Below, piece after piece: positions 1 through 64,000 of a stretch of DNA of 64,000 nt. The stretch covers positions 6,296 through 70,295 of the forward strand of contig JBDRAN010000002.1 of assembly GCA_043823745.1 (NCBI GenBank). The letters are read 5' to 3'. The notes under the pieces were generated by a model. The model was not told where the DNA came from. It did no database searches and worked only from the letters and a program-made list of their open reading frames with translations. Numbering within the stretch: the stretch's first letter is position 1; the number at the start of each line of letters is the position of its first letter. Source of the stretch: Candidatus Omnitrophota bacterium. GTDB taxonomy: Bacteria; Omnitrophota; Gorgyraeia; Duberdicusellales; 4484-171. The translations under genes were made by a program, and so were the position numbers.

Positions 1-216
1 GTCACGAGTATCCCCTTCATGGAAAAATTTTTCTTAATTATGTTGATTGCAATTGTTTCTCAATTGGGCGATTTGTTCGAGTCGTTGATTAAAAGGGATT
101 GCGAGGTTAAGGATTCGGGGAGAATCCTACCTGGAATGGGCGGGGTGCTCGATGTTATCGATAGTATAATTTTTACCGCCCCAACATTTTATTTGTATAT
201 TACCATGATGCGTTGA
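1..216 (+). CDS. cdsA: Phosphatidate cytidylyltransferase, C-terminal fragment (5' end lies outside the window)
   Basis: C-terminal motif GDLFESLIKRDxxVKDSGRILPGMGGVLDVIDS is characteristic of CdsA. The frame is open from base 1. Confidence 0.8.
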   Translation, partial: VTSIPFMEKFFLIMLIAIVSQLGDLFESLIKRDCEVKDSGRILPGMGGVLDVIDSIIFTAPTFYLYITMMR

Positions 217-540
217 CACGCGAATTACCGCGAATTTTAAAGAGCGCGAATTTTCGCTAATGATACATGACGCGAATTATCACGAATTTATAAACGCTAA
301 TTTACGCTAATTGAAAACATAGAGTGGGATTCAGAAGATTCCGGAATTTACTATAAGCTTAACTATAGCGTAAACTTTGGTTCTTAAAAAATAGATATTA
401 GGCGACAGATTTACGAAAAAGCCAGGAACTAACGTTTTTATTCGCGTGGATTAAGTTTCTTACTCGCGGTCGTACGTCCCGCCTGCATTGCATTCGGCGG
501 GATCCCGCAGAGAACTTTAGTTCGCATGCGGGACGTTTTC

Positions 541-587
541 TAAATTAGCGGTAATTAGCGTCTTTAGATTAGCGGTAATTCGCGTTT
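541..587 (+). promoter_or_regulatory. Duplicated AAATTAGCGGTAATT(A/C)GCGT(C/T)TT motif ending at the dxr start codon
   Basis: TAAATTAGCGGTAATTAGCGTCTT TAGATTAGCGGTAATTCGCGTTT ATG. The same 24-mer precedes the purQ ATG (57224-57247). Confidence 0.5.
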
Positions 588-1739
588 ATGAAAAAGGTAA
601 CCATATTCGGGTCGACCGGTTCAGTTGGAAAAAGCGCGCTTGATGTAGTGCGTGCATCAGGTGGCGCGCTCGTCGTAGAAGGATTATGCGCGTGCCGTGA
701 TACCAAGACGCTCCAAGCCCAGGTTCGAGAGTTCTCACCGGCGCGGGTATGTGTTGTCGATGCGCAAGCTGCCCGGGCTTTTCGTGCCGGACGGCGCGGG
801 ATGACCGTGTTTCGTGGTCCGGAGGGATTAGATGAGTTCACCCTCGGCAAGACGGATATTGCCGTAATGGCAATTTCCGGTATCTCGGCGCTTAAGCCGC
901 TTCTTTCGGTGATTCCTCACGCGCGGCGCGTGGCGCTTGTCAATAAAGAATCGATTGTTGCCGGTGGTTCGTTTGTGTTTGCGCGGGCACGCACGTATGG
1001 AACGCAGATTTTGCCGGTTGACAGCGAAATCAATGCTCTTTTCCAGCTTTTTAAAGCGCACGAGCGCCGTGGTAATGGATTTGATCGGGTGTACATAACG
1101 GCATCAGGTGGCGCGCTTTTCGGGTATAGCCGCGCGCGATTACAAAAGGTAACCGTGCGGGATGTTTTGGCGCATCCGACCTGGAACATGGGCGCGCGCA
1201 TTACGGTGGATAGCGCGACGCTGGTCAATAAAGCGTTTGAGGTTATCGAAACGCATCATTTTTTCAATGTCGCATATTCCAAGATAGGAGTAGTGATTCA
1301 CCGGAAATCTCAAATCCATGCGTTCGTAGAATTTTGTGATAAAACAATAATGGCGTGCATGTATCCGGCGGATATGCGCATACCGATCGCGTTTGCGCTG
1401 CATTATCCTAGGCGCGTGGAAAACTCGCGCGGGATTGACTTTTCCCGATCGTTCTCGTTTGACTGTGCACCCTTCGCGCAAAAGCAGTTTCCGCTTTTTG
1501 AGCTTGTTATGAACGCGGCGGCGCGTCGTGATAATGGTTTGGTCGTATTGAATGCCGCCGATGAAAAAGCGATTGAATACTTCTTGAAGAATAAAATAGG
1601 TTTTACCGATATCGGCAAGGTTATGGAGTATATGGGTGAACACTATCCTTCGACGGCGCTGGCCGGTATCGAGGATGTTTTTTATTGGAATGAATGGGCG
1701 AGCAGTAAAGCAGAGGAGTACATACAAACGTTATGCTAA
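588..1739 (+). CDS. dxr: 1-deoxy-D-xylulose 5-phosphate reductoisomerase
   Basis: N-terminal ITIFGSTGSVGKSALDVV NADPH-binding motif. 383 aa. Conserved cdsA-dxr-rseP-ispG neighbourhood. Confidence 0.9.
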   Translation: MKKVTIFGSTGSVGKSALDVVRASGGALVVEGLCACRDTKTLQAQVREFSPARVCVVDAQAARAFRAGRRGMTVFRGPEGLDEFTLGKTDIAVMAISGISALKPLLSVIPHARRVALVNKESIVAGGSFVFARARTYGTQILPVDSEINALFQLFKAHERRGNGFDRVYITASGGALFGYSRARLQKVTVRDVLAHPTWNMGARITVDSATLVNKAFEVIETHHFFNVAYSKIGVVIHRKSQIHAFVEFCDKTIMACMYPADMRIPIAFALHYPRRVENSRGIDFSRSFSFDCAPFAQKQFPLFELVMNAAARRDNGLVVLNAADEKAIEYFLKNKIGFTDIGKVMEYMGEHYPSTALAGIEDVFYWNEWASSKAEEYIQTLC

Positions 1740-2848
1740 ATACGATTGCCTTCGTCGGGCTGTTAGGGGTTTTGATTATTGCGCATGAATTCGGTCATTT
1801 TATTGTGGCTAAATTAAGCGGGGTGGGAGTGGAGCGTTTTGCTATAGGGTTTGGCCCGGTGATTTTTAAGCATAAAGGAAAAGAAACTGAATTTGTTGTG
1901 TGCGCGTTGCCTTTGGGTGGTTATGTGAAGCTCGCCGGAGATAATCGTGGGGCGTGCAAAGGGCTTGCGAATGAGTTTTTCTCAAAGCCAATCGCGACGC
2001 GCATCCGTATTGTGCTCGCCGGACCGGTATTTAATTATCTGCTCGCTTTTATTCTTTTCTGGGCCATTGCGGTTATCGGATTTTCCTATTTAGAGCCGGT
2101 GGTCGGTAACGTGAAAACGGGGTATCCTGCCCAGGCAGCGGGACTTTTGCCCGGCGATAGAATAACTAAAGTCAACGATAAAACCGTCGAAAGCTGGACG
2201 GAGATGACGTATCTTATCAGAACCAGCTCCGAGAATGTTCGGCTTCTTATTGAGCGCGAGGGGGTGGCGATGCCGGTTGTCGTTTCCCTTAAAGAGGCGG
2301 TTATCAATAATGGGTTAGGTGAGAAGAAAAAAACACCCATCATTGGCATTGAGGCGTCAGGATCGGTGCGAAAAGTGCAGTATAATGTATTTACGGGTTT
2401 TATAAAGGGCGCGGAGTACTTGTATTATCACACGATGATCACGGTGTTCAGTTTCGCGTATATGATTCTTGGAAAGATCTCGGCAACCGAAGCGGTGGGC
2501 CCGCTGGGGATTTACGCGATTACCTCGGAAGCGGTTCGGGCCGGGATCGTAGCGTTTCTTTCTCTTGCGGCGGCGCTTAATATCAGTCTGGCGGTGATTA
2601 ACCTATGTCCTTTGCCGGTGCTTGACGGCGGGCATATTTTTTTATTTGGTCTTGAGAAGTTACGAGGTAAGCCACTGAGTGAAAAAGCAGAAGATATTTT
2701 AGCTAAGGTGGGCATTGCGGCAATCGGTTTCTTGTGTTTGTTCGTTTTCTATAATGATATTTTACGTTTTGGCCCGCGGCTCTGGGGAAAGGACCGTAAC
2801 GCGGGCATCACGGCGAACCAGGCAGCGCCGGATGAACCCATAAAATAA
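1733..2848 (+). CDS. rseP: RseP-type site-2 zinc metalloprotease (PDZ-containing intramembrane protease)
   Basis: HEFGHF zinc motif at the N-terminus, multiple TM segments, an internal PDZ-like region (LLPGDRITKVNDK), and the C-terminal LDGGH motif. Confidence 0.85.
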   Translation: MLNTIAFVGLLGVLIIAHEFGHFIVAKLSGVGVERFAIGFGPVIFKHKGKETEFVVCALPLGGYVKLAGDNRGACKGLANEFFSKPIATRIRIVLAGPVFNYLLAFILFWAIAVIGFSYLEPVVGNVKTGYPAQAAGLLPGDRITKVNDKTVESWTEMTYLIRTSSENVRLLIEREGVAMPVVVSLKEAVINNGLGEKKKTPIIGIEASGSVRKVQYNVFTGFIKGAEYLYYHTMITVFSFAYMILGKISATEAVGPLGIYAITSEAVRAGIVAFLSLAAALNISLAVINLCPLPVLDGGHIFLFGLEKLRGKPLSEKAEDILAKVGIAAIGFLCLFVFYNDILRFGPRLWGKDRNAGITANQAAPDEPIK

Positions 2849-2850
2849 CA

Positions 2851-3897
2851 ATGAGTACCACCGCGCATATAGGAAAGCTGGTTATCGGAGGAAAGCACCC
2901 GATTAGGATCAAGGGGATGCTTAAGACAATCCTTACCAAGCGACGCCACGTGTGCGCCGAAGCGCGGGCGCTTGTGGCCCAGGGCGCCGAAGCGATCAGA
3001 ATCGCGATCAAAAGGCCGGGGGAAGCTCGTGTTGCTCATTGGATACGAAAGGAAGTTACCGTTCCGCTGGTTGCGGATATCCATTTTAATTATAAGCTTG
3101 CCCTTGAGGCGATTGACTCAGGTTTCGAAGGAATACGTTTAAACCCGCTTAATATAACCGATGTTTTTCACATAAAGGAAGTGGTCCAGAAAGCAAAAAG
3201 AAACGATGTCGCTATACGCGTAGGAATTAATTCCGGTGGTTTCAAGAAAAGTTTTTCTTCCGAAGCCTCGCAGGCAAACGCTATGGTCAGCGCGGTTTCT
3301 GATTTTATACGGATACTTGAGAGTAAGCGTTTCACGAATATCACGGTTTCACTGAAAGCTGCCACGGTGCGTGCCACAATCGCCGCGAACAGGCTTTTCG
3401 CTAAAAAAAGCCGTTATCCGTTGCATCTTGGCGTAACCGCGACCGGGCCTTTTCTTGACGCAGTGGTAAAGTCATCAATCGGTATCGGAGTACTTCTTGA
3501 AGAGGGTATCGGAAGTATCATCAGAGTATCGCTGACTGCTCCTTCCGATTTGGAAATCAGGGTTGCAAAGATACTGCTTCAGGCATTGCATTTGAGATCA
3601 TTTGGCCCTGAGATTATTTCCTGTCCAACCTGTTCGCGTTGTCAGGTTGATTTAATACGTATTGTTGATACGTTTAACGAAGAAATGGAAAAGGCAGTCG
3701 CTCGAGGAAAGAAGTTTCCCAGCACGATTGCGTTGATGGGGTGTGAAGTTAATGGTCCCGGCGAGGCGCGACAGGCAGACATTGGTGTTGCTTTTGGAAA
3801 TAAACGCGGTATTATTTTTCAAAAGGGAGAGATTGTCGGTCAGATTGCGGAAAAGAATTGCGTTCAGGAATTCCTGAAATGGATGGAGGCAAAATGA
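2851..3897 (+). CDS. ispG: 4-hydroxy-3-methylbut-2-enyl diphosphate synthase (GcpE/IspG)
   Basis: 348 aa. C-terminal CPTCSRC...GCEVNGPGEA Fe-S motif typical of IspG. Sits beside dxr and rseP. Confidence 0.85.
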   Translation: MSTTAHIGKLVIGGKHPIRIKGMLKTILTKRRHVCAEARALVAQGAEAIRIAIKRPGEARVAHWIRKEVTVPLVADIHFNYKLALEAIDSGFEGIRLNPLNITDVFHIKEVVQKAKRNDVAIRVGINSGGFKKSFSSEASQANAMVSAVSDFIRILESKRFTNITVSLKAATVRATIAANRLFAKKSRYPLHLGVTATGPFLDAVVKSSIGIGVLLEEGIGSIIRVSLTAPSDLEIRVAKILLQALHLRSFGPEIISCPTCSRCQVDLIRIVDTFNEEMEKAVARGKKFPSTIALMGCEVNGPGEARQADIGVAFGNKRGIIFQKGEIVGQIAEKNCVQEFLKWMEAK

Positions 3898-5147
3898 CGG
3901 ATATTAAGGCGATTAAGAAAGAGTTGCGTAAAGAATTAAGTTTTTCTTTAGGGGACGACGACAAGCTTACCGAAGCCATGGTGCGCGATCGCGTGAGCCG
4001 TATTTTTGAATATTGGGAGAAAGAGCGCAACCGTGTTATCGAGGCTACCGCGAAAGAAAAGATACTTCAGGAACTATGCGATGAATTTTTAGGAATGGGG
4101 CCGCTGAAAGATTTGATGGCCGATCCGGCGGTTACCGAAATTATGATCAACGGGCCCCAGAAAGTGTATATCGAAAAAAACGGTAAGAAAGTTTCTACCG
4201 AGGTTACGTTTGATGACGAAACACATCTTCGGCACTTTGTGGAAAAAATGCTTATGCCCACGGGCCGGCGGGTTGATGAGTCATATCCGTATGTTGATTT
4301 TGCACTGAACGACGGTTCCCGTGTTAACGTGATTATCCCGCCGCTTTCTGTCGGTGGAGCGACCGTAACAATTCGAAAGTTTTTACGCAGCATTAATCAG
4401 ATAGAGGACCTGGTAGGGTTAGGCACTATCGATCAGCGTATGGCTGATTTTCTGGTTGCCTGCACCCGTGCTAAAATCAACGTACTTTTTTCGGGTGCTA
4501 CCGGAAGCGGTAAAACGACAACGCTGGAGGTACTTTCTTCCTACATCAGCCCACAGGAGCGTATCATTGTCATTGAAGATACGCTTGAATTGACGCTGAG
4601 ACAGGAACATGTGGTGCGGCTCTTAACGCGCCCGCCCAACATTGAAGGGAAAGGAACCGTTGAGATCAGGGATCTTTTTATTAATACCTTACGTATGAGG
4701 CCGACGCGAATTATTCTCGGTGAAATCCGCGGCGCCGAGGCAATGGATTATTTGCAGGCCTTAAACTCTGGGCACCGGGGGTGTCTGGCGGTTATCCATG
4801 CCTCAACCCCGCTTGATGCCTTAACGCGTCTTGAAACGACGGCTTTGTATGCCGGTCTCTATATGCCGGTTTGGGCCATACGCAAGCAGATTACCTCGGG
4901 AGTTGACTTAATAGTGCAGCACGATCAGCTTACCGATGGCTCGCGTAAAATTACGTATATGACCGAAGTCGAGCGCATGGAAGGCGAAGAGATCATTCTG
5001 CGTGATATTTTCCGTTACGAGATCGAAGACATCGATGACGAAGGAAAAGTACGGGGAAAATTTAGCGTCAAGAACGTTCCGACATTTTTCCATTTGTTTA
5101 AAAAGAAAGGCGTTGAGCTTAACGAGAGCATATTTAAAGAGAAATAA
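3894..5147 (+). CDS. CpaF/TadA-family type II/IV secretion-system ATPase (orphan)
   Basis: Walker A motif FSGATGSGKTTTLEVL, plus the T2SSE-like core (IEDTLEL, RMRPTRIILGEIRG). Start chosen at ATG 3894 with GGAGG 5 nt upstream rather than the track's 3858 start, which would overlap ispG. Confidence 0.7.
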   Translation: MTDIKAIKKELRKELSFSLGDDDKLTEAMVRDRVSRIFEYWEKERNRVIEATAKEKILQELCDEFLGMGPLKDLMADPAVTEIMINGPQKVYIEKNGKKVSTEVTFDDETHLRHFVEKMLMPTGRRVDESYPYVDFALNDGSRVNVIIPPLSVGGATVTIRKFLRSINQIEDLVGLGTIDQRMADFLVACTRAKINVLFSGATGSGKTTTLEVLSSYISPQERIIVIEDTLELTLRQEHVVRLLTRPPNIEGKGTVEIRDLFINTLRMRPTRIILGEIRGAEAMDYLQALNSGHRGCLAVIHASTPLDALTRLETTALYAGLYMPVWAIRKQITSGVDLIVQHDQLTDGSRKITYMTEVERMEGEEIILRDIFRYEIEDIDDEGKVRGKFSVKNVPTFFHLFKKKGVELNESIFKEK

Positions 5148-5236
5148 AAATGATTCCGGAGATTAGGTAAAGATTCCAGAGATTATGAAATCCCGTAATC
5201 TTTCTTTAATCTCTGTAATCTAATTAAAGGTTTTCA

Positions 5237-6460
5237 ATGTTATTCTCAAAAAGTTTTATTCCGACAACCCGGGAAGTGCCCAAAGATATTGAAGCAAAGA
5301 GCCACATTATGGCCTTGCGCGCGGGGCTTCTCTATATGGCTTCGGCAGGGATCTATTCGTATCTTCCTTTAGGCTACAAAATTTTACGTAAGATTGAGAG
5401 TATTATTCGAAAGCATATGAATGCCACCGGCGCGCAGGAGCTCTTCATGTCGGCCTTGCAGCCCATTGATATCTGGGAGAAAACCGGCAGAGATAAAACG
5501 CTTTCCGAGGTGATGGTGCGCTTTAAGGATCGCCGGGGAAGGGATTTGTGCCTTGGCCCGACGCATGAGGAGATGATCACCGAGATCGTTAAAAAGTATG
5601 TTTTTTCCTATAAACAACTTCCGCTTACGCTCTATCAGATACAGACTAAATTTAGAGATGAACCGCGTCCGCGTTTCGGATTACTTCGTACCTGTGAGTT
5701 TATCATGAAAGATGCGTATAGTTTTGATGCCACCGAAGCCGGCCTCACCGAAAATTACCAGAAGATGCTTGCCGCGTATCAGAATATTTTTAAAGAATGC
5801 GGTCTTAACTTCGTAATGATCGAGGCTGACTCCGGCGCGATGGGTGGAAGCGTTTCTCATGAGTTTTTAGTGGAGGCGGCTATCGGAGAGGATATTCTGT
5901 ACTATTGCCCCGGGTGCAATAAATACGGTAAAACGGAAGGCTCCTGTCTCACTTGTCAAGGTGCCATGAGCGCGCGAACCATGATCGAGATCGGCCATAT
6001 TTTTAAACTCGGGACAAAGTATTCACTCGCTCAGGAAGCACTTTTTCTTAATCGGGAAGGCGCGCGCCTGCCGCTTATTATGGGTTGCTATGGAATAGGG
6101 GTGAGCAGGTTGCTTCCTGCAATTATTGAAACTAACAGCGACGACAAGGGGATTATCTGGCCTGCTTCGGTAAGTCCCTTTGATGCGACGGTGGTCGTCG
6201 TGGGGGAGAGCCTTACGTCCCAGGCGCTGACACTTGCCGACGTGCTTACGAAAGAAGGTTTTGATATTCTTGTGGATGAGCGCAACGAGAGTGCGGGTGT
6301 TAAATTCAACGATGCATTGCTTCTGGGCAACCCCTATACACTTATTATCGGAAAAGGGTACGCTGCCTCAGGAAAGATTGACGTCGAGGCGCGCGCAACG
6401 AAAGAAAAAGTAAGCTTAACACAAGAGGAACTTATTACTTTTTTGCATGAAAAGCGGTGA
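5237..6460 (+). CDS. proS: Prolyl-tRNA synthetase, short form lacking the INS editing domain
   Basis: N-terminal LRAGLLYMASAGIYSYLPLGYKILRKIE is a ProRS signature with class II motifs. Only 407 aa. A CPGC...CLTC insert sits where the INS domain normally lies. Confidence 0.8.
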   Translation: MLFSKSFIPTTREVPKDIEAKSHIMALRAGLLYMASAGIYSYLPLGYKILRKIESIIRKHMNATGAQELFMSALQPIDIWEKTGRDKTLSEVMVRFKDRRGRDLCLGPTHEEMITEIVKKYVFSYKQLPLTLYQIQTKFRDEPRPRFGLLRTCEFIMKDAYSFDATEAGLTENYQKMLAAYQNIFKECGLNFVMIEADSGAMGGSVSHEFLVEAAIGEDILYYCPGCNKYGKTEGSCLTCQGAMSARTMIEIGHIFKLGTKYSLAQEALFLNREGARLPLIMGCYGIGVSRLLPAIIETNSDDKGIIWPASVSPFDATVVVVGESLTSQALTLADVLTKEGFDILVDERNESAGVKFNDALLLGNPYTLIIGKGYAASGKIDVEARATKEKVSLTQEELITFLHEKR

Positions 6461-6908
6461 CGAGCAACTATTAAGGGAAAAAATCGAAAGCTTGGCAGGG
6501 GAGCAGGCCTTAGAGCTTATCGAATATAAGTTTTTTTCACACCGCGGCAACTACACGGTGCGTTGCCTGGTTGATTTTCCTGCCGGAGGCGTTACGGTTG
6601 ATGATTGTAGCAGGCTTAATCGGAAAATAGTCGGGATGCTTGAAGAAACCGGAGCACTCGGCGATGATTTTAATGTCGAGGTTAATTCTCCGGGTATTGA
6701 CAGACCGATTATCACCTATAAGGATTTTTTACGCTCCAAGGGAAAATCTATTTGCCTATGGCTTAAGGATGCGTGCGAAAAGAAAACATATTGGGAGGGA
6801 GTTATCGTAGAGGTAAGCTCGAATCATATTGGGCTTATGGCTCAGGACAGCTTATTGCATATTGAGTTGTCTAATATTAAACTAGGGAAGGAGAAAATAG
6901 ACCTATGA
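6447..6908 (+). CDS. rimP: Ribosome maturation factor RimP
   Basis: 153 aa. Sequence similarity (VDFPAGGVTVDDCSRLNRKI...NVEVNSPGIDRP) and conserved position upstream of nusA. Confidence 0.8.
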   Translation: MKSGDEQLLREKIESLAGEQALELIEYKFFSHRGNYTVRCLVDFPAGGVTVDDCSRLNRKIVGMLEETGALGDDFNVEVNSPGIDRPIITYKDFLRSKGKSICLWLKDACEKKTYWEGVIVEVSSNHIGLMAQDSLLHIELSNIKLGKEKIDL

Positions 6909-8155
6909 ATAAAGAATTCTTAACAGTACTTGAGCAACTAGAACGTGAAAGGGGGCTCGATAAAGCGCTCCTGATCGATGCTGTCCAGCAGGCACTTGTT
7001 GTTGCCGCGAAGAAGATCGCCAAAATTACGTCGCCGGGAGCGGATGTAAAAGTTGAAATTGATCCAAACAAAGGCGACATCCATGTGTGGGTTGGCGACA
7101 GCGAAGTTGTTTCCCGTGACTTCGGCCGCATTGCTGCGCAGACCGCTCGACAGGTGATTATCCAGAAGATACGGGAAGCCGAGAAAGATAATATTTATAA
7201 CGAGTTTAAGAACAAAGAAGGCGATATTGTCAGTGGGGTAGTCTACCGGCTTGAGAGAAAAGCGGTCATTCTTGACCTGATGGGTAAAGCGGAAGGAATC
7301 ATGCCGCATTCGTTTCTTTCTACACTTGATAAATTTAGGCTCGGTGAGCGCGCGAAAGCCTTTGTGTATGAAGTAAAGAAAGACAAGGGGACGCAGATTA
7401 TTTTATCGCGTAAGCATGAGGGTTTGGTCAAGAAGCTTTTCGAACTTGAGGTGCCGGAAATTTTCGAAGGGATTGTGGAAATCCGTTCAATCGCGCGCGA
7501 GGCAGGAGAACGAACGAAAATAGCGGTGTACTCTAAGGACGATAAGGTTGACGGCGTCGGCGCGTGCGTTGGCATACGCGGTTCACGGGTAAAAAATATT
7601 ATTGAAGAGTTGCGCGGAGAAAAAATCGATATCGTGCGGTGGAACGCCGACATTAAGGAATTTATCAAGGCAGCGCTTGCACCGGCGGTCGTTTCGCGTA
7701 TTGAGCTTGATCGGGATAACAAGCGGGCTCGCGTCCTTGTCGCCGGAGACCAGCTTTCAATCGCGATCGGTAAGCGCGGTCAGAATGTGCGTCTTGCGTC
7801 GCGCGTCGTAGGTTGGGAAATCGATGTGCGCTCCAAGGAAGCTATCGAAGAGGAATTAAAAGAAATGTTGGCGCTCAAAAGCATCGGTAAAAAACTTTCT
7901 GCGGTTTTAGTTGATGCCGGGTATGCCGGTATCTCCTCGTTGATCAATGCAGGTTCCGATAAGCTATCTGAACTTAAAGGAATCGGTGAAAAAAAAGCGC
8001 AAAAGATTATTGCAGAAGCTAAGCAAGCGCTTGCAACAAAAAAAGAAAAATCAGCTGCACAAGCGGCTGCGGTAGCTCAGGCGAAACTTGACGCAGAAGC
8101 AAAGGCAAAAAACGAGACCACGCCGCCTATCGATGGCTCGTCAATTCCAGCGTGA
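6905..8155 (+). CDS. nusA: Transcription termination/antitermination factor NusA
   Basis: N-terminal MNKEFLTVLEQLERERGLDKALLIDAVQQAL, with S1 and KH regions (GIRGSRVKNIIEELRGEKIDIV). 416 aa. Confidence 0.9.
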   Translation: MNKEFLTVLEQLERERGLDKALLIDAVQQALVVAAKKIAKITSPGADVKVEIDPNKGDIHVWVGDSEVVSRDFGRIAAQTARQVIIQKIREAEKDNIYNEFKNKEGDIVSGVVYRLERKAVILDLMGKAEGIMPHSFLSTLDKFRLGERAKAFVYEVKKDKGTQIILSRKHEGLVKKLFELEVPEIFEGIVEIRSIAREAGERTKIAVYSKDDKVDGVGACVGIRGSRVKNIIEELRGEKIDIVRWNADIKEFIKAALAPAVVSRIELDRDNKRARVLVAGDQLSIAIGKRGQNVRLASRVVGWEIDVRSKEAIEEELKEMLALKSIGKKLSAVLVDAGYAGISSLINAGSDKLSELKGIGEKKAQKIIAEAKQALATKKEKSAAQAAAVAQAKLDAEAKAKNETTPPIDGSSIPA

Positions 8156-8397
8156 CGGAGCTTGAGTACCTGGAAATAGAGCGTGGCGTGCGTTAACCGG
8201 AAAAATGCAATTGAGAAGTCAAAAAAGCTATAGCGGAAACAGTGTTTGGAGGTATGGTAAAAGCATAGCGATGTGTGCTGAAATTTTCGGCGGAAATCTC
8301 GGCGGGCATCCCGAGTGCAGCCTACCGCCTGCGAAGCGTCCCGAAAGGGACTGCGAAGTATGCACTTTTTTGGTTAAGGTAAAGGACGGTGAGTGTA

Positions 8398-10308
8398 ATG
8401 AGAATTTATGAATTAGCAAAAGAATTAGGGATCGACAGCAAGGAGCTTCTTGAGAAACTTAAGAAGCTGAATTTCCCGGTTAAGAATCACATGTCGACAA
8501 TCGACGCGGAAACTGCTGAAGTGATTCGTCATGAAATTTCAAGTTTAGACAAGCAGGAAATCGAGGATAACGTTATTGAGGTTGATTTTCCTATCACCGT
8601 GAAGGATCTTTCGGTAAAACTCAATAAGAAACCGTCTGAGCTTTTAGGTGATTTGATCAAGGAAGGAAAATTTCTCAATATTAACCAGGGTTTAAGCGAA
8701 GACGCGGCTGCGGGCATAGCGTATCGTTACAAGGTTAATCTTAAGAAGAAACCGACAAGAGAAGAATCGATCCGTGGCGCCGAATCAAAAGACCTGCGCC
8801 CGCGCGCGCCCATTGTTACCATCATGGGGCATATCGATCACGGTAAAACCTCCTTGCTTGATTATATCCGAAAAAGTAAAATTGTCGAAAAGGAAACAGG
8901 GGGCATTACGCAGCATATTGGGGCGTACCAGGTGAGCCTACCGAAAGGTAAGATTACGTTTCTCGATACGCCCGGTCACGAAACGTTTACCGCGATGCGT
9001 TCGCGCGGCGCAACGGTTACCGACATCGTGGTGCTGGTGGTAGCTGCTGATGAAGGTATAAAACCGCAAACCGAAGAGGCACTTGATCACGCGAAAGCGG
9101 CTAAGGCGCCTATTATCGTTGCGATTAATAAGATCGACAGGGCAACCGCTAATCCTGACATGGTGAAGCAGCAGCTTTCTAAGCTTAATTTTTTAGCAGA
9201 AGACTGGGGCGGGAAGACCATTACTGCCGGGGTTTCGGCAAAGACCGGTAAAGGTGTTGACGAATTCCTTGATTTAATACTTCTGCAGGCCGAGATTATG
9301 GAGCTTAAAGCTGATTATGGCCGGGATGCCGTAGGTATTGTGGTTGAAGCCAAGCTTTCAAAAGGAAAGGGGCCGTTGGCTGCGATTCTGGTGCAGGAAG
9401 GGGTATTAAAAGTCGGCGACTGGTGCGTGTGTGGATTGTATGAAGGTAAGATCAAAGCAATGTACGATGACCTGATGTCTCCGATTACCGAGGCGCCACC
9501 TTCATTTCCCGCTGAAATACTTGGCCTAAATGGCGTGCCCAACCCCGGGGAACAACTTTTGGTTGTGCCTGATGAAAAGAGCGCTCGGGAGATTGTCAAG
9601 AAGCGTAGGGAAGAAGAAGACAAGAAGCGGCTTGTTGCACCGGCGCATTTTAAGCTTGAAGATCTATATAAAAAAGTAAAAGAGGAGCATGTCAAACAAT
9701 TCAAGATCATTCTTAAGGCCGACGTGGGCGGAACGCTTGAGGCGGTCGATGCCGCTCTTGCTAAGTTTTCAGGAGAAGAGGTTGAGCTCAATGTCGTGCA
9801 TAAAGGAGTGGGAGCCATTAATGTCTCTGACGTCCTGTTGGCCGAAGTAACCGATGCGGTGGTTGTCGGGTTTAAGGTGAGCGCTGATGCGCAGACGCGG
9901 GACCTGGCCAAACAAAAAGGCATTGAAACGCGGGTGTATCAGATCGTGTATGAACTTCTTGACGATATTAAAGCCGCGCTTGAAGGAATGCTTACGCCGA
10001 CGGTACGCAGAACTTTTGTCGGTAGAATACGAGTTAAAGAGGTATTTAAACTTTCGCGATCGGGTATCATCGCGGGGTGTATCGTGGAAAAGGGAAAAGC
10101 GATCAGGAATTCGCTTTGTCAGGTTACGCGCGGCGCTGAGGTTGTCCACGAGGGTAAAATTCAGTCTTTAAAGCGTTTTAAAGATGACGTGCGTGATGTA
10201 GCCGAAGGTGTTGAGTGCGGGGTCAGCGTGGGCTATAACGGGATTCTTGCCGGTGACGTTATTGATGTGTACAGCGAAGAAACCATAGCGCGGAAATTTA
10301 AGGAATAG
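8398..10308 (+). CDS. infB: Translation initiation factor IF-2 (short N-terminus)
   Basis: G-domain motifs [18 protein letters not shown] and NKID. About 636 aa. ATG 8398 is preferred (AAGGA about 12 nt upstream). A GTG start at 8389 is also possible. Confidence 0.9.
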
Positions 10309-10395
10309 AAGCGGAACCACGCGGAACTAAACGCTGAAAAAATTCGCGTGCGTCCGCGTAGTCATCCGCGGCTACCCGCTTCTATAAGTCTATAT

Positions 10396-11382
10396 ATGAA
10401 TAAGAAAGTAATCTTAAGCGGGATGCGTCCTACGGGAAAGCTTCATGTGGGACACTGGGTTGGTGCGCTTTCAAACTGGGTTGATCTGCAGGAAACATAT
10501 CAGTGTTTTTTTATGATCGCTGACTGGCATGCCCTGATGAGCGAGTATAAGAATTCGAAAGGTATTCGCGATTGCGTGGTCGATAACGTTAGCGATTGGT
10601 TTGCCTGCGGCATCGATCCGGAAAAATCGGTAGTTTTTATCCAATCCCACGTTCCTGAGCATCTTGAGCTCTATGCGGCATTGTCAGTGCTTACGCCGCT
10701 TGGCTGGCTTTTCAGATGCCCTACGTTTAAAGAGCAAATCCGGCAACTTCGCGATAAAGAAATCAATACGTATGCGTTTCTGGGGTATCCGGTCCTGCAG
10801 GCTGCTGATATTGTCATATACAAAGCGAATGCCGTCCCGGTAGGCGAGGATCAACTGCCCCACCTTGAGCTGTGCCGTGAAATTGTAAGGCGTTTTAACT
10901 CCATATATAAAAAAGAAGTTCTCATGGAGCCGCAAGGGTTACTTACTCCTGTTCCGCGGCTTCTCGGTTTTGACGGAAGAAAAATGAGTAAAAGTTATGA
11001 TAATTATATCGCGCTCGATGAGGATGATGCGGTTGTGCGCATGAAGGTCGCGAGCATGATCACCGATCCTGCTCGCATCAAAAAAGAGGACCGGGGGCAT
11101 CCGGATGTGTGCAATGTATTTTCGTATTATTCTGTGTTCGCGCCCCAGATGAAGCAGGAGGTACATACCTGGTGTACGAGCGCCGCGCGCGGTTGCGTGG
11201 AATGTAAAAAAATTATGGCAGACGCATTGTGTACGTTTATCGCGCCTCGACGCGAGAAAAAAAGAGAAATTCTTGCGAAAAAAGACATTCTTTATGATAT
11301 ACTAAATGAAGGAAAAAAGAAGGCCCAGGTAGTCGCGCAGCAGACATTACGAGAAGTAAAAGAAGCTATAGGTATGGAGTAG
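10396..11382 (+). CDS. trpS: Tryptophanyl-tRNA synthetase
   Basis: HVGH-type motif (GKLHVGHWVGAL) and KMSKS. Start set at the internal ATG 10396 (MNKKVILSG...), giving about 329 aa. No SD. A TATAAG hexamer lies 7 nt upstream. Confidence 0.85.
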   Translation: MNKKVILSGMRPTGKLHVGHWVGALSNWVDLQETYQCFFMIADWHALMSEYKNSKGIRDCVVDNVSDWFACGIDPEKSVVFIQSHVPEHLELYAALSVLTPLGWLFRCPTFKEQIRQLRDKEINTYAFLGYPVLQAADIVIYKANAVPVGEDQLPHLELCREIVRRFNSIYKKEVLMEPQGLLTPVPRLLGFDGRKMSKSYDNYIALDEDDAVVRMKVASMITDPARIKKEDRGHPDVCNVFSYYSVFAPQMKQEVHTWCTSAARGCVECKKIMADALCTFIAPRREKKREILAKKDILYDILNEGKKKAQVVAQQTLREVKEAIGME

Positions 11383-11466
11383 ATGCGGATCGCCGCGGAA
11401 CGAAACGCGGAAATCCGCGGATAATCCGCGTAGTTATCCGCGCGTATCCGCTTCTAATATTCATAT

Positions 11467-12213
11467 ATGAAAATACGACTTGACATATTCGAAGGCCCGC
11501 TCGATTTACTGCTCTATCTGATCAAAAAAGACCACCTCAATATCTACGATATCCCCGTTACCCAGGTTGTCGACCAATATCTGCAATTTTTGGAACTGAT
11601 GAAGATGATGGATATTAATCTCGCGTCAGAATATTTAGTGACCGCGGCAACGCTGATCAGTATTAAGTCGAAGATGTTGCTCCCTGTTGAAAAAACTGAA
11701 GAGGATGAGGTGGTCGACCCACGCGACGAGTTGGTGCAGAAATTACTTGAATATGAAAAGTTCAGGGAGGCGGCAGAATTTTTAAAATCGAAAGAAATCG
11801 AACGCCTTAAATATATTACCAGGCCCGCGACCGAGCTATCCGACAGCGAAGTGTACCTTGAAGCTTCGATTTTCGATTTGATCAGCGCATTCAAAAGCGC
11901 TCTTAAGGAAATTCCCAAAGATATATTTTTTGAGGTTATCAAAGATGAGTTTACGGTTGAACAAAAGATTCACGATCTTCTGCATTTATTGCTTATACGC
12001 GACAAAGTCCCTCTTAATGAACTCTTTGCGAGCGCGAAGAATAAACTTGAGGTTGTTGTGACGTTTCTGGCGATCTTGGAACTTATCAAGCTGCGTGAAA
12101 TTGTGGGTATCCAGGAAAAATTATTCGGGCCGATCCTCATTGCGCGCAGGGAGAATGTTCTTACCGCGCCCCCACAGCATGTTGAGAATGCTGATCAGAG
12201 AGTGCCGCAATAG
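11467..12213 (+). CDS. scpA: Segregation and condensation protein A
   Basis: N-terminal LDIFEGPLDLLLYLIKKDHLNIYDIPVTQVVDQYL is an ScpA signature. 248 aa. Confidence 0.85.
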   Translation: MKIRLDIFEGPLDLLLYLIKKDHLNIYDIPVTQVVDQYLQFLELMKMMDINLASEYLVTAATLISIKSKMLLPVEKTEEDEVVDPRDELVQKLLEYEKFREAAEFLKSKEIERLKYITRPATELSDSEVYLEASIFDLISAFKSALKEIPKDIFFEVIKDEFTVEQKIHDLLHLLLIRDKVPLNELFASAKNKLEVVVTFLAILELIKLREIVGIQEKLFGPILIARRENVLTAPPQHVENADQRVPQ

Positions 12214-12235
12214 ATCGTATAAAAAGATAAGCGCA

Positions 12236-12322
12236 GAGCGTATAGCGCAAAAAACTGTCCATAGTCCAGTGCGTAACGAAGTGGAGCCTCCTCAAAGAGG
12301 ACAGTCGATAGTCCACAGATTC
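12236..12322 (+). repeat. Dispersed about 85-bp intergenic element, copy 1 (scpA-ruvB spacer)
   Basis: Shares blocks AGCGTATAG, GTCCAGTGCGTA and GGAGCCTCCTCAAAGAGGACAGTC with 18866-18955. Confidence 0.7.
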
Positions 12323-12365
12323 AGACAGGAAAATAAAAAATTAAAAAGCGCTACACTAAGGTTAT

Positions 12366-13391
12366 ATGGAAGACGAGAGAGTTGTTGATTATTTAAAGGA
12401 AAACGAAGAAGAGAAGGTCATCAATTTATCCCTGCGCCCGCAGTCACTGGAGGAGTTCATCGGCCAGCGTGCGATCATATCAAGTCTTGATATCGCGATT
12501 GCCGCAGCAAAAAAGAGAAGCGAACCCCTTGAACATGTTCTTCTCTCTGGTCCCCCGGGACTGGGCAAGACGTCGCTTGCCTATTGTATTGCCCGCGATA
12601 TGGGCGCCAAGCTTACAGCCACCAGCGGTCCCGCTATTGAGCGCGCGGGAGATCTGGTCGGCATCCTTACAAACCTGGAAAAAGGAGATATTCTTTTTAT
12701 TGATGAAATCCATCGGCTCTCTAAGGTGGTGGAGGAATTTTTGTATCCGGCAATGGAAAACTTCCAGATCGATTTTATTATCGACAAAGGGCCATACGCC
12801 AAAAGTGTTAAGTTTAATTTGAAACCCTTTACGCTTATCGGCGCAACCACCCGTAAAGGGCTTTTAAGTGCGCCGCTGCGCGGACGTTTCGGTCTTTTCT
12901 TTGATTTTGATTTTTATACCTCCCAAGACCTTGCGTTTGTCGTTGAGCGTAGCGCGCAGCTGCTTGAAGTCGCCATTGACAATGAGAGCGCGCTTGAGAT
13001 TGCGGGGCGTTCTCGAGGGTCTCCGCGCTTAAGCAACCGGTTATTGAAGCGGGTACGGGATTACGCTCAGGTCATCGGAGAGGGGCATATTGATCTTGCG
13101 ACGAGCCGTAAGGCGTTAAGCCAGGTGCGTGTTGATAACGAGGGCCTTGATGATCTTGACCGTAAGTATTTAAAAGCTATGATTGAGCTGCACCAGGGAG
13201 GTCCGGTCGGTATCGAAGCCATCGCGGCAAGCCTTGGTGAAGACAAGGGAACTCTCGAAGACGTTGTTGAGCCCTACCTTTTAAAAAAGGGTTTTATCGT
13301 TCGTTCCCCCCGCGGGCGGATCGTTACCGAAATTGCCTACCAGCACCTCGATATCCCCTATACGAAGCAAACTCAGGGGAATCTCTTCTGA
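12366..13391 (+). CDS. ruvB: Holliday junction branch migration helicase RuvB
   Basis: AAA+ Walker A (GPPGLGKTSLA), sensor motifs and a C-terminal winged helix. 341 aa. Confidence 0.9.
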   Translation: MEDERVVDYLKENEEEKVINLSLRPQSLEEFIGQRAIISSLDIAIAAAKKRSEPLEHVLLSGPPGLGKTSLAYCIARDMGAKLTATSGPAIERAGDLVGILTNLEKGDILFIDEIHRLSKVVEEFLYPAMENFQIDFIIDKGPYAKSVKFNLKPFTLIGATTRKGLLSAPLRGRFGLFFDFDFYTSQDLAFVVERSAQLLEVAIDNESALEIAGRSRGSPRLSNRLLKRVRDYAQVIGEGHIDLATSRKALSQVRVDNEGLDDLDRKYLKAMIELHQGGPVGIEAIAASLGEDKGTLEDVVEPYLLKKGFIVRSPRGRIVTEIAYQHLDIPYTKQTQGNLF

Positions 13392-13465
13392 CCATTCTCT
13401 CTTCCGCAAAAGCTTTAATTTTCAATAAAGTATGATATAATCTGCCTCCTTAGCAGATATATACT

Positions 13466-13696
13466 ATGATGAGCACGTTGGGGAAAACGCTTATTTTGAT
13501 TGGTTCTTTGTTTATACTCGCGGGTCTCGTTGTGTTTATGGCATCCCGCGGTAAAGTGCCTTTTTTAGGGAAACTACCGGGAGATATTCTCGTTCAGAAA
13601 AAAAATTTCACCTTTTATTTTCCCTTAGCCACCTCTCTGGTGGTTAGTGTGGGAGTGAGCCTGATACTTTTTATTATTGCGCGTATGCGTAAGTAA
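13466..13696 (+). CDS. Small membrane protein, DUF2905 family
   Basis: 76 aa with two TM helices and the DUF2905-like GKLPGDIL motif. Confidence 0.55.
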   Translation: MMSTLGKTLILIGSLFILAGLVVFMASRGKVPFLGKLPGDILVQKKNFTFYFPLATSLVVSVGVSLILFIIARMRK

Positions 13697-13788
13697 TACA
13701 ACGTATCACGTAACACGTAACAGGGAACACGTCTTTTTGAAAACGTGATACGTGATACCGGTGGCCCGGTATATACTATTCTATTTTT

Positions 13789-14895
13789 ATGTTTACTATT
13801 ATAAAAGAAGACACGGTAACCAAAGCGCGGCTCGGTATTTTTAAAACGCCGCACGGCTCGGTCAACACGCCCGCATTTTTCCCAGTCGCCACGCAGGCAG
13901 CGGTCAAGGGTTTAACGACCCGGGAGCTTGATGAGATAGGAATTGAGGGGCTTCTGGTGAACGCGTATCATTTATACCTGCGGCCCGGCGTTGATGTTAT
14001 CAGGAACGCGGGAGGATTGCATCGGTTTATGGGGTTTGACAAGACGATCATTACCGATAGCGGGGGATACCAAATTTTTAGTCTTGAGCCCTTTCGTAAC
14101 GTAACTGATGAGGGGGTCGCCTTTCAATCGCACATTGATGGTAAAACGTTCTTTTTAACTCCGGAGAGCGTCATGGGTGTGCAACAGGCTTTAGGAAGCG
14201 ACGTGGCCGTCCCCCTTGACGAATGCGTTAAGTATCCGGCATCATACGAGGTTGCTGAAAAAGCGTGTACGCGAACGGTGTGTTGGGCGCAAAAGAGTAA
14301 AACATTCTTTGACCGGGAAGCTCGTGGACAAGCTTTCTTTGCGATTGTGCAGGGTGCAACGTTTGCGGACTTACGTGCCCGGTGTCTCGAGGCTCTTCTT
14401 TCGCTTTCACCGCAGGGGATTTGCATCGGCGGTTTAAGTGTTGGCGAGCCAGAGGATTTACGGTATAATATGCTTTCTCTTATCAACTCCCAGCTTAACG
14501 GGACCTTTCTTCGTTATTTTATGGGATATGGTATGCCGCGGGATATTCTGGAGGCGGTCAGTCTGGGAACTGATTTGTTTGATTGCGTTGTTCCCACGCG
14601 TCTGGCACGCACAGGGACAGTTTTTACCTGGGAGGGAAAACTGGTCGTAAGAAATTCGCCGTACATCGATGACCACAGGCCGATTGACAATCAATGTTCG
14701 TGTTATGTCTGTAAAAAATTTTCGCGCGCCTATGTGCGTCATTTAGTCAATGTTAATGAAATGCTCGCAGCTCAACTGCTCAGTTACCATAACGTTTTCT
14801 GGTATAAAATGTTTATGGACCGGATAAAAGATGCAATTGCACAGGATCGCTTTGCGGAATTTAAGAAGGAATTTTTATCAAGGTATAAGGAATAA
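13789..14895 (+). CDS. tgt: Queuine tRNA-ribosyltransferase
   Basis: N-terminal GSVNTPAFFPVAT and the C-terminal zinc site (CSCYVCKK...H). 368 aa. Confidence 0.9.
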   Translation: MFTIIKEDTVTKARLGIFKTPHGSVNTPAFFPVATQAAVKGLTTRELDEIGIEGLLVNAYHLYLRPGVDVIRNAGGLHRFMGFDKTIITDSGGYQIFSLEPFRNVTDEGVAFQSHIDGKTFFLTPESVMGVQQALGSDVAVPLDECVKYPASYEVAEKACTRTVCWAQKSKTFFDREARGQAFFAIVQGATFADLRARCLEALLSLSPQGICIGGLSVGEPEDLRYNMLSLINSQLNGTFLRYFMGYGMPRDILEAVSLGTDLFDCVVPTRLARTGTVFTWEGKLVVRNSPYIDDHRPIDNQCSCYVCKKFSRAYVRHLVNVNEMLAAQLLSYHNVFWYKMFMDRIKDAIAQDRFAEFKKEFLSRYKE

Positions 14896-14968
14896 CTGCT
14901 CCAAGCTACAAGTCCCAGGTCCCAAGCTTCAAAAAGCCTGTAGCTTGCAGCCTGTAGCCTGAAGCGAA

Positions 14969-15673
14969 ATGATTATAGATATAATAACTATTTTCCCTGA
15001 AATGTTTTCACCGATACTGGGTGAATCGATTATTAAGCGAGCCCAGGACAAGGGCCTGGTGAGGATCAATTGTCATGATTTGCGCGATTATTCCGATGAT
15101 TCGCATAAAAAGATAGACGCTCCGGCGTATGGAGGAGGCGGTATGGTCTTTTGCCCCGCGCCTTTGTTTACGGCAGTTGAAACAATACTGGGGCGCAGCG
15201 CGCAACAGCAATCATCCCCCATGAAGGCTACGCGTGTTATTTTATTTGGTCCGCAAGGAAAAAAGCTTGATCAGGCAATGATCAAAAAATTTCTTACCTT
15301 TGAGAGGCTTATCTTGTTGGCGCCACGGTATGAGGGGGTCGATGAGCGTGTGCGGACTCATCTTGTTGATGAAGAAATCTCTATCGGAGATTATGTTTTA
15401 AGCGGCGCAGAACTTGCCGCAATGGTTTTTATCGATTGTCTCGTGCGTCGTATTCCGGGTGTCGTTTCTGACGCCTCAAGCGTGCTGCAGGAAAGCTTTG
15501 AGGATAATCTTTTGGATTTTCCTGCCTACACGAGGCCTGAGGATTTTCGTGGCCTAAAAGTTCCATCGGTGCTTTTGTCTGGTGACCATGGTGCCATCCA
15601 AGCCTGGCGCAAGAAGCAGGCGCTTGAGATCACGAAAGCCAAAAGGCCTGATTTGTTGGAACGGAGTACATAG
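14969..15673 (+). CDS. trmD: tRNA (guanine37-N1)-methyltransferase
   Basis: MIIDIITIFPEMF start, AYGGGGMV motif and SPOUT fold. 234 aa. Confidence 0.9.
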   Translation: MIIDIITIFPEMFSPILGESIIKRAQDKGLVRINCHDLRDYSDDSHKKIDAPAYGGGGMVFCPAPLFTAVETILGRSAQQQSSPMKATRVILFGPQGKKLDQAMIKKFLTFERLILLAPRYEGVDERVRTHLVDEEISIGDYVLSGAELAAMVFIDCLVRRIPGVVSDASSVLQESFEDNLLDFPAYTRPEDFRGLKVPSVLLSGDHGAIQAWRKKQALEITKAKRPDLLERST

Positions 15674-15988
15674 ACATTATGGCCTGTCCGTTGTTCGGTG
15701 ACAGGAAATGTAGGAAGTTTTTCGATAGTATCCCGCTTCACAATATACGCCAAAATTTTCACGCTCACGAGGTGAGCAGGATAATTTTGGCGCGTTCAGC
15801 GGGATTAATTCTCCCGGTTTTTCAAGTAGGAAGATTTGAAAGATTGTAGGTCTTATTAAAGTATCCCGACAGCTGGACGCTTCGAAAATTTATGCAAAAT
15901 TTTCTCGCAGCTGTCGGTACAATTCGACTAAGCGTTTTTTCTGCGGCCGGGGCCTTTAAAAAACGCAAGTCTCATTGAGGAGGTTATT

Positions 15989-16336
15989 ATGGATAAGTTG
16001 GTTATGGTGGAGAAGGAAATGCTGGCAACTCTCAAGAAGGATTATCCTGCGTTTCGTCACGGCGATATCGTAAACGTGTATTACAAGGTTAAGGAGAAAG
16101 ACAAAGAGAGGATCCAGCGCTTAGAAGGAGTTGTCATCAAGGTGCAGGGGGAGATGCATCGTAAGTCATTTACGTTGCGACGCCTTGCGTATGGAGAGGC
16201 GTACGAAATAACATTTCCGTATTATTCTCCCAATATTGATAAAATCGCGTTGGTAAAAAAGAGCAAAAAGCTGCCCAGAAGGTCAAAACTCTATTACATG
16301 AGAGAAAAGACGGGCAAAGAAGCGATGGTAGCGTAG
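15989..16336 (+). CDS. rplS: 50S ribosomal protein L19
   Basis: L19 signature ([10 protein letters not shown]...RLEGVVIK...[10 protein letters not shown]). Strong SD GAGGAGG. Conserved trmD-rplS order. Confidence 0.9.
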
Positions 16337-16413
16337 GTTAGCTCATAAGTTCTTAGGCTCATGAGATCATCAGCTTAGGAGCTTACGGGCTTATTAGCGT
16401 AAAGCTAATTTCT

Positions 16414-16980
16414 ATGATTGTCGGCGTTGACGAAGCCGGAAGAGGCCCCTTAGCAGGAGTGGTAACAGCCTGCGCGTTATATTTGGTGAAAGAGCCTCCA
16501 TTTTCCGTTAGAGACTCTAAAGAACTTTCCGCAGTAAAGCGGGAAGAAATGTTTCCTTGGCTCATTGACAATGCGCTTGTCTGTGTCGGAATTGCAAGTC
16601 CTGAAGAAATAGATCGATATAATATTTTAGAGGCGACGATGCGCGCGGCAAATCGCGCGATCCGAGGGCTCCTGGCCAAGTCTCCTAAGCTTGCGCGCGC
16701 TCGCTTTATAATTGATGGTAACATTTTCCGTACCCATCTTGATATCAAATATGAATGCATCGAGAAGGCCGACAAGACTGTCAAGGAGGTTTCGTGCGCT
16801 TCTATCGTGGCTAAGGTCACCCGGGATCACCTCATGAGTATTGCCGATTTTCTTTACCCGGAGTGGTCTTTCAGGCAACATAAGGGGTATCCCACAAAAG
16901 AGCATTTTTCTTTAATAAAACAATATCCGGTCTCACCGCTGCACCGTAAGAGTTTTTTTCCCTGTAATCAGCATAGGTAA
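16414..16980 (+). CDS. rnhB: Ribonuclease HII
   Basis: N-terminal GVDEAGRGPLAGVV catalytic motif. 188 aa. Confidence 0.85.
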   Translation: MIVGVDEAGRGPLAGVVTACALYLVKEPPFSVRDSKELSAVKREEMFPWLIDNALVCVGIASPEEIDRYNILEATMRAANRAIRGLLAKSPKLARARFIIDGNIFRTHLDIKYECIEKADKTVKEVSCASIVAKVTRDHLMSIADFLYPEWSFRQHKGYPTKEHFSLIKQYPVSPLHRKSFFPCNQHR

Positions 16981-16981
16981 G

Positions 16982-17329
16982 ATGCAGAAAGGAAAAGTTT
17001 ACGAAGACAAAGCAGCGCGTTTTTTAGAGCTTAAAGGATACAAAATTCTTTGTCGTAATTGGCGCGCTCGATACGGTGAGATCGACGTTATCGCCCGAGA
17101 CGGTGCGTATACGGTTTTTCTAGAAGTAAAAGCCCGTGCCCGTAACTGTAACGTAAGCGGGCTGGAGGCGTTGAGCGCGGCCAAACGTCACAGGATTGTT
17201 AAAACCGCGCTTCTCTATACGGCCGGCGCTCCTGATGCGTCATACCGGTTTGATGTGCTTGAGATCATTCACGGTAAGGATTGCTTAGAGTACAATCTTA
17301 TCAAGGACGCGTTTAGGATGAATGAATAA
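16982..17329 (+). CDS. yraN: YraN/UPF0102 family endonuclease
   Basis: 115 aa. GEIDVIARDG...FLEVKAR core. Conserved rnhB-yraN pairing. Confidence 0.75.
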   Translation: MQKGKVYEDKAARFLELKGYKILCRNWRARYGEIDVIARDGAYTVFLEVKARARNCNVSGLEALSAAKRHRIVKTALLYTAGAPDASYRFDVLEIIHGKDCLEYNLIKDAFRMNE

Positions 17330-17499
17330 TTTAGCTCATTGTTCATGGTACATGAGGGATGAGGGACGACCGCTTCGCTAGGACGAAGGATGATCACGCA
17401 ATACGCACGACGCAATACGCAATACGTAGAAAAATACGCAATACCCGATGCTCAATACGCAATACAAAAAGAGAAAGTTATTTAAGATTTGCTGACAAA

Positions 17500-18027
17500 A
17501 TGAAGAAGTACCACGCAGCGTTTAGGCCATATTTAAATGATCTTGCGGCACGTTCGCCATCGCCGGGCGGAGGAAGCGCGGTGTGTTTATTTGTTTGTCT
17601 GGGCATTAGTTTGATCGAAAAAGCAATACAATATTCCCTTATTCCCCGGGGTGCGGTGCCCTCTCGTTCTTTGCGCGGCGCTCTGCGGATAATGGGAGCC
17701 CGGCGTAAGAAAATAGCACTCCTTGTAGACCGCGACGGCTATTTTTTTGCAAAAATTATGACTACACGGGAAAAAGCGCGCGCCCGCTGGCTTACAAAAA
17801 GCGAACAACTTATTGTTGAAGTGGGGAAAAGTTCTCGTGAGGTATTTCTTCTTGCTAAAGAAATAGAATCTGGTATAAAAAAGGGTATTATGAGTGACTT
17901 TTTGATCGGGCTGGATGCTTTGCGCCTTGCGCTTAACGGATGCGCGTATAATCTTGAGACTAACGAAGCATTGTTTGGAAGAAAGAGCACGTATGCCCCT
18001 ATTTTTAAACGTTACGCAACGCACTAG
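17500..18027 (+). CDS. Cyclodeaminase/cyclohydrolase-family protein (FTCD C-domain-like, likely methenyl-THF cyclohydrolase)
   Basis: SPSPGGGSA motif of the formiminotransferase-cyclodeaminase C-domain family. Start moved to ATG 17500 (the upstream part of the track ORF is repeat-derived). Immediately followed by folD. Confidence 0.6.
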   Translation: MKKYHAAFRPYLNDLAARSPSPGGGSAVCLFVCLGISLIEKAIQYSLIPRGAVPSRSLRGALRIMGARRKKIALLVDRDGYFFAKIMTTREKARARWLTKSEQLIVEVGKSSREVFLLAKEIESGIKKGIMSDFLIGLDALRLALNGCAYNLETNEALFGRKSTYAPIFKRYATH

Positions 18028-18028
18028 A

Positions 18029-18868
18029 ATGGCAAAAATCCTTGACGCACAACCCATTTACGATGAATTGAGGGACGATTTAAAGAAGAATATCGCTACC
18101 TTCGGCAAACGTATTGGTCTGGCAAGTCTTGTTGTTGGCACAAATTATTCTTCACAGGTATACCTGGCTTCCCAAGAGCGTTTTGCGCATGATATCAATG
18201 TTGATTATTCTTTTGTGGAGCTTGGCCCGTTCGCTTCGGAGCACACCGCCCTTAAGAAGATAGAGCAGTTAAATGCCGATAGCCGCATAGCGGGTATTAT
18301 CGCCAACAAGCCGTTTCCTACCACGTGGCGCGAGCAGGCAATTTTTTCTGCTATAGCGTGCGCGAAAGATATCGAAGGTGTTACCCCACATAATTTAGGC
18401 TTGATATGTTTGGGCGAGCCTGCGTTTATCTCGCCGACTGTATTGAGCGTTCTTGAATTCTTAAAGCGAACGAAAATTAATCTGTATGGTAAAGAAGTTG
18501 TTATCGTCGGATTCTCTACGATAATCGGAAAGCCATTAGTGTTACTTCTCGCGCATCATTTTGCTACCGTTACCGTTACGCATATTGCGACGTACGAGGC
18601 AAAGCGGCTTCCGTTTTATATCGAAAATGCCGATATCGTTATTTCCGCGGTAGGAAAGCCTTCTTTAATTAAAGGTGCGTGGATTAAGAAAGGCGCAATC
18701 GTTATTGACGTAGGCACCGGCGAACGCGACGGTAAAATCGCCGGGGATGTGGAATTTGAAGAAGTGGCAAAGCGTGCCTCCTGCATCACTCCTGTACCCG
18801 GGGGTGTCGGCAAGCTGACCACGTTGTTTTTGTTTAAGAACTTGTTGAAAGCGGCAACCGGAATATAG
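18029..18868 (+). CDS. folD: Bifunctional methylene-THF dehydrogenase/methenyl-THF cyclohydrolase
   Basis: MAKILDAQPI start, Rossmann motif (VVIVGFSTIIGKP) and the C-terminal PVPGGVGKLT. Start 18029 abuts the previous stop. Confidence 0.85.
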   Translation: MAKILDAQPIYDELRDDLKKNIATFGKRIGLASLVVGTNYSSQVYLASQERFAHDINVDYSFVELGPFASEHTALKKIEQLNADSRIAGIIANKPFPTTWREQAIFSAIACAKDIEGVTPHNLGLICLGEPAFISPTVLSVLEFLKRTKINLYGKEVVIVGFSTIIGKPLVLLLAHHFATVTVTHIATYEAKRLPFYIENADIVISAVGKPSLIKGAWIKKGAIVIDVGTGERDGKIAGDVEFEEVAKRASCITPVPGGVGKLTTLFLFKNLLKAATGI

Positions 18869-18955
18869 CGTATAGAGAAAAGTCCACAGTCGACAGTCCA
18901 GTGCGTAGCTTGCCCGAAGGGCGTGCGGAGCCTCCTCAAAAAGGACGGTCCACCG
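18866..18955 (+). repeat. Dispersed about 90-bp intergenic element, copy 2 (folD-oxidoreductase spacer)
   Basis: Same blocks as copy 1, with an extra GCCCGAAGGGC GNRA hairpin. Confidence 0.7.
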
Positions 18956-19003
18956 ATTTTCTAGAAGCTGATGGCTGAAGACTGATGCTGAAAGCTTAAA
19001 AGT

Positions 19004-19966
19004 ATGAAATCAATAACGATCCTTGGCGCAGGGAAGTCAGGGTTGGCGCTTGCGCACGCGCTGCGGGCAAAGGGGAGCCAAGCACCGATAACGATTATAG
19101 ACAAAAATCTTTATTTTCTTGATAAAAAAGAGTTTATCTCCTCATTTTCATTTGATACGCGTATTGATCGCGGTACGCTTGCTAAAGATGCCGGGATTGC
19201 ATTCGTGCAGGCAACCGTTGAAAGGGTAAACCCCTCAAGAAAAAAGATATATCGTAAAGAGGGAGAGCCGTGCGATTACGAAACGCTTGTGGTTGCAACG
19301 GGTCTGGCGCAGGTGCCTGCCACGTTTAAGGGTGACTATCGGGAAGGGTTTTTTTACTGTGCCCGCATGGATCCTTTTAGGGTAAAGGAGTTTCTTAAGA
19401 TATCCAGCGAAGCGACAGTTATTGCTGGAACCTTTTTGGGTTTAAAGCTTGTATTGGCGCTGCAGGGTAGCGGTAAAGAAGTAACGGTAGTAGGAGGATC
19501 GTGGGATTACCTGGGCGATTACCGGGAGCGCATCGTTGAATGGCTGCGCCAACGAGGTATAATCGTCTATCAAAACGCGATTGTCGAGGACGTTATCGGA
19601 GAGGGGACGGTAAAAGCGGTAAAGATTGCACCGCTTAAGGTTTTTTCTTCACAGCTTGTTTTCCTGGATGGCGGATATTCTGCCCAATGCGATTTTTTTG
19701 AAGAGCCCCCTGTCATAACGGATACATTTTCGTGTCAGTATCCGGATATATATTTTCTCGGTGATGCCGCGCGCCAGGGTATAGCCGATGAATGTTTTTA
19801 CGCCTTTAATAACAAGGAGGCGGTTGCGTGCGCACAGCTTTTAGCTGAGTATATACGAGGCGGTCCGTTTCCCGTATTTTCGCATCGTGTTCTTACGAGT
19901 TTTGATAAAAATGCGCTTATCGAGGATTTTTTAAACAATCCTCTTGCGCGCGTCGCGCAGGAATAG
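19004..19966 (+). CDS. FAD/NAD(P)-binding oxidoreductase (pyridine nucleotide-disulfide oxidoreductase-like)
   Basis: N-terminal ITILGAGKSGLALA dinucleotide-binding motif, and a second Rossmann-like segment (VVGGSWDYLGD). No specific subfamily resolved. Confidence 0.5.
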   Translation: MKSITILGAGKSGLALAHALRAKGSQAPITIIDKNLYFLDKKEFISSFSFDTRIDRGTLAKDAGIAFVQATVERVNPSRKKIYRKEGEPCDYETLVVATGLAQVPATFKGDYREGFFYCARMDPFRVKEFLKISSEATVIAGTFLGLKLVLALQGSGKEVTVVGGSWDYLGDYRERIVEWLRQRGIIVYQNAIVEDVIGEGTVKAVKIAPLKVFSSQLVFLDGGYSAQCDFFEEPPVITDTFSCQYPDIYFLGDAARQGIADECFYAFNNKEAVACAQLLAEYIRGGPFPVFSHRVLTSFDKNALIEDFLNNPLARVAQE

Positions 19967-20037
19967 TGTGGGAGTGCGTAGACGGTTATACGCCTTTTTG
20001 ATGTTCTTAATCATACGAGTATGTAAGGAGGTTTGTT

Positions 20038-21198
20038 ATGGCAGATTGGATTGGTATCGGTAAACGTGCACGTCGTTGTTATGGTTTTGATGAAGTGGCG
20101 TTGGTGCCCGGGAAAACTACGATCAATCCCGAAGAGGTTGATACGTCGTGGGAGTTTGGAGGAAGAAAATTTGCTGTCCCGATTCTCGCGGCCGCGATGG
20201 ATGGCGTCGTTGATGTGCGTTTTGCGTGTGAGATGTCACGTTTGGGAGGCATTGCGGTTCTTAATCTTGATGGTGTGCAAACGCGCTATGATAATCCGGA
20301 CGAGGTACTTGAATCGATCAGGAAGGCGCAGCCGGCGGAGGCCACTAATCTGATTCAGAAGATTTATACCAGCCCCGTTAAAGATAACCTTGTGGCAAAG
20401 AGGATTCAGGAAATAAAAGCAAAGAACGGGTATGCGGCGGTAAGCTGTATTCCTCAAAATGCGGTTCGGCTTGCGCCTATCGCAGAGGACGCAGGCGTTG
20501 ATTGTTTTGTGTTGCAGTCAACCGTGACGACGGTAACGCATATCGCGACAAAATATACACCTCTTGATTTATATAAATTTTGCAGGGAACGTAACGCACC
20601 GGTCATACTTGGAAATTGCGTTACTCATGACGTAACATTGGAGTTGCTTGAGACGGGGTGCGCGGCAATTTTGGTGGGCGTGGGGCCCGGTGCTTCCTGT
20701 ACTACGCGAGGCGTTCTCGGTATCGGTGTACCACAAGTTACCGCAACGATTGATTGTGCTGCCGCGCGCGACTTTTACTACCAGAAATCAGGAAAATATA
20801 TCCCGATTATTACTGATGGCGGCATGCGTCGCGGAGGTGACGTTTGTAAAGCGTTTGCGTGTGGGGCTGACGCAGTTATGATCGGCTCCTCATTCGCCCG
20901 GGCCAAAGAATCTCCCGGTCACGGCTTTCACTGGGGCATGGCGACCTCGCATGGTAATCTGCCGCGAGGAACGCGCATTGAAGTAGGTATTTCTGGTTCT
21001 GTGGAGCAGATTCTCTTTGGGCCCGCTGCGGTTGATGATGGTTCGCAAAATCTTATGGGAGCCCTGGCAACATCAATGGGTTCTTTAGGTGCGAAAATCC
21101 TTAAAGAGATGCATTTTACGGAAATTATCATTGCCCCTTCAATACAGACCGAAGGGAAGCTTTTCCAGGCGATTCAGAGAGTGGGGATGGGGAAATAG
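20038..21198 (+). CDS. IMP dehydrogenase/GMP reductase-family TIM-barrel protein (no CBS pair)
   Basis: IMPDH-like active-site loop GVGPGASCTTR. 386 aa with no Bateman insert. Upstream of guaA. Confidence 0.6.
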   Translation: MADWIGIGKRARRCYGFDEVALVPGKTTINPEEVDTSWEFGGRKFAVPILAAAMDGVVDVRFACEMSRLGGIAVLNLDGVQTRYDNPDEVLESIRKAQPAEATNLIQKIYTSPVKDNLVAKRIQEIKAKNGYAAVSCIPQNAVRLAPIAEDAGVDCFVLQSTVTTVTHIATKYTPLDLYKFCRERNAPVILGNCVTHDVTLELLETGCAAILVGVGPGASCTTRGVLGIGVPQVTATIDCAAARDFYYQKSGKYIPIITDGGMRRGGDVCKAFACGADAVMIGSSFARAKESPGHGFHWGMATSHGNLPRGTRIEVGISGSVEQILFGPAAVDDGSQNLMGALATSMGSLGAKILKEMHFTEIIIAPSIQTEGKLFQAIQRVGMGK

Positions 21199-21299
21199 CT
21201 ATCGTAAATGGTCACCAGGTCACAAAGTCACAAGATCACCCGTTTTTACTGGTGACGTGGTGACATGGTAACGTGGTGACTTTTAAGTTTGTACCAAAT

Positions 21300-22841
21300 A
21301 TGGCTAAAGACACGATTGTAATTCTTGATTTTGGTTCGCAGTACACGCAGCTGATCGCTCGCCGGGTGAGGGAGTTGAAGGTTTTTAGTGTTATTGAGCC
21401 CTGCAACGTAAGCGTTGAGCGTGTTAGAAGATACAAACCGAAAGGCATCGTTTTTTCCGGTGGTCCGCATAGCGTGTATGAAAAAAATGCTCCCGCAGTG
21501 CCGAAAGCCCTTTTTGATTTGGGGGTTCCGGTGCTGGGTATCTGTTATGGGTTGCAGAGCCTGGTAAAGGTGATGGGTGGACGCGTGTATGAGTCATATA
21601 AGCGGGAGTATGGCCGGGCGGAAATGTATATTGATAACCACGATGATCTTTTCTTTTCCTTGCCGTCGAAGATTGTTTCCTGGATGAGTCATATGGACAA
21701 AGTGGCAAAACTTCCCACAGGTTTTATCCAGCTCGCGCATACTCTGAGCACGGAATTTGCGGCTATCGGAAACCCTCAGAAAAAAATATACGGTGTCCAG
21801 TTTCATCCCGAAGTGGTACATACCGATAAGGGCTTGCAAATTATCTCTAATTTTCTATTTAGGATCTGCGATTGTTTTGCTACCTGGCAATTGGAAGATT
21901 TTGTTAAGCAGCAGGTTAGTGAGATACGCGCTCGAGTTGGCTCTCGGAATGTAATCTGCGGTTTAAGCGGAGGAGTTGATTCGTCAGCCGCTGCGGTGCT
22001 TATGAATAAAGCGATCGGGAAAAAACTGAAATGTATTTTTGTCGATAACGGATTGTTGCGTAAAGGCGAGGCCAAGAGCGTTATTAAGGTTTTTAAAGAT
22101 CATTTTAAAATTGACCTCCATCATCCTAATGCGTCAGGCCAGTTTCTTGCCAGACTTGCCGGCGTGACCGATCCTGAAGAGAAGCGCACAATCATCGGTC
22201 ATGAGTTTATCAGCGTGTTTGACGCCCAGGCCCATAAAATAAAAAATGTCAAGTTTCTGGTTCAGGGAACGCTGTATCCTGATGTGATCGAATCGGTTTC
22301 GGCGTTTGGCGGTCCGACTGCGCGTATTAAATCACACCATAATGTAGGTGGCCTGCCGGCTAATATGAAGCTTACATTGATCGAACCGTTCCGCCAACTT
22401 TTTAAAGATGAAGTGCGTCAAATCGGCAAGCTTCTGGGGCTTCCCGAAGAGATCATCCAGCGTCATCCTTTTCCCGGACCGGGGCTTGCGGTGCGCATCG
22501 TAGGAGAGATAACAAAAGAGCGTCTGGCGCTCCTGCGCGAGGCCGACGCAATACTCGAGAAAATCATCAAGGATAATAATTTATATCGAGATCTGTGGCA
22601 GGTCTTTTGTGTTCTCCTTCCGCTTAAGACCGTAGGTGTCATGGGAGATAAGCGCACGTATGAGCATGTGGTCGCGATTCGCGCGGTCAACAGCGTTGAC
22701 GGAATGACCGCCGATTGGGCGAAAATCCCCTACGAGGTGCTCAATGAGATTTCCAACGCAATTATTAATAATGTCCGCGGCATCAATAGAGTCGTTTTTG
22801 ATATTAGCTCCAAACCTCCCGCGACGATAGAGTGGGAGTAA
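21300..22841 (+). CDS. guaA: GMP synthase (glutamine-hydrolysing)
   Basis: Class I glutamine amidotransferase domain followed by ATP-PPase (SGGVDSS) and the C-terminal dimerisation domain. Start taken at ATG 21300. Confidence 0.9.
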
Positions 22842-22921
22842 GATAAGCTTTTTAGCTCTTAAGCTGATGAGCTCATGAGCTTAAAAACTTATGAGCTCAA
22901 TGGTTTCTCGTAAAATTTACT

Positions 22922-25900
22922 ATGGCTCACAGCGAGTTTGTCCACCTCCATGTCCACACCCAATACAGCCTCTTAGACGGCGCCTGTATCCTCGAGAGAC
23001 TCATCGAGAAGGCGGCAAAGTTTAAGCTTCCGGCTTTGGCGATTACCGACCACGGCAATATTTACGGCGCGATAAAATTTTATAAGCTCTGCATGGATAA
23101 AGGGGTAAAACCCATTATCGGGTGTGAAGCCTATATTGCACCAGGCTCGCGCCTTAAAAAAGAATATAAGCCCAACGAGAAGACGAATCATCACCTTATC
23201 CTGCTCGCCAAGGACGAAGAGGGGTACCACAATTTAGTGCGCCTGGTTTCGCTCGGCCATCTTGACGGTTTCTACTATCGTCCGCGTATCGATAAAGAAA
23301 TACTCACCCAGTATAGTAAGGGGCTCATCGGCTTAAGCGCGTGCTTAAAGGGCGAGGTGGCCTCAGCTATTGTCGCCGGAAGGATTAATGACGCCTATAA
23401 AATAGCTGATGAATATTTGAATATTTTCGGCCGCGGGAATTTCTATCTTGAGGTGATGGACAACGGCCTGCCCGAGCAGCATCGGGTTAACCAGTGTTTA
23501 GTTGCGATGTCTAAGGACCTGGGTATACCGATCGTATGCACCAATGATGTGCATTATCTTGAGCAAGATGAATCGTTCGCGCAGGAGGTGCTCCTGGGAA
23601 TTCAGACACAGACGACGCTCGATGACCCTAATCGTTTTAAGTTCAACAGTAACACGTTTTATTTTAGAAGCCCCGAAGAGATGCAGACGATCTTCAAAGA
23701 CATTCCGGGCGCAAGCCGTAATACGCTTGAAGTAACCCAGAAATGTAATGTAGTCATGGATTTTACAAAACTGCACCTACCGCATTTTGCCATACCCGGA
23801 GGCGAGAGCGAGGAGAGTTTCTTGCGCCGGCTTGTGTTTGAGAATGTTGCCAAGCGTTATCCGGCCGTGGGTGCTGAGGTTACGCAACGGCTTGAATATG
23901 AGCTTGGGGTGATTTCGAAAACGGGTTTTTCGAGTTACTTCATCATTGTGTGGGATCTGATTAAATTTGCCAAGGAAAATAATATTCCGGTTGGGCCAGG
24001 CCGAGGCAGCGCGGCCGGAAGTATCGTGAGTTATATTCTGGGAATTACCGATATCGACCCGCTTCGTTACGATTTACTTTTTGAGCGATTCTTGAATCCC
24101 GAACGTATCAGCATGCCTGATATCGATATCGATTTCTGTTACGAACGCCGGTCGCGCGTTCTTGAGTACGTCGGCAAGAAGTATGGTAAGGATAATGTAG
24201 CGCAAATTATTACGTTTGGAACGATGCTTGCCCGCGCGGTGGTGCGGGATACCGGTCGTGTGATGGGCTTTAGCTACACCGATGTCGATAAGATCGCAAA
24301 GATGATACCGCAGGTTCCCGGCCACCAGATCACCTTAAAAGAGGCGGTTGCTACCAATCCCGATCTTGAAGCAATTTATAATAGCGACGATAACATAAAG
24401 CGTCTTATCGATGTCGCGTCAAAACTTGAGGGCCTTTCCCGTCATGCGTCAACGCATGCGGCAGGCGTGGTTATATCAGATACGCCGCTTATTGAGCGTA
24501 TCCCCCTTATACGCGGTTCGGAAGGGGAAGTGGTGACCGGTTTCGATATGGAGTCTCTTGAGAAGACAGGCCTTCTGAAAATGGACTTTTTAGGACTTAA
24601 AACGTTAACGGTTATCGATGAAACGGTAAAGATTGTGAAACGTACCCATGGCACCATGATCGATATCCATGCGTTACCGTTCGATGATAAGAAAACGTTC
24701 CAGCTTCTCGGCGCCGGTGACACGATTGGGGTGTTCCAGCTTGAAAGCAGGGGGATGCGGGATATTTTAAACAAATTGATACCGACCCAATTTGAGGATT
24801 TGATCGCGGTGCTCGCCCTGTATCGGCCGGGACCATTAGGCAGCGGCATGGTCGATGATTTTATTGACCGCAAGAACGGAAAAAAAGGGGTTACGTATAC
24901 CCATCCACGACTTGAACCGATACTTAAAGAAACCTACGGTATTATTCTGTATCAGGAACAGACGATGCAGATTGTTTCACATCTTGCGGGTTTCAGTCTA
25001 TCCCGCGCCGATCTCCTGCGTAAAGCTATCGGTAAGAAAATTCCCGAGATAATGGAAGAGCAGCGCAACCTGTTTGTGCACGGCTGCGCTAAGAATGCTA
25101 TTTCAGCAAAGATCGCGAATCAGATCTTTGATTTAATTGATTATTTCTCGGGGTATGGATTTAATAAATGCGTTACGGGCGACACTAAAGTAATCGATGC
25201 ACAGAGTGGAGGGTTTATCACGCTGCAGGAGCTTTATGAAAATAGATCGATTGATTTTACTTTTGGGTTCAATAAAGATTTTAAAATCGAGAAACTACGT
25301 ATCATGGATGTGGTAGCAAATGGAGTAAAGTCTGTATATGCAGTAGCGACTTCGTTAGGTAAGGAAATAGAAGCTACCGCAAATCACCCTTTCCTGACCA
25401 TACATGGCTGGAAAAAATTAGAGGATCTTAAAAGTGGAGAACGAATTGCTTTGCCTCGCGTGTTCCCTTCCGTAGGCAAGGAGTCTATAGAGCCTTATAA
25501 ACTTATTGCGTTAGCGGGAATTATCTCTGAAGGCAATACGTGTCATCCTTCAGGAGTATATTTTTATGCTGCAAATCAACGTTTCTTTAATGATTTCGTA
25601 AAAAGCGTAAAATGTTTCCCGCATACGTTGCCCACTATTATAAGGCGTAGAAATATTTTCGAGGCATATTGCGGTACAGGCAGAGACGCTCGTTTTCTTA
25701 AAGGCAATATTCCCTGGAATAAGAGATGTGGTGTTAGTTGCGCAGAAGAAGTAATGATCCGTTCGGGTTTCCGGGTGTGGCTGGAAGAATTGGATCTGAT
25801 AGGGAAAAAAGCTGATGAAAAATTTATACCCGGTTTTATATTTCGACTCGATAATGAGTCATTGAAGTTATTTGTGGGGCGCCTATGGTCTGGAGATGGT

Positions 25901-27682
25901 TTTATTTTTAGCAAACAGAATACGTTGCCTTTTTATGCTTCGTCTTCACATAAGATAGCGCTTTCATTACATGACCTTTTGCTGCGCTTTGGAATCATAA
26001 GTAAGATTTATCAAAAGAAATTTAAATATCATTATAAAGGGGAAATGGATATTAAAAAAGGCTATGTGCTTATGGTGCATGGCGGAGTGAACATTGACAA
26101 TTTTATAGCGCACATTTGTCCGTATATTGTTGGTAGAGAGAAGGCGATAGTGCATCTGAAAGAATACTACAGAAAGGTTTCAAAGAATAAAGAAAGTAAA
26201 GACACTATTCCTCAAGAGATAAAATTTACAGTGCAGAGGCTTAAGGAAGAAAAAGGAATTTCCTGGAGACGTTTGCAGGGGGAATGCGGCCTCTCGATGA
26301 GAGAGTTTGTGGGAGGTGTCCACAAATATAAAAAAGGATTCAGAAGAAGCACTATTAAGAAGTTAGGAATATTTTTTGGTTCTGATGAACTTCTTTCTGC
26401 CGCGTCTTCTGAGGTGTATTGGGATGCTATCACTTCGATAAAATATGCCGGCCCTAAGCCCACGTATGATTTACAGATAGAGAAATATCATAATTTCATT
26501 GCTAATGGCATAGTGGTGCATAATTCACATTCAACCGCGTACGCGCTTATCTCCTATCAGACCGCGTATCTAAAAGCAAATTTTGGTGCTGAGTTTATGG
26601 CAGCGCTTTTAACCAGCGAACGAAATAATACGGATAAGATCCGTGAATATGTGAATGAAGCAGGCCGTATGGGTATCAAGGTGCTTCCGCCGGATATCAA
26701 TACCAGTTTTGCTAACTTTACCGTTACTGATGACGGTAATATCCGGTTTGGATTGCTCGCGATTAAAAATGTCGGTGGGGCTGCACTTACGAGTATTATT
26801 GAGGTGCGTAAAGCCGCAAAATTTGGCGGTATTTTTGATTTTTGCGAGCGCGTGGATTCACGTACGGTAAACAAAAAAGTAATCGAAAGTCTCATTAAAT
26901 CAGGAGCAATGGATACGTTTGGTCTTCGCCGCGCGCAGATGGCGGCTATTCTTGATGGGGTCTTAAGCCGCGGGGCCGGGAAAAAGGATGCTTCTCAGCT
27001 TATGTTATTCTCTGCGCCAAAAAAAGAAGTAGTTCCCGACGTGGCGGAGTGGCCGCTTGCCCAAATTCTTAATTTTGAAAAAACCCTTCTGGGTATGTAT
27101 ATCACCAGCCACCCTTTACATGCGTACGGGACGCTTGTTAAACATATCGCGCGTGAAGAAATTGCTGCTCTCTATGAAGGTGAACGGGCCGGCGAGGTGA
27201 TTGTGTGCGGGGTGCTTGAGAAGGTTAAGGTCATTACGACCCGCAAGGGTAATGACCGGATGGCGATCGTAAAGATTGAGGATGATACTGCGGGTCTTGA
27301 CGTATTTGTATTTCCCCGTCTTTTTGAAGAGTGCAATTCTTTTTTAAAAGAAAAAGCCGTCGTGCTGCTCGTGGGCAAGCTTGAGTCCAAGGAGAAAGTT
27401 CCCAAGATTCTTGCTTCCAAGGTTATCCTTATGGAAAACATCGCTGCAAGCATAAAACAGGTTAACATTACCATCGAGAAGAACAAATTCCCGCTCGATA
27501 AGCTGCGCGGTATTTTCGTAAAAAGCAGAGGTACGATCCCCGTTGTCTTTACCCTCAAAAACTCAAAGATGGAAGGCATTAAGATCAAAACAGCCAATAA
27601 TTTTTTCCTTAACCCCAGCGATGATGTGCTCAAGGAGCTCGATGCGCTCATCGGGCAGGAAAACCTATCACTTACGCTTTAA
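22922..27682 (+). CDS. dnaE: DNA polymerase III alpha subunit interrupted by an in-frame intein
   Basis: PHP domain (HLHVHTQYSLLDG) and polymerase core. The conserved GYGFNK/SHSTAYAL motif is split by a 452-aa insertion. The extein alone is about 1134 aa. Confidence 0.9.
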   Translation: MAHSEFVHLHVHTQYSLLDGACILERLIEKAAKFKLPALAITDHGNIYGAIKFYKLCMDKGVKPIIGCEAYIAPGSRLKKEYKPNEKTNHHLILLAKDEEGYHNLVRLVSLGHLDGFYYRPRIDKEILTQYSKGLIGLSACLKGEVASAIVAGRINDAYKIADEYLNIFGRGNFYLEVMDNGLPEQHRVNQCLVAMSKDLGIPIVCTNDVHYLEQDESFAQEVLLGIQTQTTLDDPNRFKFNSNTFYFRSPEEMQTIFKDIPGASRNTLEVTQKCNVVMDFTKLHLPHFAIPGGESEESFLRRLVFENVAKRYPAVGAEVTQRLEYELGVISKTGFSSYFIIVWDLIKFAKENNIPVGPGRGSAAGSIVSYILGITDIDPLRYDLLFERFLNPERISMPDIDIDFCYERRSRVLEYVGKKYGKDNVAQIITFGTMLARAVVRDTGRVMGFSYTDVDKIAKMIPQVPGHQITLKEAVATNPDLEAIYNSDDNIKRLIDVASKLEGLSRHASTHAAGVVISDTPLIERIPLIRGSEGEVVTGFDMESLEKTGLLKMDFLGLKTLTVIDETVKIVKRTHGTMIDIHALPFDDKKTFQLLGAGDTIGVFQLESRGMRDILNKLIPTQFEDLIAVLALYRPGPLGSGMVDDFIDRKNGKKGVTYTHPRLEPILKETYGIILYQEQTMQIVSHLAGFSLSRADLLRKAIGKKIPEIMEEQRNLFVHGCAKNAISAKIANQIFDLIDYFSGYGFNKCVTGDTKVIDAQSGGFITLQELYENRSIDFTFGFNKDFKIEKLRIMDVVANGVKSVYAVATSLGKEIEATANHPFLTIHGWKKLEDLKSGERIALPRVFPSVGKESIEPYKLIALAGIISEGNTCHPSGVYFYAANQRFFNDFVKSVKCFPHTLPTIIRRRNIFEAYCGTGRDARFLKGNIPWNKRCGVSCAEEVMIRSGFRVWLEELDLIGKKADEKFIPGFIFRLDNESLKLFVGRLWSGDGFIFSKQNTLPFYASSSHKIALSLHDLLLRFGIISKIYQKKFKYHYKGEMDIKKGYVLMVHGGVNIDNFIAHICPYIVGREKAIVHLKEYYRKVSKNKESKDTIPQEIKFTVQRLKEEKGISWRRLQGECGLSMREFVGGVHKYKKGFRRSTIKKLGIFFGSDELLSAASSEVYWDAITSIKYAGPKPTYDLQIEKYHNFIANGIVVHNSHSTAYALISYQTAYLKANFGAEFMAALLTSERNNTDKIREYVNEAGRMGIKVLPPDINTSFANFTVTDDGNIRFGLLAIKNVGGAALTSIIEVRKAAKFGGIFDFCERVDSRTVNKKVIESLIKSGAMDTFGLRRAQMAAILDGVLSRGAGKKDASQLMLFSAPKKEVVPDVAEWPLAQILNFEKTLLGMYITSHPLHAYGTLVKHIAREEIAALYEGERAGEVIVCGVLEKVKVITTRKGNDRMAIVKIEDDTAGLDVFVFPRLFEECNSFLKEKAVVLLVGKLESKEKVPKILASKVILMENIAASIKQVNITIEKNKFPLDKLRGIFVKSRGTIPVVFTLKNSKMEGIKIKTANNFFLNPSDDVLKELDALIGQENLSLTL
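25169..26524 (+). mobile_element. Intein with a LAGLIDADG homing-endonuclease domain inserted in DnaE (Cys1 ... His-Asn, followed by Ser+1)
   Basis: Block A CVTGDTKV directly after GFNK. A TxxH block B (ATANHPF). LAGLIDADG-like motifs LAGIISEGN and LWSGDGFIF. Terminal VVHN followed by SHS, which restores the DnaE motif. 1356 nt, in frame. Confidence 0.85.
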
Positions 27683-27816
27683 CCTAAAAAAAGGTATTCG
27701 GACTGGCCGGGCATGAATGTGCAGCCGTTACCCTGCAAAACCGACCAGGAATTTTGCAGAAAACACGATTTTGTGCTCCGTCGCACGTAGCGGCGCTTTT
27801 TTGCAGGTATGATTTT

Positions 27817-27910
27817 GGAAAAAAGCGAAAAACTCATAATTTCATGATATAATTCATAAATGGGTTTATCCGGCCTCATAAACGCAATAATCAAAACATT
27901 CATCATAAAA
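27817..27910 (+). repeat. Direct repeat copy A (about 94 bp): duplicate of the AAR-like gene's promoter plus first 17 codons
   Basis: About 93% identical to 30903-30997. Encodes MGLSGLINAIIKTFIIK then diverges to a stop after 29 aa. Confidence 0.85.
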
Positions 27911-28075
27911 CATTTAAGTCTGAAAAACCTCTCGTTAACATTAGCCGCTTAACGCATTTGCCTTTTTGTTCTAGCCCGACAAAATAGCATTCTTTTGGCT
28001 GATTTTTCTGATATAATTACGTAGGTATAATCCACTGCGGGGCATAATGCCTCTAAGCCACGGCATAAGCAAAAT

Positions 28076-29164
28076 ATGGAAAGAAAAAAAACTATTCTTT
28101 TGACCGGCGCTACTGGTCTTTTGGGTTCGTATTTATTGAAACTTTTTCTCGAAGAAGGCCATAAAGTTTATGCCCTCGCAAGAAGCAAAGATCATATTAA
28201 TGCAACCAGCAGGGTTATAAATTCCTTACGATTGTGGGATGAAACTATCTCTCCATCAAGCTATGCAGGAAAATTGATCGTAGTAGATGGTGATATTACA
28301 TCTTCTGACTTCAAAATTGAAACAAAAGAGATCATTGCACTTTTTCGATCGGAAGTTGAAATGATTTTTCATTGCGCAGCCTTAACGCTTTTTCGAGCCC
28401 CCCTAGAGATAATGCGAAAAATAAATGTAGAAGGTACTAAGAATATTTTAGATTTTTCTTTGACTTGCCTGCGGCTAAAAAATATAAATTATATAAGTAC
28501 AGCTTTTGTCGCGGGCAACAAAAATGGAATCGATTTTGACGAAAATATGTTGGAGTTGGGCCAGGGTTTTTATAATACCTACGAACAAACAAAATATGAA
28601 GTAGAAATATTGCTTAAAGATTACCAAAAAAAAGGCCTGATAATTTCTATTTTTCGTCCCAGCGTAGTAATGGGTGATTCTAAAGAGGGAAAGACTAATA
28701 ATTTCCATCTTTTTTATGAACCAACTCGTTTTTTTTCCCAAGGATTCTTTCCCGCGTTTCCTATGAATTTAGATTGTTCGTTGAACCTTATAAATATAGA
28801 TATCGCCGCTAAAGCAATTTTTATTCTAAGCGATATGGAAAAATCTGACGTTTATCATATCGTTTCCCCGGAAGATACTAATATGCATTTTTTTGCTAAA
28901 CTCGCCTCTTCTTATTTCAATTTCGAAATGCCGGAATTTATTCCTGAAGAGAAATTTGACTTCAGTGCCTGGACTGATGGGCAAAAATTATTAGGCGGAC
29001 CTTTCGTTCCTTATTGTAATTATAAGACGAAATTTGTATCACATAAAACACAACAAATTATGAGCCAATATAATTTTATATATCCTCAAATCAACGAGAG
29101 TAATCTTACTAAAATATTTGAATACTGCGATAAAGTTGGTTTTATAAAAAGGAAAAGACTATAA
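28076..29164 (+). CDS. Fatty acyl-CoA/thioester reductase-like SDR (NAD_binding_4 / male-sterility-type reductase domain)
   Basis: ILLTGATGLLGSYLL...YALAR...VVDGDIT...IFHCAA...NVEGT pattern typical of thioester-reductase domains. 362 aa. AT-rich island. Confidence 0.65.
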   Translation: MERKKTILLTGATGLLGSYLLKLFLEEGHKVYALARSKDHINATSRVINSLRLWDETISPSSYAGKLIVVDGDITSSDFKIETKEIIALFRSEVEMIFHCAALTLFRAPLEIMRKINVEGTKNILDFSLTCLRLKNINYISTAFVAGNKNGIDFDENMLELGQGFYNTYEQTKYEVEILLKDYQKKGLIISIFRPSVVMGDSKEGKTNNFHLFYEPTRFFSQGFFPAFPMNLDCSLNLINIDIAAKAIFILSDMEKSDVYHIVSPEDTNMHFFAKLASSYFNFEMPEFIPEEKFDFSAWTDGQKLLGGPFVPYCNYKTKFVSHKTQQIMSQYNFIYPQINESNLTKIFEYCDKVGFIKRKRL

Positions 29165-29171
29165 ATCAAAC

Positions 29172-30803
29172 ATGAATATCTTTTTTATACTTAGCCTGCT
29201 TATTGCAATCACTAGTTTAGGATTATCTTTTTTTCTGCTGTCTAAAACATGGCAAAAACCGGTCAATAGAGTTTTTGGCCTTTTTGCTATCAGTATAGGA
29301 GTTTGGGGTTTAGGCGGGAGTGTCATATCTATTATCCCTAAAGCTAATTATCAATTAGCTCAGTTTTGGTGGCAAATTGCTTACACCGGTATAATTCTTA
29401 TACCTGTACTTTATGCACGGTTTATTTTTGAATTCCTCGATCTGAAGAGGAAATTTTTTATTCGTACCATGTATCTAATAGGATTAATTTTCTTATTGCT
29501 AAATTGGTTCGATGGATCAAGATTTTTCTTAGGTGATTTAAAATTTATGTTTGGTCAATTCTATTGGCATGACTGGATTGAATCAAAAAGTATAAGTTAT
29601 ATTATTTTTTATCTAAGTTTTTATTGGTGTCTTCTGAGTTATCCTTTCTTGCTTTTATTATTAAATTTCAAAAAAACAACGGGATTGCGACGCGAACAAA
29701 CGAAATATATTATTTTCGGATCTATATTTGGCTGGTTGGGGGGCGAATCAAATTTTCTGCCCGATTTTGGTATCAACATTTACCCCTTTCTCAACTTACT
29801 TACGCCTTTTTACACATTGATTGTTGCCTACGCCATCCTCAAGCATCGCCTCATGGACATAGACATCGTTATTAAGAGAACAACCGTTTACTCAATTCTG
29901 GTCTCCTTAATTACTATTCTCTATTTTACAATTATTTACATCACAGAATTACTCTTTCGACGGTTTGTTGGCTATAAATCAATACCCATGGCATTGGGTT
30001 TTATTTCTCTTTTTACTTTGATATTCCAACCTCTGAAGAATTTTATCCAGTCCTTTATAGACAAATATTTCTTCAAAGGCTCGCAAGCTACCCTAGCAGA
30101 AGAACTCCAAAAAGCGCAGGAAGAGCTAAAAAGGGCTGAACGTCTAAAGGCAGTAGGCACTCTTGCTGCCGGTATGGCGCACGAGATAAAAAATCCGTTA
30201 ACAGGGATTATGACATTTACGGAGTATCTGCCTACCAAGTATACGGACCCTGCTTTTATAGAAAAATTCCATAAAATAGTTTCTACGGAAGTAAATAAGA
30301 TAAACTCAATTGTCGAACAGCTCTTAGATTTCTCTAAACCAAAACCACTGAAATTACAAGAAGCTAATATACACAATATCATAGATCAGACACTTTCTCT
30401 GCTTAATAATGACATCATTAAGTACAAAATCAATGTGAGCAGAAATTACGACAACACCTTTCCTATGCTGCATATAGACCCTAACCAAATACAACAGGTA
30501 TTTTGTAATTTTTTCCTTAATGCCATTGACGCTTTAAAAGAAGGGGGTGAATTGACCATTGCTACCCAACAGCTACCAGATAATGCTGAAATCACTATCA
30601 GCGACACCGGCCAAGGTATCCCTAAGAAAGATTTAGAACATATCTTTGACCCATTTTATACTACAAAAGAGACAGGGACAGGCTTGGGGATGTCGATTAT
30701 TTACGGAATAATTAAAGAACATAAAGGCATTATTGGTGTAGAAAGTGAGGTAAATAAAGGAACGACGTTTACGATAAAATTACCTTATTGTATCAATTTT
30801 TGA
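29172..30803 (+). CDS. Polytopic membrane sensor histidine kinase (HK1)
   Basis: N-terminal about 300 aa with at least 6 TM helices ending in YAILKHRLMDIDIV. HisKA H-box AAGMAHEIKNPL. HATPase_c (GTGLGMSII). Confidence 0.85.
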   Translation: MNIFFILSLLIAITSLGLSFFLLSKTWQKPVNRVFGLFAISIGVWGLGGSVISIIPKANYQLAQFWWQIAYTGIILIPVLYARFIFEFLDLKRKFFIRTMYLIGLIFLLLNWFDGSRFFLGDLKFMFGQFYWHDWIESKSISYIIFYLSFYWCLLSYPFLLLLLNFKKTTGLRREQTKYIIFGSIFGWLGGESNFLPDFGINIYPFLNLLTPFYTLIVAYAILKHRLMDIDIVIKRTTVYSILVSLITILYFTIIYITELLFRRFVGYKSIPMALGFISLFTLIFQPLKNFIQSFIDKYFFKGSQATLAEELQKAQEELKRAERLKAVGTLAAGMAHEIKNPLTGIMTFTEYLPTKYTDPAFIEKFHKIVSTEVNKINSIVEQLLDFSKPKPLKLQEANIHNIIDQTLSLLNNDIIKYKINVSRNYDNTFPMLHIDPNQIQQVFCNFFLNAIDALKEGGELTIATQQLPDNAEITISDTGQGIPKKDLEHIFDPFYTTKETGTGLGMSIIYGIIKEHKGIIGVESEVNKGTTFTIKLPYCINF

Positions 30804-30851
30804 TACAAGAGGTTAATTCTATTCCATACGTATACGTACAATCAATAAATG

Positions 30852-30886
30852 GCGATTCTACTAGAATCGCTCTTTGACTTTTTTGA
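30852..30886 (+). terminator. Possible intrinsic terminator after HK1
   Basis: GCGATTCTA-c-TAGAATCGC inverted repeat followed by TCTTTGACTTTTTT. Confidence 0.4.
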
Positions 30887-30902
30887 CACAGTGACGCAGA
30901 CG

Positions 30903-30997
30903 GGAAAAAAGCGAAAAACTCATAATTTCATGATATAATCAACAAAATGGGTTTATCCGGCCTCATAAACGCAATAATCAAAACATTCATCATAAAA
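30903..30997 (+). repeat. Direct repeat copy B (about 95 bp): native promoter and 5' end of the AAR-like gene
   Basis: GGGAAAAAAGCGAAAAACTCATAATTTCATGATATAAT...ATGGGTTTATCCGGCCTCATAAACGCAATAATCAAAACATTCATCATAAAA matches 27817-27910. Confidence 0.85.
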
Positions 30998-32095
30998 TTA
31001 TTGCCTCGGTTTATCCTTCGGAAATTAGGCTACAATCGAGGAATCGCTTTTATTGCTAATCTTCCTAATACGGCTTCCGTGCCTCTTTCCGTACCTTTCA
31101 GAAAGCTGGTAATCGCAATAATGCGGCAACTTTCGCCGGTTGTTGTTTCTCCCCTAGGTGGTTTTAAGAATAAAGATGGGGCGGAGGTCAAGGGGTGGGT
31201 AATCCTTTGTCTGCTCACTGCCGCCGAAATTCTAACGCATGCAGATTTCGCAAGAAAACGAGTCGTGCAGGCCGCTTGCTTGGCAGAACGCATGGGCGTG
31301 GATATTATAACATTAGGCGCTTTTACCTCGATTGTAACGCATGACGGTTTGGACTTAATAGGTAAAACAAAAGTTGGGATTACAACCGGCAATCCATACT
31401 CCGCAATCGTGGCAATTCAAAATATGCGAGAGGCTGCTCGGTTGGTAAATTTAGACATTATCAATGCAACGGTCGCAATCGTCGGTGCTGCTGGGTCTGT
31501 TGGATCAGGTTGTGCTCAGTTTCTGTTAGGAAAGGTAAAAAAGTTTTTGCTTATAGATTGGCAATATAATGCTTTGCGCGAGTTATATGATACGATTAAT
31601 CCAAAATCTACTAGTGTTGAAATGTTAAAAGATGTTCAGGGTATTGCTGCGGCTGATATTGTTATTCTTGTCACAAGTTCTGTCACCGGAATTATCGGAA
31701 AAGACTTATTAAAACCAGGCGCAATAGTAATAGACGGCGCAAATCCCCCCAATATTTCTAATGAAACGCTAAAATCAAGAAGTGATATTCTTGTGATTTC
31801 TTCCGCAATCGTAAAGGTGCCCGGTTTGCGTCATCCTTTTAATTTTAATCTGGGCTCAGGGGAAACATTCGGCTGTGTCGGTGAAGCTTTTGCTCTTGCC
31901 TGGACAAAGCATAAAGGTAATTATGCATTAGGTAAGGTTAGCGTACAACAGATGCAAGATATTGAAAGTATCGCCAGCGACGCAGGCTTTACCATCGCTC
32001 CGTTTCGTAATTCTCTTGGCTTAATTTCCAAAGAACAGATTGCTCATGTCCGTAACATAATACATTCTAATTATTTGAATACTGCGATAAAATAG
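30947..32095 (+). CDS. Acyl-ACP reductase (AAR)-family protein, homolog of the cyanobacterial alkane-pathway reductase
   Basis: Blocks ITLGAFTSIV, ITTGNPYSAIVAI, ATVAIVGAAGSVGSGCAQFL, IVIDGANPPN and FGCVGEAFALAW match AAR recalled from memory (ISALGGFTSII, FTTGNTHTAYV, ATVAVVGATGDIGSAV, LIDGGYPKN, FACFAEAML). Apparently leaderless (TGaTATAAT 7 nt before the ATG). Confidence 0.65.
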   Translation: MGLSGLINAIIKTFIIKLLPRFILRKLGYNRGIAFIANLPNTASVPLSVPFRKLVIAIMRQLSPVVVSPLGGFKNKDGAEVKGWVILCLLTAAEILTHADFARKRVVQAACLAERMGVDIITLGAFTSIVTHDGLDLIGKTKVGITTGNPYSAIVAIQNMREAARLVNLDIINATVAIVGAAGSVGSGCAQFLLGKVKKFLLIDWQYNALRELYDTINPKSTSVEMLKDVQGIAAADIVILVTSSVTGIIGKDLLKPGAIVIDGANPPNISNETLKSRSDILVISSAIVKVPGLRHPFNFNLGSGETFGCVGEAFALAWTKHKGNYALGKVSVQQMQDIESIASDAGFTIAPFRNSLGLISKEQIAHVRNIIHSNYLNTAIK

Positions 32096-32117
32096 GCTTT
32101 ATAACCAAAAATAAAAC

Positions 32118-33194
32118 ATGCCTGCAAGAAAAAAACAATCAATAAACACAATAGTAGAAAAGATCGGTGAGAGTAAAAAACGAAAAATAATAATCGATTT
32201 TTTCTCTAAAGATATAGAAAATTTTGACCAGAGCATAAAGAATCTAGAGAAAAAAACACCCCTCAAGTCTTTCCCTAATAACAAAATTTGCTTATATGTT
32301 TTCCGACTTATGAATAAGTTATTAGATAAGGCACGAGTAATTGAAGAAATAATTAGCGATAAAACGCTTTTAAAAGCGATAAAGCAAGCGTTTAGAGAAC
32401 AAATAGAATATTTTCTTGGCAAGAGCACGTTAATGCGTTGGGGGTATTATAAACCCTCCGGGCATCCCGGCGACTATGAATTAATAGAAGCATTTTATGA
32501 TAATATGCCTCTTTCCAAAGGCATAGGTTTTTGTGGTGACAAATATATTCTTCAAGACGGCTATGTAGAAGCAGTTAAAATCAGAAAAGATTTGATGCTG
32601 CAAAAACTGGCTTCTTTTATAAAGGATAATACATCAAAACATCTAAATATTATGAATCTTGGGTGCGGATCAAGCAGGGAAATACGAGAGTTGTTTTCTA
32701 CTGCTCATGTCTTAATTCCTCGCGACAAAAGAATAACATTTACCTTAATTGATTGGGACGAAAAAGCTCTAGAGTTTTCAAAGCAATCGTTATTAAAATA
32801 TCGAAGTAACGATGCTATTGAATTCATATTTTTTAAGATAAACGTGCTCGATTTATATAAAAATTCTTCTCAATATACAAAAGCCCTGATGAAGCAGGAT
32901 TTGATTTATAGTATTGGTTTGGCAGATTATATGCCAAATTTAGTTTTTGGCGAAATAATAAAATTTTGTTTTAGTTTATTAAAAAAGAAAGGTACTCTAA
33001 CTATAGCGCACAAAAATATTAAAGTGCATAAAAGTGTTGCTTCCGATTGGGCATGCGATTGGCATTTTTATCCTCGCAGTATCGAGGATGTAATTAAAAT
33101 TATTGACGAAAGTTTTGAAGACCATAAACGTAAAGTAGAAACTGTCAGTGAAAAAACAAAGCATATTTTTTTCGTGGATATAAGTAAACCATGA
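32118..33194 (+). CDS. Class I SAM-dependent methyltransferase with an about 170-aa N-terminal extension
   Basis: Motif I LNIMNLGCGSSREI, acidic motif II (TLIDWDE), and a later motif (GTLTIAH). 358 aa. Confidence 0.6.
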   Translation: MPARKKQSINTIVEKIGESKKRKIIIDFFSKDIENFDQSIKNLEKKTPLKSFPNNKICLYVFRLMNKLLDKARVIEEIISDKTLLKAIKQAFREQIEYFLGKSTLMRWGYYKPSGHPGDYELIEAFYDNMPLSKGIGFCGDKYILQDGYVEAVKIRKDLMLQKLASFIKDNTSKHLNIMNLGCGSSREIRELFSTAHVLIPRDKRITFTLIDWDEKALEFSKQSLLKYRSNDAIEFIFFKINVLDLYKNSSQYTKALMKQDLIYSIGLADYMPNLVFGEIIKFCFSLLKKKGTLTIAHKNIKVHKSVASDWACDWHFYPRSIEDVIKIIDESFEDHKRKVETVSEKTKHIFFVDISKP

Positions 33195-35260
33195 AGTCAA
33201 ATTTTTATTTTGTGTCACATTTAGCCGCAGCATTACTTGTTCTGTTTTTTTCATTCTTTGTTTTTATAAAAAATAAAAAATCAAAAGTTAATCTTAGTTT
33301 TTCAATATTTGGATCAACAATTTTTAGCTGGCTTTTATTTTCTTCTTTTGCAGCTATTTCCGCCGAAAAAGAGATGAATCTTTTTTGGTTCAAAATGAGT
33401 TATATGGGTATTATTCTTATACCGCATACTTTCTTGTATTTTGTATCGTGCGTAACAGAAAAAAAGAATACTTTTATTATATTTTTCAGTTGGCTCTATG
33501 CCTTTAGTTTCATTCTATTGTTATGGTTTACTAATTTATTTATAGTCGGTATTTATGAATATCCTTGGGGGGTTTATCCTCGTGCTTTTCCAATCTCACA
33601 CCTTCTATTTTTATCATCATTTATTATTTTGTTTGTATGCGCAATCCGTGCTTTAATCTCGAGAGTGATTGAAAAAGCTAATGTTACTACAGAAAAATTA
33701 AGAGCCACTTATATACTTATGGGAACTTTATTCGGAGTTTGCGGAAGTGTAGATTTTTTAGCTAACTATGGGATAAACTTTTATCCTTCTGGCTTCATTT
33801 TTATGATACTTTATCCTTCGATTCTAAGTTATGCCATCCTCAAATACCGCTTAATGGATATTCGCGTTGCTTTAACCCGCGCGGGAATTTTCATTGCTGT
33901 TTATACGTTTGTTTTAGGCATCCCGCTTTTAATTGGTTTCAAAACAGATAAATGGCTCTGGGCGATGCTTTTAATGGGCGTTCTTTCAAGCGTAGGGCCG
34001 TTTGTGTATAGCTATTTACGCCAACAGATTGAAAATGCGATCTTTAAGGAACAACAAAGATATCAGCAAGCCATCAAAGAATTAGCTAAACGGATGGTAC
34101 AGATAAGAGACATGGCCACTTTGTCTAAGACGATTATTTCCGATGTGTTCAAAGTCGCGCAACCGGAATTTATTGTCCTGTACATATTTTCCAAAGATAG
34201 TAAATCATACGTACTCCAGGACAACAGTATAAAAAATAATTCTACGTTTGAGACAGACATTTCAGCGGATTCAATACTCGTAGAGAATTTATCCCGTAAC
34301 AAACGGCCGGTGATTCTTGAGAGCGGTTTTTCCTTAGATTTACCGCTGGAAACGCTTATTGTGCCTTTCTTCGCGGAAAGCAGCCTCTATGGCATAATGT
34401 TTATCGGTCCTAAGCCGAAAAAGGCTGTTTATATAGAATCAGATTTCATTGCTTTTGATATTCTTTCTTCTCAGGCGTCCTTAGCCATCGAAAATTGTCT
34501 CTTCTGGCAGGAGGAAAAAACTCGAATAGCAAAAGAAGAGCAGATAAAACGAATGCAGGCCATGGATCATTTCTCTGCGGCCATGGCTCATGAAATAGAC
34601 AATCCCATCACTGCAATAGCCGGGCAATTGCGTTTGATAGAGCTTATCCTTAGCGAAAAATTTAAAGACTTGATTCCTGCCCAAGACTTAGCTGAATTAA
34701 CTACTTATGCCGGTACAACGGTAACTAATCTTGGAAGAATATCGAAAATGATAAAGGCAGTAAGGGAATTTTCCAGGCAAGATACGGGCGAATTTTCGCT
34801 TTTATCAGTGGAGGAGGCTGTCGATTTTACTTTAGCGATAGTTGGGCCGCAGGTCAAATACAAAAAAGTATCTTTCACCAAAGAAATAGAAGATAACCTT
34901 TCTGTACGCGGCAACAGGATTTATCTGGCGGAAGCTTTGATGAACTTAATCGTCAATAGTATGCATGCGGTTCAAGATAAACCGGAGTGGCAGGGAAAAA
35001 TAGATTTAAAAGTTAAAAAAGCCGGTAGAGAAAAATGTCTTATTGAAATACGCGATAATGGTTATGGTATAAAAAAACATCTTCTTGAAAATATTTTCTT
35101 AGATTTTGTCAGCACTAAGGCTTCTTCTGAAGGAACGGGGATGGGGTTAGCTAGAGTAAGAAAAATAATCCAAATGCACAGCGGCAAAGTATGGGCGCAA
35201 AGTGAAGGCGCCGGTAAAGGGGCAACTTTTTTTATCGAACTTCCCTTGGCAGAGAAATAG
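33191..35260 (+). CDS. Polytopic membrane sensor histidine kinase (HK2), paralog of HK1 with an extra cytoplasmic (GAF/PAS-like) region
   Basis: The N-terminal TM domain ends in YAILKYRLMDIRVAL, the same motif as HK1. H-box SAAMAHEIDNPI. HATPase_c GTGMGLARV. 689 aa. 4-nt overlap with the methyltransferase. Confidence 0.85.
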   Translation: MKSNFYFVSHLAAALLVLFFSFFVFIKNKKSKVNLSFSIFGSTIFSWLLFSSFAAISAEKEMNLFWFKMSYMGIILIPHTFLYFVSCVTEKKNTFIIFFSWLYAFSFILLLWFTNLFIVGIYEYPWGVYPRAFPISHLLFLSSFIILFVCAIRALISRVIEKANVTTEKLRATYILMGTLFGVCGSVDFLANYGINFYPSGFIFMILYPSILSYAILKYRLMDIRVALTRAGIFIAVYTFVLGIPLLIGFKTDKWLWAMLLMGVLSSVGPFVYSYLRQQIENAIFKEQQRYQQAIKELAKRMVQIRDMATLSKTIISDVFKVAQPEFIVLYIFSKDSKSYVLQDNSIKNNSTFETDISADSILVENLSRNKRPVILESGFSLDLPLETLIVPFFAESSLYGIMFIGPKPKKAVYIESDFIAFDILSSQASLAIENCLFWQEEKTRIAKEEQIKRMQAMDHFSAAMAHEIDNPITAIAGQLRLIELILSEKFKDLIPAQDLAELTTYAGTTVTNLGRISKMIKAVREFSRQDTGEFSLLSVEEAVDFTLAIVGPQVKYKKVSFTKEIEDNLSVRGNRIYLAEALMNLIVNSMHAVQDKPEWQGKIDLKVKKAGREKCLIEIRDNGYGIKKHLLENIFLDFVSTKASSEGTGMGLARVRKIIQMHSGKVWAQSEGAGKGATFFIELPLAEK

Positions 35261-35275
35261 AAAGGAGGATTAATT

Positions 35276-35662
35276 ATGGAGAAGCGCAAGGTTCTTATAG
35301 TGGAGGATGAACAGGACATTTGCCAGTTTATGAAAAGGATGCTTGAATTAAAAGGATGCGAAGTTTTTACCGCTCTCACCGCGCAAGAAGGCTGGGAAAT
35401 TTTTCAAAGAGAAAAGCCCCAAGCTTGCTCTATCGATATTCTTCTTTCCCATTCAGAATTTGACGGCACAGAACTTTTAAGAAGAATAAGGCAAATAGAT
35501 AAAAACGTTTTGTGCGTAATGGTAACGCGTATCGATGACAAAAAAACTATGAATGAAGTGGAAGAACTAGGGATTGACGGAATTTTCATAAAACCTCCCG
35601 CGGCAGGAGAGCTGGATAATTTAATCGACCAGCTCGCGCATGGCAAAAGAAAGGAGGCATAA
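35276..35662 (+). CDS. Stand-alone response-regulator receiver domain (CheY-like)
   Basis: VLIVEDEQD acidic pocket, candidate phospho-Asp in SIDILLS, conserved Thr (CVMVT) and Lys (FIKP). 128 aa with no output domain. Confidence 0.75.
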   Translation: MEKRKVLIVEDEQDICQFMKRMLELKGCEVFTALTAQEGWEIFQREKPQACSIDILLSHSEFDGTELLRRIRQIDKNVLCVMVTRIDDKKTMNEVEELGIDGIFIKPPAAGELDNLIDQLAHGKRKEA

Positions 35663-35664
35663 CG

Positions 35665-36000
35665 ATGGCAAATCCATTACCAAATGAAGCTGAACTTTAT
35701 GCAAGAATGGAAAAAGAGCATATCAACGTGCATCCGCTTGTATGGGAATTCATTAATCATCATGTGAGAAATGATCTTAACTGGATTACGATGTGCATAG
35801 GTTTGCATCGTTCAACGCCGCGCTGGATACTGCGGCTTGCTTCTTCTCTTATCAGCCTCTTATACAAAATCTCCCGTCAACCGGGAGAGCCGCCCCCTGA
35901 TCTTTTGAGCGCTTTTAACGGCACTATTGAGAGAGTAAAAAATATCGACAGATTTTTAAAAAATTTGCGAGAGAAAACCTGTCCTGCTTACGATCTTTAA
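35665..36000 (+). CDS. Hypothetical protein, translationally coupled to the receiver
   Basis: 111-aa ORF starting 3 nt after the receiver stop. No recognisable motif. Confidence 0.4.
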   Translation: MANPLPNEAELYARMEKEHINVHPLVWEFINHHVRNDLNWITMCIGLHRSTPRWILRLASSLISLLYKISRQPGEPPPDLLSAFNGTIERVKNIDRFLKNLREKTCPAYDL

Positions 36001-36103
36001 TAAGGCAATTCCCCGCAGCTTGCTGCGCGGTAGTTCATTTGGTGCTTTACGATTCTGATCCTGACCCACTTGACACCTGTTAAAAGGATGTTAGACTACA
36101 TTC

Positions 36104-36376
36104 ATGCGAAAACGCGATATTGTATTAAAAATCAGCCAGGATACGGGTATAAAACAGGTTGTCGTTAAAGATGTAGTGCAACGCACGTTTGATACTATTT
36201 TTGAGACGCTTAAGAACGGGAATCGTATTGAGCTGCGAAATTTCGGTGTTTTCCTTGTTAAGAAAAGAAAGAAACGCATCGGTAGAAACCCTAAAACCGG
36301 CGCGGTCGTGCCCGTCCCTGAGAGACTCACCGTTGTATTCAAGCCTGGCCTGGGAATGAAGAAGGTCTTTAGATAA
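36104..36376 (+). CDS. HU/IHF-family DNA-binding protein
   Basis: 90 aa. Signature RNFGVF...R.GRNPKTG...V...F.PG beta-arm. Confidence 0.85.
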   Translation: MRKRDIVLKISQDTGIKQVVVKDVVQRTFDTIFETLKNGNRIELRNFGVFLVKKRKKRIGRNPKTGAVVPVPERLTVVFKPGLGMKKVFR

Positions 36377-36388
36377 CCCCACTGGTTC

Positions 36389-37675
36389 ATGAAAAAAACA
36401 TATAGTGGCGTACGGGGAACGACTGATTTTGCTCCACCAGCGGCAGCATTGTTTAGCGAAATATGCGTCCGCGCCCGAGCGATAGGTAACCTTTTCGGCT
36501 ACGAAGAGATTATATTGCCTGTTCTTGAAGAAGAGGGAGTTTTTAGCCGCGGCGTAGGGCAAACCAGCGACATCGTTGAAAAGCAGATGTTTAGGCTCGC
36601 GCGGCGTTCCGAAGAAGCATCAGGCGACATTGTGTTGCGGCCGGAAGGAACTGCGCAGGTAGTGCGATTCTATCTTGAGAACGCCCTCAACAAACAAAGC
36701 GACTTTTATAAGTTTTTTTATATCGGTCCGATGTTTCGCGGAGAGCGGCCGCAAAAAGGAAGGCTGCGTCAGTTTCATCATATCGGCGCCGAGGCTATCG
36801 GTTCAGACAGCGTGCATCTTGACGCGGAAATGATTATGCTGGCATTCGCCATACTTGAGGCGGCGGGAGTAAGAGACAAAGAACTCGTTGTCAATACCTT
36901 AGGGTGCGCTGCCGATAAAGAAAGATTTTCTCAGGCGCTTACGAACGATTTGCGTACGCATCAGGCTGCGTTATGTCCCGACTGCGGCCGGCGCCTTTCC
37001 AAAAACCCCTTGCGGGTTCTTGATTGTAAACAGGATCAATGCAAGCGCCTTGTCTCAACGTTGGGGCTTTCCGATAAGCATCTGTGTGAAGATTGTAAAC
37101 GGCAATTTAAGCTGTTGCGTGAACTTCTTGACGCATTGGCGATACCGTACCGGCATAATCCCCATTTAGTGCGCGGCCTTGATTACTATACGAATACGGT
37201 ATTTGAAATTACCTCAAAACGTTTGGGCGCGCAAGATGCGATCGGCGCCGGCGGCCGCTATAATAATTTAATCAGCCAATTGGGCGGCCCCGATGTTCCG
37301 GCGCTTGGCTTTGCGCTTGGTCTTGAGCGGGTGATATTGGCGCGCGAGGCGTCACAGGACGCCCGTGGTTTCGATGTTTTTGTTGTTTCGATCGGTGAAG
37401 CCGTGCGCGGCAAAGGGTTTAGCCTTTTGGGGGCAGTACGAGCCGCAGGTATTGCCGCGGATATGGATTATTGCGCGAAGTCGCTTAAAGCGCAAATGCG
37501 TTGCGCGACGCGCCGCGGCGCGCGTTTCGTGGTAATTATCGGCGAGGAAGAACAGAGGGAGAACGTTGTTGTGATAAAGAATATGGAGGCGTCAACGCAA
37601 GAGAAAGTTTCACAGGATGATTTTGTTGAATTCTTGCGTCAACGTATTACCGTTACACCCAGGAGCGTTCTATGA
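36389..37675 (+). CDS. hisS: Histidyl-tRNA synthetase
   Basis: Class II motifs ([14 protein letters not shown]) and an anticodon-binding domain. 428 aa. Confidence 0.85.
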
Positions 37676-39054
37676 TGCGAACGCACACATGTGGAGAATT
37701 GTCGGCCGGTGACATCGGCAAAGAGGTTATCATCTGCGGTTGGGTTGCGAGTCGTCGCGATCACGGAAAAATAATTTTTATTGATATCCGTGATCGTTAC
37801 GGTATCACGCAGGTTGTTTTTTTCCCGAAACCCGATCCGGTCGTGTACGAACAGGCAAAAAAGTTGGGCAGCGAATTTGTGATACGCGTGCGCGGTACGG
37901 TCAACACGCGGCCCAAGGGAACCGAGAACCCGAAGCTTAGCACCGGTTTTATCGAAGTGGGAGCGGCTGAGTTAACCATACTTAATACGAGCGCGGAACT
38001 TGCGTTTGTTATTGATGACGAGATCGAAGCGGGTGAGGAGACGCGTCTGGTGCATCGCTATCTTGACCTGCGCAGAAAAAAGATGCTTGATAAAATGGTA
38101 TTGCGTCATCAGTTTAATCAGGCTTTACGCGCCTGCCTCGATAAACAGAAATTTCTTGAAATCGAGACCCCGTTTCTTACGAAGTCAACTCCCGAGGGCT
38201 CACGCGATTATTTAGTCCCCTCAAGGCTTAACCCGAATAAATTCTACGCTCTTCCGCAATCCCCGCAGCTTTTTAAACAGATATTGATGGTCGGAGGAAT
38301 CGATCGTTATTACCAGCTGGTACGTTGTTTTCGCGATGAAGACTTACGCCGGGACCGCCAGCCCGAATTTACACAGCTCGATATCGAGATGTCCTTTGTT
38401 GATGAGAATGATGTGATGAGCCTTGCCGAGGGCCTTATCGCGGCCGCCTTTGGCCAGGTGCTGGGCATCGAAATTAAAACACCATTTATTCGCATTCCTT
38501 ACAAAGAGGCGATGGAAAAATACGGGTCTGATAAACCTGACGTCGGCCAGGGGGAGTATCGATTCTCGTGGGTCGTTGACTTTCCACTTTTTGAATACAA
38601 TGACGACGAGAAACGCTGGCAGGCGTGTCATCATCCGTTTACCGCGCCTCAATCCGATGACGTCGGGCTTCTCGATGGTGATGTTTCAGTGGTTCGTGCG
38701 CGAGCGTATGATCTTGTTTTAAATGGTCAGGAAATTGCCGGCGGTTCGGTAAGAATACATTCTCAAGAGATGCAGGAAAAAATTTTTCAGATTCTGGGTA
38801 TCAGCGCAGAAGATGCGCAGAAGAAATTCGGGTTCCTGCTGCGCGCGTTTACCTACGGTGCGCCGCCGCATGCGGGTATTGCATTTGGCCTTGATCGTCT
38901 GTACGCGATTATTACCGGATCTGAAAGCATCCGTGACGTGATCGCGTTCCCGAAGACCCAAAAAGGAGTTTGCCCTCTCACGGAAGCGCCATCGGCAGTG
39001 GATGACGCGCAATTACGAGAGCTTTATTTGAAGTTGGTGGAAGAGAAGAAATAA
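37672..39054 (+). CDS. aspS: Aspartyl-tRNA synthetase, bacterial-type core but lacking the GAD insertion domain
   Basis: [49 protein letters not shown] is the bacterial-type motif 2 region. Motif 3 GGSVRIH. Only 460 aa. Confidence 0.8.
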
Positions 39055-39126
39055 GCGATTAGCGTTTAGCGATTAGCGGATAGTGTAGATTCCACATCTT
39101 CCTACTACACGCTACACGTTATAGGT

Positions 39127-39323
39127 AACACCCGGTCAGATCGCACCCGGCGCTTAAAGCACCCAGCACTTAGAGGGATGGTGCTGGTGTCGCCCTTCTG
39201 GGCGAGAATTGCGCCGGTATGCACTTATCGGCTACACCCGACGCTTAAATGTATTGCGTCGGTATGCGCTTGCTGCGCAACACCCGGCGCTTATCGGAAT
39301 TGCGCCGGTATGCACTTTCTGTG
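39127..39323 (+). repeat. Tandem about 45-bp repeats (about 2.5 copies) plus related upstream units, upstream of the LysM lipoprotein gene
   Basis: ATTGCGCCGGTATGCACTTATCGGCTACACCCGACGCTTAAATGT / ATTGCGTCGGTATGCGCTTGCTGCGCAACACCCGGCGCTTATCGGA / ATTGCGCCGGTATGCACTTTCTGTGC. Confidence 0.75.
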
Positions 39324-39335
39324 CAAGGAGGTTTC

Positions 39336-39845
39336 ATGAGTAAATATCTTGTCTTATTTGGCTTTGTTTTTTTGAGCGGCTGTTTAGCGAGAACATATAC
39401 GCTTACCAAGCCCCGCGTTGACACCGAGATCAAGGGTAACCGTGGATATCTCTCAGGGGCTCCCGCGCAGGAGACAGTCGCGCCTTCGAGGCTTGGCGAT
39501 ACGCGTAAAACGTCGGTATTGGAAATAGAGCTTGGTCCGCATCCCCGATCGTCAGCATCTAAAACTCTCGTAACCGCACCCCGGAGAAAAGCTGTTCAGA
39601 AAGAGGATTCATCGCAAGGCATTGCGTCCCAGGAGACTGAGGAGATTGTCGATGAGATCATAGAGGAGACAACCTATCGCGAATATATTGTTGAAAAAGG
39701 AGATACCTTGCAGAAAATTTCACAGAAATTTTATGGTACAACGAAGAAGTGGCAGATGCTTTACCAAGAAAATAAAGATATTTTGAAAGGCCCGGATAAG
39801 GTCTATCCGGGGATCAAGATCAGGATACCGCAGGAGAAGCAGTAG
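39336..39845 (+). CDS. LysM-domain lipoprotein
   Basis: Signal peptide with lipobox LSGC. C-terminal LysM (YIVEKGDTLQKISQKFYG...IKIRIP). Start at ATG 39336 with AAGGAGG upstream. Confidence 0.75.
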   Translation: MSKYLVLFGFVFLSGCLARTYTLTKPRVDTEIKGNRGYLSGAPAQETVAPSRLGDTRKTSVLEIELGPHPRSSASKTLVTAPRRKAVQKEDSSQGIASQETEEIVDEIIEETTYREYIVEKGDTLQKISQKFYGTTKKWQMLYQENKDILKGPDKVYPGIKIRIPQEKQ

Positions 39846-39942
39846 AGAGAAGGACATGGGATGTTGGACGTTCGCTCGCACGGCGCTCGTTGCGCCAGGC
39901 TCGTTGGGACGTGGGACGTAAGACGTAGGACGATCAGAAAAC

Positions 39943-40890
39943 ATGGAAAAGATTATTGAGATTCAAGACAGTGCCGCGCTGCGAGAGATTTTTGGCGTTG
40001 AGGATCGAAACCTGCGTTTTATTGAGAAGCAATGCAAGGTAAAGGTCTCTCTTTCTCCCCAGGGCATCACCGTAAAAGGATCATCCGCGGACATCGAGCG
40101 CGCGGGCGGGCTTGTTCAAAAAATTATAAGTTTAGGCGCGGCAGGCCTGGTGTTTAGCCGTGATGAATTTCAGGGGTATTTGGCCGCGCAGGATACCGAG
40201 GCTTCAAGAAATCCGACCGGGATAAAAGTTCCTTCAGCGAAAAAGAAGATAGTCCTTGCCAAGACCGAGGGCCAGGAAGAATATGTGAAGGCCATAAAAG
40301 ATTATGATATAGTTTTTTCGGTCGGGCCGGCCGGAACCGGAAAAACCTATTTAGCGATGGTCATGGCGGTTAATTGGCTGATGGAGAAAAAAGTCAGACG
40401 TATTATTCTGACGAGACCGGCGCGCGAAGCCGGAGAGTCGCTCGGATTCCTGCCGGGCGGAATGCAAGAGAAATTAGGCCCGTATCTTCGTCCTCTGTAT
40501 GACGCGCTGTACGACATGATGGAGGCCGAAGTCATCGAAGATTATCTTGAAACCGGGATTATTGAGGTAGCGCCCCTTGCCTATATGCGTGGCCGGACCT
40601 TAAATAACGCGTTCGTGATTCTCGATGAGGCGCAAAACTGCACTGCCGAGCAGTTGAAGATGTTTTTGACGCGTTTGGGATTTGACTCCAAAGCAGTTAT
40701 CACGGGCGATATTACGCAGAGCGATCTACCCGGCGGAAAACCTTCCGGCCTTACCGGGGCGATCGGGATATTACAATCTATCAAGGGCATTAAATTTATT
40801 TATTTAACAAAGAAGGATGTCGTCAGGCACCCGCTTATTCAACAGATCATTCAGGCGTATGAAGATTCGCATGCTGCGGCATCCCGATAG
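39943..40890 (+). CDS. phoH: PhoH-like ATPase
   Basis: N-terminal KH-like region, and Walker A GPAGTGKTYLA. 315 aa. Conserved phoH/7TM-HD/ybeY cluster. Confidence 0.85.
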   Translation: MEKIIEIQDSAALREIFGVEDRNLRFIEKQCKVKVSLSPQGITVKGSSADIERAGGLVQKIISLGAAGLVFSRDEFQGYLAAQDTEASRNPTGIKVPSAKKKIVLAKTEGQEEYVKAIKDYDIVFSVGPAGTGKTYLAMVMAVNWLMEKKVRRIILTRPAREAGESLGFLPGGMQEKLGPYLRPLYDALYDMMEAEVIEDYLETGIIEVAPLAYMRGRTLNNAFVILDEAQNCTAEQLKMFLTRLGFDSKAVITGDITQSDLPGGKPSGLTGAIGILQSIKGIKFIYLTKKDVVRHPLIQQIIQAYEDSHAAASR

Positions 40891-40907
40891 GAGTATATGG
40901 TGACCCC

Positions 40908-42263
40908 ATGACGTTATCTGCATGGAAAAAAGAAATTAGCCTTGGTAATATGTTTACTACGCTGTTCTTTTTCGCCGCGGCGGCGTTTATTTTTAATGCG
41001 TACTCTATTGATTATTCCCCGCTGTTTATCGCGTTAATACTTATTGCGTACGCTCGGTATATCAAGAAGATAGAAAATCTTCCTCCGTATCTTGACGTGT
41101 ATCTTCTCGGGTCGCTGGCGATCTTGATTTCTCTGGTGACAACGGTATTCTTCAAAATTTCTGGCTATGGGATAGCCGCGATTGGTTTCGCTATTCTCGT
41201 CACCGTTCTCTTTGAGAATCTTGAATTTTCGTTGCTTTTTTCTTTTTTTATTTCAGCCATGGCGGCGAGCATTGAGGGAGGTAATTATGGCGTGGGGGTA
41301 AGCCTTTTTACCGGTTCCCTTATCGCGGCGAAACTCTCCTTTCGTATTCGTCACCGTTCCCAGCTTATGAAAGCAGGCCTTATTGGCGGCGTCGTTCAGT
41401 TTTTGACTGCCTTTATTCTTAACAAGGAACAGAGTTTTCTTTTCTTCCCTGCTATCGATATTCATCTTCTCCAAATTTGTCTTTTGAACGGTTTAATCTC
41501 AGCAATCGTGGTTTTAGGAATATTGCCGCTCTTTGAGTATGTTTTTCGCGTCGTGACCAACATTTCACTTCTTGAACTTTCCGATTCAAATCACCCGCTT
41601 CTGCGGCGGCTTATCTTGGAAGCGCCGGGAACCTACTCGCATTCTCTGGTAGTCGCTAATCTAAGCGAAGCGGCAGCTGACGCTGTCGGGGCAAATTCAC
41701 TCCTGGCGCGTGTCGGCGCGTATTATCATGATGTCGGTAAGATGCTTAAGCCAAACTATTTCGTGGAAAATCTTGTCGGTTACCGCGATGTGCACAAAGA
41801 TTTAAAACCTTCGATGAGCAAGATAATTATTATGAATCATGTTAAGGATGGGATAGAGCTTGGGCGGCAGTATCATCTTAACTCCCGTATTATTGATTTT
41901 ATCGAGCAGCATCACGGAAAGACGCTCGTGTATTATTTCTATCAAAAGGCTAAAGAGCTTGACCCCGAGAAAGAGCACGAGGAGGATTACCGGTATCTTG
42001 GCCCCAAGCCCCAAAGTAAAGAGGTCGTTATTGTGGCGCTCGCTGATTCGATTGAAGCGCTCTCGCGCACACTCGATGAGCCCACGCCGGCACGCATCGA
42101 GGAGACGGTTCGGGGGGTTGTGCGAAAAAGATTCCTGGAGGGCGAGCTCGATGAAAGTAACCTCACCTTGAATGATTTGGAGAAAATAACCCAGAGCTTT
42201 ATCCGCATGCTTAATGCCCTTTTCCATAGCCGCATTACTTACCCTAAAGACAGTAACCCATAA
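40908..42263 (+). CDS. 7TM receptor with intracellular HD hydrolase (PgpH/YqfF-type HD phosphohydrolase)
   Basis: N-terminal 7 TM region. HD motif YYHDVGK. Later HHG/D residues. Confidence 0.75.
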   Translation: MTLSAWKKEISLGNMFTTLFFFAAAAFIFNAYSIDYSPLFIALILIAYARYIKKIENLPPYLDVYLLGSLAILISLVTTVFFKISGYGIAAIGFAILVTVLFENLEFSLLFSFFISAMAASIEGGNYGVGVSLFTGSLIAAKLSFRIRHRSQLMKAGLIGGVVQFLTAFILNKEQSFLFFPAIDIHLLQICLLNGLISAIVVLGILPLFEYVFRVVTNISLLELSDSNHPLLRRLILEAPGTYSHSLVVANLSEAAADAVGANSLLARVGAYYHDVGKMLKPNYFVENLVGYRDVHKDLKPSMSKIIIMNHVKDGIELGRQYHLNSRIIDFIEQHHGKTLVYYFYQKAKELDPEKEHEEDYRYLGPKPQSKEVVIVALADSIEALSRTLDEPTPARIEETVRGVVRKRFLEGELDESNLTLNDLEKITQSFIRMLNALFHSRITYPKDSNP

Positions 42264-42282
42264 GAACTCTGCGAGCGCGTGC

Positions 42283-42735
42283 ATGAGCATTGCCCTTCTC
42301 AACAAACAAAAAACCCGTCTTAACGCGATTCGGTTGCGCGCACATCTTGCAAAGGCTTCCCGGTTTCTTGGGATATCAAAACGGGACGTTTCATTTGTTT
42401 TTTGCGATGATGTGTTTATCCGGCGCCTACACGCAATATACTTCAACGATAACAGTGCCACCGATGTCATTTCGTTTTGTTTTGCCGAAAAGCGTACTGA
42501 TCGATACCTGGGAGAAGTGATTGTTTCTGTCTCGTGCGCCCGCGCGTGCGCCCACCGGTACGGTATGACCTTTGAGCAAGAACTTATGTTGTATTGTATC
42601 CACGGTATGTTGCATCTTATCGGTTACGACGATCGTACGCGTGCAGGCCGCGTGCGCATGGAGCGCATGCAGCAGAGAATTCTTAAGAAAGTATTGAAGG
42701 CTTCAAGGTCACCAGCCACCAGTAAAAACGGGTGA
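42283..42735 (+). CDS. ybeY: rRNA maturation endoribonuclease YbeY
   Basis: HGMLHLIGYDD zinc motif. Start moved to ATG 42283 (about 150 aa) to avoid a 50-nt overlap. Confidence 0.8.
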   Translation: MSIALLNKQKTRLNAIRLRAHLAKASRFLGISKRDVSFVFCDDVFIRRLHAIYFNDNSATDVISFCFAEKRTDRYLGEVIVSVSCARACAHRYGMTFEQELMLYCIHGMLHLIGYDDRTRAGRVRMERMQQRILKKVLKASRSPATSKNG

Positions 42736-42748
42736 CCTTGTCCCTCCA

Positions 42749-42840
42749 GGGAAGGCTTCGCACCCCCTGACGGGAGGCTTCGCACCCCCCTTCGGGGAGG
42801 CTTTGCACCCCCCTTGACGGGAGGCTTCGCGCTAACTTTG
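42749..42840 (+). repeat. Tandem array of four 22-25-bp hairpin units (GGGAGGCTTCGCACCCCCCTTC-like)
   Basis: Four contiguous units. Each carries a CCCC-TTCG/TGAC-GGGG mini-hairpin. Confidence 0.8.
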
Positions 42841-42857
42841 TGACGTGGTGACTTTTT

Positions 42858-43574
42858 ATGATAGCTCGTGATCTCGGATTCGTTCTTCGCCGCTACAATT
42901 TCAGAGAAACAAGCGTGATTGCCAGCATCTATACGCGCAAATTTGGAAAGATTACTGGAATTCTCAAGGGTTTTTATACTCCCAAAAAGGAATTCGCTTC
43001 ACCGCTACAAGCGTGTACTCTGCATGAGTTCGTATTTTATCCCAAGAAAAGAGAAATATGGCTTGTTTCATTCGCGGAACTGGTGCGTGACTTCCCGTAT
43101 TTACGTGTAAGCCTGCCGCGCGCGCGTGTGGCCGCGGCATGCATCAACATCGTTGAACGCACAATGCAGCTCTGGGATGATAACCAGGCGGTATTTTCGC
43201 TGCTGGAAGATTCTTTGATAGCGCTCGGCAAGGAAGATGAACGAAAAGTGCTTTCAATTTTTCTTATCAAGTTCTTAACGGTTTCCGGTTTTAAGCCGGA
43301 GTTTACCAAGTGTATCTGCTGCTATGGGTCTTTTGCGGGAACATTTTTCTTTAGCGTATCAAGAGGTGGGCTTTTGTGTCCATCCTGTCGCGCGCACGCT
43401 CCCGATAGCCGCAAATTGAGCAGGGAGGCATCGCTTTCTCTCTTGTATATTCAAAACAATGATTTTCCTCATGTAACACGCCTGCATCCGACGAGCTCAT
43501 GCGCCAAGGAGATGTTTCAGGTCCTGCGCGGATTCTTGGCCTATCATTTGGATATGGATGTTTTACCGCAATGA
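42858..43574 (+). CDS. recO: DNA repair protein RecO
   Basis: N-terminal OB fold (GFVLRRYNFRETSVIASIYTRKFGKITGILKG) and a C-terminal CxxC...CxxC zinc site. Confidence 0.8.
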   Translation: MIARDLGFVLRRYNFRETSVIASIYTRKFGKITGILKGFYTPKKEFASPLQACTLHEFVFYPKKREIWLVSFAELVRDFPYLRVSLPRARVAAACINIVERTMQLWDDNQAVFSLLEDSLIALGKEDERKVLSIFLIKFLTVSGFKPEFTKCICCYGSFAGTFFFSVSRGGLLCPSCRAHAPDSRKLSREASLSLLYIQNNDFPHVTRLHPTSSCAKEMFQVLRGFLAYHLDMDVLPQ

Positions 43575-43716
43575 GAAAGCGATGAGCGTAAAAGCACGGT
43601 TCTATGGTGTAGGTTGTAGGGTGAAGGCTCTAGGGTTTTTAACCTAGAACCTTGAACCTGGAGCCTGAGGCTTGAAGTAAGGTGTTATCCGGTATTTATG
43701 GTATAATTACTTTTAT

Positions 43717-44211
43717 ATGAAAAGAATAAGTGAATGTATCGGTAAGGAATTGGTTTGGAAGCCGCGCCATTTTTTCAGTAACTCATATGAGCTGTTTTTT
43801 GACAGCGAGATTATTGCTCGTCTTGAGGTAGCATGGTTTCGTTTTTCTGCCAGGGCGATAACCGCTGATGGCGAGTGGAGATTTCAGTTAAAAGGTTTTT
43901 GGCAGCGGAAGATCATTATCGTTGATTCCCGTGCGAATAGAGAGGTTGGACAATGCAGCGTCAGTTGGTTGGGGAGAGCAACGTTCGTTACGTCTTCGGC
44001 GCAGGAATTTTTCTGGGTTTGGCGGGGATTTTTAGGATTAACCCACGCGTGGGTGTCGGGTGGGTCCGATATACTTCTCTTGAGATGGAAATTTTCTAAG
44101 ACTTATGTGGAATTTGGTCAAGGCGCCGATATCTCACGTTTTAGCGCGCTCCTTTCATGTCTTGGAAAATATCTTTTGATTTTGGAGCAATCGCGAAATA
44201 ATAACACATAA
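43717..44211 (+). CDS. Hypothetical protein
   Basis: 164-aa ORF with normal codon usage. No motif recognised. Confidence 0.4.
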   Translation: MKRISECIGKELVWKPRHFFSNSYELFFDSEIIARLEVAWFRFSARAITADGEWRFQLKGFWQRKIIIVDSRANREVGQCSVSWLGRATFVTSSAQEFFWVWRGFLGLTHAWVSGGSDILLLRWKFSKTYVEFGQGADISRFSALLSCLGKYLLILEQSRNNNT

Positions 44212-44225
44212 TAAGAGAGGGGCGT

Positions 44226-44669
44226 GTGATGATTTACGAAAACAGAAAAGTGGATGCGATTGAAGAAAAAGCAAAGAAAACCTTAGGCCAGACATTTTTT
44301 CCCGATGATGTTGACCCGGGAATTTTGCAGACGATCGCCTATGAGTATCCAAAGCGCGTAATTGACGTTGAATTGACAACCTCGGAGTTTACCTGCATCT
44401 GCCCTTATTCGGGCCTTCCTGATTTTGCCACCATCATTATTCGCTATGTTCCTCGCGCGCGGCTTATTGAGCTAAAATCCTTAAAGTATTATTTCTACGC
44501 GTTTCGTAATGTAAAAGTGTATAACGAGCATGCGGTCAACAAAATCCTTGAGGATTTAGTGCGCGTGGTTAAGCCCCGTTCAATGACCGTGATTGGTGAG
44601 TTTACGGTTCGCGGAGGAGCGACGAATAAAGTTACGGCGCAGTATAAAACACGAGCGTATAGCGTTTAG
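44226..44669 (+). CDS. queF: NADPH-dependent 7-cyano-7-deazaguanine reductase (unimodular type)
   Basis: Catalytic CICPYSGLPDF motif and a T-fold. 147 aa. Confidence 0.85.
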   Translation: MMIYENRKVDAIEEKAKKTLGQTFFPDDVDPGILQTIAYEYPKRVIDVELTTSEFTCICPYSGLPDFATIIIRYVPRARLIELKSLKYYFYAFRNVKVYNEHAVNKILEDLVRVVKPRSMTVIGEFTVRGGATNKVTAQYKTRAYSV

Positions 44670-44807
44670 CGTGTAGCGTATAGTAAAGAAGCGATTAGCG
44701 TGTTTAGTGGGGATAATGAAGAAGTGACAAAATTACTAAAAAACTATATTACTAAACTTTCTTTAAACTAATGATTTCATATCTGGATTTTACTAATCGC
44801 TATACGG

Positions 44808-44828
44808 TGCGAAGCCTCCCCGAAGGGG
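44808..44828 (-). repeat. Inverted single copy of the 42749-array unit
   Basis: GCGAAGCCTCCCCGAAGGGGG is the reverse complement of CCCCCTTCGGGGAGGCTTCGC, with one mismatch to unit 3. Confidence 0.75.
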
Positions 44829-44870
44829 GCTAGAAGCTCTGTGCAATACGCAATACGTTAAATATTTGTT

Positions 44871-46634
44871 ATGAAGAACCAAGACGTGGCCGGTATATTT
44901 AGGGATGTAGCAAATATCTTAGAGCTTAAAGGGGATAATCCTTTTCGCATCCGCGCATACGCGCGGGCTGCGTTAACCATTGAAAGCTTGACGCAGGATC
45001 TTGATGCGCTTATCCACGATGATATGCTTCAATCTCTTCCGGGTATCGGTGTTGATCTTGCGGCAAAAATTAAAGAAATCGTTGCGACGGGAAAACTTTC
45101 CTATTATGAGAGATTGCAGAAAGAAATACCGCCGGGTTTAGTCCAGATGCTTGCGATACCCAGTCTTGGCCCAAAGACCGTAAAAAGTATTTATGACGCA
45201 TTGGGTATCGATACGGTTCGCAAGCTCGAAGCTGCGGCTCGTGCCGGAAAACTTAGGGTTGTTGAGGGTATAAAAGAGAAAACACAGGAGAATATTATTA
45301 AGGGTATCGCGATCCTTAAACAGGGGAGAGAGCGTGTACCTTTGTCGTTTGCGCTTGGTCTTGCCAATGAGTTTGCCGTGCGGCTTAATTCAATTAAAGA
45401 GGTTGATGCACTTGAAGTTGCCGGATCCCTGCGGCGCAGGAAAGATACAATTAAAGATATTGATATTTTGCTTGTTTCAAAAAAGCCCTCCGTTGTTATG
45501 AATACGTTTGTCGCATTGCCGCTGGTGAAGCAGGTTCTTGCGCACGGAGAAACAAAATCATCGGTTATAGCCGGAGAGCACTCTATGCAGGTTGACGTGC
45601 GGGTAGTGTCCAGTGAAAACTTTGGTTCGGCATTGATGTATTTTACCGGCTCAAAAGAGTTTAATATTACGATGCGACAGCTTGCCATCACATACGGCTG
45701 TAAGATAAACGAGTACGGAGTATTTAGGGTAAAAGGGAAAAAAGAGCAGTGGGTGGCTGGTAAAACTGAAGAAGATATCTTTTCTTTTTTTGATATGGGA
45801 TACATTGCTCCTGAATTGCGGGAAGATAGGGGGGAAGTGCTCGCGGCGCGAGCCCATAAACTTCCCCTGCTTATCGAGCTTGACGATATAAAAGGCGATT
45901 TTCATGTGCATTCAAAATATAGCGATGGTACTGCCGAAATTAGCGATATCGCCGCAGTCGCTGCGCGTCGTGGTTATAAATATATCGGTATTTGTGATCA
46001 TTCTATGAGTCTTAAGATCGCCGGAGGGCTCTCGGTGCGGCAGGTACACAAAAAAATAGCCGAGATTCGCGCGCTTAATAGAACAAGCGTGACACGGCTT
46101 TTAGCCGGCACGGAAGTGGATATTGATTCTAGAGGCGTGCTTGATTATCCGGAAAGCGTATTGCGCGAGTTTGATCTGGTAGTGGCGGCAATCCATAGCG
46201 GCTTTAAGCAATCAAAAGCGCAGATCACCCGGCGTCTGGTCGCGGCATGCAAGAATAAAGCGGTTAACATTATCGCGCATCCCACGGGTAAGTTGTGGGG
46301 CATGCGCGAGCCGTATGATTTCGATCTCCAAGAGGTTCTGCGCGCCGCAGCGGACAATAACGTGGCTATGGAAATAAATTGCCATCCCCAGCGTATCGAT
46401 TTAAATGATATAGCGGCGATGCGCGCGAAGAAGTTTGGCGTAAAAATTTCTCTGGGTACTGATGCCCATACATTGGATCAGCTTTCCAGTATCGAGCTTG
46501 GAGTAACTACTGCGCGCCGGGCGTGGCTTACGAAGCATGATGTTATTAACTCGATGGGGTACGAGGTGCTTACGCAGTGGTTAAAAAAGAGGCTAAAGAA
46601 CGCAGATGAAGCGAATGTATCGAGAAGTGGTTAG
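44871..46634 (+). CDS. polX: Family X DNA polymerase with C-terminal PHP phosphoesterase domain
   Basis: N-terminal helix-hairpin-helix region, Pol-beta-like nucleotidyltransferase (GSLRRRKDTIKDIDIL), and PHP (HVHSKYSDG...ICDHS). 587 aa. Confidence 0.8.
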   Translation: MKNQDVAGIFRDVANILELKGDNPFRIRAYARAALTIESLTQDLDALIHDDMLQSLPGIGVDLAAKIKEIVATGKLSYYERLQKEIPPGLVQMLAIPSLGPKTVKSIYDALGIDTVRKLEAAARAGKLRVVEGIKEKTQENIIKGIAILKQGRERVPLSFALGLANEFAVRLNSIKEVDALEVAGSLRRRKDTIKDIDILLVSKKPSVVMNTFVALPLVKQVLAHGETKSSVIAGEHSMQVDVRVVSSENFGSALMYFTGSKEFNITMRQLAITYGCKINEYGVFRVKGKKEQWVAGKTEEDIFSFFDMGYIAPELREDRGEVLAARAHKLPLLIELDDIKGDFHVHSKYSDGTAEISDIAAVAARRGYKYIGICDHSMSLKIAGGLSVRQVHKKIAEIRALNRTSVTRLLAGTEVDIDSRGVLDYPESVLREFDLVVAAIHSGFKQSKAQITRRLVAACKNKAVNIIAHPTGKLWGMREPYDFDLQEVLRAAADNNVAMEINCHPQRIDLNDIAAMRAKKFGVKISLGTDAHTLDQLSSIELGVTTARRAWLTKHDVINSMGYEVLTQWLKKRLKNADEANVSRSG

Positions 46635-47625
46635 TGTATCGTGCGTTACTGTCAAAGCATACCGAATTTTCTTTTTGTTTTTCATAGCTTCTGTTCCCAT
46701 AGTGTTTTTAGGAGCCTGTAGCCGGCAGCCCGTAACGCGTACTTTTGTTGCTGCCGGTACGTATCTTGAAGTAAAATCGCCCGATACCCGCGCCGCCGGG
46801 ATTGTGTATGAAGAATTCAAGCGCCTTGAGGCGATTTTTAATTTTTATAGTCCGGATTCTGAACTCTCGCGGCTCAACCGTACTTTTCAGGAACCGGTAA
46901 AAGTTTCCTCGGAATTACTTGAAGTCTTGCTCTTGGCTCAGAAAGCGACAAGGGCAACCGAGGGAGCTTTTGATGTCAGCTACGGCGCGCTCTTCGCACG
47001 TTGGAAAGAGTGCATCAAAAGCGGTACGGGGGAGTTTCCACGGGAAGAGGAAATAACGGCGCTGCGGGAATCAGGTGGTATGCAGAATATTGAGATCAAC
47101 CAGAGCGCCGGCACCATTACGATCAAAAAAGAAGGGCTTAAAATAGATTTAGGCGGTATTGCCGAAGGATATATGGTTGACCGCGCCGCCCGCAAGCTTC
47201 GCGCTGCAGGAATTACCAGCGCGCTTATTAATGCCGGCGGTGATATTTATTGTATGGGTATGAATTTCAGTAAACCCTGGGTTATCGGTATCAAAGACTC
47301 ACGCGGGCTTACCCATATTGTCCAAGCCGAGAAGCTTGTTGATGCAGCGGTTACGACCTCCGGAAACTATGAACAGTTTTTCGAGCATAGAGGGAAAAAA
47401 TATTCTCATCTTATTGACCCGCGTACCGGATTTCCGGTCCAGAGTAATGTGGTTAGCGTTAGCGTTATTGCCAAAGATTGTACCGCTGCTGATAGCCTTG
47501 CGACTGCATTCTTTGTGATGGGTCTTGAGGCAACAAAAGTTTATATTAACGCGTACCCTCGAGGTATGCGCGCGTTTTTTTTGACATCGGAAAATGGTAT
47601 TGAGAGCATGGAGACGGTGGAGTAA
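46606..47625 (+). CDS. apbE: FAD:protein FMN transferase (ApbE family) lipoprotein
   Basis: Lipobox FLGAC. ApbE motifs (LGGIAEGY, TSGNYEQ). Exact start uncertain; the track start overlaps the polX stop by 29 nt. Confidence 0.75.
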   Translation: MKRMYREVVSVSCVTVKAYRIFFLFFIASVPIVFLGACSRQPVTRTFVAAGTYLEVKSPDTRAAGIVYEEFKRLEAIFNFYSPDSELSRLNRTFQEPVKVSSELLEVLLLAQKATRATEGAFDVSYGALFARWKECIKSGTGEFPREEEITALRESGGMQNIEINQSAGTITIKKEGLKIDLGGIAEGYMVDRAARKLRAAGITSALINAGGDIYCMGMNFSKPWVIGIKDSRGLTHIVQAEKLVDAAVTTSGNYEQFFEHRGKKYSHLIDPRTGFPVQSNVVSVSVIAKDCTAADSLATAFFVMGLEATKVYINAYPRGMRAFFLTSENGIESMETVE

Positions 47626-47924
47626 AGAAGCTAGGAAGCTCGTGGCTTACAGGGAAGATGGCAGATTGCAGATGACAGATGGCAGATAGAGGGACGAGGG
47701 ATGAGAGACGCAGATTGCCGCGAAATCAACGCAGATTTACGCAGATAAAAAAGAGATTTTGTATCCTCGTTACTTACAATCTTTGCTTTAATTTTAAAAC
47801 TTGACCTATTTTTGTGGAGGGATAGTATAATCATTAATGAGTGATTATATGAGGCTAAAATTTAGGTAAATTTATAGGGTAACTCTTAAAGGGATTGCCT
47901 TTTTTGACCAAGGATACGAGAAAA

Positions 47925-48500
47925 ATGGACGAAGGAAAATTATTTGTAAATCTTCACAATATTCTTAAAGGATATAAAAACAAATGTAGATTTTTAACCG
48001 AGCTAAAAACTTCATTATTTACTAAAAAAACATCTTATCAGCTTGATTTTGATATTATAATCATTCAGTTGCAAAACAGGGTAGAAGACATTTTTGACCG
48101 TATTCTAAGAACTTATACAAGACCTAAGCAAAAAGAGGAATATTTATATAACGATGAGATAATGAAAGATACTGCAGCAAAATTTACCCCCGAGGAGGTT
48201 AGGAACTTGATTATTTTTAATCTTGGTTTTAGTGAGAAAAAGAATTTGATTTTCAAGCTTTTTAAGGTATCTAAATCGACGAAAACGATAATTGATAAAC
48301 TTAATGAAATGAGAAATGCAATTGCCCATAGATATAGCGAAGACGATAAAAGATTTATTTATAAAGAAAAGAACGTTTTACATGATCCAAACACACTTAT
48401 TAATTTTTTTAGAGACAATTTCGAGGGTATTATTGAGATTCTTGAAATCGAAACTAAGCTACTAGATGCCATAGATAAAGCCGAAGGTGAACTTGGTTGA
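47925..48500 (+). CDS. Hypothetical protein with an HEPN-type Rx4H motif (possible RNase, toxin or Abi)
   Basis: C-terminal MRNAIAHRY fits the HEPN R-x(4-6)-H motif. Predicted all-alpha. AT-rich island. The TTG start at 47895 is also possible. Confidence 0.4.
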   Translation: MDEGKLFVNLHNILKGYKNKCRFLTELKTSLFTKKTSYQLDFDIIIIQLQNRVEDIFDRILRTYTRPKQKEEYLYNDEIMKDTAAKFTPEEVRNLIIFNLGFSEKKNLIFKLFKVSKSTKTIIDKLNEMRNAIAHRYSEDDKRFIYKEKNVLHDPNTLINFFRDNFEGIIEILEIETKLLDAIDKAEGELG

Positions 48501-49042
48501 AATTCAATGTGAGCCTTGAGCAGAGAAGAATGAACAAAAAACAATCAATCATAATATTGGTGTTATTATTTATTCCGATAATTAGTTGTTTTGCCGCCAG
48601 AGACTATCTCATAGACAAAGGACAGAAGCCTGACGAGTCAACTTTCCATGAATACAAGATTGACTTGGATGGCGACAAGAAACCAGAGTTAATCAAAGTT
48701 ATGTATGGCCCTGGTGTATCTGATAAATACCTTGAGATAGAAGTCTATAAGGCAGGCAAACTCATATCTCGTCTCAAGGGCAAGTTCGGTATCCAGTCCA
48801 ACTACAAGATAGAAGATATAGATAAGGACGGCAAAAAAGAAATCATCATCTGGAGCGGCATCTGGGATCCGCGCCTGTCTGGAGAGGATGGCGTGACGGA
48901 AGCAACGTACGAAGGTCACAGCAGTCCGCACAGATATATCGTAGCTACCTATAAACTCATAAGGGACGATTATTACCTTTGGAAGATATACACTACCAAG
49001 AAGAAGTACGAGCCGTTTTGTGAAGAGCAGCCAAAAGAGTAA
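48497..49042 (+). CDS. Hypothetical lipoprotein or secreted protein
   Basis: Signal peptide IIILVLLFIPIISC. 4-nt overlap with the previous gene. No motif recognised. Confidence 0.45.
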   Translation: MKFNVSLEQRRMNKKQSIIILVLLFIPIISCFAARDYLIDKGQKPDESTFHEYKIDLDGDKKPELIKVMYGPGVSDKYLEIEVYKAGKLISRLKGKFGIQSNYKIEDIDKDGKKEIIIWSGIWDPRLSGEDGVTEATYEGHSSPHRYIVATYKLIRDDYYLWKIYTTKKKYEPFCEEQPKE

Positions 49043-49076
49043 GGAAGCAAGAACGTTGAAACAAAAGGAGTGAAAA

Positions 49077-49565
49077 ATGAAAAAACTAATCTTGTTTTTA
49101 GTATTCGCTTTTCTATCCTTGTCCAGCACCGCTTTTGCTGATATTAAGACTGAAGCAGATATGCTCAAGAAAGATTTGATTAGTTTCCATAACAAAATGG
49201 CAGCTTATCAAAGAGAAGAATCCGAGCCTTCCAATACTATGTATAATAAGTTATATACAGATCAAGCGGGCGAACTATTTGTTTTTACGAATATAAGCCG
49301 AGCATATTTAAACTATGCACGTTTTCTGCTCGATGAAATTAAATGGTTAAAACTAGACTCAGATAACGAATTAGTTAGGGGATATTTAAAAAATAGCTTA
49401 TCTAATTTTAATAAAGAAGGGGAATTTTATGTTAAATATTTAGCTTACCATATAGAATTTGCAAAGAATCTAGAAATGACTAAAAAATTACAGATTTTGA
49501 AAGAAGATATAGCCGCGCTTCACACTAAGATTAAAAAATTTAGCGATAATATTTCTACAAAATAA
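49077..49565 (+). CDS. Hypothetical secreted alpha-helical protein
   Basis: Signal peptide MKKLILFLVFAFLSLSSTAFA. SD AAGGAG upstream. Confidence 0.5.
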   Translation: MKKLILFLVFAFLSLSSTAFADIKTEADMLKKDLISFHNKMAAYQREESEPSNTMYNKLYTDQAGELFVFTNISRAYLNYARFLLDEIKWLKLDSDNELVRGYLKNSLSNFNKEGEFYVKYLAYHIEFAKNLEMTKKLQILKEDIAALHTKIKKFSDNISTK

Positions 49566-49593
49566 AGGTAAATATCAAAAACAATCAAAGCAA

Positions 49594-49959
49594 ATGTGGA
49601 AATATTTCGAATGTGAAAGATGTGGTAAGTGTTGTGAAGAAGCTGGATTACCTTGGGACCCAAATCGTAGTCAAAGGATTGCTCAATTTCTTGGTATTTC
49701 TGTTGCTGAATTGGTAGAAAAATATTATGGTAAAATTTGTTCTGACGATAAGCAATGGGAAAGTGAAGAAACAAAAAGAACACCGTGTCCGTTTCTTAAA
49801 TTTAAAAATATGCAAAAAAGTTGTGCTATCTACACGGTAAGACCTGAACCATGCGAGCTCTATCCTTTAGAAACTGATTTTGGAACTTGCGGGGTTGAAT
49901 GTCCTGCTGCCAAGAAATTTTATAAAAGAATTGTGAATAAAGACAAAATTAATAATTAA
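49594..49959 (+). CDS. YkgJ/UPF0153-family putative zinc- or iron-chelating protein (CxxCxxCC)
   Basis: CERCGKCC N-terminal motif plus downstream Cys residues (CPF...C...C...C). 121 aa. Confidence 0.6.
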   Translation: MWKYFECERCGKCCEEAGLPWDPNRSQRIAQFLGISVAELVEKYYGKICSDDKQWESEETKRTPCPFLKFKNMQKSCAIYTVRPEPCELYPLETDFGTCGVECPAAKKFYKRIVNKDKINN

Positions 49960-50114
49960 AATCTTTAGCCGCAAGGCGAGGATTTTTTTTGTTTATGGGT
50001 ATTATAAAAACAAAGTCAGTATTCGGATAGGTTTGAAATGCTCTGGGTAGCTGGTAGAAAGGCAAAAGTTTTAGCATGATGCGAAGGCTAAATGGCGATG
50101 GGTAGGAACGAAGA

Positions 50115-50864
50115 ATGAATAAAAAACAAGCAATAATTATCTTGCTTATTACGTTTCTAGCTATCCCCAAATGGGTGTTTCCAAAGGAGAAGGACCCTAA
50201 ACATTGGACAGAACTATTAAATAATGTTGACAAGATATCTGGGATGGACGCAAGCAAGATTTCTGAGGAGCAATTTTATGAATATGAGCAAGCCTTAATT
50301 ACTGGGTTTAGTGGTTCCGGAGGTAACTTTCTTGGGGAAAAAGAGATAAATTGGTTGACTAAAATGGAAGAATCCTTTAAGAAGCGAGGAATTACGCTAA
50401 AAGATACATGGCATAGACATTATGTTATCGCTGATTCATACTTTAACGATGAGCGATATTCTAAAGCTCTCGAGGAATTTAAGAAGCTTGGGGATCGGCC
50501 AGGTATTGAACTTAGTGAATGGATGGTTAGCAACAAAGGGATAACAGACGGTGTTATTAAAATAATGGAGTATAAGGGTAAGATTCCCCACGATTCATTG
50601 GAAAGCGGAAGCGCTCGAGCGGAAGATAAGCGCTATCTCTTTATCTCATGTTTTAAAGGTCCTGTTTATCGATACAATAAAGTAACAGATATGCATGCCA
50701 TTGTGTATGCTCCCGAATTCAAATACGATTGGTCAGATAATCTTTCATTTGATGGAGAGCTTCTTACCATCACGCTCAGAGACGATGCGGGTATATTTAT
50801 ATTTAATAATGTTTCTAAGGAGATAAAGCAACAATCTAAAAGCAGATCAATAAAAAACAATTAA
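50115..50864 (+). CDS. Hypothetical secreted protein
   Basis: Signal peptide. 249 aa. No motif recognised. Confidence 0.45.
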   Translation: MNKKQAIIILLITFLAIPKWVFPKEKDPKHWTELLNNVDKISGMDASKISEEQFYEYEQALITGFSGSGGNFLGEKEINWLTKMEESFKKRGITLKDTWHRHYVIADSYFNDERYSKALEEFKKLGDRPGIELSEWMVSNKGITDGVIKIMEYKGKIPHDSLESGSARAEDKRYLFISCFKGPVYRYNKVTDMHAIVYAPEFKYDWSDNLSFDGELLTITLRDDAGIFIFNNVSKEIKQQSKSRSIKNN

Positions 50865-51020
50865 CCATGGTAGCTCATGGCTCATGGCTGATAGCTCATA
50901 GTGAAGAGAAAAATACTAAAGATTGTGAGCCGTGAGTTATGCGTTTCTTTCAGGGCTATGAGCAATGAGCTATGAACTATGAGCTAGATTATACTCACTA
51001 CTCAATACTTAAACATTACA

Positions 51021-51872
51021 ATGGATACCATCAAAAAGATAGCGGTTAGTGACATTAAGAGAAGAAAGGGGAGGGGTAAGCTTGCGATGCTTACCTGTTA
51101 CGATTATTCCTTCGCGCGTATTCTTGATGAGGCGGGTATCGAGGTTCTCCTGGTGGGTGATTCTTTAGCTAATGTTGTTTTAGGACTTTCTGAAACACGA
51201 AAGATCTCCATTGTTGAAATGCTTAATCATACTGCAGCAGTAGCAAAGGGAGTAGTCCGCGCTTTGGTTGTTGCGGATATGCCGTACGCGAGCTATCAGC
51301 GCAATCCCGGTCGAAGTGTTTTTTATGCAAAGAAATTTATTGCTGCTGGTGCGGCCGCGGTTAAAGTTGAATGGTTCCAGGGTCCGGGTTCAAAGAGCTG
51401 CGTCGGGGTGGTAAGAGCGCTTATTGCCGCGGGCATTCCGGTGATGGGTCATATCGGCCTTACGCCGCAAACCGCGCACCTTTTAGGCGGGTACAAGGTT
51501 CAAGGTAAAGACTTGAAGTCCGCGCGCGCTATCCTTTCGCAGGCACTTCTTTTGCAAAGACTCGGAGTTTTCAGTATTGTTCTTGAGTGTATACCTTGGC
51601 AACTTTCGCGGCTTATTACCGCGCGCCTTACGGTGCCTACGATTGGTATCGGCGCCGGCTCCTATTGCGATGGTCAGGTGCTCGTTTTGTATGATTTTCT
51701 GGGGCTTTATGGCTCACGACCCACGTTTGCTCGCGTATATGCGCCGCTGGCACGATATATTGAAAGTGCAATTAAACGTTTTAAAAGGGATATCAAAGAG
51801 TTTCATTATCCTTCTTCCCGCGAAAGTTTTGCCGTCAAGGAAGGCCTCTATCGGCGTCTTAAGAAATACTAG
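51021..51872 (+). CDS. panB: 3-methyl-2-oxobutanoate hydroxymethyltransferase
   Basis: KLAMLTCYDYSFARILDEAGIEVLLVGDSL signature. 283 aa. Confidence 0.85.
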   Translation: MDTIKKIAVSDIKRRKGRGKLAMLTCYDYSFARILDEAGIEVLLVGDSLANVVLGLSETRKISIVEMLNHTAAVAKGVVRALVVADMPYASYQRNPGRSVFYAKKFIAAGAAAVKVEWFQGPGSKSCVGVVRALIAAGIPVMGHIGLTPQTAHLLGGYKVQGKDLKSARAILSQALLLQRLGVFSIVLECIPWQLSRLITARLTVPTIGIGAGSYCDGQVLVLYDFLGLYGSRPTFARVYAPLARYIESAIKRFKRDIKEFHYPSSRESFAVKEGLYRRLKKY

Positions 51873-51954
51873 GCGTATTTGCGCGGGTGAATTATTCTTG
51901 ACGTGTTTGGGAGTATTGGTAGAATACTCTTGTTTTTAAAAGAGGAGGTGGTCT

Positions 51955-52617
51955 ATGAAAAAAGTCTGCGTTGTGTTCATGCTTATTTGTATGTTTGGGT
52001 TGATGTCTTCACGCGCCTACGCTTCCTACATTGGGGCTTCTGCCGAAAAAGCTAAACAGGGAATTGTCAACGTCTTTACGGGTTGGCTTGAAGTGCCATA
52101 TCAGGTTTCTAAAGGGTGGAAAAGCGGTTTCGGCGAAGACGAGAATAATAAACTTCTCGGAGGTTTCCTGGGAGTGTTCCGGGGGCTTATCCATGCGACC
52201 GGAAGAACTGCCACCGGTATCTATCAGGTCGCGACGTTCCCTTTGCCCAATCCCAAAAATAACGAAGGTATTGGTATTCCGCTTGATGCAAACCAAGCTT
52301 GGGAAGAGGGAACTCAATATTCTCTGGTCAATAACGGAATTCAGCCTATCGGCAAAAAAGCCTTCAGGGGGTTTATTAATACTTTTTTTGCGATTTTTGA
52401 AGTTCCCGGTCAGGTTGCCAAAGGGTTTGAAGAAGATAGGCCCTTCATTGGGCTTGGCAAGGCAGTAGTATTTCCGATTGGACGATTTTCTTCCGGTGTA
52501 TATGACTTGGTGACTGTGCTTCTTCCTAATAGCGTGGAAGAGTATGGGTATGCCTTGGAGGAGAAACAGCCATGGGATGCGATTGAGGAAGCGAGGCGCC
52601 GTAACGATCAGCAATAG
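51955..52617 (+). CDS. Secreted protein with four internal about 35-aa repeats
   Basis: Signal peptide. Repeats NVFTGWLEVPYQVSKGW, GVFRGLIHATGRTATGIYQVATFPL, NTFFAIFEVPGQVAKGF and KAVVFPIGRFSSGVYDLVTVLLPN. Confidence 0.5.
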   Translation: MKKVCVVFMLICMFGLMSSRAYASYIGASAEKAKQGIVNVFTGWLEVPYQVSKGWKSGFGEDENNKLLGGFLGVFRGLIHATGRTATGIYQVATFPLPNPKNNEGIGIPLDANQAWEEGTQYSLVNNGIQPIGKKAFRGFINTFFAIFEVPGQVAKGFEEDRPFIGLGKAVVFPIGRFSSGVYDLVTVLLPNSVEEYGYALEEKQPWDAIEEARRRNDQQ

Positions 52618-52637
52618 AATATTGAGAATTTTTGTGA

Positions 52638-52672
52638 GCCCCTCGTGACGTAGCGCACGAGGGGCTTTTTTT
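52638..52672 (+). terminator. Rho-independent terminator after the repeat-protein gene
   Basis: GCCCCTCGTG-acgtagcg-CACGAGGGGC, a 10-bp GC-rich stem, followed by TTTTTTT. Confidence 0.7.
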
Positions 52673-52757
52673 ACGAATGGGAGAGAAAATAGGCTCGGGG
52701 TAGCGGTGGGTACGGGTTATTTGTGCCCGATTTTATTGGAAAACAGAATTATTTTTA

Positions 52758-52786
52758 ATTGACGGTTGGGGAATGTTTTGATACTA
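52758..52786 (+). promoter_or_regulatory. Sigma70-like promoter upstream of purB
   Basis: TTGACG, 17 nt spacer, TACTAT, about 55 nt upstream of the purB ATG. Confidence 0.45.
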
Positions 52787-52841
52787 TGTAACTCCTGACT
52801 TTCATTGTATTATTTGTTTAAAATAATAAAAACAAGGTGTT

Positions 52842-54131
52842 ATGGTAGAGCGCTACACTCCTCGAGAAATCGGCGCAATTTGGAATGAAGACAATAAATA
52901 CCAACGGTTTTTAACGATCGAAGCGCTTCTGTGCGAGGCGTTGGAGGAGTCAGGAAAAATACCCTCTGGCGTAGCCGCAAAACTTCTCAAAGTTAAACTC
53001 TCGCTTAGCAAAATCAAGAAGATCGAAGAAACAACCCACCATGATATTGTTGCTTTCATCCAATATATTTCTCCGTATATGGGCGCGAATGCGAAGTATT
53101 TGCACCGAGGCCTGACTTCTTCGGATTTACTGGATACGACACTTGCCTGGCAGATTAAAGACGCGACGGCGATTATTCTTAAAGATCTTGACCTGGTTAT
53201 ACGCGAGGTCAAGCAAAAAGCCTTAAAGTATAAGGATACGTTATGTGTCGCCCGTACGCACGGAGTTCATGCCGAAATTTATAGTTTTGGGTTAAAGTTT
53301 CTCTACCTCTACAGCGATTTGGTCCATGAGCGCGCGTTGCTTGCCGAATCGCTTGCGTATGTCGCGTCAGGAAAGATTTCCGGTGCCGTCGGAACCTTTG
53401 CGCATTTAGATCCAAAGATAGAGGACTATATTTGCAAAAAAATAGGCATTGGGCGCGTGGCTGTGTCAACGCAAATTGTTTCACGGGAGCGTCACGCGTA
53501 TTATCTCTCCCTTCTTTCTCTGGTCGCTTCGAGCCTTGAACGGTTCGCGACCGAGATACGCCACCTGCACCGCACCGAAGTCGATGAGGTAAAAGAGCCG
53601 TTTTATAAAGGTCAGAAAGGCTCAAGCGCCATGCCTCATAAACAAAATCCGGTTATTTGCGAACGTATTTGCGGTCTTGCGCGCGTCGTGCGGGCGAACA
53701 TGATGGTGGCGTTTGAGAATATCAACCTCTGGCATGAGCGCGACATTTCGCATTCATCGGCGGAGCGTGTTGTTATCCCCGATTCGACGATCGCGATAAG
53801 TTACATGCTTAAACAATTTACCGAAGTCATCAAGAATCTTGCGGTTAACCCTAAGAACATGTTGCGCAATATTGAGCTTAACCGCGGCCTTATCTATTCC
53901 CAGAAGATTTTAATCGCGCTGATGGATAAAGGCCTGGCCCGGATGGACGCGTATACTATTGTCCAGGATATTTCTCTGCGGGTTATCAACGAGGGCTCGA
54001 ACTTCAAGACGCAGGCCCTTGCCGATGCGCGCTTAGCAAAGCACGTAACGAAAAAAGAAATAGAAGCTATGTTTGATCCCTATGCGTATTTAGCGAATGT
54101 AAACGCTATATACCGGCGCGCGGGCCTTTGA
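52842..54131 (+). CDS. purB: Adenylosuccinate lyase
   Basis: MVERYTPREIGAIW start and a fumarate-lyase signature region (SSAMPHKQNP). 429 aa. Confidence 0.9.
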   Translation: MVERYTPREIGAIWNEDNKYQRFLTIEALLCEALEESGKIPSGVAAKLLKVKLSLSKIKKIEETTHHDIVAFIQYISPYMGANAKYLHRGLTSSDLLDTTLAWQIKDATAIILKDLDLVIREVKQKALKYKDTLCVARTHGVHAEIYSFGLKFLYLYSDLVHERALLAESLAYVASGKISGAVGTFAHLDPKIEDYICKKIGIGRVAVSTQIVSRERHAYYLSLLSLVASSLERFATEIRHLHRTEVDEVKEPFYKGQKGSSAMPHKQNPVICERICGLARVVRANMMVAFENINLWHERDISHSSAERVVIPDSTIAISYMLKQFTEVIKNLAVNPKNMLRNIELNRGLIYSQKILIALMDKGLARMDAYTIVQDISLRVINEGSNFKTQALADARLAKHVTKKEIEAMFDPYAYLANVNAIYRRAGL

Positions 54132-54189
54132 TCGAATAACGAGTAACGGAAAGCGTACGCCGCCTTATCCAGAGCCTGCCACTATATTC

Positions 54190-57078
54190 ATGATTTGGCG
54201 AATAGATGTTATCAGTAAAAAAGAGGAGTCTTCGGAAGCTCTGGCTGCCGAGGTACGTGATGTGGGCGTCTGCGATCCTTGCCGCGTTATCCGGCGCAAT
54301 ATTTTTTTTATAGAGGCTGATTGCGCGCGCGAGACGATTGCTTCGATCGCCGATAGGCTCTTGATTGATCCGGTCTGTGAAGAGTACCACATTCGCCAGG
54401 GAATTTTTGACGGGCCTCCGGATGCCGACGAGATCATCATTACCCACAATCCGGGAGTGTGCGATCCGGTTGCTATTTCTATGGAGAAGGCAATCAGTGA
54501 TTTGTCCTTACGCATAAAGGCCGCGCGTACAGCTCGGTTGTATAAACTCGACGGCCTCACCCGTCAGAGAATCATTTCAATCGCTCCCAAGATCTTCTTT
54601 AATCCGCTTATTGAGCATATCCTTGATTACGAAAAGGTAAAACATCTCGCAACCCTCGATGAATTTTCGGGAAAAGATTATATTTTTAAGCTGATCACCG
54701 TTCCCTTGCGTTCCGCGGGCCTGGCCGCGCTTACGAAGATTTCTCATGAGGGTTGTTTGTCCTTAAGCCTTGATGAGATGCGGATTATCCAAGGTTATTT
54801 TAGGAAATTAAAACGGGATCCGACGGACTGCGAGCTTGAAACCATCGCGATATTATGGTCTGAGCACTGCGGGCACAAGACATTCCGCGGTATCATTACG
54901 TATGAGGAAAAAGACGGACCGCGCGGCAGGCGAAAGAAAAAAATCATTAATAATTTGTTAAAGTCCACCGTAATGAAGGCGACAAACGAAATCAAGCATC
55001 CATCCTGCGTGTCGGTGTTTCACGATAACTCAGGTGTTGTTCGTTTTGACGGGGATAATAATATTTGTTTTAAAGTAGAAACGCACAATCATCCTTCAAG
55101 CCTTGAGCCCTACGGCGGCGCTTCAACCGGAATCGGAGGTGTTATCCGGGATATCGTAGGCACCGGTTGCGCGGCCAAGCCATTTGCGTCAATCGATGTT
55201 TTTTGTTTTGCGCCCTGGCACGTTAAGCACGAAGACCTCCCGGCAGGGCTCCTGCATCCTAAGCGCATTATACGGGGGGTGATCAGAGGGGTCCGGGATT
55301 ATGGCAATCGTATGGGGATCCCTACGGTTGCCGGCGCGGTCCTTTTTGATGAACGTTTTCTGGGGAACCCCTTGGTTTTTTGCGGCACACTGGGGATCCT
55401 TCCCCGTGATAAGTCATTTAAGAAATCAAAGCCGGGCGATCTGGTGGTTCTATGCGGAGCAAAAACGGGCCGCGACGGCATACATGGCGCTACATTTTCT
55501 TCTAAAGAGCTCGATGAGCAGACGGTAGGCCTGACCAGCGCCGTACAGATCGGCAATGCCATCGAAGAGAAGAAAGTGACCGAGGCGATATTACGCGCGC
55601 GTGATCAGGATCTTTTTAGCTCCATCACCGATTGCGGCGCCGGCGGCATATCGAGCGCGGTAACGGAACTCGCGGCCGAGCATGGTGTTGAAGTGTACCT
55701 TGATCGAGTGCCGCTTAAATATCGAGGGCTTTCATATACCGACATCTGGATTTCTGAATCTCAGGAGCGAATGGTATTTTTTACACAAGCAGAGCATCTT
55801 GAGCAACTAGAAAAGATATTTACCGAAGAGGATGTGGAATTTTGCGTTATCGGAAAAGTTACCGACACGCGAAAGCTCGTTCTTCGCTATGATAGCCATA
55901 CCGTATGCGAGCTGGATATGAATTTTATTTTTCATCTTCCTCGGCTTGCCAAATCCGCGGTTTGGACCAGGCGCGCCGAGCGCGATGTGCGCAGAAAAGA
56001 GCAAAAAAACTACAATGACGAAGTCTGCGCGATGCTTGCCCGCCCCAACGTAGCTTCTAAAGACTGGGTGTTGCGGGAGTATGACCATGAAGTCCAGGCG
56101 GGCTCGGTGCTTAAGTCTATTTACGGGATCGAACGCGTGAGCGTCTCAGACGCGGCAATCGTGCGGCCCGATCTTACCAGTAAGAAAAGCGTTGCGATCG
56201 GCGTGGGTATTAATCCGTTTTATTCCGATATTGACCCCTACCATATGGCGTCGCTGGCTATTGAAGAAGCGCTGCGAAATGTCGTCTGCGTCGGCGCCGA
56301 TTTACGCCGTACGTATATTCTTGATAATTTTAGCTGGGGTTCGCCGCGTGACCCTAAAATTCTTGGAGGCCTGGTGCGCGCCGGGTTTGCCTGTTACGAC
56401 TTCTCGAAATATTTTAAAGTTCCGTTTGTTTCCGGAAAAGATAGCTTATATAACGAGTACGCGGTCGGTAAAAAGCACATTGCGATCCCGGGCACGTTGC
56501 TTATCTCGGCGATGGCGGTGATGGAGGATTACCAAAACGGCGCATCCGGCGTTTTTAAGAAAGCAGGGAATCTCGTGTATGTGATCGGCCTGACGAAGCG
56601 GGAACTCGGAGCCTCGGAATATTTTCGGTATCATGGACTCACCGGTGGCATCGTTCCTAAGATTGATAAGCGTATTTCCCGTGGCATCCTGATGGCAACC
56701 GCGGCCCTGGTGCGTCGAGGCATTGCGGTATCCTGCCATGATGCATCGGAAGGAGGCCTGGCTGTTGCAATGGCAGAGATGTGTATCGGTTCAAGGCTAG
56801 GTGCCCATGTTTTTCTTGGCGAAGTGCCGCATCAACGAGGGCTCCGTGCCGATGAGGTGCTTTTTAGTGAATCTGCTTCTCGGTTTGTCATTGAAGTAGA
56901 GAAACGTAATCAGAAAAAATTTGAGCGCAGTTTCAAGGGTCTTCCGTGGGGCCTGGTTGGGTGCGTCTGTGAGGATGCAACATTTTCGATACGCGGCGCC
57001 GACACGCAAGAACTGGTTTCGCTTACGATCGATCAATTGAAAACTGCCTGGACCGAGACATTTCAGGAATTTAGATAG
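54190..57078 (+). CDS. purL: Phosphoribosylformylglycinamidine synthase subunit PurL with an N-terminal about 230-aa (PurS-like) extension
   Basis: SEHCGHK appears at about residue 240. Two AIRS-like halves. 962 aa, against about 740 for a stand-alone PurL. Confidence 0.8.
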   Translation: MIWRIDVISKKEESSEALAAEVRDVGVCDPCRVIRRNIFFIEADCARETIASIADRLLIDPVCEEYHIRQGIFDGPPDADEIIITHNPGVCDPVAISMEKAISDLSLRIKAARTARLYKLDGLTRQRIISIAPKIFFNPLIEHILDYEKVKHLATLDEFSGKDYIFKLITVPLRSAGLAALTKISHEGCLSLSLDEMRIIQGYFRKLKRDPTDCELETIAILWSEHCGHKTFRGIITYEEKDGPRGRRKKKIINNLLKSTVMKATNEIKHPSCVSVFHDNSGVVRFDGDNNICFKVETHNHPSSLEPYGGASTGIGGVIRDIVGTGCAAKPFASIDVFCFAPWHVKHEDLPAGLLHPKRIIRGVIRGVRDYGNRMGIPTVAGAVLFDERFLGNPLVFCGTLGILPRDKSFKKSKPGDLVVLCGAKTGRDGIHGATFSSKELDEQTVGLTSAVQIGNAIEEKKVTEAILRARDQDLFSSITDCGAGGISSAVTELAAEHGVEVYLDRVPLKYRGLSYTDIWISESQERMVFFTQAEHLEQLEKIFTEEDVEFCVIGKVTDTRKLVLRYDSHTVCELDMNFIFHLPRLAKSAVWTRRAERDVRRKEQKNYNDEVCAMLARPNVASKDWVLREYDHEVQAGSVLKSIYGIERVSVSDAAIVRPDLTSKKSVAIGVGINPFYSDIDPYHMASLAIEEALRNVVCVGADLRRTYILDNFSWGSPRDPKILGGLVRAGFACYDFSKYFKVPFVSGKDSLYNEYAVGKKHIAIPGTLLISAMAVMEDYQNGASGVFKKAGNLVYVIGLTKRELGASEYFRYHGLTGGIVPKIDKRISRGILMATAALVRRGIAVSCHDASEGGLAVAMAEMCIGSRLGAHVFLGEVPHQRGLRADEVLFSESASRFVIEVEKRNQKKFERSFKGLPWGLVGCVCEDATFSIRGADTQELVSLTIDQLKTAWTETFQEFR

Positions 57079-57223
57079 ACGCTAATTTTCGCAAATCCGG
57101 AAGAACGCTAATGTACGCTCATCAAGAAGAGAAGCTCGAATATGAAGGTATTCAATCCATGACAATTATAGTTTTTTCATTAGTGTCATTTGCGTTTTCA
57201 AAATTCGCGGTCATTGGCGTTCT

Positions 57224-57247
57224 AAATTAGCGGTAATTCGCGTTTAT
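57224..57247 (+). promoter_or_regulatory. Second copy of the AAATTAGCGGTAATTCGCGTTTAT motif, ending at the purQ start codon
   Basis: CTAAATTAGCGGTAATTCGCGTTTAT ATG. No SD. Confidence 0.5.
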
Positions 57248-58015
57248 ATGAAACCAAAAGTCTTGATTTTACGAACTGCGGGGACTAATTGCGACAAGGA
57301 AACGGAGTTTGCGTTTACCAACGCCGGCGCCAAGACGTATCTTGAGCATATTAATTATATCAAATGCCATACGCGCCTCGAGGATTATCAGATTATCGCG
57401 ATCCCCGGCGGCTTTAGCTACGGCGATGACCTTGGTGCCGGAAAAATTTTCTCTCTTGAATTATTGCTGTGGCTTAAGGATGCATTACGCGTTTTTATCG
57501 ACCGGGGAGGGCTTGCGATCGGTATTTGTAACGGTTTCCAGGTCATGGTAAAGACCGGCATGCTTCCGGACACCGATTTTACTCAAAAAGTAACACTTAC
57601 CTTTAATGATTCGGGGCGCTTTGAGGATCGCTGGACCTACGTGAAGGTCAGTCAACCGAAGGCGAGCGCCGTCAATATATGGCTCAAAGATTTACCGAGC
57701 GTGATTAACCTTCCGGTTGCGCATGGCGAGGGAAAGTTCTATGCGTCAGAGAAAATTTTAGATACAATACAGAATAACGGCCAAATCGTTTTGCAGTACT
57801 GCGATAGCGCCGGTAAACCGGCCGGTTATCCGTTTGATCCCAACGGTTCCTGCCGGCATATTGCCGGCATTACGGATGCAACCGGGCGCATCTTTGGCCT
57901 TATGCCTCATCCGGAACGTTTTATTTTTAAGCATCATTGGCCGCATTGGAAGGAAGGCGAGCGGCCGGCGTATGGCCTTAAAATTTTTGAAAATAGTGTT
58001 GCTTATTTTACGTAA
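57248..58015 (+). CDS. purQ: Phosphoribosylformylglycinamidine synthase glutamine amidotransferase subunit
   Basis: MKPKVLILRTAGTNCD start with catalytic Cys (GICNGFQ) and His. 255 aa. Confidence 0.85.
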   Translation: MKPKVLILRTAGTNCDKETEFAFTNAGAKTYLEHINYIKCHTRLEDYQIIAIPGGFSYGDDLGAGKIFSLELLLWLKDALRVFIDRGGLAIGICNGFQVMVKTGMLPDTDFTQKVTLTFNDSGRFEDRWTYVKVSQPKASAVNIWLKDLPSVINLPVAHGEGKFYASEKILDTIQNNGQIVLQYCDSAGKPAGYPFDPNGSCRHIAGITDATGRIFGLMPHPERFIFKHHWPHWKEGERPAYGLKIFENSVAYFT

Positions 58016-58041
58016 TCCGACACGCGAAGCTTGAGTTTACG

Positions 58042-59289
58042 ATGAAAAATATTATTGCTATCTGCGCGGCGTGCGGGATAGGGATACTGGCGGTATCGGC
58101 CCAGCCGATTCTCCCGAAGAACAAAATACCCTTTGGTATTGGCCCCGGCATACGGCAGAACATAGAGAACTTATACCAAGAGTCAGCCGAAGCGCGCGCG
58201 GCGGCCATAATCAAGCTCGGCGATATGAAAGAAAAAGCTGCCGTTGCCGTGCCTTTTCTTGTTGAAATGCTTTCGGATAGTGGTTCGCTTAAACCCTATG
58301 GTATGGTGAGTACCAAAGCAGCTGAAGCGTTAGTAAAAATCGGCGCGCCCTCAGTTGAGCCCCTTATCGGGGTTTTAAAAAATTCCCGGGAACGCGTGGT
58401 GCGTTCCGCTGCTGCGTCAGCGCTCGGACAACTCCATGACGCGCGCGCGATTGAACCGTTGATCGAGTCCTTTCGTGGGGAAGATAGTTTATTCAGGCTC
58501 TATGTTGCAGAAGCGTTAGGCCAAATCGGAAAGCCTGCTATTGGGTCTTTGAGTGTCTTGTTGGAAAACCGGAATGAAATCATGCGTGAAGCAGCGACGG
58601 TTTCGCTTGGCCAAATCGCGATGTTTAAACGCGACACTCGCGCAGCGGAATATTTACTGATTTCGTTACGCGACGATGACGTTGCCGTGCGCCGGCAGGC
58701 AGCGGTAGCGCTTTATAATATTTCAGGTTGGTACAAAATGCCGGCTGCGATTGATGCTGCGATCGTTGCTCTTGAGGACGCGGATGCGGAGGTTGCCAGC
58801 TATTGCGCTCTTTCTTTAGGAGCCAGCGGAGCATACCAGGCCATTAACCCGCTTATTAAGGCGCTGGGCCGTAAAGGAAATGTTGAATCGGCTCAAGGGT
58901 TTATGAACTTTGATGTTTACGAGAACGCGGTAAACGCGTTGACAAAAATCGGTAAACCGGCGGCCAGCGTGCTTCGAGACGCGTTACACGACCGGGATAG
59001 ATATACGAGACAAGGCGCGGCCACGGTGCTTGGCCGGATCAAGGATCTGTATGCGATTGAGCCGTTGATCGGCGCTCTTGGCGACACCGAGGAGGGGGTG
59101 CGCCTGGCGAGTCGTGATGCACTTATTACGATCGGCGTTCCGGCTACCTGGCCGATCATTGTGGCGTTTAGAAGCGCCGAGGGTCCCGCGCAGCAGCTTA
59201 TCGCCGGGATATTGACAAAAATTACGGGGGAAAATTTAGGGCTTGATCAGGCAAAATGGTACGATTGGTATCAACGAAGGAATAACTGA
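58042..59289 (+). CDS. Secreted HEAT/PBS-lyase-type repeat protein
   Basis: Signal peptide, then about 8 HEAT-like repeats (RxxAAxALGxxxxxxAIEPLIxAL). Confidence 0.6.
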   Translation: MKNIIAICAACGIGILAVSAQPILPKNKIPFGIGPGIRQNIENLYQESAEARAAAIIKLGDMKEKAAVAVPFLVEMLSDSGSLKPYGMVSTKAAEALVKIGAPSVEPLIGVLKNSRERVVRSAAASALGQLHDARAIEPLIESFRGEDSLFRLYVAEALGQIGKPAIGSLSVLLENRNEIMREAATVSLGQIAMFKRDTRAAEYLLISLRDDDVAVRRQAAVALYNISGWYKMPAAIDAAIVALEDADAEVASYCALSLGASGAYQAINPLIKALGRKGNVESAQGFMNFDVYENAVNALTKIGKPAASVLRDALHDRDRYTRQGAATVLGRIKDLYAIEPLIGALGDTEEGVRLASRDALITIGVPATWPIIVAFRSAEGPAQQLIAGILTKITGENLGLDQAKWYDWYQRRNN

Positions 59290-59290
59290 T

Positions 59291-60688
59291 ATGTCAAGGA
59301 TTAAGGAATATTGCGGACTATTCGGTGTTTACAGCAGCGCTGAAGCGAGCCTTCTCGCGTTTCTCGGTCTTTATTCTTTGCAGCATCGAGGGGAGGAGTC
59401 ATGCGGTATTATTTCGTATGACGGCACAACCTTTAATGCACACCTGGGCATGGGCTTGGTAAGCGACGTTATCGATGAGAGTGCACTTGCGAAGTTAAAG
59501 GGGTTTCAGGCTATTGGTCACGTGCGGTATTCAACGACCGGTTCAAGCGCCCTGCGTAACGCTCAGCCGCTTTTTGTTGATTCAAATAAGATGCCACTCG
59601 CCTTGGCGCATAATGGTAACCTGGTGAATTCGCGCGAATTGCGCGCGAGCCTTGAGAATAAAGGCGCAATTTTTCAGACTACATCAGACTCTGAGCTTAT
59701 CCTGCATCTTTTGATGCGAGCGAAGGAGCCGTTATTTGAGGATAAACTTAAAAGTACCCTGCGAAAAATAAAAGGAGCATACTCGCTGCTTTTGATGAAT
59801 AAGGATTCAGTTATCGGAATACGTGATCCCTGGGGTTTTAGGCCGCTCTCTATCGGGAAGAAAGACGATGCTTTTTTTATTTCATCGGAAACGTGCGCGC
59901 TTGATCTGGTTGGAGCGACTCTGGTGCGGGATGTCGAGCCCGGAGAGATTGTAATTATCGATGCGAAAGGAATACGCTCCCTGCGGTATGTGCCACAGAA
60001 AAGAGCGCACGCGTTTTGCGCGTTTGAGCATGTTTATTTCTCGCGTCCTGATTCTGTCGTATTTGGTGAGACGGTGCATGTGGTCAGGGAAAATCTCGGC
60101 CGCCGACTTGCCCAGGAACACCCGGTAGAGGCTGATGCGGTTATCGGAGTCCCTGATTCCGGGACATCCGCGGCGCTGGGGTTTTCCCGGGAAGCCGGCA
60201 TTCCGCTTGAGATGGGGATTATCCGCAACCACTATATCGGACGCACGTTTATCCAGCCGCAACAGGAAAAGAGGGAATTTGGCGTTAAGCTCAAATTTAA
60301 TATTTTAAAAGAAGTCGTGGCAGGTAAGCGTATCGTTCTCGTTGATGATTCTATCGTGCGCGGGACAACATCGCGCATACGCGTTAAAAGTTTCCGCGAA
60401 ATGGGCGTCCGCCAAGTGCATCTGCGTATTTCCTGTCCGCCACATAGGTTTGGTTGTTTTTACGGTATCGATTTTCCTGATCCGCGTAAGCTTATCGCGA
60501 ATGAAAAAACAAATAAGCAGATCAAAGAGTATCTTGGCGTTGACAGTATCGGTTATCTAAGTATTGAAGGGATGCTGTCGTGTTTTAAAAATCCGCCAGC
60601 CTCGTATTGTACGGCGTGCTGGTCAGGAACGTATCCTGTGTGTTTTGCCGGGGCTGATAAATATGCGCTTGAGAAGGGGAGGCGATAA
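59291..60688 (+). CDS. purF: Amidophosphoribosyltransferase
   Basis: N-terminal Cys (MSRIKEYCGLFGVY), PRTase domain (VLVDDSIVRGTT) and C-terminal Fe-S cysteines. Start at ATG 59291, 2 nt after the previous stop. Confidence 0.85.
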   Translation: MSRIKEYCGLFGVYSSAEASLLAFLGLYSLQHRGEESCGIISYDGTTFNAHLGMGLVSDVIDESALAKLKGFQAIGHVRYSTTGSSALRNAQPLFVDSNKMPLALAHNGNLVNSRELRASLENKGAIFQTTSDSELILHLLMRAKEPLFEDKLKSTLRKIKGAYSLLLMNKDSVIGIRDPWGFRPLSIGKKDDAFFISSETCALDLVGATLVRDVEPGEIVIIDAKGIRSLRYVPQKRAHAFCAFEHVYFSRPDSVVFGETVHVVRENLGRRLAQEHPVEADAVIGVPDSGTSAALGFSREAGIPLEMGIIRNHYIGRTFIQPQQEKREFGVKLKFNILKEVVAGKRIVLVDDSIVRGTTSRIRVKSFREMGVRQVHLRISCPPHRFGCFYGIDFPDPRKLIANEKTNKQIKEYLGVDSIGYLSIEGMLSCFKNPPASYCTACWSGTYPVCFAGADKYALEKGRR

Positions 60689-61695
60689 TGGCTCGATTAA
60701 CCTATAAGGATTCAGGCGTTGACGTACGCAAGGCAGATCATTTTGTGCGCGGCATTAATGGATTTTTGACATCGAGCGCGTTAAGTGAAATCGCGGCGTT
60801 TGGTTGCCCTTTTGATTTGGGGCCGGCGCTTAAAAAATATAAAAATCCGGTTTTAGTTTCATCGACCGACGGCGTGGGGACAAAATTAAAAATTGCTCAA
60901 GTCTTTGGGAGCCACGGCACGGTTGGTATTGATTTGGTGGGTATGAACGTGAATGACGTTATATGTTTGGGGGCTCAACCGCTCTTTTTCCTTGATTATG
61001 TTGCCTGTGGTCGTCTGAAGCCAAAGATCCTCCACGCGGTTGTCAGGGGAATTCATGCGGGTCTTCTCCAGGCGGGGTGCGCGCTTATTGGCGGGGAAAC
61101 CGCGGAGATGCCCGGGATGTACGATGAGAATGAATATGATTTGGCGGGGTTTTGCGTCGGCATGGTGGAGCGCAATGCGATGGTTACCGGAAGCAGGATG
61201 CTTCCCGGAGACATCATCATCGGTTTGGCCTCAAGCGGCCTGCACTCAAACGGCTTTTCGTTAGCGCGCCGGGCGTTGGGTGCGCGCGGTATGCGAAAGT
61301 ATAGTGCCGAGCTTCTGGCCCCTACGCGTATTTACGTAAAACCGATTTTACGTACGTTGGCCTCGTTACGGGCTGCCTCAAAGACCGTGAAGGGTATCGC
61401 GCATATAACCGGAGGAGCATTCTACAGCAAAGCTACTAAAATTGTACCTTCGGGCTTGGGTATGGTGGTGCGTAAGGGGTCCTGGCCCGTTCCGGATATT
61501 TTTAAACGCATTCAGGAGTATGGCGCTATCGAGGAACGTGAGATGTACTCGGTGTTTAATATGGGTATCGGCATGATGATGGTTGTAACAAAAAAGCAGG
61601 CAGAATCGGTGGTTAAGAAACTTACGCATCAGAAATGCAAATCCTGGGCTATCGGGGAGATAGTGAAAAGCGACACTAAGATGCGCATAGAGTAA
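60688..61695 (+). CDS. purM: Phosphoribosylformylglycinamidine cyclo-ligase
   Basis: MARLTYKDSGVDV start and AIRS domains. 335 aa. Confidence 0.85.
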   Translation: MARLTYKDSGVDVRKADHFVRGINGFLTSSALSEIAAFGCPFDLGPALKKYKNPVLVSSTDGVGTKLKIAQVFGSHGTVGIDLVGMNVNDVICLGAQPLFFLDYVACGRLKPKILHAVVRGIHAGLLQAGCALIGGETAEMPGMYDENEYDLAGFCVGMVERNAMVTGSRMLPGDIIIGLASSGLHSNGFSLARRALGARGMRKYSAELLAPTRIYVKPILRTLASLRAASKTVKGIAHITGGAFYSKATKIVPSGLGMVVRKGSWPVPDIFKRIQEYGAIEEREMYSVFNMGIGMMMVVTKKQAESVVKKLTHQKCKSWAIGEIVKSDTKMRIE

Positions 61696-61811
61696 AGCGC
61701 ACCGCGCATCTGTCTGTAGCTGACAGCCCTACAGGCTTTCAGCCTGTTGGGTAGATAGGGAAGCAGGTTGGTGTGTATGTGTTTGGGCTATGCAAAAAAG
61801 AGGAGGGGAGT

Positions 61812-62687
61812 ATGAGTTTATTTTATTTACTCGGTATTGCTATTGTTGTTATTTTTTTTTCAGGCATCAGGATTGTGAGGCCAACGCACCGGGCGCTTAT
61901 CGAGCGCTTAGGTAAATACAACCGTTTCGCTAATGCCGGTTTTCATTGGATTGTTCCGGTTATAGAGCATATTTATTTAGTTAACGTCACTGAACAAATG
62001 GTGGATGCTGAGCCGCAGGAGATTATTACTAATGATAATTTGAATGCCAAGGTTGACGCGCAGGTTTATTTTAAAGTAAAAGCTGATGAAGCGAGCGTCA
62101 AAAGCTGCCAGTATAACGTAAATAATTATCAGTGGCAGATTGTAAATTTGGCGCGTACAACCCTAAGGAATATTATCGGCACTTTGACGTTAAAGTCAGC
62201 GAACAGTGAGAGAGGTAAGATCAATGCGGAGTTACACAGGACACTATGCGATGAGACTGCAAGTTGGGGTTTAGAGATCGTTCGCACAGAGTTAAAAGAG
62301 ATTGATCCTCCTAAGGATGTTCAAGAGACGATGAATAAAGTAGTTAAGGCAGAAAATGAAAAGATTGCTGCGGTTGATTACGCTACTGCTACTGAAACTG
62401 TTGCTGACGGACAAAAGAGAGCAGAAATAAAAAAAGCAGAAGGCATCAAGCAGGCGAATATTCTATCGGCAGAAGGTGAGGCAGCGGCAATACGCATGGT
62501 CAATGAGGCTGCGGAAAAATATTTTGTGGGTAATGCCCAACTGTTGCGGCGGCTTGAGATGGTAGAGAAATCTCTTCAGCATAATGCGAAAATAGTAGTT
62601 CCTTTGAACTCTGACTTAGTAAACGTTATCGGTGAAATGGCGGGCGTTCTGCCGATAGTAAAGAAAGAGGAACGGAAGGATAAGTAA
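61812..62687 (+). CDS. SPFH/Band 7 (stomatin/prohibitin-like) membrane protein
   Basis: N-terminal TM helix and SPFH core (GIRIVRPTHRALIERLGKY...). Start at ATG 61812 with AGAGGAGG upstream. Confidence 0.75.
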   Translation: MSLFYLLGIAIVVIFFSGIRIVRPTHRALIERLGKYNRFANAGFHWIVPVIEHIYLVNVTEQMVDAEPQEIITNDNLNAKVDAQVYFKVKADEASVKSCQYNVNNYQWQIVNLARTTLRNIIGTLTLKSANSERGKINAELHRTLCDETASWGLEIVRTELKEIDPPKDVQETMNKVVKAENEKIAAVDYATATETVADGQKRAEIKKAEGIKQANILSAEGEAAAIRMVNEAAEKYFVGNAQLLRRLEMVEKSLQHNAKIVVPLNSDLVNVIGEMAGVLPIVKKEERKDK

Positions 62688-62902
62688 GGTCTAATGAGAC
62701 TTACGCTTTTTTTAAGCTGTAAGCGCTAAAAAAAGTGTGTAGTCGCGTTAGTTCCATTTTTGCCTCAATTGATATTTTCGCAATTTCAGGAAATTGCGAG
62801 GGAAACATATCGGGTGCAAAAATGGGATCAATTCGCGCAGGTGACTTATGAGCACTCACCTGTGTTCGCTCCATAAGTCACGCGCTCATTGAAGGAGGTT
62901 AT

Positions 62903-63154
62903 ATGGAGTATTCACCGTATGCTTTTATAGGGGCATATATGGGCATTATGGCATTCATGGCAGCGTCAATAACGATGGCGGCCGCAGCGATTGCGATAGC
63001 GTTTCTTTCAGCGAACCGCGAGAGGATCAATCCCGTCATTCTTTGGATTCTTAGGATTATTTGTTGGATAGCATTGTTGATCGGGGCAGCGTATACATTC
63101 TCAAGTTTGTACAACGTTGTCGCTCAACTCATTCTTAATTTTAAAAAAGCCTAA
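62903..63154 (+). CDS. Small two-TM membrane protein (hypothetical)
   Basis: 83 aa, hydrophobic. Strong SD GAAGGAGG upstream. Confidence 0.5.
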   Translation: MEYSPYAFIGAYMGIMAFMAASITMAAAAIAIAFLSANRERINPVILWILRIICWIALLIGAAYTFSSLYNVVAQLILNFKKA

Positions 63155-64000
63155 ATGAAAGTTTTAGTTATTGGTTCAGGCGGCAGGGAGCATGCGATTG
63201 TTTGGAAAATCGCTCAATCAAAGTTACAGCCTACAATTTTTTGCGCTCCCGGCAACGGCGGTATCGCTGATATCGCGACCTGCATTGATATCAAGGCGGA
63301 TGATGTCAGGGCCTTGTGTGATTTTGCTAAAGTTGAGCATATTGACTTGACTGTGGTGGGGCCGGAAGCGCCGCTTGCGCTTGGTATTGTTGATGAGTTT
63401 ACAAAGCATTCGTGTGCGATATTTGGGCCGAGTAAAGCCGCGGCAGCGCTTGAAGGCAGTAAGGTTTTCGCAAAAGAGTTTATGGCACGCTGGAAGGTGT
63501 CCACCGCTGATTTTAAGGTTTTTACTGATGCCGTCGCGGCGCACGAATACATCGCCCGGCGCGGTGTTCCCTGTGTAGTTAAGGCAGATGGTCTTGCGGC
63601 GGGAAAAGGCGTTGTGGTTGCCGAGAATCTTGACGAGGCGCATGAGGCCGTGGCCGCTATGATGGAGAAAAAAACGTTTGGGATAGCAGGCTCAAAAGTT
63701 ATCATTGAGGATTGTCTGGTGGGCGAAGAAGCTTCGATTATTGCGATTGTGGACGCGCACACGGTCATGATGCTTGCTTCAAGCCAGGACCATAAGCGTG
63801 TCTTTGACGATGATAAAGGCCCTAATACCGGCGGTATGGGTGCGTATTCTCCGGCGCCGATGGTAAGCGAAGAGGTGCTGGGGTGTATACACGCTACCGT
63901 GATCGAACCAATCATCCGGGGATTACGCCAGGACGGCGTTGTGTATCGCGGTGTTCTGTACGCAGGCATTATGCTTACCGCGGCCGGCCCGCAGGTCCTT
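63155..64000 (+). CDS. purD: Phosphoribosylamine-glycine ligase, N-terminal 282 aa (runs off the window end)
   Basis: MKVLVIGSGGREHAIVWKIAQS start and an ATP-grasp region (VVKADGLAAGKGV). No stop in the window, so it is absent from the ORF track. The antisense track ORFs 63214-63969 are its shadows. Confidence 0.85.
   Translation, partial: MKVLVIGSGGREHAIVWKIAQSKLQPTIFCAPGNGGIADIATCIDIKADDVRALCDFAKVEHIDLTVVGPEAPLALGIVDEFTKHSCAIFGPSKAAAALEGSKVFAKEFMARWKVSTADFKVFTDAVAAHEYIARRGVPCVVKADGLAAGKGVVVAENLDEAHEAVAAMMEKKTFGIAGSKVIIEDCLVGEEASIIAIVDAHTVMMLASSQDHKRVFDDDKGPNTGGMGAYSPAPMVSEEVLGCIHATVIEPIIRGLRQDGVVYRGVLYAGIMLTAAGPQVL

Follow-up and report, generated by a model that had tools for sequence, protein, structure and literature searches.

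The word arrays described here most closely match the convergent GGGAATC arrays of Xanthomonas. In X. campestris and X. axonopodis these heptamers form intergenic tandem arrays (Rehm et al. 2015, PMC4692102), with 70–75 convergent array pairs per genome that are capable of forming stem-loops and a preference for about four units; related species have arrays at the same gene junctions, though length and sequence vary, and no link to gene function is seen (PMC4692102). Long simple sequence repeats with units of 5–11 nt (Mrazek et al. 2007), including the cyanobacterial STRR heptamers, are summarized in PMC4679880, and the TAACTGA repeats of Beggiatoaceae lie directly before start codons, and their 170 sets include only one indirect repeat (PMC4679880). 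REP, BIME and REPIN elements, which come with RAYT transposases, lie outside genes as inverted doublets and fold into hairpins when the DNA is single-stranded or in the mRNA (Bertels and Rainey 2011, PMC3116915). The documented roles of REP are those of an mRNA stabilizer and a partial terminator, and REP325 of Escherichia coli combines both (bioRxiv 10.64898/2026.03.23.713779). Finally, the (A)n-(T)n palindromes of Fusarium mitochondria are palindromically arranged microsatellites of organelle genomes (PMC7218506).

The DNA analysed here (the window, 64 kb in total) comes from a metagenome-assembled genome of an uncultured Candidatus Omnitrophota bacterium. An earlier note had claimed that several spacers are built from short word repeats in direct and inverted orientation, and this holds: about half of the 34 spacers of at least 50 nt carry runs of a 7–8 nt word. 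The typical setting is a long string of same-strand housekeeping genes, where an element extends from 0–6 nt past a stop codon to 2–17 nt short of the next start codon. The usual layout consists of four to five word units, an A/T-rich centre and then four to five reverse-complement units, such that an imperfect hairpin is formed. Units in the arms are 7 or 8 nt long, sometimes 9–11. The periodicity of the arms gives each hairpin several pairing registers, and complementarity is almost undiminished when one arm is shifted against the other by one or two units; unit variants in one arm are not mirrored in the other. Array units and copy numbers were obtained with Tandem Repeats Finder (TRF), and the copy numbers are mostly 2.7–5.8 per array and about 4–5 in mirrored arms. 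There are a dozen or more word families, with at least 15 different words in the 64 kb, and many words read directly as near-palindromes (GAGCTC, CGCG with AATT, GGTNACC). Over 2.7 kb containing three hairpins, a separate Logan assembly made from the same run shows no difference, so the hairpins are not an assembly artefact. The word hairpins have no match in Rfam.

Like the Xanthomonas arrays, these are intergenic tandem heptamers whose convergent pairs of about four units can form a stem-loop. The Xanthomonas arrays, however, use essentially one G-rich, quadruplex-forming word, whereas the words here are unrelated and mostly not G-rich, octamers occur besides heptamers, and whole-element copies at new sites and strong sequence conservation are in evidence. 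With the long simple sequence repeats they have in common short, mostly heptameric tandem units, a strong preference for intergenic DNA and a patchy occurrence among lineages, and indels in 7 nt steps between close strains belong to the same set of likenesses; those repeats are mostly direct and draw on a single word or a few in any one genome, while the arrays here have a large vocabulary and are most often mirrored, with several direct-only arrays alongside. The organelle palindromes also join a repeat tract and its complement into an intergenic palindrome, differ in presence between close species and are suspected of mobility, but consist of mononucleotide tracts in mitochondria, without multi-base words or family diversity.

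Across the intergenic DNA, 5.2 kb in all, the words named in the earlier note are 3–100 times enriched over a third-order Markov expectation: CGCGAATT occurs nine times (0.29 expected), CGCTAAT 13 times (0.69), CGCAATACG four times (0.11), GATTAGCG four times (0.17), ATGAGC 17 times (2.7) and GTCAC 14 times (4.5). Short-period self-similarity in 80 nt windows is much higher in intergenic than in coding DNA (Mann–Whitney p = 2e-19), and the high-scoring windows have a period of 7 (n = 36) or 8 (n = 14) only. Folding z-scores of −3.3 or below (down to −6.1) were obtained for 13 of the 23 spacers tested, which fold as long single hairpins, while none of 150 coding windows reached −3. Several other arrays have their units in direct orientation alone and form no hairpin (17396–17465, 39852–39932 and 47656–47746).

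All of the examples cited in that note were found at or near the positions given, but 62830–62880 is a plain inverted repeat without a word array. Three cited stretches fall inside listed open reading frames because upstream alternative start codons were used mechanically, and they are intergenic once the starts are corrected (trpS to 10396, FTCD_C to 17500 and guaA to 21300).

Upstream of dxr, a left block of CGCGAATT and ACGCTAAT words (218–312; a 26 nt super-unit in three copies, then ACGCTAATTT ×1.9) is mirrored by a complementary right block of ATTAGCGG and AATTCGCG words (541–587), with a GC-rich hairpin (471–535) nested between them. The final 21 nt of the right block, before the dxr start codon, recur before purQ (57226–57246), where a paralogue of the dxr element forms a hairpin over the entire purL–purQ spacer (57079–57246, z −3.3), with ACGCTAAT in its left arm and ATTAGCGG and AATTCGCG in its right arm. 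Between the genes for a T2SSE ATPase and a class II tRNA synthetase, a hairpin of GATTCCRGAGATTA ×2 and TAATCTCTGTAATC ×2–3 (5152–5221, z −3.8) is similar to positions 3468–3558 of the related genome L005, at a different site. The infB–trpS hairpin (10302–10391; GCGGAAC ×3 and TCCGCG ×3, z −5.1) has an outer stem that covers the stop codon of infB as well as the 15 nt preceding the start codon of trpS, and is followed between trpS and scpA by a hairpin of CCGCGGAA-type words (11385–11451; CGCGGATAATC ×3.4, z −5.3). In the scpA–ruvB spacer, GTCCAYAGTC words surround a GGAGCCTCCTCAAAGAGGAC core (12214–12365, paralogous to 18882–18953). The folD–oxidoreductase spacer (18869–19003) carries GTCCAC words, paralogous to the scpA–ruvB element at 12255, together with GCTGAWG heptamers (18964–18999) that match L094 557–590.

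Between the DUF2905 gene and tgt (13701–13772), ACGTAAC ×4.6 (13701–13732) is followed by the complement ACGTGAT ×2.3 and a small hairpin. The next hairpin, CTMCAAG ×4.7 and AGCCTGT ×4.4 (14897–14966, second array 14935–14965, z −3.4), fills the tgt–trmD spacer from 1 nt past the stop codon to 2 nt before the start codon, and pairs in registers 0, ±7 and ±14. About nine octamers (TNAGCTCA) between rplS and rnhB (16340–16409, z −6.1) form an inverted copy of the guaA–dnaE element, which is itself a self-complementary array of the octamer AAGCTCNT ×7 (22844–22906, z −4.2; TRF, AGCTCATG ×5.8 at 22854–22899). The UPF0102–FTCD_C spacer (17330–17499) holds ACGCAAT ×10.3 (17396–17465), and a 16-mer of this array recurs at 44843–44857. 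Between guaB and guaA (21200–21282), GGTCACNN ×4 and GGTGACNT ×4 form a hairpin (TRF, GGTCACAA ×3.8 at 21210–21239 and TGGTGACG ×3.9 at 21250–21280), the centre of which, including the loop, recurs inverted at 42717–42741.

Downstream of aspS (39054–39118), AGCGATT ×3.6 (39054–39078) and GTGTAG are mirrored by CTACACGCTACACG, and at 39852–39932 direct GGACGT-type heptamers flank a GC-rich core without a hairpin (z 0.3). A nested element at 42705–42852 comprises a GGTCACC hairpin across the ybeY stop codon (42705–42739), a 23 nt tandem repeat ×3.4 (42753–42830) and the 13-mer GTGACGTGGTGAC (42840–42852), identical to 21252–21264. Downstream of recO lies a hairpin of GGTTSTA ×5.6 and AACCTNG ×5 (43598–43666, z −3.7). 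A composite hairpin of 200 nt (44654–44857) separates queF from the PolX gene; in it AGCGTAT ×4.3 (44654–44683) and GCGATTAGCG are mirrored by CTAATCGCTATACGG, with AAATTACT ×3.4 inside, and it also has the GCGAAGCCTCCCCGAAGGGGGC motif and GCAATAC ×2. Downstream of apbE, AGATGGC ×4.6 (47656–47687), GAGGGAC ×3.1 and CGCAGAT ×3 are all direct (47656–47746). Upstream of panB (50871–50986, z −5.4), TAGCTCA ×4.4 (50871–50901) and its mirror GCTATGA ×4.6 (50955–50986) enclose a 54 nt core. The purM–SPFH gene spacer has a weak member, a short hairpin of CTGTAGC..CTACAGGC and GCCTGT (61714–61754, z −2.2).

The sharing of words between distant spacers is real, as 70 12-mers occur in at least two spacers (1.5 expected; maximum of eight in 200 shuffles). 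Paralogous pairs in the window are 16337/22842, 218–587/57079–57247, 12214/18869, 42736/44809 and 21230–21254/42717–42741, the match in the last including the loop. Family copies sit at unrelated spacers in either orientation, and this is true of the window as well as of other genomes. The 16337–16413 element is identical at 52 of 55 positions to the reverse complement of L005 11356–11410, at a non-orthologous site, and at 26 of 31 positions to L094 1320–1350; 18966–18999 matches L094 557–590, again at a non-orthologous site, and the GATTACAG and CTACAAG elements are likewise common to the window and other genomes at such sites. With the orthologous spacer excluded, 23 12-mers are common to the spacers of the window and L005 (1.3 expected); vocabulary sharing with the window is significant for L005 and L094, and not for L007, L089 or L090. 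The same spacer style is found in L005, L007 and L094, and L089, L090 and L092 have a few such hairpins each. None of the elements occurs in L006 (complete, 1.27 Mb), L088, L091, L093 or L001–L003, and streamlined relatives have plain spacers. The gene junction stays fixed while the word family differs between genomes: the tgt–trmD junction has five different fillings in the window, L005, L094, L007 and L089.

Resident copies are strongly conserved. L090 and L092 are 83.5% identical overall and 59–67% identical at third codon positions, while their infB–trpS word hairpin is identical at 106 of 109 positions, making it the most conserved 100 nt stretch in 5.8 kb; about 40 differences would be expected at the third-position rate. 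Between the window and L005 third positions are 34–48% identical and the guaA–dnaE element 81–90% (81% over the full 80 nt spacer, L005 11353–11432, and 90% over a 61 nt core). No covariation support was found; the only orthologous change between L090 and L092 breaks pairs. Loops and unpaired parts of the L090/L092 hairpin are also unchanged, and conservation that reaches into loops goes beyond what stability alone would demand of a hairpin.

We therefore read the spacers as a lineage-specific population of small noncoding repeat elements, REP-like hairpin families with a heptamer-repeat structure, and assign this reading a probability of roughly one half. In kind they stand between REP/REPIN elements, which are dispersed hairpin formers organized in families, and intergenic heptamer repeats (Xanthomonas GGGAATC and cyanobacterial STRR), as a many-family variant of an already known class of bacterial intergenic repeats. 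Units would be gained, lost and homogenized as replication slips or switches template inside the hairpin, and whole elements could reach new spacers through a hairpin-recognizing Y1/HUH-type single-strand transposase or through recombination. Transcribed in polycistronic mRNAs, the elements would act as long intercistronic stem-loops without a U tract, which by analogy to E. coli REP could stabilize the cistron before them, reduce read-through and make adjacent cistrons less dependent on each other. The sense strand has more G–U pairs (91 versus 65) and the more stable hairpin more often (16 versus 8), a preference expected for RNA function, though it is slight and GC skew is a confounder.

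The earlier note had left the choice between a REP-like system and slippage; as far as behaviour goes, the findings side with the former. A pure mutational by-product, with slippage in 7–8 nt steps, a mirror arm made by template switching, and neither dispersal nor function in what is neutral filler, appears unlikely to us. Its periods are those of the heptamer-dominated long repeats, which are ascribed to slippage (Mrazek 2007, as reported in PMC4679880 and PMC4692102), arms with unmirrored variants pair in several registers, elements occupy the full space between stop and start codons, streamlined relatives manage without them, and the sole orthologous change (three bases, TTG to CCA) turns a unit into the form of its neighbours. 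Slippage is plausible for the periodicity, but it cannot explain everything: three differences were seen where about 40 were expected, and an irregular unit order and even loops recur in copies from unrelated sites and from different genomes, which is beyond convergence. Conservation and cross-genome copies have already weakened this alternative.

We give little credence to the hairpins being factor-independent terminators or attenuators without a U tract that separate transcription units. Stable hairpins do begin just past stop codons, and clusters of hairpins lacking U tracts have been put forward as terminators (PMC8355165). Yet no T run follows the stems, terminator-like sites number 19 (22 expected), copies lie in both orientations, and textbook terminators with a GC stem and T run stand at operon ends (52636–52672 and 49966–49990). 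In relatives, the genes that hairpins separate here are directly adjacent or overlapping, a hint that they are co-transcribed.

Equally improbable are arrays that serve as DNA-binding sites (operators, iterons or nucleoid-protein sites) with incidental hairpin potential. The high conservation of primary sequence, unpaired parts included, the direct-only arrays and the near-palindromic, dimer-operator-like words would suit such sites, but at least 15 different words in 64 kb would need as many binding proteins, the downstream housekeeping genes are functionally unrelated and other words replace the sites in relatives.

True REP/REPIN elements, mobilized by a RAYT whose gene would lie outside the window, have a similarly small chance. 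What stands of the earlier suggestion is REP-like behaviour, namely dispersed and conserved families of extragenic inverted-arm hairpins in either orientation, several per genome, conserved beyond expectation and located in 3′ UTRs and intercistronic spacers; a Y1_Tnp (PF01797) gene also lies within the guaA–dnaE spacer of L090. Membership of the REP/RAYT class is not established. A REP unit is a 20–40 nt imperfect palindrome with hundreds of near-identical copies and a RAYT link, whereas the arms here are tandem 7–8 nt units in many low-copy families, and the palindromes flanking the L090 gene are unlike the word hairpins. In the window no sequence of at least 12 nt is common to as many as three spacers, so the copy number per family looks low at the 64 kb scale. 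Pfam and NCBIfam scans of the 64 kb gave no transposase, RAYT or other mobility gene, and no target-site duplication was seen at the elements.

Canonical terminators are excluded by the missing T runs and the textbook terminators elsewhere in the window. The earlier description of this style of spacer as unusual has to be tempered: convergent heptamer arrays are known in Xanthomonas (PMC4692102), and the same word-array architecture is seen in a Terriglobia contig.

The window (∼47% GC, with a positive GC skew throughout) carries housekeeping genes, nearly all of them on the + strand: dxr, rseP, ispG, a T2SSE ATPase, a class II tRNA synthetase, rimP, nusA, infB, trpS and scpA, then ruvB, DUF2905, tgt, trmD, rplS, rnhB, UPF0102, FTCD_C, folD, an oxidoreductase, guaB, guaA and dnaE, then HU, hisS, aspS, phoH, ybeY, recO, queF, PolX, apbE and panB, and finally purB, purL, purQ, purF and purM. 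No tRNA genes were found in the window. The genes guaB, dnaE and folD and the response-regulator-adjacent region 35665–36000 were named by synteny or had no match in the domain scans. An independent Logan assembly (run SRR10598175) is identical over 2.7 kb including three of the hairpins built from short words, and the repeats are therefore not an assembly artefact.

The word repeats are visible on reading all of the spacers, and at nearly every place cited in the earlier note TRF detects an array with a period of 7 or 8. With cut-offs of period 6–11, at least 2.8 copies and a score of at least 30, the window contains 18 arrays, 12 of period 7 and four of period 8. Words were said to occur in both direct and inverted orientation; mirrored arrays are indeed many, but some of the cited arrays are direct only, and 62830–62880 is a plain inverted repeat instead of a word array. 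Intergenic 80-nt windows far exceed coding ones in short-period self-similarity (p = 2e-19), and the high-scoring windows have a period of 7 (36 windows) or 8 (14 windows) and no other. The 99th percentile of periodicity in coding DNA is reached by 27% of the intergenic windows compared with 3% of the coding windows, and words are 2–90 times as dense in spacers as in genes. Enrichment over a Markov background, on which the earlier note had staked its observation beforehand, is clear: against a third-order model in 5.2 kb of intergenic DNA, CGCGAATT is found nine times (0.29 expected), CGCTAAT 13 times (0.69 expected) and ATGAGC 17 times (2.7 expected).

Folding agrees with the claim that most of these spacers can form hairpins. 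Raw folding energies are the same in intergenic and coding windows because the spacers are lower in GC, and z-scores were used in their place. Of 23 spacers, 13 reach z ≤ −3.3 (range −3.3 to −6.1), usually folding as one long imperfect hairpin that spans the spacer, compared with none of 150 coding windows at z ≤ −3. Among the 34 spacers of at least 50 nt, 11 have strong 7–8 nt periodicity, 12 have a significant hairpin and 17 have either. By eye about 20 of the window's spacers hold word repeats, more than the statistic reports because units of 9–11 or 23–26 nt escape it. Words are also common to distant spacers, as had been proposed: 70 12-mers occur in at least two spacers of the window, with 1.5 expected. 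This sharing is pairwise, as no 12-, 14- or 16-mer is found in more than two of the window's spacers, and at this scale there is no high-copy master sequence; at least 15 different consensus units are found within the 64 kb. The finding is real and beyond chance.

A typical element begins 0–6 nt past a stop codon (in one case it includes the stop codon) and ends 2–17 nt ahead of the next start codon. Most arrays consist of about three to five units (TRF copy number 2.7–5.8, with one of 10.3), mirrored arms have some four or five units each, and the centre is A/T-rich, often with a run of five A or T. In the spacer 21199–21299, for example, the first arm reads GGTCACCA GGTCACAA AGTCACAA GATCACCC, followed by cgtttttact and the second arm, GGTGACGT GGTGACAT GGTAACGT GGTGACTT. 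Since both arms are periodic, sliding them past each other by one or two units costs little complementarity. At 14896–14968 the best register gives 21 matches, shifts of ±7 give 17–18 and other shifts have a median of six, and the alternative pairings were confirmed. Unit variants in one arm are not mirrored in the other. Some words are built of palindromes (GAGCTC+AT, CGCG+AATT and GGTNACC), so that the array is almost identical to its reverse complement. The larger spacers have a nested layout, with outer word arms around another element, at 218–587, 42705–42852, 44654–44857 and 57079–57246.

In the infB–trpS hairpin an outer stem (10302–10314 with 10377–10391) joins the stop-codon region of infB to the 15 nt just 5' of the trpS start, and the outer stem of the tgt–trmD hairpin likewise ties the stop-codon region to the stretch just 5' of the next start. 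Both could enforce or gate translational coupling, or they may be incidental. Two long spacers, 15674–15988 (5' of rplS; z −4.7) and 62688–62902 (5' of an 83-aa ORF; z −7.8), contain several long, near-perfect inverted repeats that are free of word structure and have no Rfam match. The elements also mislead mechanical ORF calling: the calls for trpS, FTCD_C and guaA begin within repeats at 10348, 17359 and 21273, over-extended from the real starts at 10396, 17500 and 21300 given by comparison with relatives. A 46-nt tandem repeat of 2.6 copies (39206–39326) runs from a spacer across the annotated start of a LysM-domain ORF (39249–39845), which makes the true start of this gene uncertain.

Families of elements are dispersed within the window. 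The element at 16337–16413 between rplS and rnhB is an inverted copy of that at 22842–22921 between guaA and dnaE, the two octamer arrays (16340–16409 and 22844–22906) forming the AAGCTCNT family. The stretch 21230–21254, loop included, has an inverted copy at 42717–42741. The elements upstream of dxr and purQ have 21 nt in common adjoining the start codon, those at 12214 and 18869 have a common core and those at 42736 and 44809 have a common 22-nt motif. The GC-rich 22–23 nt motif GCGAAGCCTCCCCGAAGGGGGC, a small hairpin with a GAAG or UUCG loop, is repeated 3.4 times in tandem at 42753–42830, is single and inverted at 44809–44830 and is conserved at 1653–1678 of the related contig L005.

Dispersal extends between genomes. 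Window positions 16337–16413 match the reverse complement of the guaA–dnaE element of L005, a non-orthologous site, at 52 of 55 positions, the irregular units included. A second related contig, L094, has a 31-nt fragment of this family (26/31) in a further spacer, and the right arm of its tgt–trmD hairpin matches window 18966–18999. The GATTACAG, CTACAAG and CAGAT elements recur at different junctions between genomes. With the orthologous spacer left out, the spacers of the window and of L005 have 23 12-mers in common (1.3 expected); no such excess is seen for L007, L089 or L090. These comparisons were run at k = 10–12, k = 8 being uninformative owing to its high background. A 13-mer common to window 15790 and the flank of a Y1_Tnp gene in L090 is at chance level, the alignment of the L089 guaA–dnaE element with the AAGCTCNT family is not convincing, and a scan of viral contigs for the AAGCTCNT element found nothing.

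Omnitrophota keep the same gene order from T2SSE to hisS, and the spacers can be compared directly. They are plain (1–30 nt) in L006 (a complete 1.27 Mb genome, CP070684.1), L088, L091 and L093 and in the more distant L001–L003; the same word-hairpin style is found in L005 (TrmD 74% identical), L007 (72%) and L094, and L089, L090 and L092 have a few word hairpins. The style is therefore lineage-specific within the phylum and dispensable, and the elements explain much of why spacers are longer in non-streamlined than in streamlined Omnitrophota. The filling of a given junction is replaceable: at tgt–trmD the window has CTACAAG, L005 has GATTACAG, L094 has CAGCTAT/GCTGAAA and L089 has CACAGAT, and in L007 the hairpin is free of words.

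Over shorter times the elements are conserved. Across 5.8 kb, L090 and L092 share 83.5% identity; the figure is 59–67% for third codon positions and 57–77% for plain spacers. The 109-nt CAGAT word hairpin that both carry between infB and trpS is identical at 106 of 109 positions, where the third-position rate predicts about 40 differences, and no other 100-nt stretch in the alignment is as conserved; the coding flanks of the hairpin are 86–87% identical. The sole change, TTG to CCA, turns the second unit into CACAGAT like its neighbours and looks like templated conversion; in the predicted fold it disrupts pairing. Orthologous copies are too few for covariation analysis, this single change being the only one seen. 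Between the window and L005, third positions are 34–48% identical, near saturation, and the guaA–dnaE spacer aligns gap-free at 81% (core 90%). Set against third positions, these identities indicate that resident elements are constrained or refreshed, although the sites are replaced over longer times.

Intergenic heptamer repeats, such as the cyanobacterial STRR, have been known since about 1990. To our knowledge they still have no accepted origin or role. The elements are hairpin-forming, periodic, family-structured, dispersed, conserved, replaceable and dispensable, and what is new relative to this known, unexplained kind of bacterial repeat is the presence of many families in one genome. 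The broader class is that of long simple sequence repeats (units of 5–11 nt), dominated by heptamers and including STRR and the TAACTGA repeats (PMC4679880). Head-to-tail iteration beyond chance and a strong non-coding bias are common to that class and the window, but there one or a few words dominate each genome (STRR1–3, GGGAATC, TAACTGA), whereas here there are at least 15 units. The closest match is with the convergent GGGAATC arrays of Xanthomonas. These are intergenic and form 70–75 inverted pairs, each array having about four units; they differ from species to species, and no function is known for them (PMC4692102). Opposite-strand arrays of the same unit lie close together in one spacer here as well, for instance at 13701–13772, 14897–14966, 21200–21282, 43598–43666 and 50871–50986. 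The Xanthomonas unit is G-rich and able to form a G-quadruplex, whereas the window units (ACGTAAC, AGCCTGT, TAGCTCA, GGTCACAA and others) are without G runs; the sole G-rich unit is GGGACGT at 39906–39932.

Requiring an exact mirrored 5-mer in an automatic count of arrays proved too strict for degenerate units, and the count exposed the same architecture in unrelated background metagenome contigs of 49–59% GC. A metagenome scan with a TrmD alignment gave only distant TrmD genes (46–56% identity), which served as background. Mirrored heptamer or octamer arrays with four or five units per arm lie at 127–340, 3349–3461 and 4956–4993 of L046, 2663–2732 of L042, 464–583 of L021, 1810–1874 of L030 and 5442–5476 and 9959–9992 of L066; L046 comes from Terriglobia (Acidobacteriota), judged by a TrmD match of 84%. 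The architecture is thus more widespread than the literature suggests.

The earlier note offered two origins, a REP-like system or pervasive slippage, and each holds in part. The first is right as to behaviour, the elements forming dispersed, conserved families and, like REP/REPIN (PMC3116915), extragenic inverted arms with a predicted hairpin (z −3.3 to −6.1). It fails on structure and, with copies counted in the window, on copy number: REP/REPIN consist of a few families of highly over-represented, near-identical 16-mers, which the window does not contain, and a REP arm is an imperfect palindrome of 20–40 nt, whereas the arms here are tandem 7–8 nt units that pair with the other arm and not with themselves. 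No RAYT (Y1 transposase) gene was found among the window ORFs scanned. In L090 a 206-aa gene (13124–13744) with a Y1_Tnp match (IS200-like, PF01797; 28.6 bits) is inserted between guaA and dnaE; it is preceded by two perfect palindromes, ggaaattttctaagaaaatttcc and agatttttcgaagaaaaatct, that are unlike the word hairpins. MITEs have terminal inverted repeats, a target-site duplication and a transposase-bearing parent, and no such duplication is visible in the sequence at the paralogous copies 16337/22842 or 21230/42717. Slippage, the second origin, plausibly explains the internal structure and only that. Dispersal at the level of families, together with conservation well above synonymous sites, argues against pure junk.

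The evidence is against a role as intrinsic (Rho-independent) terminators, with a GC stem followed directly by a T run. Consensus sites are not enriched (19 found, 22 expected), the word hairpins are without T runs and only one was flagged as a terminator site, with a weak tail. Textbook terminators do occur at 52636–52672 and 49966–49990, each followed by promoter-like sequence and likely standing at operon ends, so the organism uses the canonical type; the genes flanking the hairpins abut or overlap in relatives, which places the hairpins inside likely operons. A strand test for a role in RNA gives a weak signal that is confounded by the positive GC skew: the sense strand has 91 G–U pairs and the antisense strand 65, and 16 hairpins are more stable on the sense strand, compared with eight. 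Stop codons occur in all three frames in 14 of 17 hairpin spacers (10.6 expected), a trivial excess since stop-free spacers would be read as ORF extensions. CRISPR, tRNA/tmRNA and riboswitch readings are dismissed by the lack in the window of tRNA or tmRNA genes, of unique 30-nt spacers between repeats and of any Rfam 15 covariance-model match at gathering scores or at E ≤ 0.1.

The most far-reaching reading is tentative, with perhaps one chance in four of being correct: the elements would be a new REPIN-like class of mobile or copy-exchanging intercistronic hairpins with arms of tandem heptamers or octamers, with many families per genome, under strong sequence constraint as multi-register mRNA stem-loops that set the relative expression of cistrons in otherwise fused housekeeping operons. 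Whatever their class, the elements would owe their internal structure to slippage in steps of whole units and to template switching from arm to arm; steps of a heptamer are a known signature of such repeats (PMC4679880, PMC4692102). Elements would further move or be copied from spacer to spacer, and a candidate mover is a Y1/HUH transposase acting on single-stranded hairpins, although such a gene is seen only in L090, with different flanks. In mRNA, by analogy with an E. coli REP, for which such roles have been shown (bioRxiv 10.64898/2026.03.23.713779), the long stem-loops may shield the upstream cistron, curb read-through and uncouple translation. The outer stems at infB–trpS and tgt–trmD, unless incidental, would suit control of coupling.

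If this REPIN-like class is real, the puzzles of the heptamer repeats (STRR, GGGAATC, TAACTGA) and of REP/REPIN become one phenomenon, which reaches past Proteobacteria and Cyanobacteria to Omnitrophota and, through L046, to Acidobacteriota. Many families in strictly syntenic housekeeping operons can be compared junction by junction between genomes with and without elements, which makes it testable whether the arrays are neutral slippage products, mobile or selected. The interest is moderate, as strict synteny and the availability of bearing and non-bearing relatives make an old question tractable.

Other features of the window lie beside the word elements. The gene for a family X DNA polymerase (44871–46634; pol beta thumb and PHP domain) is directly 3' of the largest composite word hairpin, an adjacency that implies no link. 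Three consecutive ORFs (201, 181 and 162 aa) with no Pfam match lie in a low-GC stretch (∼34%) at 47895–49565. A larger low-GC island (27683–36000; 32–40% compared with ∼47%) lies between dnaE and the HU gene and was probably acquired horizontally. It carries an NAD_binding_4 reductase, two 7TM histidine kinases, a response regulator and a methyltransferase, and its spacers have no word arrays; the dnaE–HU–hisS junction is direct in the relatives L006 and L091. An identical 37-nt segment, ggaaaaaagcgaaaaactcataatttcatgatataat, stands 5' of two island genes at 27817–27853 and 30903–30939 and ends in a −10-like TATAAT.

Follow-up and report, generated by a model that had tools for sequence, protein, structure and literature searches.

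The dnaE gene of this Candidatus Omnitrophota genome is very probably interrupted by a genuine class-1 intein, which carries a nested two-motif LAGLIDADG endonuclease and sits between the codons equivalent to Escherichia coli K758 and S759. The gene lies within a contiguous stretch of 64,000 nucleotides, referred to here as the window, from a metagenome-assembled genome whose public record labels the protein only as "DNA polymerase III subunit alpha".

Borders of the insertion

The insert is an in-frame block of 1356 nt (452 aa) within dnaE. GYGFNK occupies aa 744-749 of the translated product, the insert opens with Cys1 at aa 750 (nt 25169-25171), and it closes with ...NGIVVHN directly ahead of SHSTAYAL, the terminal Asn being aa 1201 (ending at nt 26524). 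An earlier note, made by reading the letters of the window, had judged the 1586-aa ORF to be about 450 aa too long and had placed an insertion between a Cys directly after GFNK and VVHN directly before SHSTAYAL. Both claims held: the coordinates it gave, 25169-26524, are exact, and removal of the 452 aa leaves 1134 aa, in line with the 1133-1135 aa of DnaE in the closest relatives. The features are located as follows, in positions of the window.

22922..27682, plus strand: dnaE precursor ORF (DNA polymerase III alpha subunit), 1586 aa plus stop; from the ORF list, Pfam and NCBIfam
22922..25168, plus strand: N-extein, aa 1-749, ending ...DYFSGYGFNK, its last residue equivalent to E. coli K758
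25169..26524, plus strand: very probable intein, 452 aa, Cys1 to His451-Asn452; from Pfam Intein_splicing, the family HMM and an intein-free relative
25169..25468, plus strand: N-terminal splicing (HINT) region, intein aa 1-100, with blocks A and B; from NCBIfam intein_Nterm and 34-37% identity to the Npu and Ssp DnaB mini-inteins
25376..25387, plus strand: block B, T70-A-N-H73; T70, N72 and H73 invariant in 74 allelic inteins
25481..26200, plus strand: LAGLIDADG homing-endonuclease core, intein aa about 105-344; from Pfam LAGLIDADG_3, AlphaFold2 topology and Foldseek
25511..25537, plus strand: LAGLIDADG motif 1, LAGIISEGN, aa 115-123, with Glu121 as catalytic residue; C-terminal end of predicted helix aa 109-121
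25877..25903, plus strand: LAGLIDADG motif 2, GRLWSGDGF, aa 237-245, with Asp243 as catalytic residue; C-terminal end of predicted helix aa 229-243
26201..26422, plus strand: conserved helical accessory module, aa about 345-418; four predicted helices
26423..26524, plus strand: C-terminal splicing region, aa 419-452, with block F (D434, H441) and block G (H451-N452); from NCBIfam intein_Cterm, PDB alignments and residue invariance
26525..27682, plus strand: C-extein, beginning with Ser (+1 nucleophile, nt 26525-26527, equivalent to E. coli S759) and then the steric-gate His (H760)

A further ORF on the minus strand (25576..25914) lies within the intein and was treated as a mechanical ORF.

The splice-junction residues are positioned as the earlier note had described them. 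Cys1, the block A nucleophile, is the first residue of the insert, the penultimate His and terminal Asn are present as H451-N452, and the +1 extein nucleophile is Ser. Block B (TxxH) was found as T70-A-N-H73, and block F was found in addition to the blocks A, B and G that had been reported. The intein also contains several Cys besides C1. It is contiguous and unsplit, again as proposed, with a single ORF and canonical junction residues.

The host gene itself is intact. Its frame is open across 4.8 kb with no stops, and the exteins carry the Pfam domains PHP, DNA_pol3_alpha, DNA_pol3_finger, HHH_6 and OB. The NCBIfam DnaE equivalogs PRK06826 and PRK05673 both scored above cut-off, matching in two pieces split at aa 750-752, and the spliced protein aligned over its full length with E. 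coli K-12 DnaE at 40% identity. The identical protein is on record under two accessions and on two contigs (the longest 78.9 kb; the 6.1-kb one was read).

Position in the polymerase fingers

Residues 747-FNKSHS-752 of the spliced window protein aligned to 756-FNKSHS-761 of E. coli with no gap at the junction, and the insertion therefore falls between the equivalents of K758 and S759. The catalytic carboxylates of E. coli DnaE, D401, D403 and D555, are in the palm domain, away from the O helix. The interrupted GYGFNK/SHS had been called a catalytic motif; it is indeed a conserved active-site motif, but it contains none of the catalytic carboxylates and is better described as a steric-gate or O-helix motif (PMC8485763). 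In E. coli, S759 and H760 both lie in the O helix of the fingers, where S759 packs on the palm domain and H760 is proposed to act as the steric gate, in contact with the sugar of an incoming dNTP (PMC8485763). Most substitutions at these two residues could not be cloned, and S759C, S759N and S759T raised mutation rates to a mild or moderate degree (PMC8485763).

Profile and structure matches

The earlier note had suggested aligning the insert to intein HMMs, and all three models matched at levels that chance does not explain. Pfam Intein_splicing covered precursor aa 766-1201 (E=4e-24), NCBIfam intein_Nterm covered aa 750-826 (E=4.8e-11, above cut-off), and NCBIfam intein_Cterm covered aa 1181-1202 (E=1.5e-9, 37.8 bits vs. 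a cut-off of 15.6). Inside the insert, Pfam LAGLIDADG_3 matched at E=7.5e-9 (36-39 bits vs. a cut-off of 22.5). The closest PDB sequences were the Npu and Ssp DnaB inteins: the single sequence matched them at E about 1e-23, and a profile of allelic inteins brought this to 1.6e-39. A family HMM built from 74 allelic inteins matched the window at the intein alone (E=1e-178), and with this HMM we found no second intein of the same family in any of the six reading frames of the window.

We modelled the intein with AlphaFold2 from an input of eight allelic sequences, which gave a mean pLDDT of 83 and a pTM of 0.84. The sole disordered stretch within the intein spans model residues 179-201, in the nuclease domain. 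Searched against the PDB with Foldseek, the model matched full-length endonuclease-containing inteins best (TliVMA at 4e-19, PI-PfuI at 3e-16, then PI-PkoII and PI-SceI), followed by DnaB and RecA mini-inteins at both ends and by I-DmoI and I-Tsp061I in the middle. Its N- and C-terminal parts superposed on the DnaB and RecA mini-inteins with an rmsd of 1.5-2 Å, and the splicing domain is thus predicted to have the HINT fold. The nuclease core was predicted with an alpha-beta-beta-alpha-beta-beta-alpha-type topology, at a pLDDT mostly above 90.

Within this core, the two LAGLIDADG-like motifs noticed at first reading, LAGIISEGN and GRLWSGDGF, are both located at predicted helix ends, where metal-binding acids would be expected, and each helix finishes in an acidic residue followed by Gly (E121-G and D243-G). 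The helical module that follows has invariant G, F, K, G, R and T positions across the allelic inteins and had no match in Pfam, even at E<=10. It is probably a DNA-binding region of the endonuclease.

Intein-free and intein-bearing relatives

Using the spliced DnaE as query, we examined the 119 closest DnaE clusters, which were 56-83% identical to it and came from Omnitrophota where the source was named. The motif YGFNKSH is uninterrupted in 113 of the 119. Intein-free alleles, which the earlier note had proposed to look for, are thus the rule among close relatives, and the alternative it named, that relatives would share the same 450 or so aa as a conserved DnaE domain, does not describe them. 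An allelic intein occupies the same point in five clusters (450-452 aa, 55-65% identical to the window intein, with exteins 67-74% identical), and one further cluster has an intein at another position. The allelic inteins of these close relatives were recovered by the extein search alone; a word-indexed protein search with the intein as query missed them.

The closest DnaE relative (P0136) is 83% identical in amino acids, is intein-free and has the same guaB-guaA-dnaE order. Its junction DNA runs ...TTCAATAAA/TCACATTCC..., the slash marking the exact point at which 1356 additional bases stand in the window. In the intein-free relative L083, the DNA is contiguous over the insertion point, ...TACGGCTTCAATAAA/TCACATTCCAGTGCC....

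Spread across bacteria

We scanned the GTDB representatives, one genome for each species, using two peptide patterns of the family and found relatives of the intein in at least 568 species-representative genomes. Among the matches listed, 80 loci were inspected, and in all 80 the intein was at the homologous position. The host gene was dnaE in 72 of these loci and its error-prone paralogue dnaE2 in the other eight. The 72 DnaE loci have the N-junction YGFN[KR]/C, and the C-junction ...HN/SH[SAT] was read in 70 of them, with the frame ending earlier in two. The eight DnaE2 loci read YGFPE/C...HN/SHAASFAL; DnaE2 identity was confirmed at one locus, where the N-extein alone scored 902 bits with NCBIfam PRK05672. 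The FNK/SHS intein is therefore a common element rather than an unusual one.

The hosts of these 80 loci belong to more than 12 phyla, and include Omnitrophota, Actinomycetota, Planctomycetota, Gammaproteobacteria, Bacteroidota, Myxococcota, Deinococcota, Chloroflexota, Patescibacteria, Elusimicrobia, Eisenbacteria, Methylomirabilota, Gemmatimonadota and Acidobacteriota. Cultured organisms are represented as well, such as Allochromatium humboldtianum DSM 21881 and Deinococcus arenicola.

Across 74 full-length allelic inteins, C1, T70, N72, H73, E121, D243, D434, H441, H451 and N452 are invariant, as are the triplets E121-G-N and G242-D243-G244, though part of this invariance is circular: E121-N123 and H441-N-F fall within the scan patterns (first LAGLIDADG motif and block F), and the junction extraction demanded C1 and HN/SH. 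By contrast, D243 and the T70-x-N72-H73 block had no part in the selection of these sequences.

Comparison with known inteins

A 2016 survey counted 116 PolIII-alpha inteins from nine phyla and described a fingers hot spot in which five insertion points (a-d and g) fall inside a stretch of 75 residues; site "a" is that of the cyanobacterial split intein (Novikova et al. 2016, PMC4760082). Omnitrophota is not among the phyla that the survey lists with PolIII-alpha inteins (PMC4760082). In the literature searched, we found no paper that names inteins together with Omnitrophota, and no published site letter for K758/S759; Swithers 2009, the Thiomargarita paper and a 2020 review hold no site detail.

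The nearest known elements are the allelic FNK/SHS DnaE inteins of Omnitrophota, Deinococcus, Allochromatium, Chloroflexota, Patescibacteria and others. They share the host protein, insertion point, length class (409-458 aa) and catalytic residues of the window intein and differ from it only in sequence, being 35-65% identical to it. The cyanobacterial split DnaE intein (Ssp and Npu) is also a class-1 intein with Cys1 in the same conserved motif of the same host protein. However, its coding sequence is divided between two genes, it lacks an endonuclease, and its +1 residue is Cys, whereas the window intein is a single ORF with an endonuclease and Ser+1. The split Ssp DnaE intein has CFNK as its wild-type C-extein (PMC2664965) and is therefore inserted ahead of (C)FNK, at a point four residues upstream of the window site. 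Split DnaE inteins matched the family profile at E about 1e-8, compared with 1e-39 for DnaB inteins. We considered whether the window intein is an unsplit form of the cyanobacterial one and rejected this, given the four-residue difference in site and the closer similarity of the family to DnaB inteins. Judged by its sequence, the window intein belongs to a separate, DnaB-intein-like lineage.

The closest solved splicing domains are those of the Ssp and Npu DnaB inteins (PDB 1MI8 and 4O1R), which have the same blocks at the 34-37% identity given above; both solved structures are engineered mini-inteins without a nuclease. When compared with endonuclease-containing DnaB inteins, the whole 452 aa aligned to the intein part of NCBIfam PRK07773 (E=2e-72), although the host of those inteins is the DnaB helicase and their insertion site is unrelated. 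PI-SceI, PI-PfuI, PI-PkoII and TliVMA have the same architecture, a two-motif monomeric LAGLIDADG nuclease inside a HINT domain (TM about 0.65), but are only 10-17% identical, come from archaeal or yeast hosts and differ in host genes and accessory DNA-binding parts. Among contiguous inteins of bacterial DnaE, the one known as DnaE-1 from Thermus thermophilus has been used experimentally (PMC3359363).

Proposed splicing and homing

Translation of the window gene would yield a 1586-aa precursor in which the O helix of the fingers is broken beside the steric-gate His, and because of this break the precursor could not be an active polymerase. We infer from the residues present that the intein splices. 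Cys1 would form a thioester at the N-junction, the +1 Ser would attack it to give a branched ester intermediate, and cyclisation of Asn452 would release the intein. An O-to-N shift would then restore the ...GYGFNK-SHSTAYAL... bond and produce the 1134-aa DnaE.

The freed intein would be a monomeric LAGLIDADG enzyme with Glu121 and Asp243 as its metal-binding acids. It would cleave the DNA of intein-free dnaE alleles, cutting at the conserved FNK/SHS-coding DNA, probably with the aid of the helical module. Repair from the occupied allele would copy the intein in, which is the process known as homing, and we infer that the intein reached this gene in the same way.

Base composition, history and state of the nuclease

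The intein has a GC3 of 0.36. The value for the extein is 0.52, and 19 other genes of the window range over 0.46-0.54. By this measure it looks foreign, and its low GC is consistent with a foreign origin. Still, because an allelic intein in another host shows a similar offset (34% GC vs. 41%), low GC may simply be typical of such elements and need not mark a recent arrival. Over the first 27 loci tabulated, the more similar an intein is to that of the window, the more similar its extein tends to be as well (Spearman 0.78), which suggests that much of the spread may have been vertical with frequent loss, rather than driven by active homing today. Degenerate allelic copies also occur: in one (P0012) about 55 aa are missing from the nuclease core and the helical module is absent too, and another (P0004) lacks the helical module. 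Taken together, the correlation and these copies form the pattern expected of a homing cycle, in which invasion is followed by vertical descent, decay and loss.

We think it rather probable that the nuclease of the window intein is still active. The best-surviving alternative is that splicing has been kept while the endonuclease is dead, which would place the intein late in the homing cycle, retained solely because its precise loss from an essential gene is hard. The existence of the degenerate copies and the correlation between intein and extein identity would fit such a state. In addition, the closest allelic intein that we found is just 65% identical, and there is thus no sign of a very recent transfer. 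However, the window copy is full length and has lost nothing that the rest of the family has, both catalytic acids and the accessory module are intact, and its GC3 is still far from that of the host. We therefore see a dead endonuclease as possible but somewhat doubtful.

Other readings of the insertion

If the window intein splices as proposed, splicing could also be conditional on redox state, temperature or stress, making the intein a post-translational switch on replicase maturation besides being selfish. Polymerase activity would depend strictly on splicing, because the insertion breaks the O helix next to the steric gate. The several Cys residues besides C1 could also suit such a switch, and a functional meaning has been argued for the clustering of inteins in replisome active sites (PMC4760082). 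On the other hand, no sequence feature specifically points to regulation, and the intein is absent in 113 of the 119 close relatives, so that a parasite fits better than a regulator. We consider conditional splicing unlikely.

We also weighed whether the window dnaE is an assembly chimera or a decaying pseudogene, as the sequence comes from a metagenome-assembled genome and databases contain many homologous genes that are broken at the intein. This is highly improbable: no stop interrupts the frame over 4.8 kb, an intact relative matches the exteins at 83% identity with guaB and guaA synteny preserved, the identical protein occurs under two accessions on two contigs, and all catalytic residues are intact. 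The notion that the insert is a DnaE domain specific to this lineage, 452 aa long and never removed, draws on the continuous reading frame and nothing more. Its chance is negligible given that the closest orthologues do not have the insert, that intein and LAGLIDADG models and folds match it, and that the helix it breaks contains S759 and H760, at which few substitutions are tolerated in E. coli. We accordingly rejected all three of these readings, namely a conserved DnaE domain, a pseudogene and an assembly artefact, on the orthologues without the insert, the intact frame and the two-contig record.

Significance

For annotation, the mature DnaE should be recorded as 1134 aa. The element may also help explain the frequent fragmented or "partial" dnaE genes in metagenome bins.

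Contiguous DnaE inteins have long been known, with Tth DnaE-1 as an example, and the window intein is one more case of a widespread selfish element in a replisome gene. As a Ser+1, DnaB-like, full-length intein at a mapped active-site position, K758/S759, it could be mined for protein engineering. Were the intein more than a parasite, with conditional splicing that lets stress or redox state gate replicase maturation, then its family's occurrence in DnaE2 as well would suggest a broader control over which polymerase is available, though we find this narrower proposal a shade less likely again than conditional splicing in general. With the FNK/SHS site filled in hundreds of species of many phyla, and in DnaE2 too, the family provides a good data set for the study of the homing cycle.

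A helical module in the intein and its relatives

Between its LAGLIDADG core and its C-terminal splicing block, the DnaE intein carries a conserved four-helix module:

26201-26422 (intein aa ~345-418): four-helix module, GISWRRLQGECGLSMREFVGG...KGFRRSTIKKLG

Allelic inteins share invariant positions within this module, and it resembles a helix-turn-helix DNA-binding add-on. A Pfam search of 26201-26422 returned no match, even at E<=10. Some allelic copies lack the module, as it has been deleted in the degenerate copies P0004 and P0012.

Full-length related inteins were found at the homologous position of the error-prone paralogue DnaE2, with junctions YGFPE|C...HN|SHAASFAL, at eight loci from MAGs of Myxococcota, Rokubacteria/Methylomirabilota, and Steroidobacteraceae:

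~4001-5300 in each of L053, L056, L062, L065, L069, L076, L077, and L078: match

For L053, NCBIfam PRK05672 confirmed the host gene as DnaE2. Another Omnitrophota DnaE (P0222, 1523 aa), closely related to that of the window at 70% identity, has an uninterrupted FNRSHS motif and instead carries an intein at a different, upstream site, identified by Pfam Intein_splicing, LAGLIDADG_3, and Hom_end.

Many public DnaE entries with an intein of the window's type (among P0001-P0019 and P0038) are partial, or are cut inside or beside the intein, and go under the names “LAGLIDADG family homing endonuclease, partial” or “OB-fold nucleic acid binding domain-containing protein.” The intein thus seems to be a frequent breakpoint in assembly or gene calling.

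Genomic context of dnaE

The window (1-64000) holds 58 ORFs that reach 150 aa or more. The plus strand carries 47 of them, and 10 of the 11 on the minus strand are nested within longer plus-strand ORFs. The sole exception lies near the window end:

63214..63969 (minus): ORF outside longer plus-strand ORFs

GC skew is positive along the entire window, consistent with its lying on one replichore.

Base composition changes downstream of dnaE, where GC falls to 32-40% compared to ~47% elsewhere:

27800-36000: low-GC block between dnaE and HU/hisS
36104..36376: HU, flanking the block on the side away from dnaE
36389..37675: hisS, flanking the block with HU

Another low-GC patch (34% GC over 2 kb) occurs at 48000-50000. 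The 27800-36000 block has a GC3 of 0.28-0.36 and encodes an NAD_binding_4 reductase, two 7TM-type histidine kinases, a Shikimate_DH-like protein, a methyltransferase, and a small response-regulator-like ORF. Because HU directly follows dnaE in two relatives (the intein-free L083, and L084), with hisS next in L083, this segment looks like an inserted island.

Follow-up and report, generated by a model that had tools for sequence, protein, structure and literature searches.

A duplicated gene head as a probable recombination scar in an Omnitrophota island of enzyme and sensor kinase modules

The window analyzed here is a stretch of 64,000 nucleotides (64 kb) from a Candidatus Omnitrophota bacterium, and its source contig belongs to a metagenome-assembled genome. 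Downstream of dnaE, which is followed by a terminator-like hairpin and T-run (27779–27805), the forward strand carries a short repeated segment (copy A, 27817–27910), a gene for an SDR or thioester-reductase-like protein of 362 aa (28076–29164) and the sensor kinase gene HK1 (29172–30803), after which come a terminator-like hairpin (30851–30871) and T-run (together 30851–30885) 18 nt before the second copy of the repeat (copy B, 30903–30997). The rest of the island, also on the forward strand, consists of a reductase gene of 382 aa (30947–32095), called AAR-like below, a PhcB-like methyltransferase gene (32118–33194; the name follows JGI labels of proteins that are 40–42% identical), HK2 (33191–35260, 7TM-GAF-HK), a receiver-only response regulator (35276–35662) and a conserved 111-aa protein (35665–36000). 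The island ends on the right at this last gene, and the next gene, at 36104, is an HU-like gene of the host.

Island GC ranges from 0.32 to 0.43, compared to 0.47 in the host, and the left flank (27683–27816) is host-like at 0.485. The 8.4-kb low-GC block is absent from the interval between dnaE and hisS of at least 17 related Omnitrophota genomes, in which guaA, dnaE, hisS and aspS are contiguous. Such empty sites were found for the whole island only; no variant lacking just the 3.0-kb insert was present in the collections searched, where the closest homologues were at most 62–65% identical, and a scan of metagenome contigs with an exact 26-mer from the repeat gave no match and hence no strain-level variant or empty site. 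GC3 separates SDR, the methyltransferase gene and the N-terminal part of HK2 (0.28–0.29) from the AAR-like gene, the C-terminal part of HK2, the response regulator and the small gene (0.36–0.41), but it was set aside as a donor tracer because SDR genes are AT-richer than their neighbours in relatives as well. Rfam families had no matches in the window, and no tRNA genes were found there.

Copies A and B form a direct repeat of approximately 95 bp, 3 kb apart, and each contains the AAR-like gene's promoter together with its first 17 codons. Two blocks are perfectly identical, one of 37/37 positions (27817–27853 and 30903–30939) and one of 53/53 (27858–27910 and 30945–30997), while every difference falls within the 6–7 bases that separate the -10 box from the ATG, TCATAA in copy A and CAACAAA in copy B. 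An earlier sequence-only reading had located both copies correctly, and its estimate of about 93% identity proved slightly low: blastn gave 95.8% over 95 columns (three mismatches and one gap, E = 3e-40), far from a similarity below 80% or a much shorter match. When up to three mismatches were allowed, the 37-mer had two sites in the 64 kb, both of them the copies, whereas shuffled sequences lead one to expect none (n = 100), and the pair is the longest, cleanest and strongest direct repeat within the window. About 90 flanking bases are identical and all four differences cluster in 7 nt, a pattern that simple neutral decay would not produce and that counts against the recombination-scar reading favoured below; it needs either one complex mutation or selection or gene conversion acting on the flanks. 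Self-comparison of 92 related loci revealed no head duplication of this kind, which is thus not a feature of the family.

The repeats bracket SDR and HK1, as had been proposed, the interval 27911–30902 being made up of a 24-nt filler, the SDR upstream region, SDR, HK1 and the terminator-like hairpin. Simple tandem duplication of a segment does not describe this arrangement, since 27683–30902 and 30903–34000 share only the 95 bp and a further 33–36 bp, the rest being at chance level. A discrete two-gene block of lower GC flanked by direct repeats might also suggest a mobile element, with the repeats as its target-site duplication or attachment sites. Yet transposon target-site duplications are typically 2–15 bp, far below 95 bp, the ends of the insert lack terminal inverted repeats, and no island gene product matches a transposase, integrase or recombinase family, the flanked block containing SDR and HK1 only. 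Furthermore, the repeated sequence serves as the working head of the adjacent gene and is not an anonymous site, so that a mobile element carrying SDR-HK1 is very improbable.

Copy B is the genuine promoter and start of the AAR-like gene, in agreement with the earlier reading, because the N-terminus and the placement of the -10 box recur in the closest homologues. Its TATAAT (30934–30939) lies 7 nt before the ATG, and the extended -10 motif stands 7–8 nt upstream of the ATG in the window and in the related loci L001 and L005 (8 nt in both of the latter). The N-terminus MGLxGLI...IIKLLP is kept in homologues of 59–62% identity, and P20 is invariant across the AAR-like family. This leaderless layout is confined to the closest clade, perhaps with L114, and more distant homologues have ordinary leaders; within the window it is also seen at the genes at 36104 and 43717. 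In L175, a short leaderless ORF before the methyltransferase gene was considered as a decayed AAR head and rejected, as the similarity was not significant (p = 0.13–0.98).

The label 'AAR-like' stands as a distant resemblance and not as membership of TIGR04058 (long-chain acyl-ACP reductase, AAR), for which the protein scored 95.4 bits, the cut-off being 449.7. Among NCBIfam models it best matches the N-terminal part of PigE, with 134.5 bits where the cut-off is 850, and the gene may equally be called PigE-N-like. The Rossmann-type nucleotide-binding motif GAAGSVGS (G180–G186) and C310 within GCxGE of the C-terminal domain, a residue that may correspond to the catalytic cysteine of cyanobacterial AAR, do not vary among 12 homologues. 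As annotated publicly (P0001), the gene has 267 aa instead of 382 and begins 115 codons late, so that the coding portion of the repeat goes unseen.

Copy A is a truncated duplicate of this gene head. Its ORF (27860–27952) encodes MGLSGLINAIIKTFIIK, followed by HLSLKNLSLTLAA and a stop, the shared head and stop being as previously described, with a length of 30 codons rather than 29: 17 AAR-like codons and 13 that are unrelated. Neither the last 13 residues of the stub peptide nor the 24-nt filler at the new joint (27911–27934) resembles AAR-like genes or the regions upstream of SDR genes to a significant degree. Internal deletion of an AAR-like gene was rejected as the source of copy A, as the sequence after codon 17 compared with the AAR-like genes of the window, L001 and L005 remained within the range of shuffles, and a 15-nt match between 27936–27950 and 31308–31322 was at chance level. 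The extended -10 motif TTTCATGATATAAT occupies 27840–27853, with its TATAAT 6 nt upstream of the ATG at 27860, and a leaderless transcript is therefore predicted. No terminator-like site or stable structure separates copy A from SDR, and the fold of 27860–28090 was no more stable than those of shuffled sequences (z = +0.8), from which read-through would be expected. Copy A probably keeps a live promoter; its activity, its leaderless start and the read-through are predictions from consensus and spacing.

The native SDR upstream region (27935–28075) has homologues in the sequences that precede the SDR genes of L011 and L173 (z = 5.9 and 6.6) and contains the promoter motif TTTTCTGATATAAT at 28004–28017. 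The suggestion that a duplication or insertion had joined SDR-HK1 to the duplicated head fits the anatomy, but the corollary that the module had simply been put under a copied promoter is not supported in that form, because SDR has its own conserved promoter. SDR having brought its own upstream region, copy A adds at most a second, upstream promoter.

A different view would hold the repeat to be a selected regulatory unit, in which selection or gene conversion maintains an identical promoter and leader peptide so as to co-express the two sensor modules. The two perfect blocks with differences confined to the spacer are what such maintenance might produce, and the motif TTTYNTGNTATAAT occurs only three times in the 64 kb, each time before these enzyme genes, and once per locus in 8/12 related loci, directly upstream of the AAR-like or SDR gene. 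The duplicated head is nevertheless present in none of the related loci, SDR-type modules elsewhere rely on their own promoter, as SDR here can too, and the filler and the last stub residues are unmatched. Moreover, the stub ORF ends 123 nt upstream of the SDR start, making translational coupling impossible. On balance a selected unit appears unlikely, and the repeat is best read as a lineage-specific by-product of recombination and not as a designed regulatory device.

A second significant repeat, which had escaped the sequence-only reading, links 29112–29147 (T1) and 32069–32104 (T2), with 32/36 positions identical (blastn: 33 nt at 91%, E = 8e-8). T1, the intact copy, is the 3' tail of SDR (IFEYCDKVGFI), and T2 is a stub of an SDR 3' end (LFEYCDKIGFI, +1 frame) representing about the last 12 SDR codons. 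T2 overlaps the stop of the AAR-like gene, whose last 8 codons are T2 in another frame. T2 retains the synonymous codon choices of T1 and is closer to it than to the SDR tails of relatives (24–26/36), which T1 matches at 25–28/36. A similar SDR-tail stub is present in L006.

Both enzyme genes thus stand between the same head and tail, repeat-SDR-T1 and then repeat-AAR-T2. It is conceivable, though doubtful, that these heads and tails are the working flanks of a cassette-exchange system by which a population could switch the lipid-derived signal enzyme paired with a given sensor kinase, and that Omnitrophota diversify signal-receptor 'dialects' by swaps of enzyme and 7TM domain at a fixed breakpoint. 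Were this so, recombination between the two heads would leave AAR-MT-HK2 (MT, the methyltransferase gene), and recombination between the two tails would leave SDR-MT-HK2; the order SDR-MT-HK-RR, RR being the response regulator, occurs naturally in L173.

The kinases bear marks of rearrangement. HK1 combines a 7TM sensor of the SDR-associated type, 54–55% identical to those of L006 and L011, with an unrelated, AtoS/ZraS-like kinase core that lacks a GAF domain, the fusion lying at about residues 215–240, where the motif AILKHRLMDI is encoded at 29832–29861. HK2 has a sensor domain of the methyltransferase-associated type (55% to L173 and L175) and a core nearest to those of L005 and L006 (65%). 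Relationships of sensor and core are thus incongruent, as judged from identity matrices and not from formal phylogenies, with a common breakpoint at about residues 205–235 in three independent pairs that recurs at the conserved motif AILK(H/Y)RLMDI. Sensor type tracks enzyme type, and the enzyme gene and the 7TM sensor domain of the kinase are, on these comparisons, swapped as a unit in related loci.

Since the genome was assembled from a metagenome, an artefact must be weighed, in which a chimeric path through the shared 53-nt or 37-nt sequence placed SDR-HK1 falsely between dnaE and the AAR-like gene. Exact-protein look-ups for the AAR-like protein, SDR and P0001 returned no contig on record, and no second, independently made assembly of this population turned up. 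The spacer is not the same in the two copies, however, so that they do not represent a single collapsed sequence used at both sites; the whole 95-bp repeat would fit within a standard 150-nt read, and single reads should therefore bridge it; and T2 and the HK1 chimera independently show a rearranged locus. An artefact therefore has only a slight chance of being the explanation.

Taken together, the evidence favours, with a probability of roughly 0.75, the view that copy A is a recent recombination scar in a horizontally acquired island of interchangeable modules, each a lipid-modifying enzyme with a 7TM sensor kinase. The SDR-HK1 unit, with its own upstream region, promoter and terminator, sits after AAR-like codon 17 of copy A, and we infer that it was joined there and that the 95-bp head, spanning about -36 to +51 relative to the predicted leaderless start, was duplicated in the same process. 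Because no single-copy genome without SDR-HK1 was found, the insertion is read from the anatomy of the locus alone. Candidate routes are insertion with fill-in of a long staggered break, a single or unequal crossover between near-identical island variants, or replacement of an AAR-like gene that left copy A behind and was later followed by re-copying of the gene downstream. Only copy B leads on into a complete AAR-like gene, copy A being cut short, an arrangement that a Campbell-type or unequal crossover demands, which is necessary and not sufficient for such an origin. Other events of this sort at the locus, namely T2, the HK1 chimera and the incongruent kinase halves, together with the L006 stub, lend support to the recombination-scar reading.

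In its present form the locus would keep the same extended -10 promoter in both copies. Copy A would start a leaderless transcript that encodes the 30-residue peptide and would read on into SDR-HK1, in tandem with SDR's own promoter 164 nt downstream. Homologous recombination within the 53-bp and 37-bp blocks that these direct repeats share could remove the 3.09-kb unit or raise its copy number, and for SDR-HK1 either outcome is plausible because 53 bp are identical.

Taken alone, the repeat is a minor scar that can be dated. It records that a two-gene sensor module became attached very recently to the head of the gene next to it, and it offers actual sequence through which that module could be lost or amplified. 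Alongside the SDR-tail stub and the chimeric kinase, it brings to light an Omnitrophota family of units, each an enzyme with its cognate 7TM sensor, that are exchanged between kinase cores. Such exchange may be a way in which these little-known bacteria diversify lipid-based signalling.

Several features of the locus have parallels in known systems. Leaderless bacterial genes are transcribed from their start codon onward, and the layout in the window, L001 and L005, with the -10 hexamer 6–8 nt before the ATG and too little space for a Shine-Dalgarno sequence, is like theirs as far as spacing can tell. Systems of the PhcB-PhcS and CqsA-CqsS types pair a lipid-signal synthase with a membrane sensor kinase. 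Here, likewise, the gene for a predicted fatty-acyl enzyme (thioester reductase, AAR-like reductase or PhcB-like methyltransferase) immediately precedes those for a multi-pass membrane histidine kinase and a response regulator, a likeness at the level of genes in which the response regulator is receiver-only.

In the Staphylococcus aureus lpl cluster, tandem paralogues have diversified through recombination at a conserved site inside the genes (Tsuru and Kobayashi, 2008; PMC2568036). As in that cluster, the moving unit crosses gene boundaries, here comprising an enzyme gene together with the 7TM-encoding 5' portion of the kinase gene that follows it, breaks recur at one conserved motif and the two halves of one ORF disagree in their relationships, a comparison drawn here from identity matrices instead of formal phylogenies. 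Whereas the lpl variants belong to strains of a single species, the modules here are drawn from different genomes of a candidate phylum, and the left-hand joints are illegitimate and have left stubs (copy A and T2). Merodiploids and tandem duplications arise by unequal crossing-over in transformation (Johnston et al., 2013; PMC3784515), and homology-facilitated illegitimate recombination is also known (PMC3240628). Those cases were shown experimentally and involve IS-size repeats and duplications of 100–900 kb, in contrast to the 95 bp and 3-kb unit described here from sequence, yet they share with it a segment between direct repeats and the juxtaposition of an intact and a disrupted version of one gene. 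A single homologous anchor combined with one illegitimate joint would account for the filler and the stubs at this locus.

The two direct copies of the promoter and first 17 codons of the AAR-like gene, described in the sequence-only reading, are real and correctly placed, as the sequence itself, blastn and a shuffle test attest; the interpretation given with them was right in part. Copy A (27817-27910) and copy B (30903-30997) lie in the same orientation and share a 37-nt and a 53-nt block, each identical in both, separated by a spacer that reads TCATAA in copy A and CAACAAA in copy B. In a gapped blastn alignment of 95 columns (E = 3e-40) the copies were 95.8% identical, so that the earlier estimate of about 93% captured the high similarity but was slightly low. 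In the 64-kb window this is the longest and cleanest repeat, and the 37-mer, with up to three mismatches allowed, matched copies A and B only (0 expected from shuffles); that the arrangement is a misassembly appears very improbable. All four differences are confined to the 7-nt spacer, an odd clustering for which one complex mutation is the simplest account. Across the spacer, copy A reads ATAATTCATAA (27849-27859), similar to the adjacent ATAATTTCATGA (27836-27847). Its ORF, MGLSGLINAIIKTFIIK followed by HLSLKNLSLTLAA, is short, as had been noted, but runs to 30 codons, not 29.

Comparison with relatives established copy B as the original. AAR-like homologues at 59-62% identity begin with MGLWGLIKSIVRTLIIKLLP or MGLAGLIQSTFRTLLIKLLP, and P20 is invariant in 12 family members. 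In the related loci L001 and L005, TTTTCTGGTATAAT stands upstream of the AAR-like gene and ends 8 nt from the ATG, while in copy B TTTCATGATATAAT ends 7 nt from it. Because the N-terminus, the promoter motif and its spacing recur in this way, copy B is the genuine gene head, as claimed. Its promoter and start codon sit together compactly, and from their spacing a leaderless transcript is predicted. Three occurrences of the motif TTTYNTGNTATAAT were counted in the window (copy A, copy B and 28004-28017), where 0.04 would be expected; of 12 related loci, 8 have it a single time each, directly upstream of an AAR-like or SDR gene.

The organism may often use leaderless starts. Further genes have a -10-like box at a distance of 6-9 nt from the ATG, namely the HU-like gene (TAGACT-ACATTC-ATG; 36070-36106) and the gene at 43717 (TGGTATAAT-TACTTTTAT-ATG; 43700-43719); a Shine-Dalgarno core of even 4 nt was present in only 22 of 49 genes. 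In the related locus L175 (5919-6003), a 22-codon ORF, MNIQSIISFQAIKYFLKTLNNL, begins 7 nt after an L001-like promoter. Since its stop shares ATGA with the start of the methyltransferase gene, it may be a leaderless ORF that serves for coupling; its resemblance to the AAR head was without significance. Short tandem or dispersed motifs (TTAGCGGTAATTAGCG, CGTGGTGAC, ACGCAATACGCAATAC, AGCGATTAGCGTTTAGCG) also recur between genes, at the paired sites 538-590 and 57197-57248, 21248-21284 and 42828-42856, 17396-17465 and 44827-44856, and 39054-39089 and 44654-44689. Some directly abut start codons (588, 57248, 21273, 42858), and they may act as regulatory or promoter elements of an unfamiliar type.

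The repeat lies in a block of about 8.4 kb (~27817-36060) with a GC content of 0.32-0.43, against 0.47 in the rest of the window. It follows dnaE (22922-27682) and contains genes for a thioester-reductase-type SDR (28076-29164), the 7TM histidine kinase HK1 with an AtoS/ZraS-like core and without a GAF domain (29172-30803), the AAR-like reductase (30947-32095), a methyltransferase (32118-33194), the 7TM-GAF histidine kinase HK2 (33191-35260), a receiver-only response regulator (35276-35662) and a 111-aa protein (35665-36000). The HU-like gene (36104-36376), then hisS and aspS (36389 onwards), follow. In at least 17 related Omnitrophota genomes (loci L013-L036), guaA-dnaE-hisS-aspS are contiguous, with a dnaE-hisS gap of only 300-530 nt that the HU-like gene occupies in the two closest (L013, L014). 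None of these genomes has island genes between dnaE and hisS; the low-GC block is therefore an acquired, lineage-specific island. A second low-GC patch (48000-51000; 0.33-0.38), whose products are for the most part small proteins that could not be assigned, including one CxxCxxCC-domain protein, is unrelated to it. Within dnaE lies an intein (25211-26503, residues 764-1194) that includes a LAGLIDADG homing-endonuclease domain; in every related genome examined, dnaE lacks it and residue 763 directly adjoins residue 1195.

The AAR-like protein scored only 95 bits against the true AAR model (cut-off 449.7), and its top match was the N-terminal part of PigE. A metagenome-assembled genome of Candidatus Omnitrophota (locus tag ABH865_00295) encodes proteins that match the SDR, the methyltransferase and, over its C-terminal 267 residues, the AAR-like protein with 100% identity. 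As publicly annotated, the AAR-like gene begins at Met116 (P0001, 267 aa), 115 codons too late, omitting 30947-31291; homologues support the full 382-aa ORF. The methyltransferase family includes members, at 40-42% identity, to which JGI gives the label of biosynthesis proteins for 3-hydroxypalmitic acid methyl ester (PhcB-type quorum signal), a hint that each module may pair a signal synthase with its receptor.

The 24 nt after codon 17 of copy A had no significant match in comparisons with AAR-like genes and SDR upstream regions. Homology to the native SDR upstream regions of the related loci L011 (z = 5.9) and L173 (z = 6.6) begins at 27935. Because the motif at 28004-28017 lies inside this homologous region, the SDR-HK1 unit came with a promoter of its own, and a terminator-like hairpin (30851-30871) likewise belongs to it. 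Between copy A and the SDR gene neither a terminator nor an unusually stable structure was found, and a copy A transcript would read through into SDR-HK1. The proposal that the module was put under a copied promoter survives with copy A as an extra upstream promoter, but not as the cassette's sole one, since the unit has its own. That the repeats are the ends of a mobile element is scarcely credible, because the insert lacks terminal inverted repeats and no island gene product matches a recombinase family. In loci L010-L012, the SDR 5' untranslated region holds a 73-nt segment (7893-7965) that recurs inverted (81%) at 2468-2540, 5.4 kb upstream, within the span of a Wzy_C-domain gene (1386-2720), and may represent a small element, either mobile or structured.

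A second pair of repeats involves the SDR tail. T1 (29112-29147), encoding IFEYCDKVGFI, recurs as T2 (32069-32104) in 32 of 36 nt. T2 overlaps the AAR-like stop in a different frame and reads LFEYCDKIGFI; the C-terminal signature of the SDR family is FEYCDKxGFI. Synonymous codon choices common to T1 and T2 are not shared by the tails of SDRs at 60-63% identity (25-28/36 against T1, 24-26/36 against T2). The last eight residues of the AAR-like protein come from T2, in place of the native ...DKN stop of its relatives. Given the natural order SDR-methyltransferase-HK-RR in L173, T2 is most simply explained as what is left of an SDR gene formerly located ahead of the methyltransferase. The present order is copy A, T1, copy B, T2, each enzyme gene being flanked by the same head and tail. 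The same kind of scar is found in another genome: L006 (6838-6960) carries a frameshifted SDR 3'-end stub (…FKYPDIDDDYLYKII* / NYCKKFKYIK) about 80 nt upstream of an intact SDR.

Self-comparison of 92 related loci revealed no repeated enzyme-gene head. This absence, and the meaningless sequence in which the stub ORF ends, speak for a lineage-specific accident and against any conserved function; that the repeat is a selected co-regulation unit is unlikely. We put at roughly three in four the probability that copy A is a recent recombination scar with a working promoter, as predicted from its sequence. The SDR-HK1 unit could have inserted at codon 17 with fill-in duplication; a single or unequal crossover could have joined near-identical island variants (cf. 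PMC3784515, PMC3240628); or copy A could be left over from a replaced gene and have been re-copied afterwards. All three routes would yield the same end state. No relative closer than ~60% amino-acid identity turned up in the collections searched.

Within the acquired island the locus is a mosaic. Across the related loci and the window, 7TM sensor domains cluster by the enzyme gene directly upstream, with identities within type of 87% for the AAR type (L001, L005), 54-61% for the SDR type (HK1, L006, L011) and 49-55% for the methyltransferase type (HK2, L173, L175). The cytoplasmic parts group quite unlike the sensor domains (up to 90% against 30%), pairing L001 with L175 (90% identity), L011 with L173 (90%) and L005 with L006 (84%). 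Three independent pairs show a jump in identity at residues ~205-235, a shared switch point that coincides with the conserved motif AILK(H/Y)RLMDI and at which HK1 also switches partner. Enzyme gene and sensor domain seem to move as one unit. Four components of the window locus, the AAR-like gene (61%), HK2 core (65%), response regulator (78-81%) and small protein (66-67%), have their nearest counterparts in the L005-type module or in L006, its near-twin; the AAR-type sensor domain is missing from the window. The repeat is a fresh instance of an already known kind of event, and the swappable enzyme-sensor units around it are a more notable lead than the repeat itself. The locus behaves like the lpl genes of S. 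aureus, tandem paralogue clusters that have been diversified by recombination (PMC2568036).

Follow-up and report, generated by a model that had tools for sequence, protein, structure and literature searches.

Acyl-thioester-tailoring enzymes and HisKA_7TM sensor kinases in an AT-rich island of a Candidatus Omnitrophota bacterium: a putative lipid-derived signalling locus

Introduction

Why should two acyl-thioester reductases and a methyltransferase be encoded side by side with polytopic membrane sensor kinases? This question is raised by an AT-rich island of a Candidatus Omnitrophota bacterium (GCA_043823745.1), which we examined in a window of 64,000 nt (JBDRAN010000002.1:6296-70295; positions are counted from its first letter). 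The first-pass annotation of this DNA had proposed that the island encodes the synthesis and sensing of a lipid-derived signal. Checks set beforehand concerned the base composition of the island relative to its flanks, the membership of both reductases in thioester-reductase families and the co-localisation of the gene set in other genomes.

Organization and base composition of the island

ORF calling in the window revealed seven ORFs, all on the plus strand, between dnaE (22922-27682) on the left and the HU gene (36104-36376) and hisS (36389-37675) on the right. Their positions agreed exactly with those annotated before, and the earlier domain calls were borne out by profile searches (Pfam/TIGRFAM). 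A terminator-like hairpin with a T-run 3' of dnaE (27779..27801, plus strand; stem 27779-27795, tail CTTTTTTGCA) is the left edge of the island, and a further terminator-like hairpin (30851..30871, plus strand) splits two transcription units. The GC content of the island genes was 0.31-0.44 as compared with about 0.47-0.51 in the flanks, and their GC3 was 0.28-0.41 versus 0.46-0.54. The island is thus AT-rich relative to its flanks as annotated, and since synonymous sites differ too, this is not solely an effect of hydrophobic amino acids.

The two units appear to share the same promoter. A 94-nt segment upstream of the SDR and HK1 genes (27817..27910, plus strand), carrying a promoter-like extended -10 element (TGATATAAT, 27845-27853) and the first 17 codons of the AAR-like gene, matches a second copy (30903..30997, plus strand) that carries the promoter-like TGATATAAT (30931-30939) and the 5' end of the AAR-like gene itself. 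The promoter duplication noticed in the first-pass annotation is therefore real: 53 nt (block D1) are 100% identical, and a second repeat block (D3, 51 nt) is 88% identical. A truncated remnant ORF of 30 codons (AAR'; 27860..27952, plus strand), which aligns to the 5' end of the AAR-like gene, is a recombination scar. A second scar of 36 nt (32069..32104, plus strand; 89% to 29112-29147) resembles the 3' end of the SDR gene and overlaps the stop codon of the AAR-like gene. Unit 1 would be read from the duplicated promoter through the SDR, an R-domain thioester reductase, into the kinase HK1, and unit 2 from the same promoter through the AAR-like gene, the PhcB-like methyltransferase (MT), the kinase HK2 (7TM-GAF), a receiver-only response regulator (RR) and a small protein, U111.

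Acyl-thioester reductases and the methyltransferase

The SDR (28076..29164, plus strand; 362 aa) is a stand-alone thioester reductase of the R-domain/NAD_binding_4 type. Its match to NAD_binding_4 (PF07993; 2e-51, 175 bits, cut-off 20.1) places it in this family, and the motifs TGATGLLG and YEQTK, following the TGxxGxxG and YxxxK patterns, can be read in its translation; its score against TIGR01746 was 137 bits, under the cut-off of 213. The best PDB relatives were the MxaA reductase domain, R domains of NRPS/PKS, CAR and FAR, and the annotated assignment to the thioester-reductase family was upheld by these relatives together with the Pfam match. The likeness to the R domains of PKS/NRPS, CAR and fatty acyl-CoA reductases lies in a strong Pfam match and in the closest solved structures. 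Unlike R domains, however, the SDR is not part of a megasynthase, and its gene is directly upstream of a sensor kinase gene.

The second reductase (30947..32095, plus strand; 382 aa) is of the AAR/PigE-N type (COG5322). Its matches to TIGR04058 (4e-27; 95.4 bits versus an equivalog cut-off of 449.7) and to the PigE N-terminal profile (4e-39) were both under the equivalog cut-offs, and judging from these scores it is an AAR homolog and not an equivalog. An alignment with cyanobacterial AAR (6jzq) and PigE (4ppm) brings the catalytic Cys residues into the same column, such that FGC310VGEA corresponds to FAC294FAEA of 6jzq (C294 of Synechococcus elongatus AAR) and to the PigE Cys. C310 and the glycines of GxGxxG (G180/G183/G186) were invariant in 14 homologs, the NAD(P)H motif being VGAAGSVGSG. 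With this alignment and the conserved Cys, its annotated place in a thioester-reductase family was confirmed as well. AAR chemistry proceeds via an acyl-Cys intermediate and an NADPH hydride, and AAR-type enzymes release carrier-bound acyl chains reductively as aldehydes (PMC10829540; PMC6498172). The window enzyme shares its fold family, catalytic Cys and NAD(P)H motif with cyanobacterial AAR and with the AAR-type domains found in PigE and KecF. However, domain searches of the island ORFs found no aldehyde-deformylating oxygenase, the partner of AAR in the alkane pathway, and the island differs from these systems in having neither this oxygenase nor an aminotransferase partner. Moreover, the clade of the window protein has an extra amphipathic N-terminal extension and is nearly always paired with a 7TM sensor.

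The third enzyme is a class I SAM methyltransferase (32118..33194, plus strand; 358 aa) with a helical N-terminal cap and a match to Methyltransf_31; it is PhcB-family-like, and its stop overlaps the start of HK2 (33194 vs 33191). A formal analogy with the Phc system of Ralstonia had been drawn in the first-pass annotation, and the likeness goes beyond form. JGI annotation gives phcB-type names to two members of this family (P0145 and P0150), and the window MT matched the 468-aa MT of a phcBSRQ-like Paraburkholderia plasmid operon (order MT-HK-RR-RR) at 3e-12 over about 290 residues, the comparison being drawn with this operon and the JGI names. Both proteins have the motif KPxG(H/Y)xGDY, whereas the window MT lacks a roughly 110-aa N-terminal extension of the Paraburkholderia protein. 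These indirect matches suggest that the family of the window methyltransferase is distantly related to PhcB-like enzymes.

Sensor kinases, receiver and a DHp-like protein

HK1 (29172..30803, plus strand; 543 aa) consists of HisKA_7TM, HisKA and HATPase_c domains, and HK2 (33191..35260, plus strand; 689 aa) has an additional GAF domain (GAF_3) between HisKA_7TM and HisKA. The HisKA_7TM (PF16927) scores of 55.1 bits for HK1 and 42.6 bits for HK2 (cut-off 28.6) place both in this family, and their H-boxes are intact (AHEIKNP and AHEIDNP). The earlier description of TM-only sensors holds for HK1 with its HisKA_7TM sensor, but fails for HK2, in which the GAF domain is cytoplasmic. This GAF domain, rather than the 7TM domain, could be the real ligand-binding site of HK2. 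The 7TM domain of HK1 is of the SDR-linked type, being 54-55% identical to the SDR-linked kinases of loci L088 and L089 and 28-33% to MT-linked ones, the type to which HK2 belongs. The two kinases had also been taken for recent paralogs; with only about 27% identity between them, recent duplication is ruled out.

The RR (35276..35662, plus strand; 128 aa) contains an acidic pocket (E10/D11), the phospho-Asp D54, T84 and K106, and has a receiver domain only. It is not the orphan it had been called, as it shows 45-81% identity to the RR following every HK2-type kinase. U111 (35665..36000, plus strand; 111 aa), previously listed as unknown, is a stand-alone DHp-like (H-box) protein: hhalign against the DHp region of the linked kinases gave 92% probability (E 6.8e-7) with His32 on the phospho-His, as compared with 1.5% or less for all controls, and His32 and Asn36 were invariant in 20 sequences. 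The invariant His in a DHp-like domain suggests a phosphorelay with U111 as a candidate histidine phosphotransferase, and a second receiver was found downstream of the U111 homologs in L079 and L089. Spo0F-Spo0B and ChpT-type phosphorelays likewise have a receiver-only protein followed by a small DHp-like protein with the His in register. On the other hand, U111 differs from Spo0B and ChpT in its size of only about 110 aa, the lack of a CA-like domain, an insertion in the hairpin and the absence of any significant Pfam match.

The phcBSRQ layout comprises a methyltransferase, a membrane HK and one or more receiver proteins (PMC11960443; PMC6989110). The same order is present in the window (MT, 32118-33194; HK2, 33191-35260; RR, 35276-35662), again with a receiver that has no DNA-binding domain. 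In Ralstonia, PhcB makes 3-OH fatty acid methyl esters and PhcS senses them, with the receivers PhcR and PhcQ downstream; the Phc signal is thus fatty-acid derived, as we propose for the window system. However, the Phc-type target is the LysR regulator PhcA, and the island has no LysR gene. The sensors also appear to differ: in L083, the phcS-like kinase lacks HisKA_7TM and has a weak MASE8 match and HisKA at residue 225, and its N-terminal domain is shorter than the HisKA_7TM (with or without GAF) of the window, and the position of PhcS His230 implies a shorter sensor as well (PMC11960443). Furthermore, the window adds two thioester reductases and the DHp-like protein, and belongs to another phylum.

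Linkage of enzymes and 7TM sensors across genomes

Of 56 species-representative genomes in which an AAR-like gene stands alone or is fused to PilZ, 53 had a HisKA_7TM gene directly downstream of it, the intergenic gap being mostly -4 to +10 nt, whereas none of the 14 PigE-like long fusions was followed by such a gene. Phyla with the pair include Omnitrophota, Nitrospirota (Nitrospira moscoviensis), Patescibacteria/Saccharibacteria, Chlamydiota, Planctomycetota and Elusimicrobiota. The MT and SDR families were directly upstream of 7TM kinases in every context examined, and a fourth enzyme type was found in the same arrangement in L090. In L010 the sensor is part of a 7TM-GAF-HD-GYP protein and in L011 a 7TM-only protein, which implies that the enzyme is linked to the sensor domain and not to the kinase. 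Regarding co-localisation, the enzyme and the 7TM gene (together with the RR and the small protein) do recur elsewhere, but the exact seven-gene set is confined to this window. Related loci also contain dedicated ACP/KS/KR/FabA-like genes, a PlsC-type acyltransferase, a START-AAR fusion or a FadL/TodX outer-membrane channel, and PilZ is fused to AAR-like and MT proteins in relatives.

We compared about 11 kinases, mostly from related Omnitrophota, and found that the 7TM type groups by the adjacent enzyme: SDR-linked 7TM domains share 54-61% identity with one another, MT-linked ones 39-56% and AAR-linked pairs 45-52%. The L088 (SDR) and L087 (MT) kinases share 89% identity in their cytoplasmic cores and the L079 (MT) and L001 (AAR) kinases 90%, whereas the 7TM domains of the same pairs are only 30-31% identical; DNA identity shifts abruptly at the 7TM/cytoplasmic boundary. 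This sorting implies that the enzyme and the 7TM sensor travel together as a cassette. However, because adjacent DNA is co-inherited, part of the co-variation could reflect a recombination hotspot at a conserved domain boundary rather than functional matching. In addition, the AAR-like enzyme of the window has no AAR-type 7TM partner and the SDR of L087 no SDR-type partner, so a rule of one enzyme for one sensor needs enzymes acting in series, the last of which defines the ligand.

Proposed mechanism and alternative explanations

The enzyme families, their co-localisation with sensors and the base composition support the original proposal of lipid-derived signal synthesis and sensing, the signalling role being suggested by gene context. 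We consider it somewhat better than an even bet that the island consists of two units of enzyme gene plus HisKA_7TM sensor gene and that a fatty-acyl-tailoring enzyme and its cognate sensor form a lipid-signal synthase/sensor module. In such a module, the substrates would be acyl-ACP (or acyl-CoA) thioesters, from which the enzymes would make neutral derivatives that partition into the membrane, the reductases probably yielding an aldehyde or alcohol and the MT a methylated compound such as a methyl ester. The compound made by the last, kinase-adjacent enzyme would bind within the membrane to the matching 7TM domain and thereby set kinase activity. The HK would then phosphorylate the receiver, from which phosphate would reach His32 of U111 and finally a terminal regulator encoded outside the island. 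The signal might serve quorum sensing between cells or act inside the producer cell. The island contains no exporter, DNA-binding regulator or target genes, which counts against this model.

Known precedents exist for the general arrangement. In the Cqs, Lqs and RpfF/RpfC systems, the gene of an acyl-thioester-using synthase adjoins that of a polytopic membrane kinase which senses the hydrophobic product in the membrane. However, the synthases of CqsA/CqsS (Vibrio), LqsA/LqsS/LqsR (Legionella) and RpfF/RpfC (DSF) are PLP-dependent acyltransferases or a crotonase, unrelated to the island enzymes, and their sensor domains differ; domain searches of the island found no aminotransferase-fold (PLP-dependent, CqsA/LqsA-type) or crotonase protein.

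An unlikely alternative is membrane-lipid homeostasis, in which the 7TM kinases would sense a physical or compositional membrane property and the adjacent enzymes would remodel lipids in a feedback loop, perhaps by making fatty alcohols or ether-lipid or wax precursors. The sensors are indeed largely intramembrane, a PlsC-type acyltransferase, ACP/KS genes and START fusions typical of lipid synthesis occur at related loci, and the module is retained in reduced Saccharibacteria genomes. One would hardly expect a generic membrane sensor, however, to exchange its 7TM domain along with the enzyme type while keeping a 90% identical cytoplasmic core; besides, the enzyme-7TM link stays while output domains vary, and the MT family appears to have relatives among known autoinducer synthases. 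Co-variation would fit protein-protein matching equally well if the enzyme were a co-sensor that docks on the 7TM domain and reports the cytoplasmic state (the acyl-ACP pool, NAD(P)H, or c-di-GMP via fused PilZ), with no free lipid ligand. Tight or overlapping translational coupling of enzyme and HK genes, the PilZ fusions and the amphipathic extension of the AAR-like protein are all compatible with this idea. We nevertheless regard it as distinctly unlikely, since the strict conservation of catalytic residues (C310 and the NADPH and SAM motifs) indicates that turnover matters, three or four unrelated folds would each need a docking surface, and FadL, found at a related locus, hints that a hydrophobic small molecule crosses the outer membrane.

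It is quite improbable that the locus is an ordinary specialised-lipid or natural-product cluster with two-component genes as pathway-specific transcriptional regulators. Although AAR-type and R-domain reductases are known as chain-release enzymes and some relatives (L004-7, L036 and L090) carry full KS/KS/ACP/DH(/KR) sets with reductases, at most loci, among them those of the window and Nitrospira, biosynthetic genes other than that of the single enzyme are absent. Moreover, the RR lacks a DNA-binding domain, the output can be HD-GYP, and enzyme and sensor genes are kept together as a pair in different phyla. The idea that unrelated genes came together by chance in an AT-rich patch gained by horizontal transfer could draw on the foreign composition and recombination scars of the island, but is refuted by the adjacency of AAR-like and HisKA_7TM genes in nearly all of these independent species-level genomes and of 7TM kinases to every MT and SDR examined, and we give it hardly any credence.

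We found no description of the enzyme and 7TM sensor pairing in the literature. Its conserved gene context suggests that signalling systems based on lipid-derived molecules form a hitherto undescribed family, which would extend across many bacterial phyla.

Gene content and composition of the AT-rich island

The AT-rich island (27911-36000) lies between dnaE (22922-27682) and the HU and hisS genes (36104-36376 and 36389-37675, respectively), and all seven plus-strand ORFs proposed by the first-pass annotation were present with exact coordinates. The first gene encodes a 362-aa SDR (28076-29164) that matched Pfam NAD_binding_4 (2e-51) and the NCBIfam thioester-reductase subfamily (7e-40); the solved structures closest to it in PDB belong to carrier-protein thioester reductases (MxaA-R, NRPS/PKS R domains, CAR and FAR). 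It is followed by the kinase HK1 (29172-30803), in which Pfam detected the seven-helix membrane sensor domain HisKA_7TM together with HisKA and HATPase_c, and by a 382-aa AAR-like protein (30947-32095). The latter matched the N-terminal part of PigE (4e-39) and cyanobacterial acyl-ACP reductase (4e-27), both far under the NCBIfam equivalog cut-offs. Its Cys310 was aligned with the catalytic Cys of AAR (6jzq) and PigE (4ppm), and neither this residue nor the GxGxxG motif varies among 14 homologs. The NCBI annotation gives a shorter, 267-aa product (P0001) for this gene, and the omitted N-terminal 115 residues are conserved in homologs. Exact-sequence look-ups of the AAR-like protein and of the protein P0007 returned no match. 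The window derives from a Candidatus Omnitrophota MAG; the proteins P0001, P0121 and P0196 matched at 100% identity and are all encoded on a single NCBI contig of 78,871 nt.

The methyltransferase (MT, 32118-33194) has a class I methyltransferase domain in its C-terminal half. A fold search of PDB with its structure model (pLDDT 91.6) retrieved small-molecule methyltransferases of a generic kind only (3ocj, SgvM, CFA synthase and others), and the MT family profile had no significant match among PDB sequences. The remaining plus-strand genes encode the kinase HK2 (33191-35260; HisKA_7TM, GAF_3, HisKA and HATPase_c), the receiver RR (35276-35662) and the 111-aa protein U111 (35665-36000), which has no Pfam match.

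The claim that the island differs from its flanks in composition also held, as GC3 was 0.28-0.41 in the island and 0.46-0.54 in the flanks, which indicates a distinct composition at synonymous sites. No Rfam riboswitch or ncRNA was found in the island, no tRNA nearby and no integrase at its borders. Elsewhere in the window, dnaE contains an AT-rich intein (approximately 25217-26525, GC 0.386; Intein_splicing at residues 766-1201) with a LAGLIDADG homing endonuclease (LAGLIDADG_3, residues 983-1065). A second AT-rich patch (47895-50864, GC3 down to 0.27) has four plus-strand ORFs of 201, 181, 162 and 249 aa, none with a Pfam match.

Two probable transcription units and their likely joining by recombination

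The island appears to comprise two units with the same promoter type, SDR-HK1 and AAR-MT-HK2-RR-U111. A 94-nt segment (27817-27910) recurs at 30903-30997, with 53 nt 100% identical and the remainder 88% identical. It holds TGATATAAT together with codons 1-17 of the AAR gene, and has left a 30-codon AAR' remnant (27860-27952) upstream of SDR. A reciprocal scar is seen at the AAR stop codon, where 36 nt (32069-32104) match the 3' end of the SDR gene (29112-29147) at 89% identity. Terminator-like hairpins follow dnaE and HK1. A scan for the sigma-70 consensus gave 33 matches versus 27.9 +/- 4.9 in shuffles, showing no enrichment, so that the promoter assignment derives solely from the duplicated TGATATAAT. 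We infer that recent recombination joined the two units. The repeat and the scars bear out both the duplicated promoter and the recent modular expansion of the first-pass annotation. However, HK1 and HK2 are only ~27% identical and are not recent duplicates. At 30931-30947 and 27845-27862, TGATATAAT stops only 6-7 nt short of the AAR ATG and no Shine-Dalgarno sequence is present; because of this, the AAR mRNA may be leaderless.

Enzyme genes adjoin HisKA_7TM genes in distant phyla

We placed AAR-like homologs in one genome per species and scored their neighbourhoods with profiles built from the window proteins. The next same-strand gene encodes HisKA_7TM in 53 of the 56 loci that have a stand-alone or PilZ-fused AAR-like gene, mostly with overlap or a spacing of at most 10 nt, and the other three are at contig ends or have a 1.3-kb gap. 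Co-localisation of enzyme and kinase was therefore found in other genomes as well. The 14 long PigE-like fusions all lack a neighbour of this kind. Carriers of the AAR-7TM pair belong to Omnitrophota, Nitrospira (including N. moscoviensis), Saccharibacteria and other Patescibacteria, Chlamydiota, Planctomycetota and Elusimicrobiota. It is the sensor domain that accompanies the AAR-like enzyme, rather than the kinase as such: downstream of the AAR-like gene, locus L010 (11130-13160) has a 7TM-GAF protein fused to an HD-GYP phosphodiesterase domain in place of a kinase, and locus L011 (1196-2425) has a 7TM-only protein.

Recurrent lipid-related neighbours of AAR-like loci include a FadL/TodX channel (20 loci) and a PlsC-type acyltransferase (15 loci), in addition to dedicated ACP/KS/KR/FabA-like genes and a START-AAR paralog. 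In the Nitrospira loci (L013-L035, L037 and L060), a PilZ domain is fused to the N terminus of the AAR-like enzyme (~580 aa in total), and the AAR-7TM kinase pair is preceded by a divergently oriented gene for a FadL/TodX outer-membrane channel; the N. moscoviensis locus of this type is at NZ_CP011801.1 1292873-1313991.

The other enzyme families show similar arrangements. A 7TM kinase gene is downstream of the MT family gene every time (L077/78, L079, L080, L081/82 and L087), with an ACP gene in front in some loci and a PilZ fusion in some. In L088 and L089 an SDR family gene immediately precedes the 7TM kinase gene, in L087 one precedes MT-HK, and members are also found within the L036 and L090 operons; a metagenome scan with SDR gave two irrelevant loci only. 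A fourth partner type, an amine-oxidase/CrtI-like enzyme, is present in L090 (7001-15083, GCA_043814605.1), where two tandem cassettes, each with this enzyme followed by a HisKA_7TM kinase, have an IS200-type Y1 transposase gene between them; upstream are KS genes, a nitroreductase-like gene and an SDR homolog.

Several further genes were noticed at these loci. Between its AAR-like and 7TM kinase genes, L036 encodes a protein of 344 aa (11055-12089) whose match to a PAPS-reductase/QueC-like (ATP pyrophosphatase) domain is weak. AbiEi/AbiEii toxin-antitoxin pairs are located beside or within related enzyme-kinase operons (L001 14906-16601 and L036 18203-19457). Aminoacyl-tRNA synthetase genes are just downstream of the module in the window (36389-39054; hisS, aspS-type) and in Saccharibacteria (L043 and L047-L057; trpS/tyrS-type, aspS-type), which is possibly a coincidence.

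Joint exchange of enzyme and sensor segments

Co-variation was examined in kinases closely orthologous to HK2 in their cytoplasmic parts, each 7TM kinase being named after the enzyme gene directly upstream. The SDR-linked kinase of L088 and the MT-linked kinase of L087 share 89% identity in the cytoplasmic core and 31% in 7TM; the corresponding values for L079 (MT-linked) and L001 (AAR-linked) are 90% and 30%. Unlike the cores, the 7TM domains cluster by adjoining enzyme, with 54-61% identity among the SDR-linked domains (HK1, L088 and L089) and 39-56% among the MT-linked ones (HK2, L087, L079 and L080), while the AAR-linked L001 and L004 are 52% identical in 7TM and only 28% in the cytoplasmic parts. 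When L079 and L001 are compared at the DNA level, identity jumps from background to 80-90% partway along the kinase gene and does not drop again across RR and the small protein. These patterns indicate that the enzyme gene and the 7TM-coding segment have been swapped jointly onto a conserved signalling core, as predicted for a cognate product/receptor or enzyme/receptor pair. Alternatively, simple physical linkage together with a recombination hotspot at the conserved domain boundary may contribute to the co-variation.

In the window, SDR is paired with an SDR-type sensor (HK1) and MT with an MT-type sensor (HK2), and AAR is present without an AAR-type sensor. This combination fits a pathway in which the enzymes would act in series and the enzyme beside each kinase would set the product sensed.

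A putative phosphorelay

The U111 family has few members, with 59 representatives in 1.84 billion proteins, and its gene comes after a receiver gene in all of the loci observed (L001, L003, L079, L089 and the window). His32 and Asn36 are invariant within the motif HH(I/V)(R/G)ND(L). Pfam gave sub-threshold matches only, to histidine-kinase helical domains. When the profile of U111 was compared with that of the DHp region in the linked kinases, the match had 92% probability and His32 fell on the phospho-acceptor His, versus at most 1.5% in reversed, column-shuffled and other-region controls. We interpret U111 as a candidate DHp-type phosphotransferase; being DHp-only, it would be a minimal histidine phosphotransferase. 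RR is receiver-only with D54, T84 and K106 intact, and a second receiver is present downstream in L079 and L089. Together with the DHp-like U111, this implies a putative phosphorelay through RR and U111, whose terminal output is not encoded in the island.

Possible mechanism and relation to known systems

The Phc, Cqs/Lqs and Rpf systems already exemplify the general logic of a synthase for a fatty-acid-derived signal beside a polytopic kinase. Two MT family members bear the KEGG-derived name given by JGI for PhcB, and no record labelled PhcB was found by tblastn of the MTs against plasmids. Residues 43-332 of the window MT match (3e-12) a 468-aa MT of a Paraburkholderia plasmid operon, both containing the motif KPxG(H/Y)xGDY. 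The order of this operon (MT, 445-aa HK, RR, RR) and its sizes are similar to those of phcBSRQ, going by published descriptions (PMC11960443; PMC6989110), but the sensor domain of its HK is not HisKA_7TM, unlike the window kinases. The window MT is thus a possible PhcB-type enzyme, and the view that the island would work like Phc is, as an analogy, well supported. The pairing of such enzymes with HisKA_7TM was not described in the full-text literature on HisKA_7TM, COG5322, or acyl-ACP reductase combined with histidine kinase, 7TM or Nitrospira, where HisKA_7TM is only listed as a sensor of unknown specificity.

The most likely mechanism, which we favour with modest confidence, is that the enzymes would produce neutral fatty-acyl derivatives soluble in the membrane, that binding of such a derivative by the matching 7TM domain would take place there, and that the signal would pass from HK to RR, U111 and onward. 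Chance juxtaposition of the genes is refuted by the adjacency of AAR-like and HisKA_7TM genes in 53/56 loci, and an ordinary biosynthetic cluster that encodes a regulator for itself seems improbable. A loop serving membrane homeostasis deserves some weight as a minority reading. It is unlikely that the enzyme instead docks on the sensor and senses acyl-ACP, NAD(P)H or c-di-GMP together with it. Links to c-di-GMP are recurrent, comprising PilZ fusions, HD-GYP output and GGDEF neighbours in L079, where two GGDEF-domain genes (5668-7871) are directly upstream of the MT-7TM kinase-RR-U109-RR operon.

For the mechanism of a membrane-soluble product bound by 7TM, a broader and more tentative reading is that HisKA_7TM domains may be intramembrane receptors for fatty-acyl-derived small molecules, each with its ligand-making enzyme in a mobile cassette recombined onto conserved cores. 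Candidate ligands would be aldehydes, alcohols, methyl esters and others. The 7TM structure model was poor (pLDDT 52, from an alignment of the two window sequences). A rhodopsin-like mode, in which an aldehyde would form a Schiff base with a 7TM Lys, was ruled out by the lack of a conserved intramembrane Lys in 47 AAR-linked 7TM domains.

The near-obligate partner enzyme provides a testable ligand hypothesis for a widespread sensor, and N. moscoviensis, a cultivable carrier, is a named strain with a complete genome. The cassette swaps, with 90% identical cores and 30% identical sensors that track enzyme type, represent a natural experiment on receptor specificity and might guide the engineering of orthogonal synthase/sensor pairs. 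The module is present where cell-cell or lipid signalling is barely known, such as Omnitrophota, CPR Saccharibacteria and the nitrite oxidiser Nitrospira. If the receptor reading is true, it would give the first ligand class for the HisKA_7TM domain, with c-di-GMP gating via PilZ fusions in some lineages, and a phylum-spanning chemical language, used for quorum sensing or autocrine signalling, would extend across Omnitrophota, Nitrospira, Saccharibacteria and other Patescibacteria, Chlamydiota, Planctomycetota and Elusimicrobiota.
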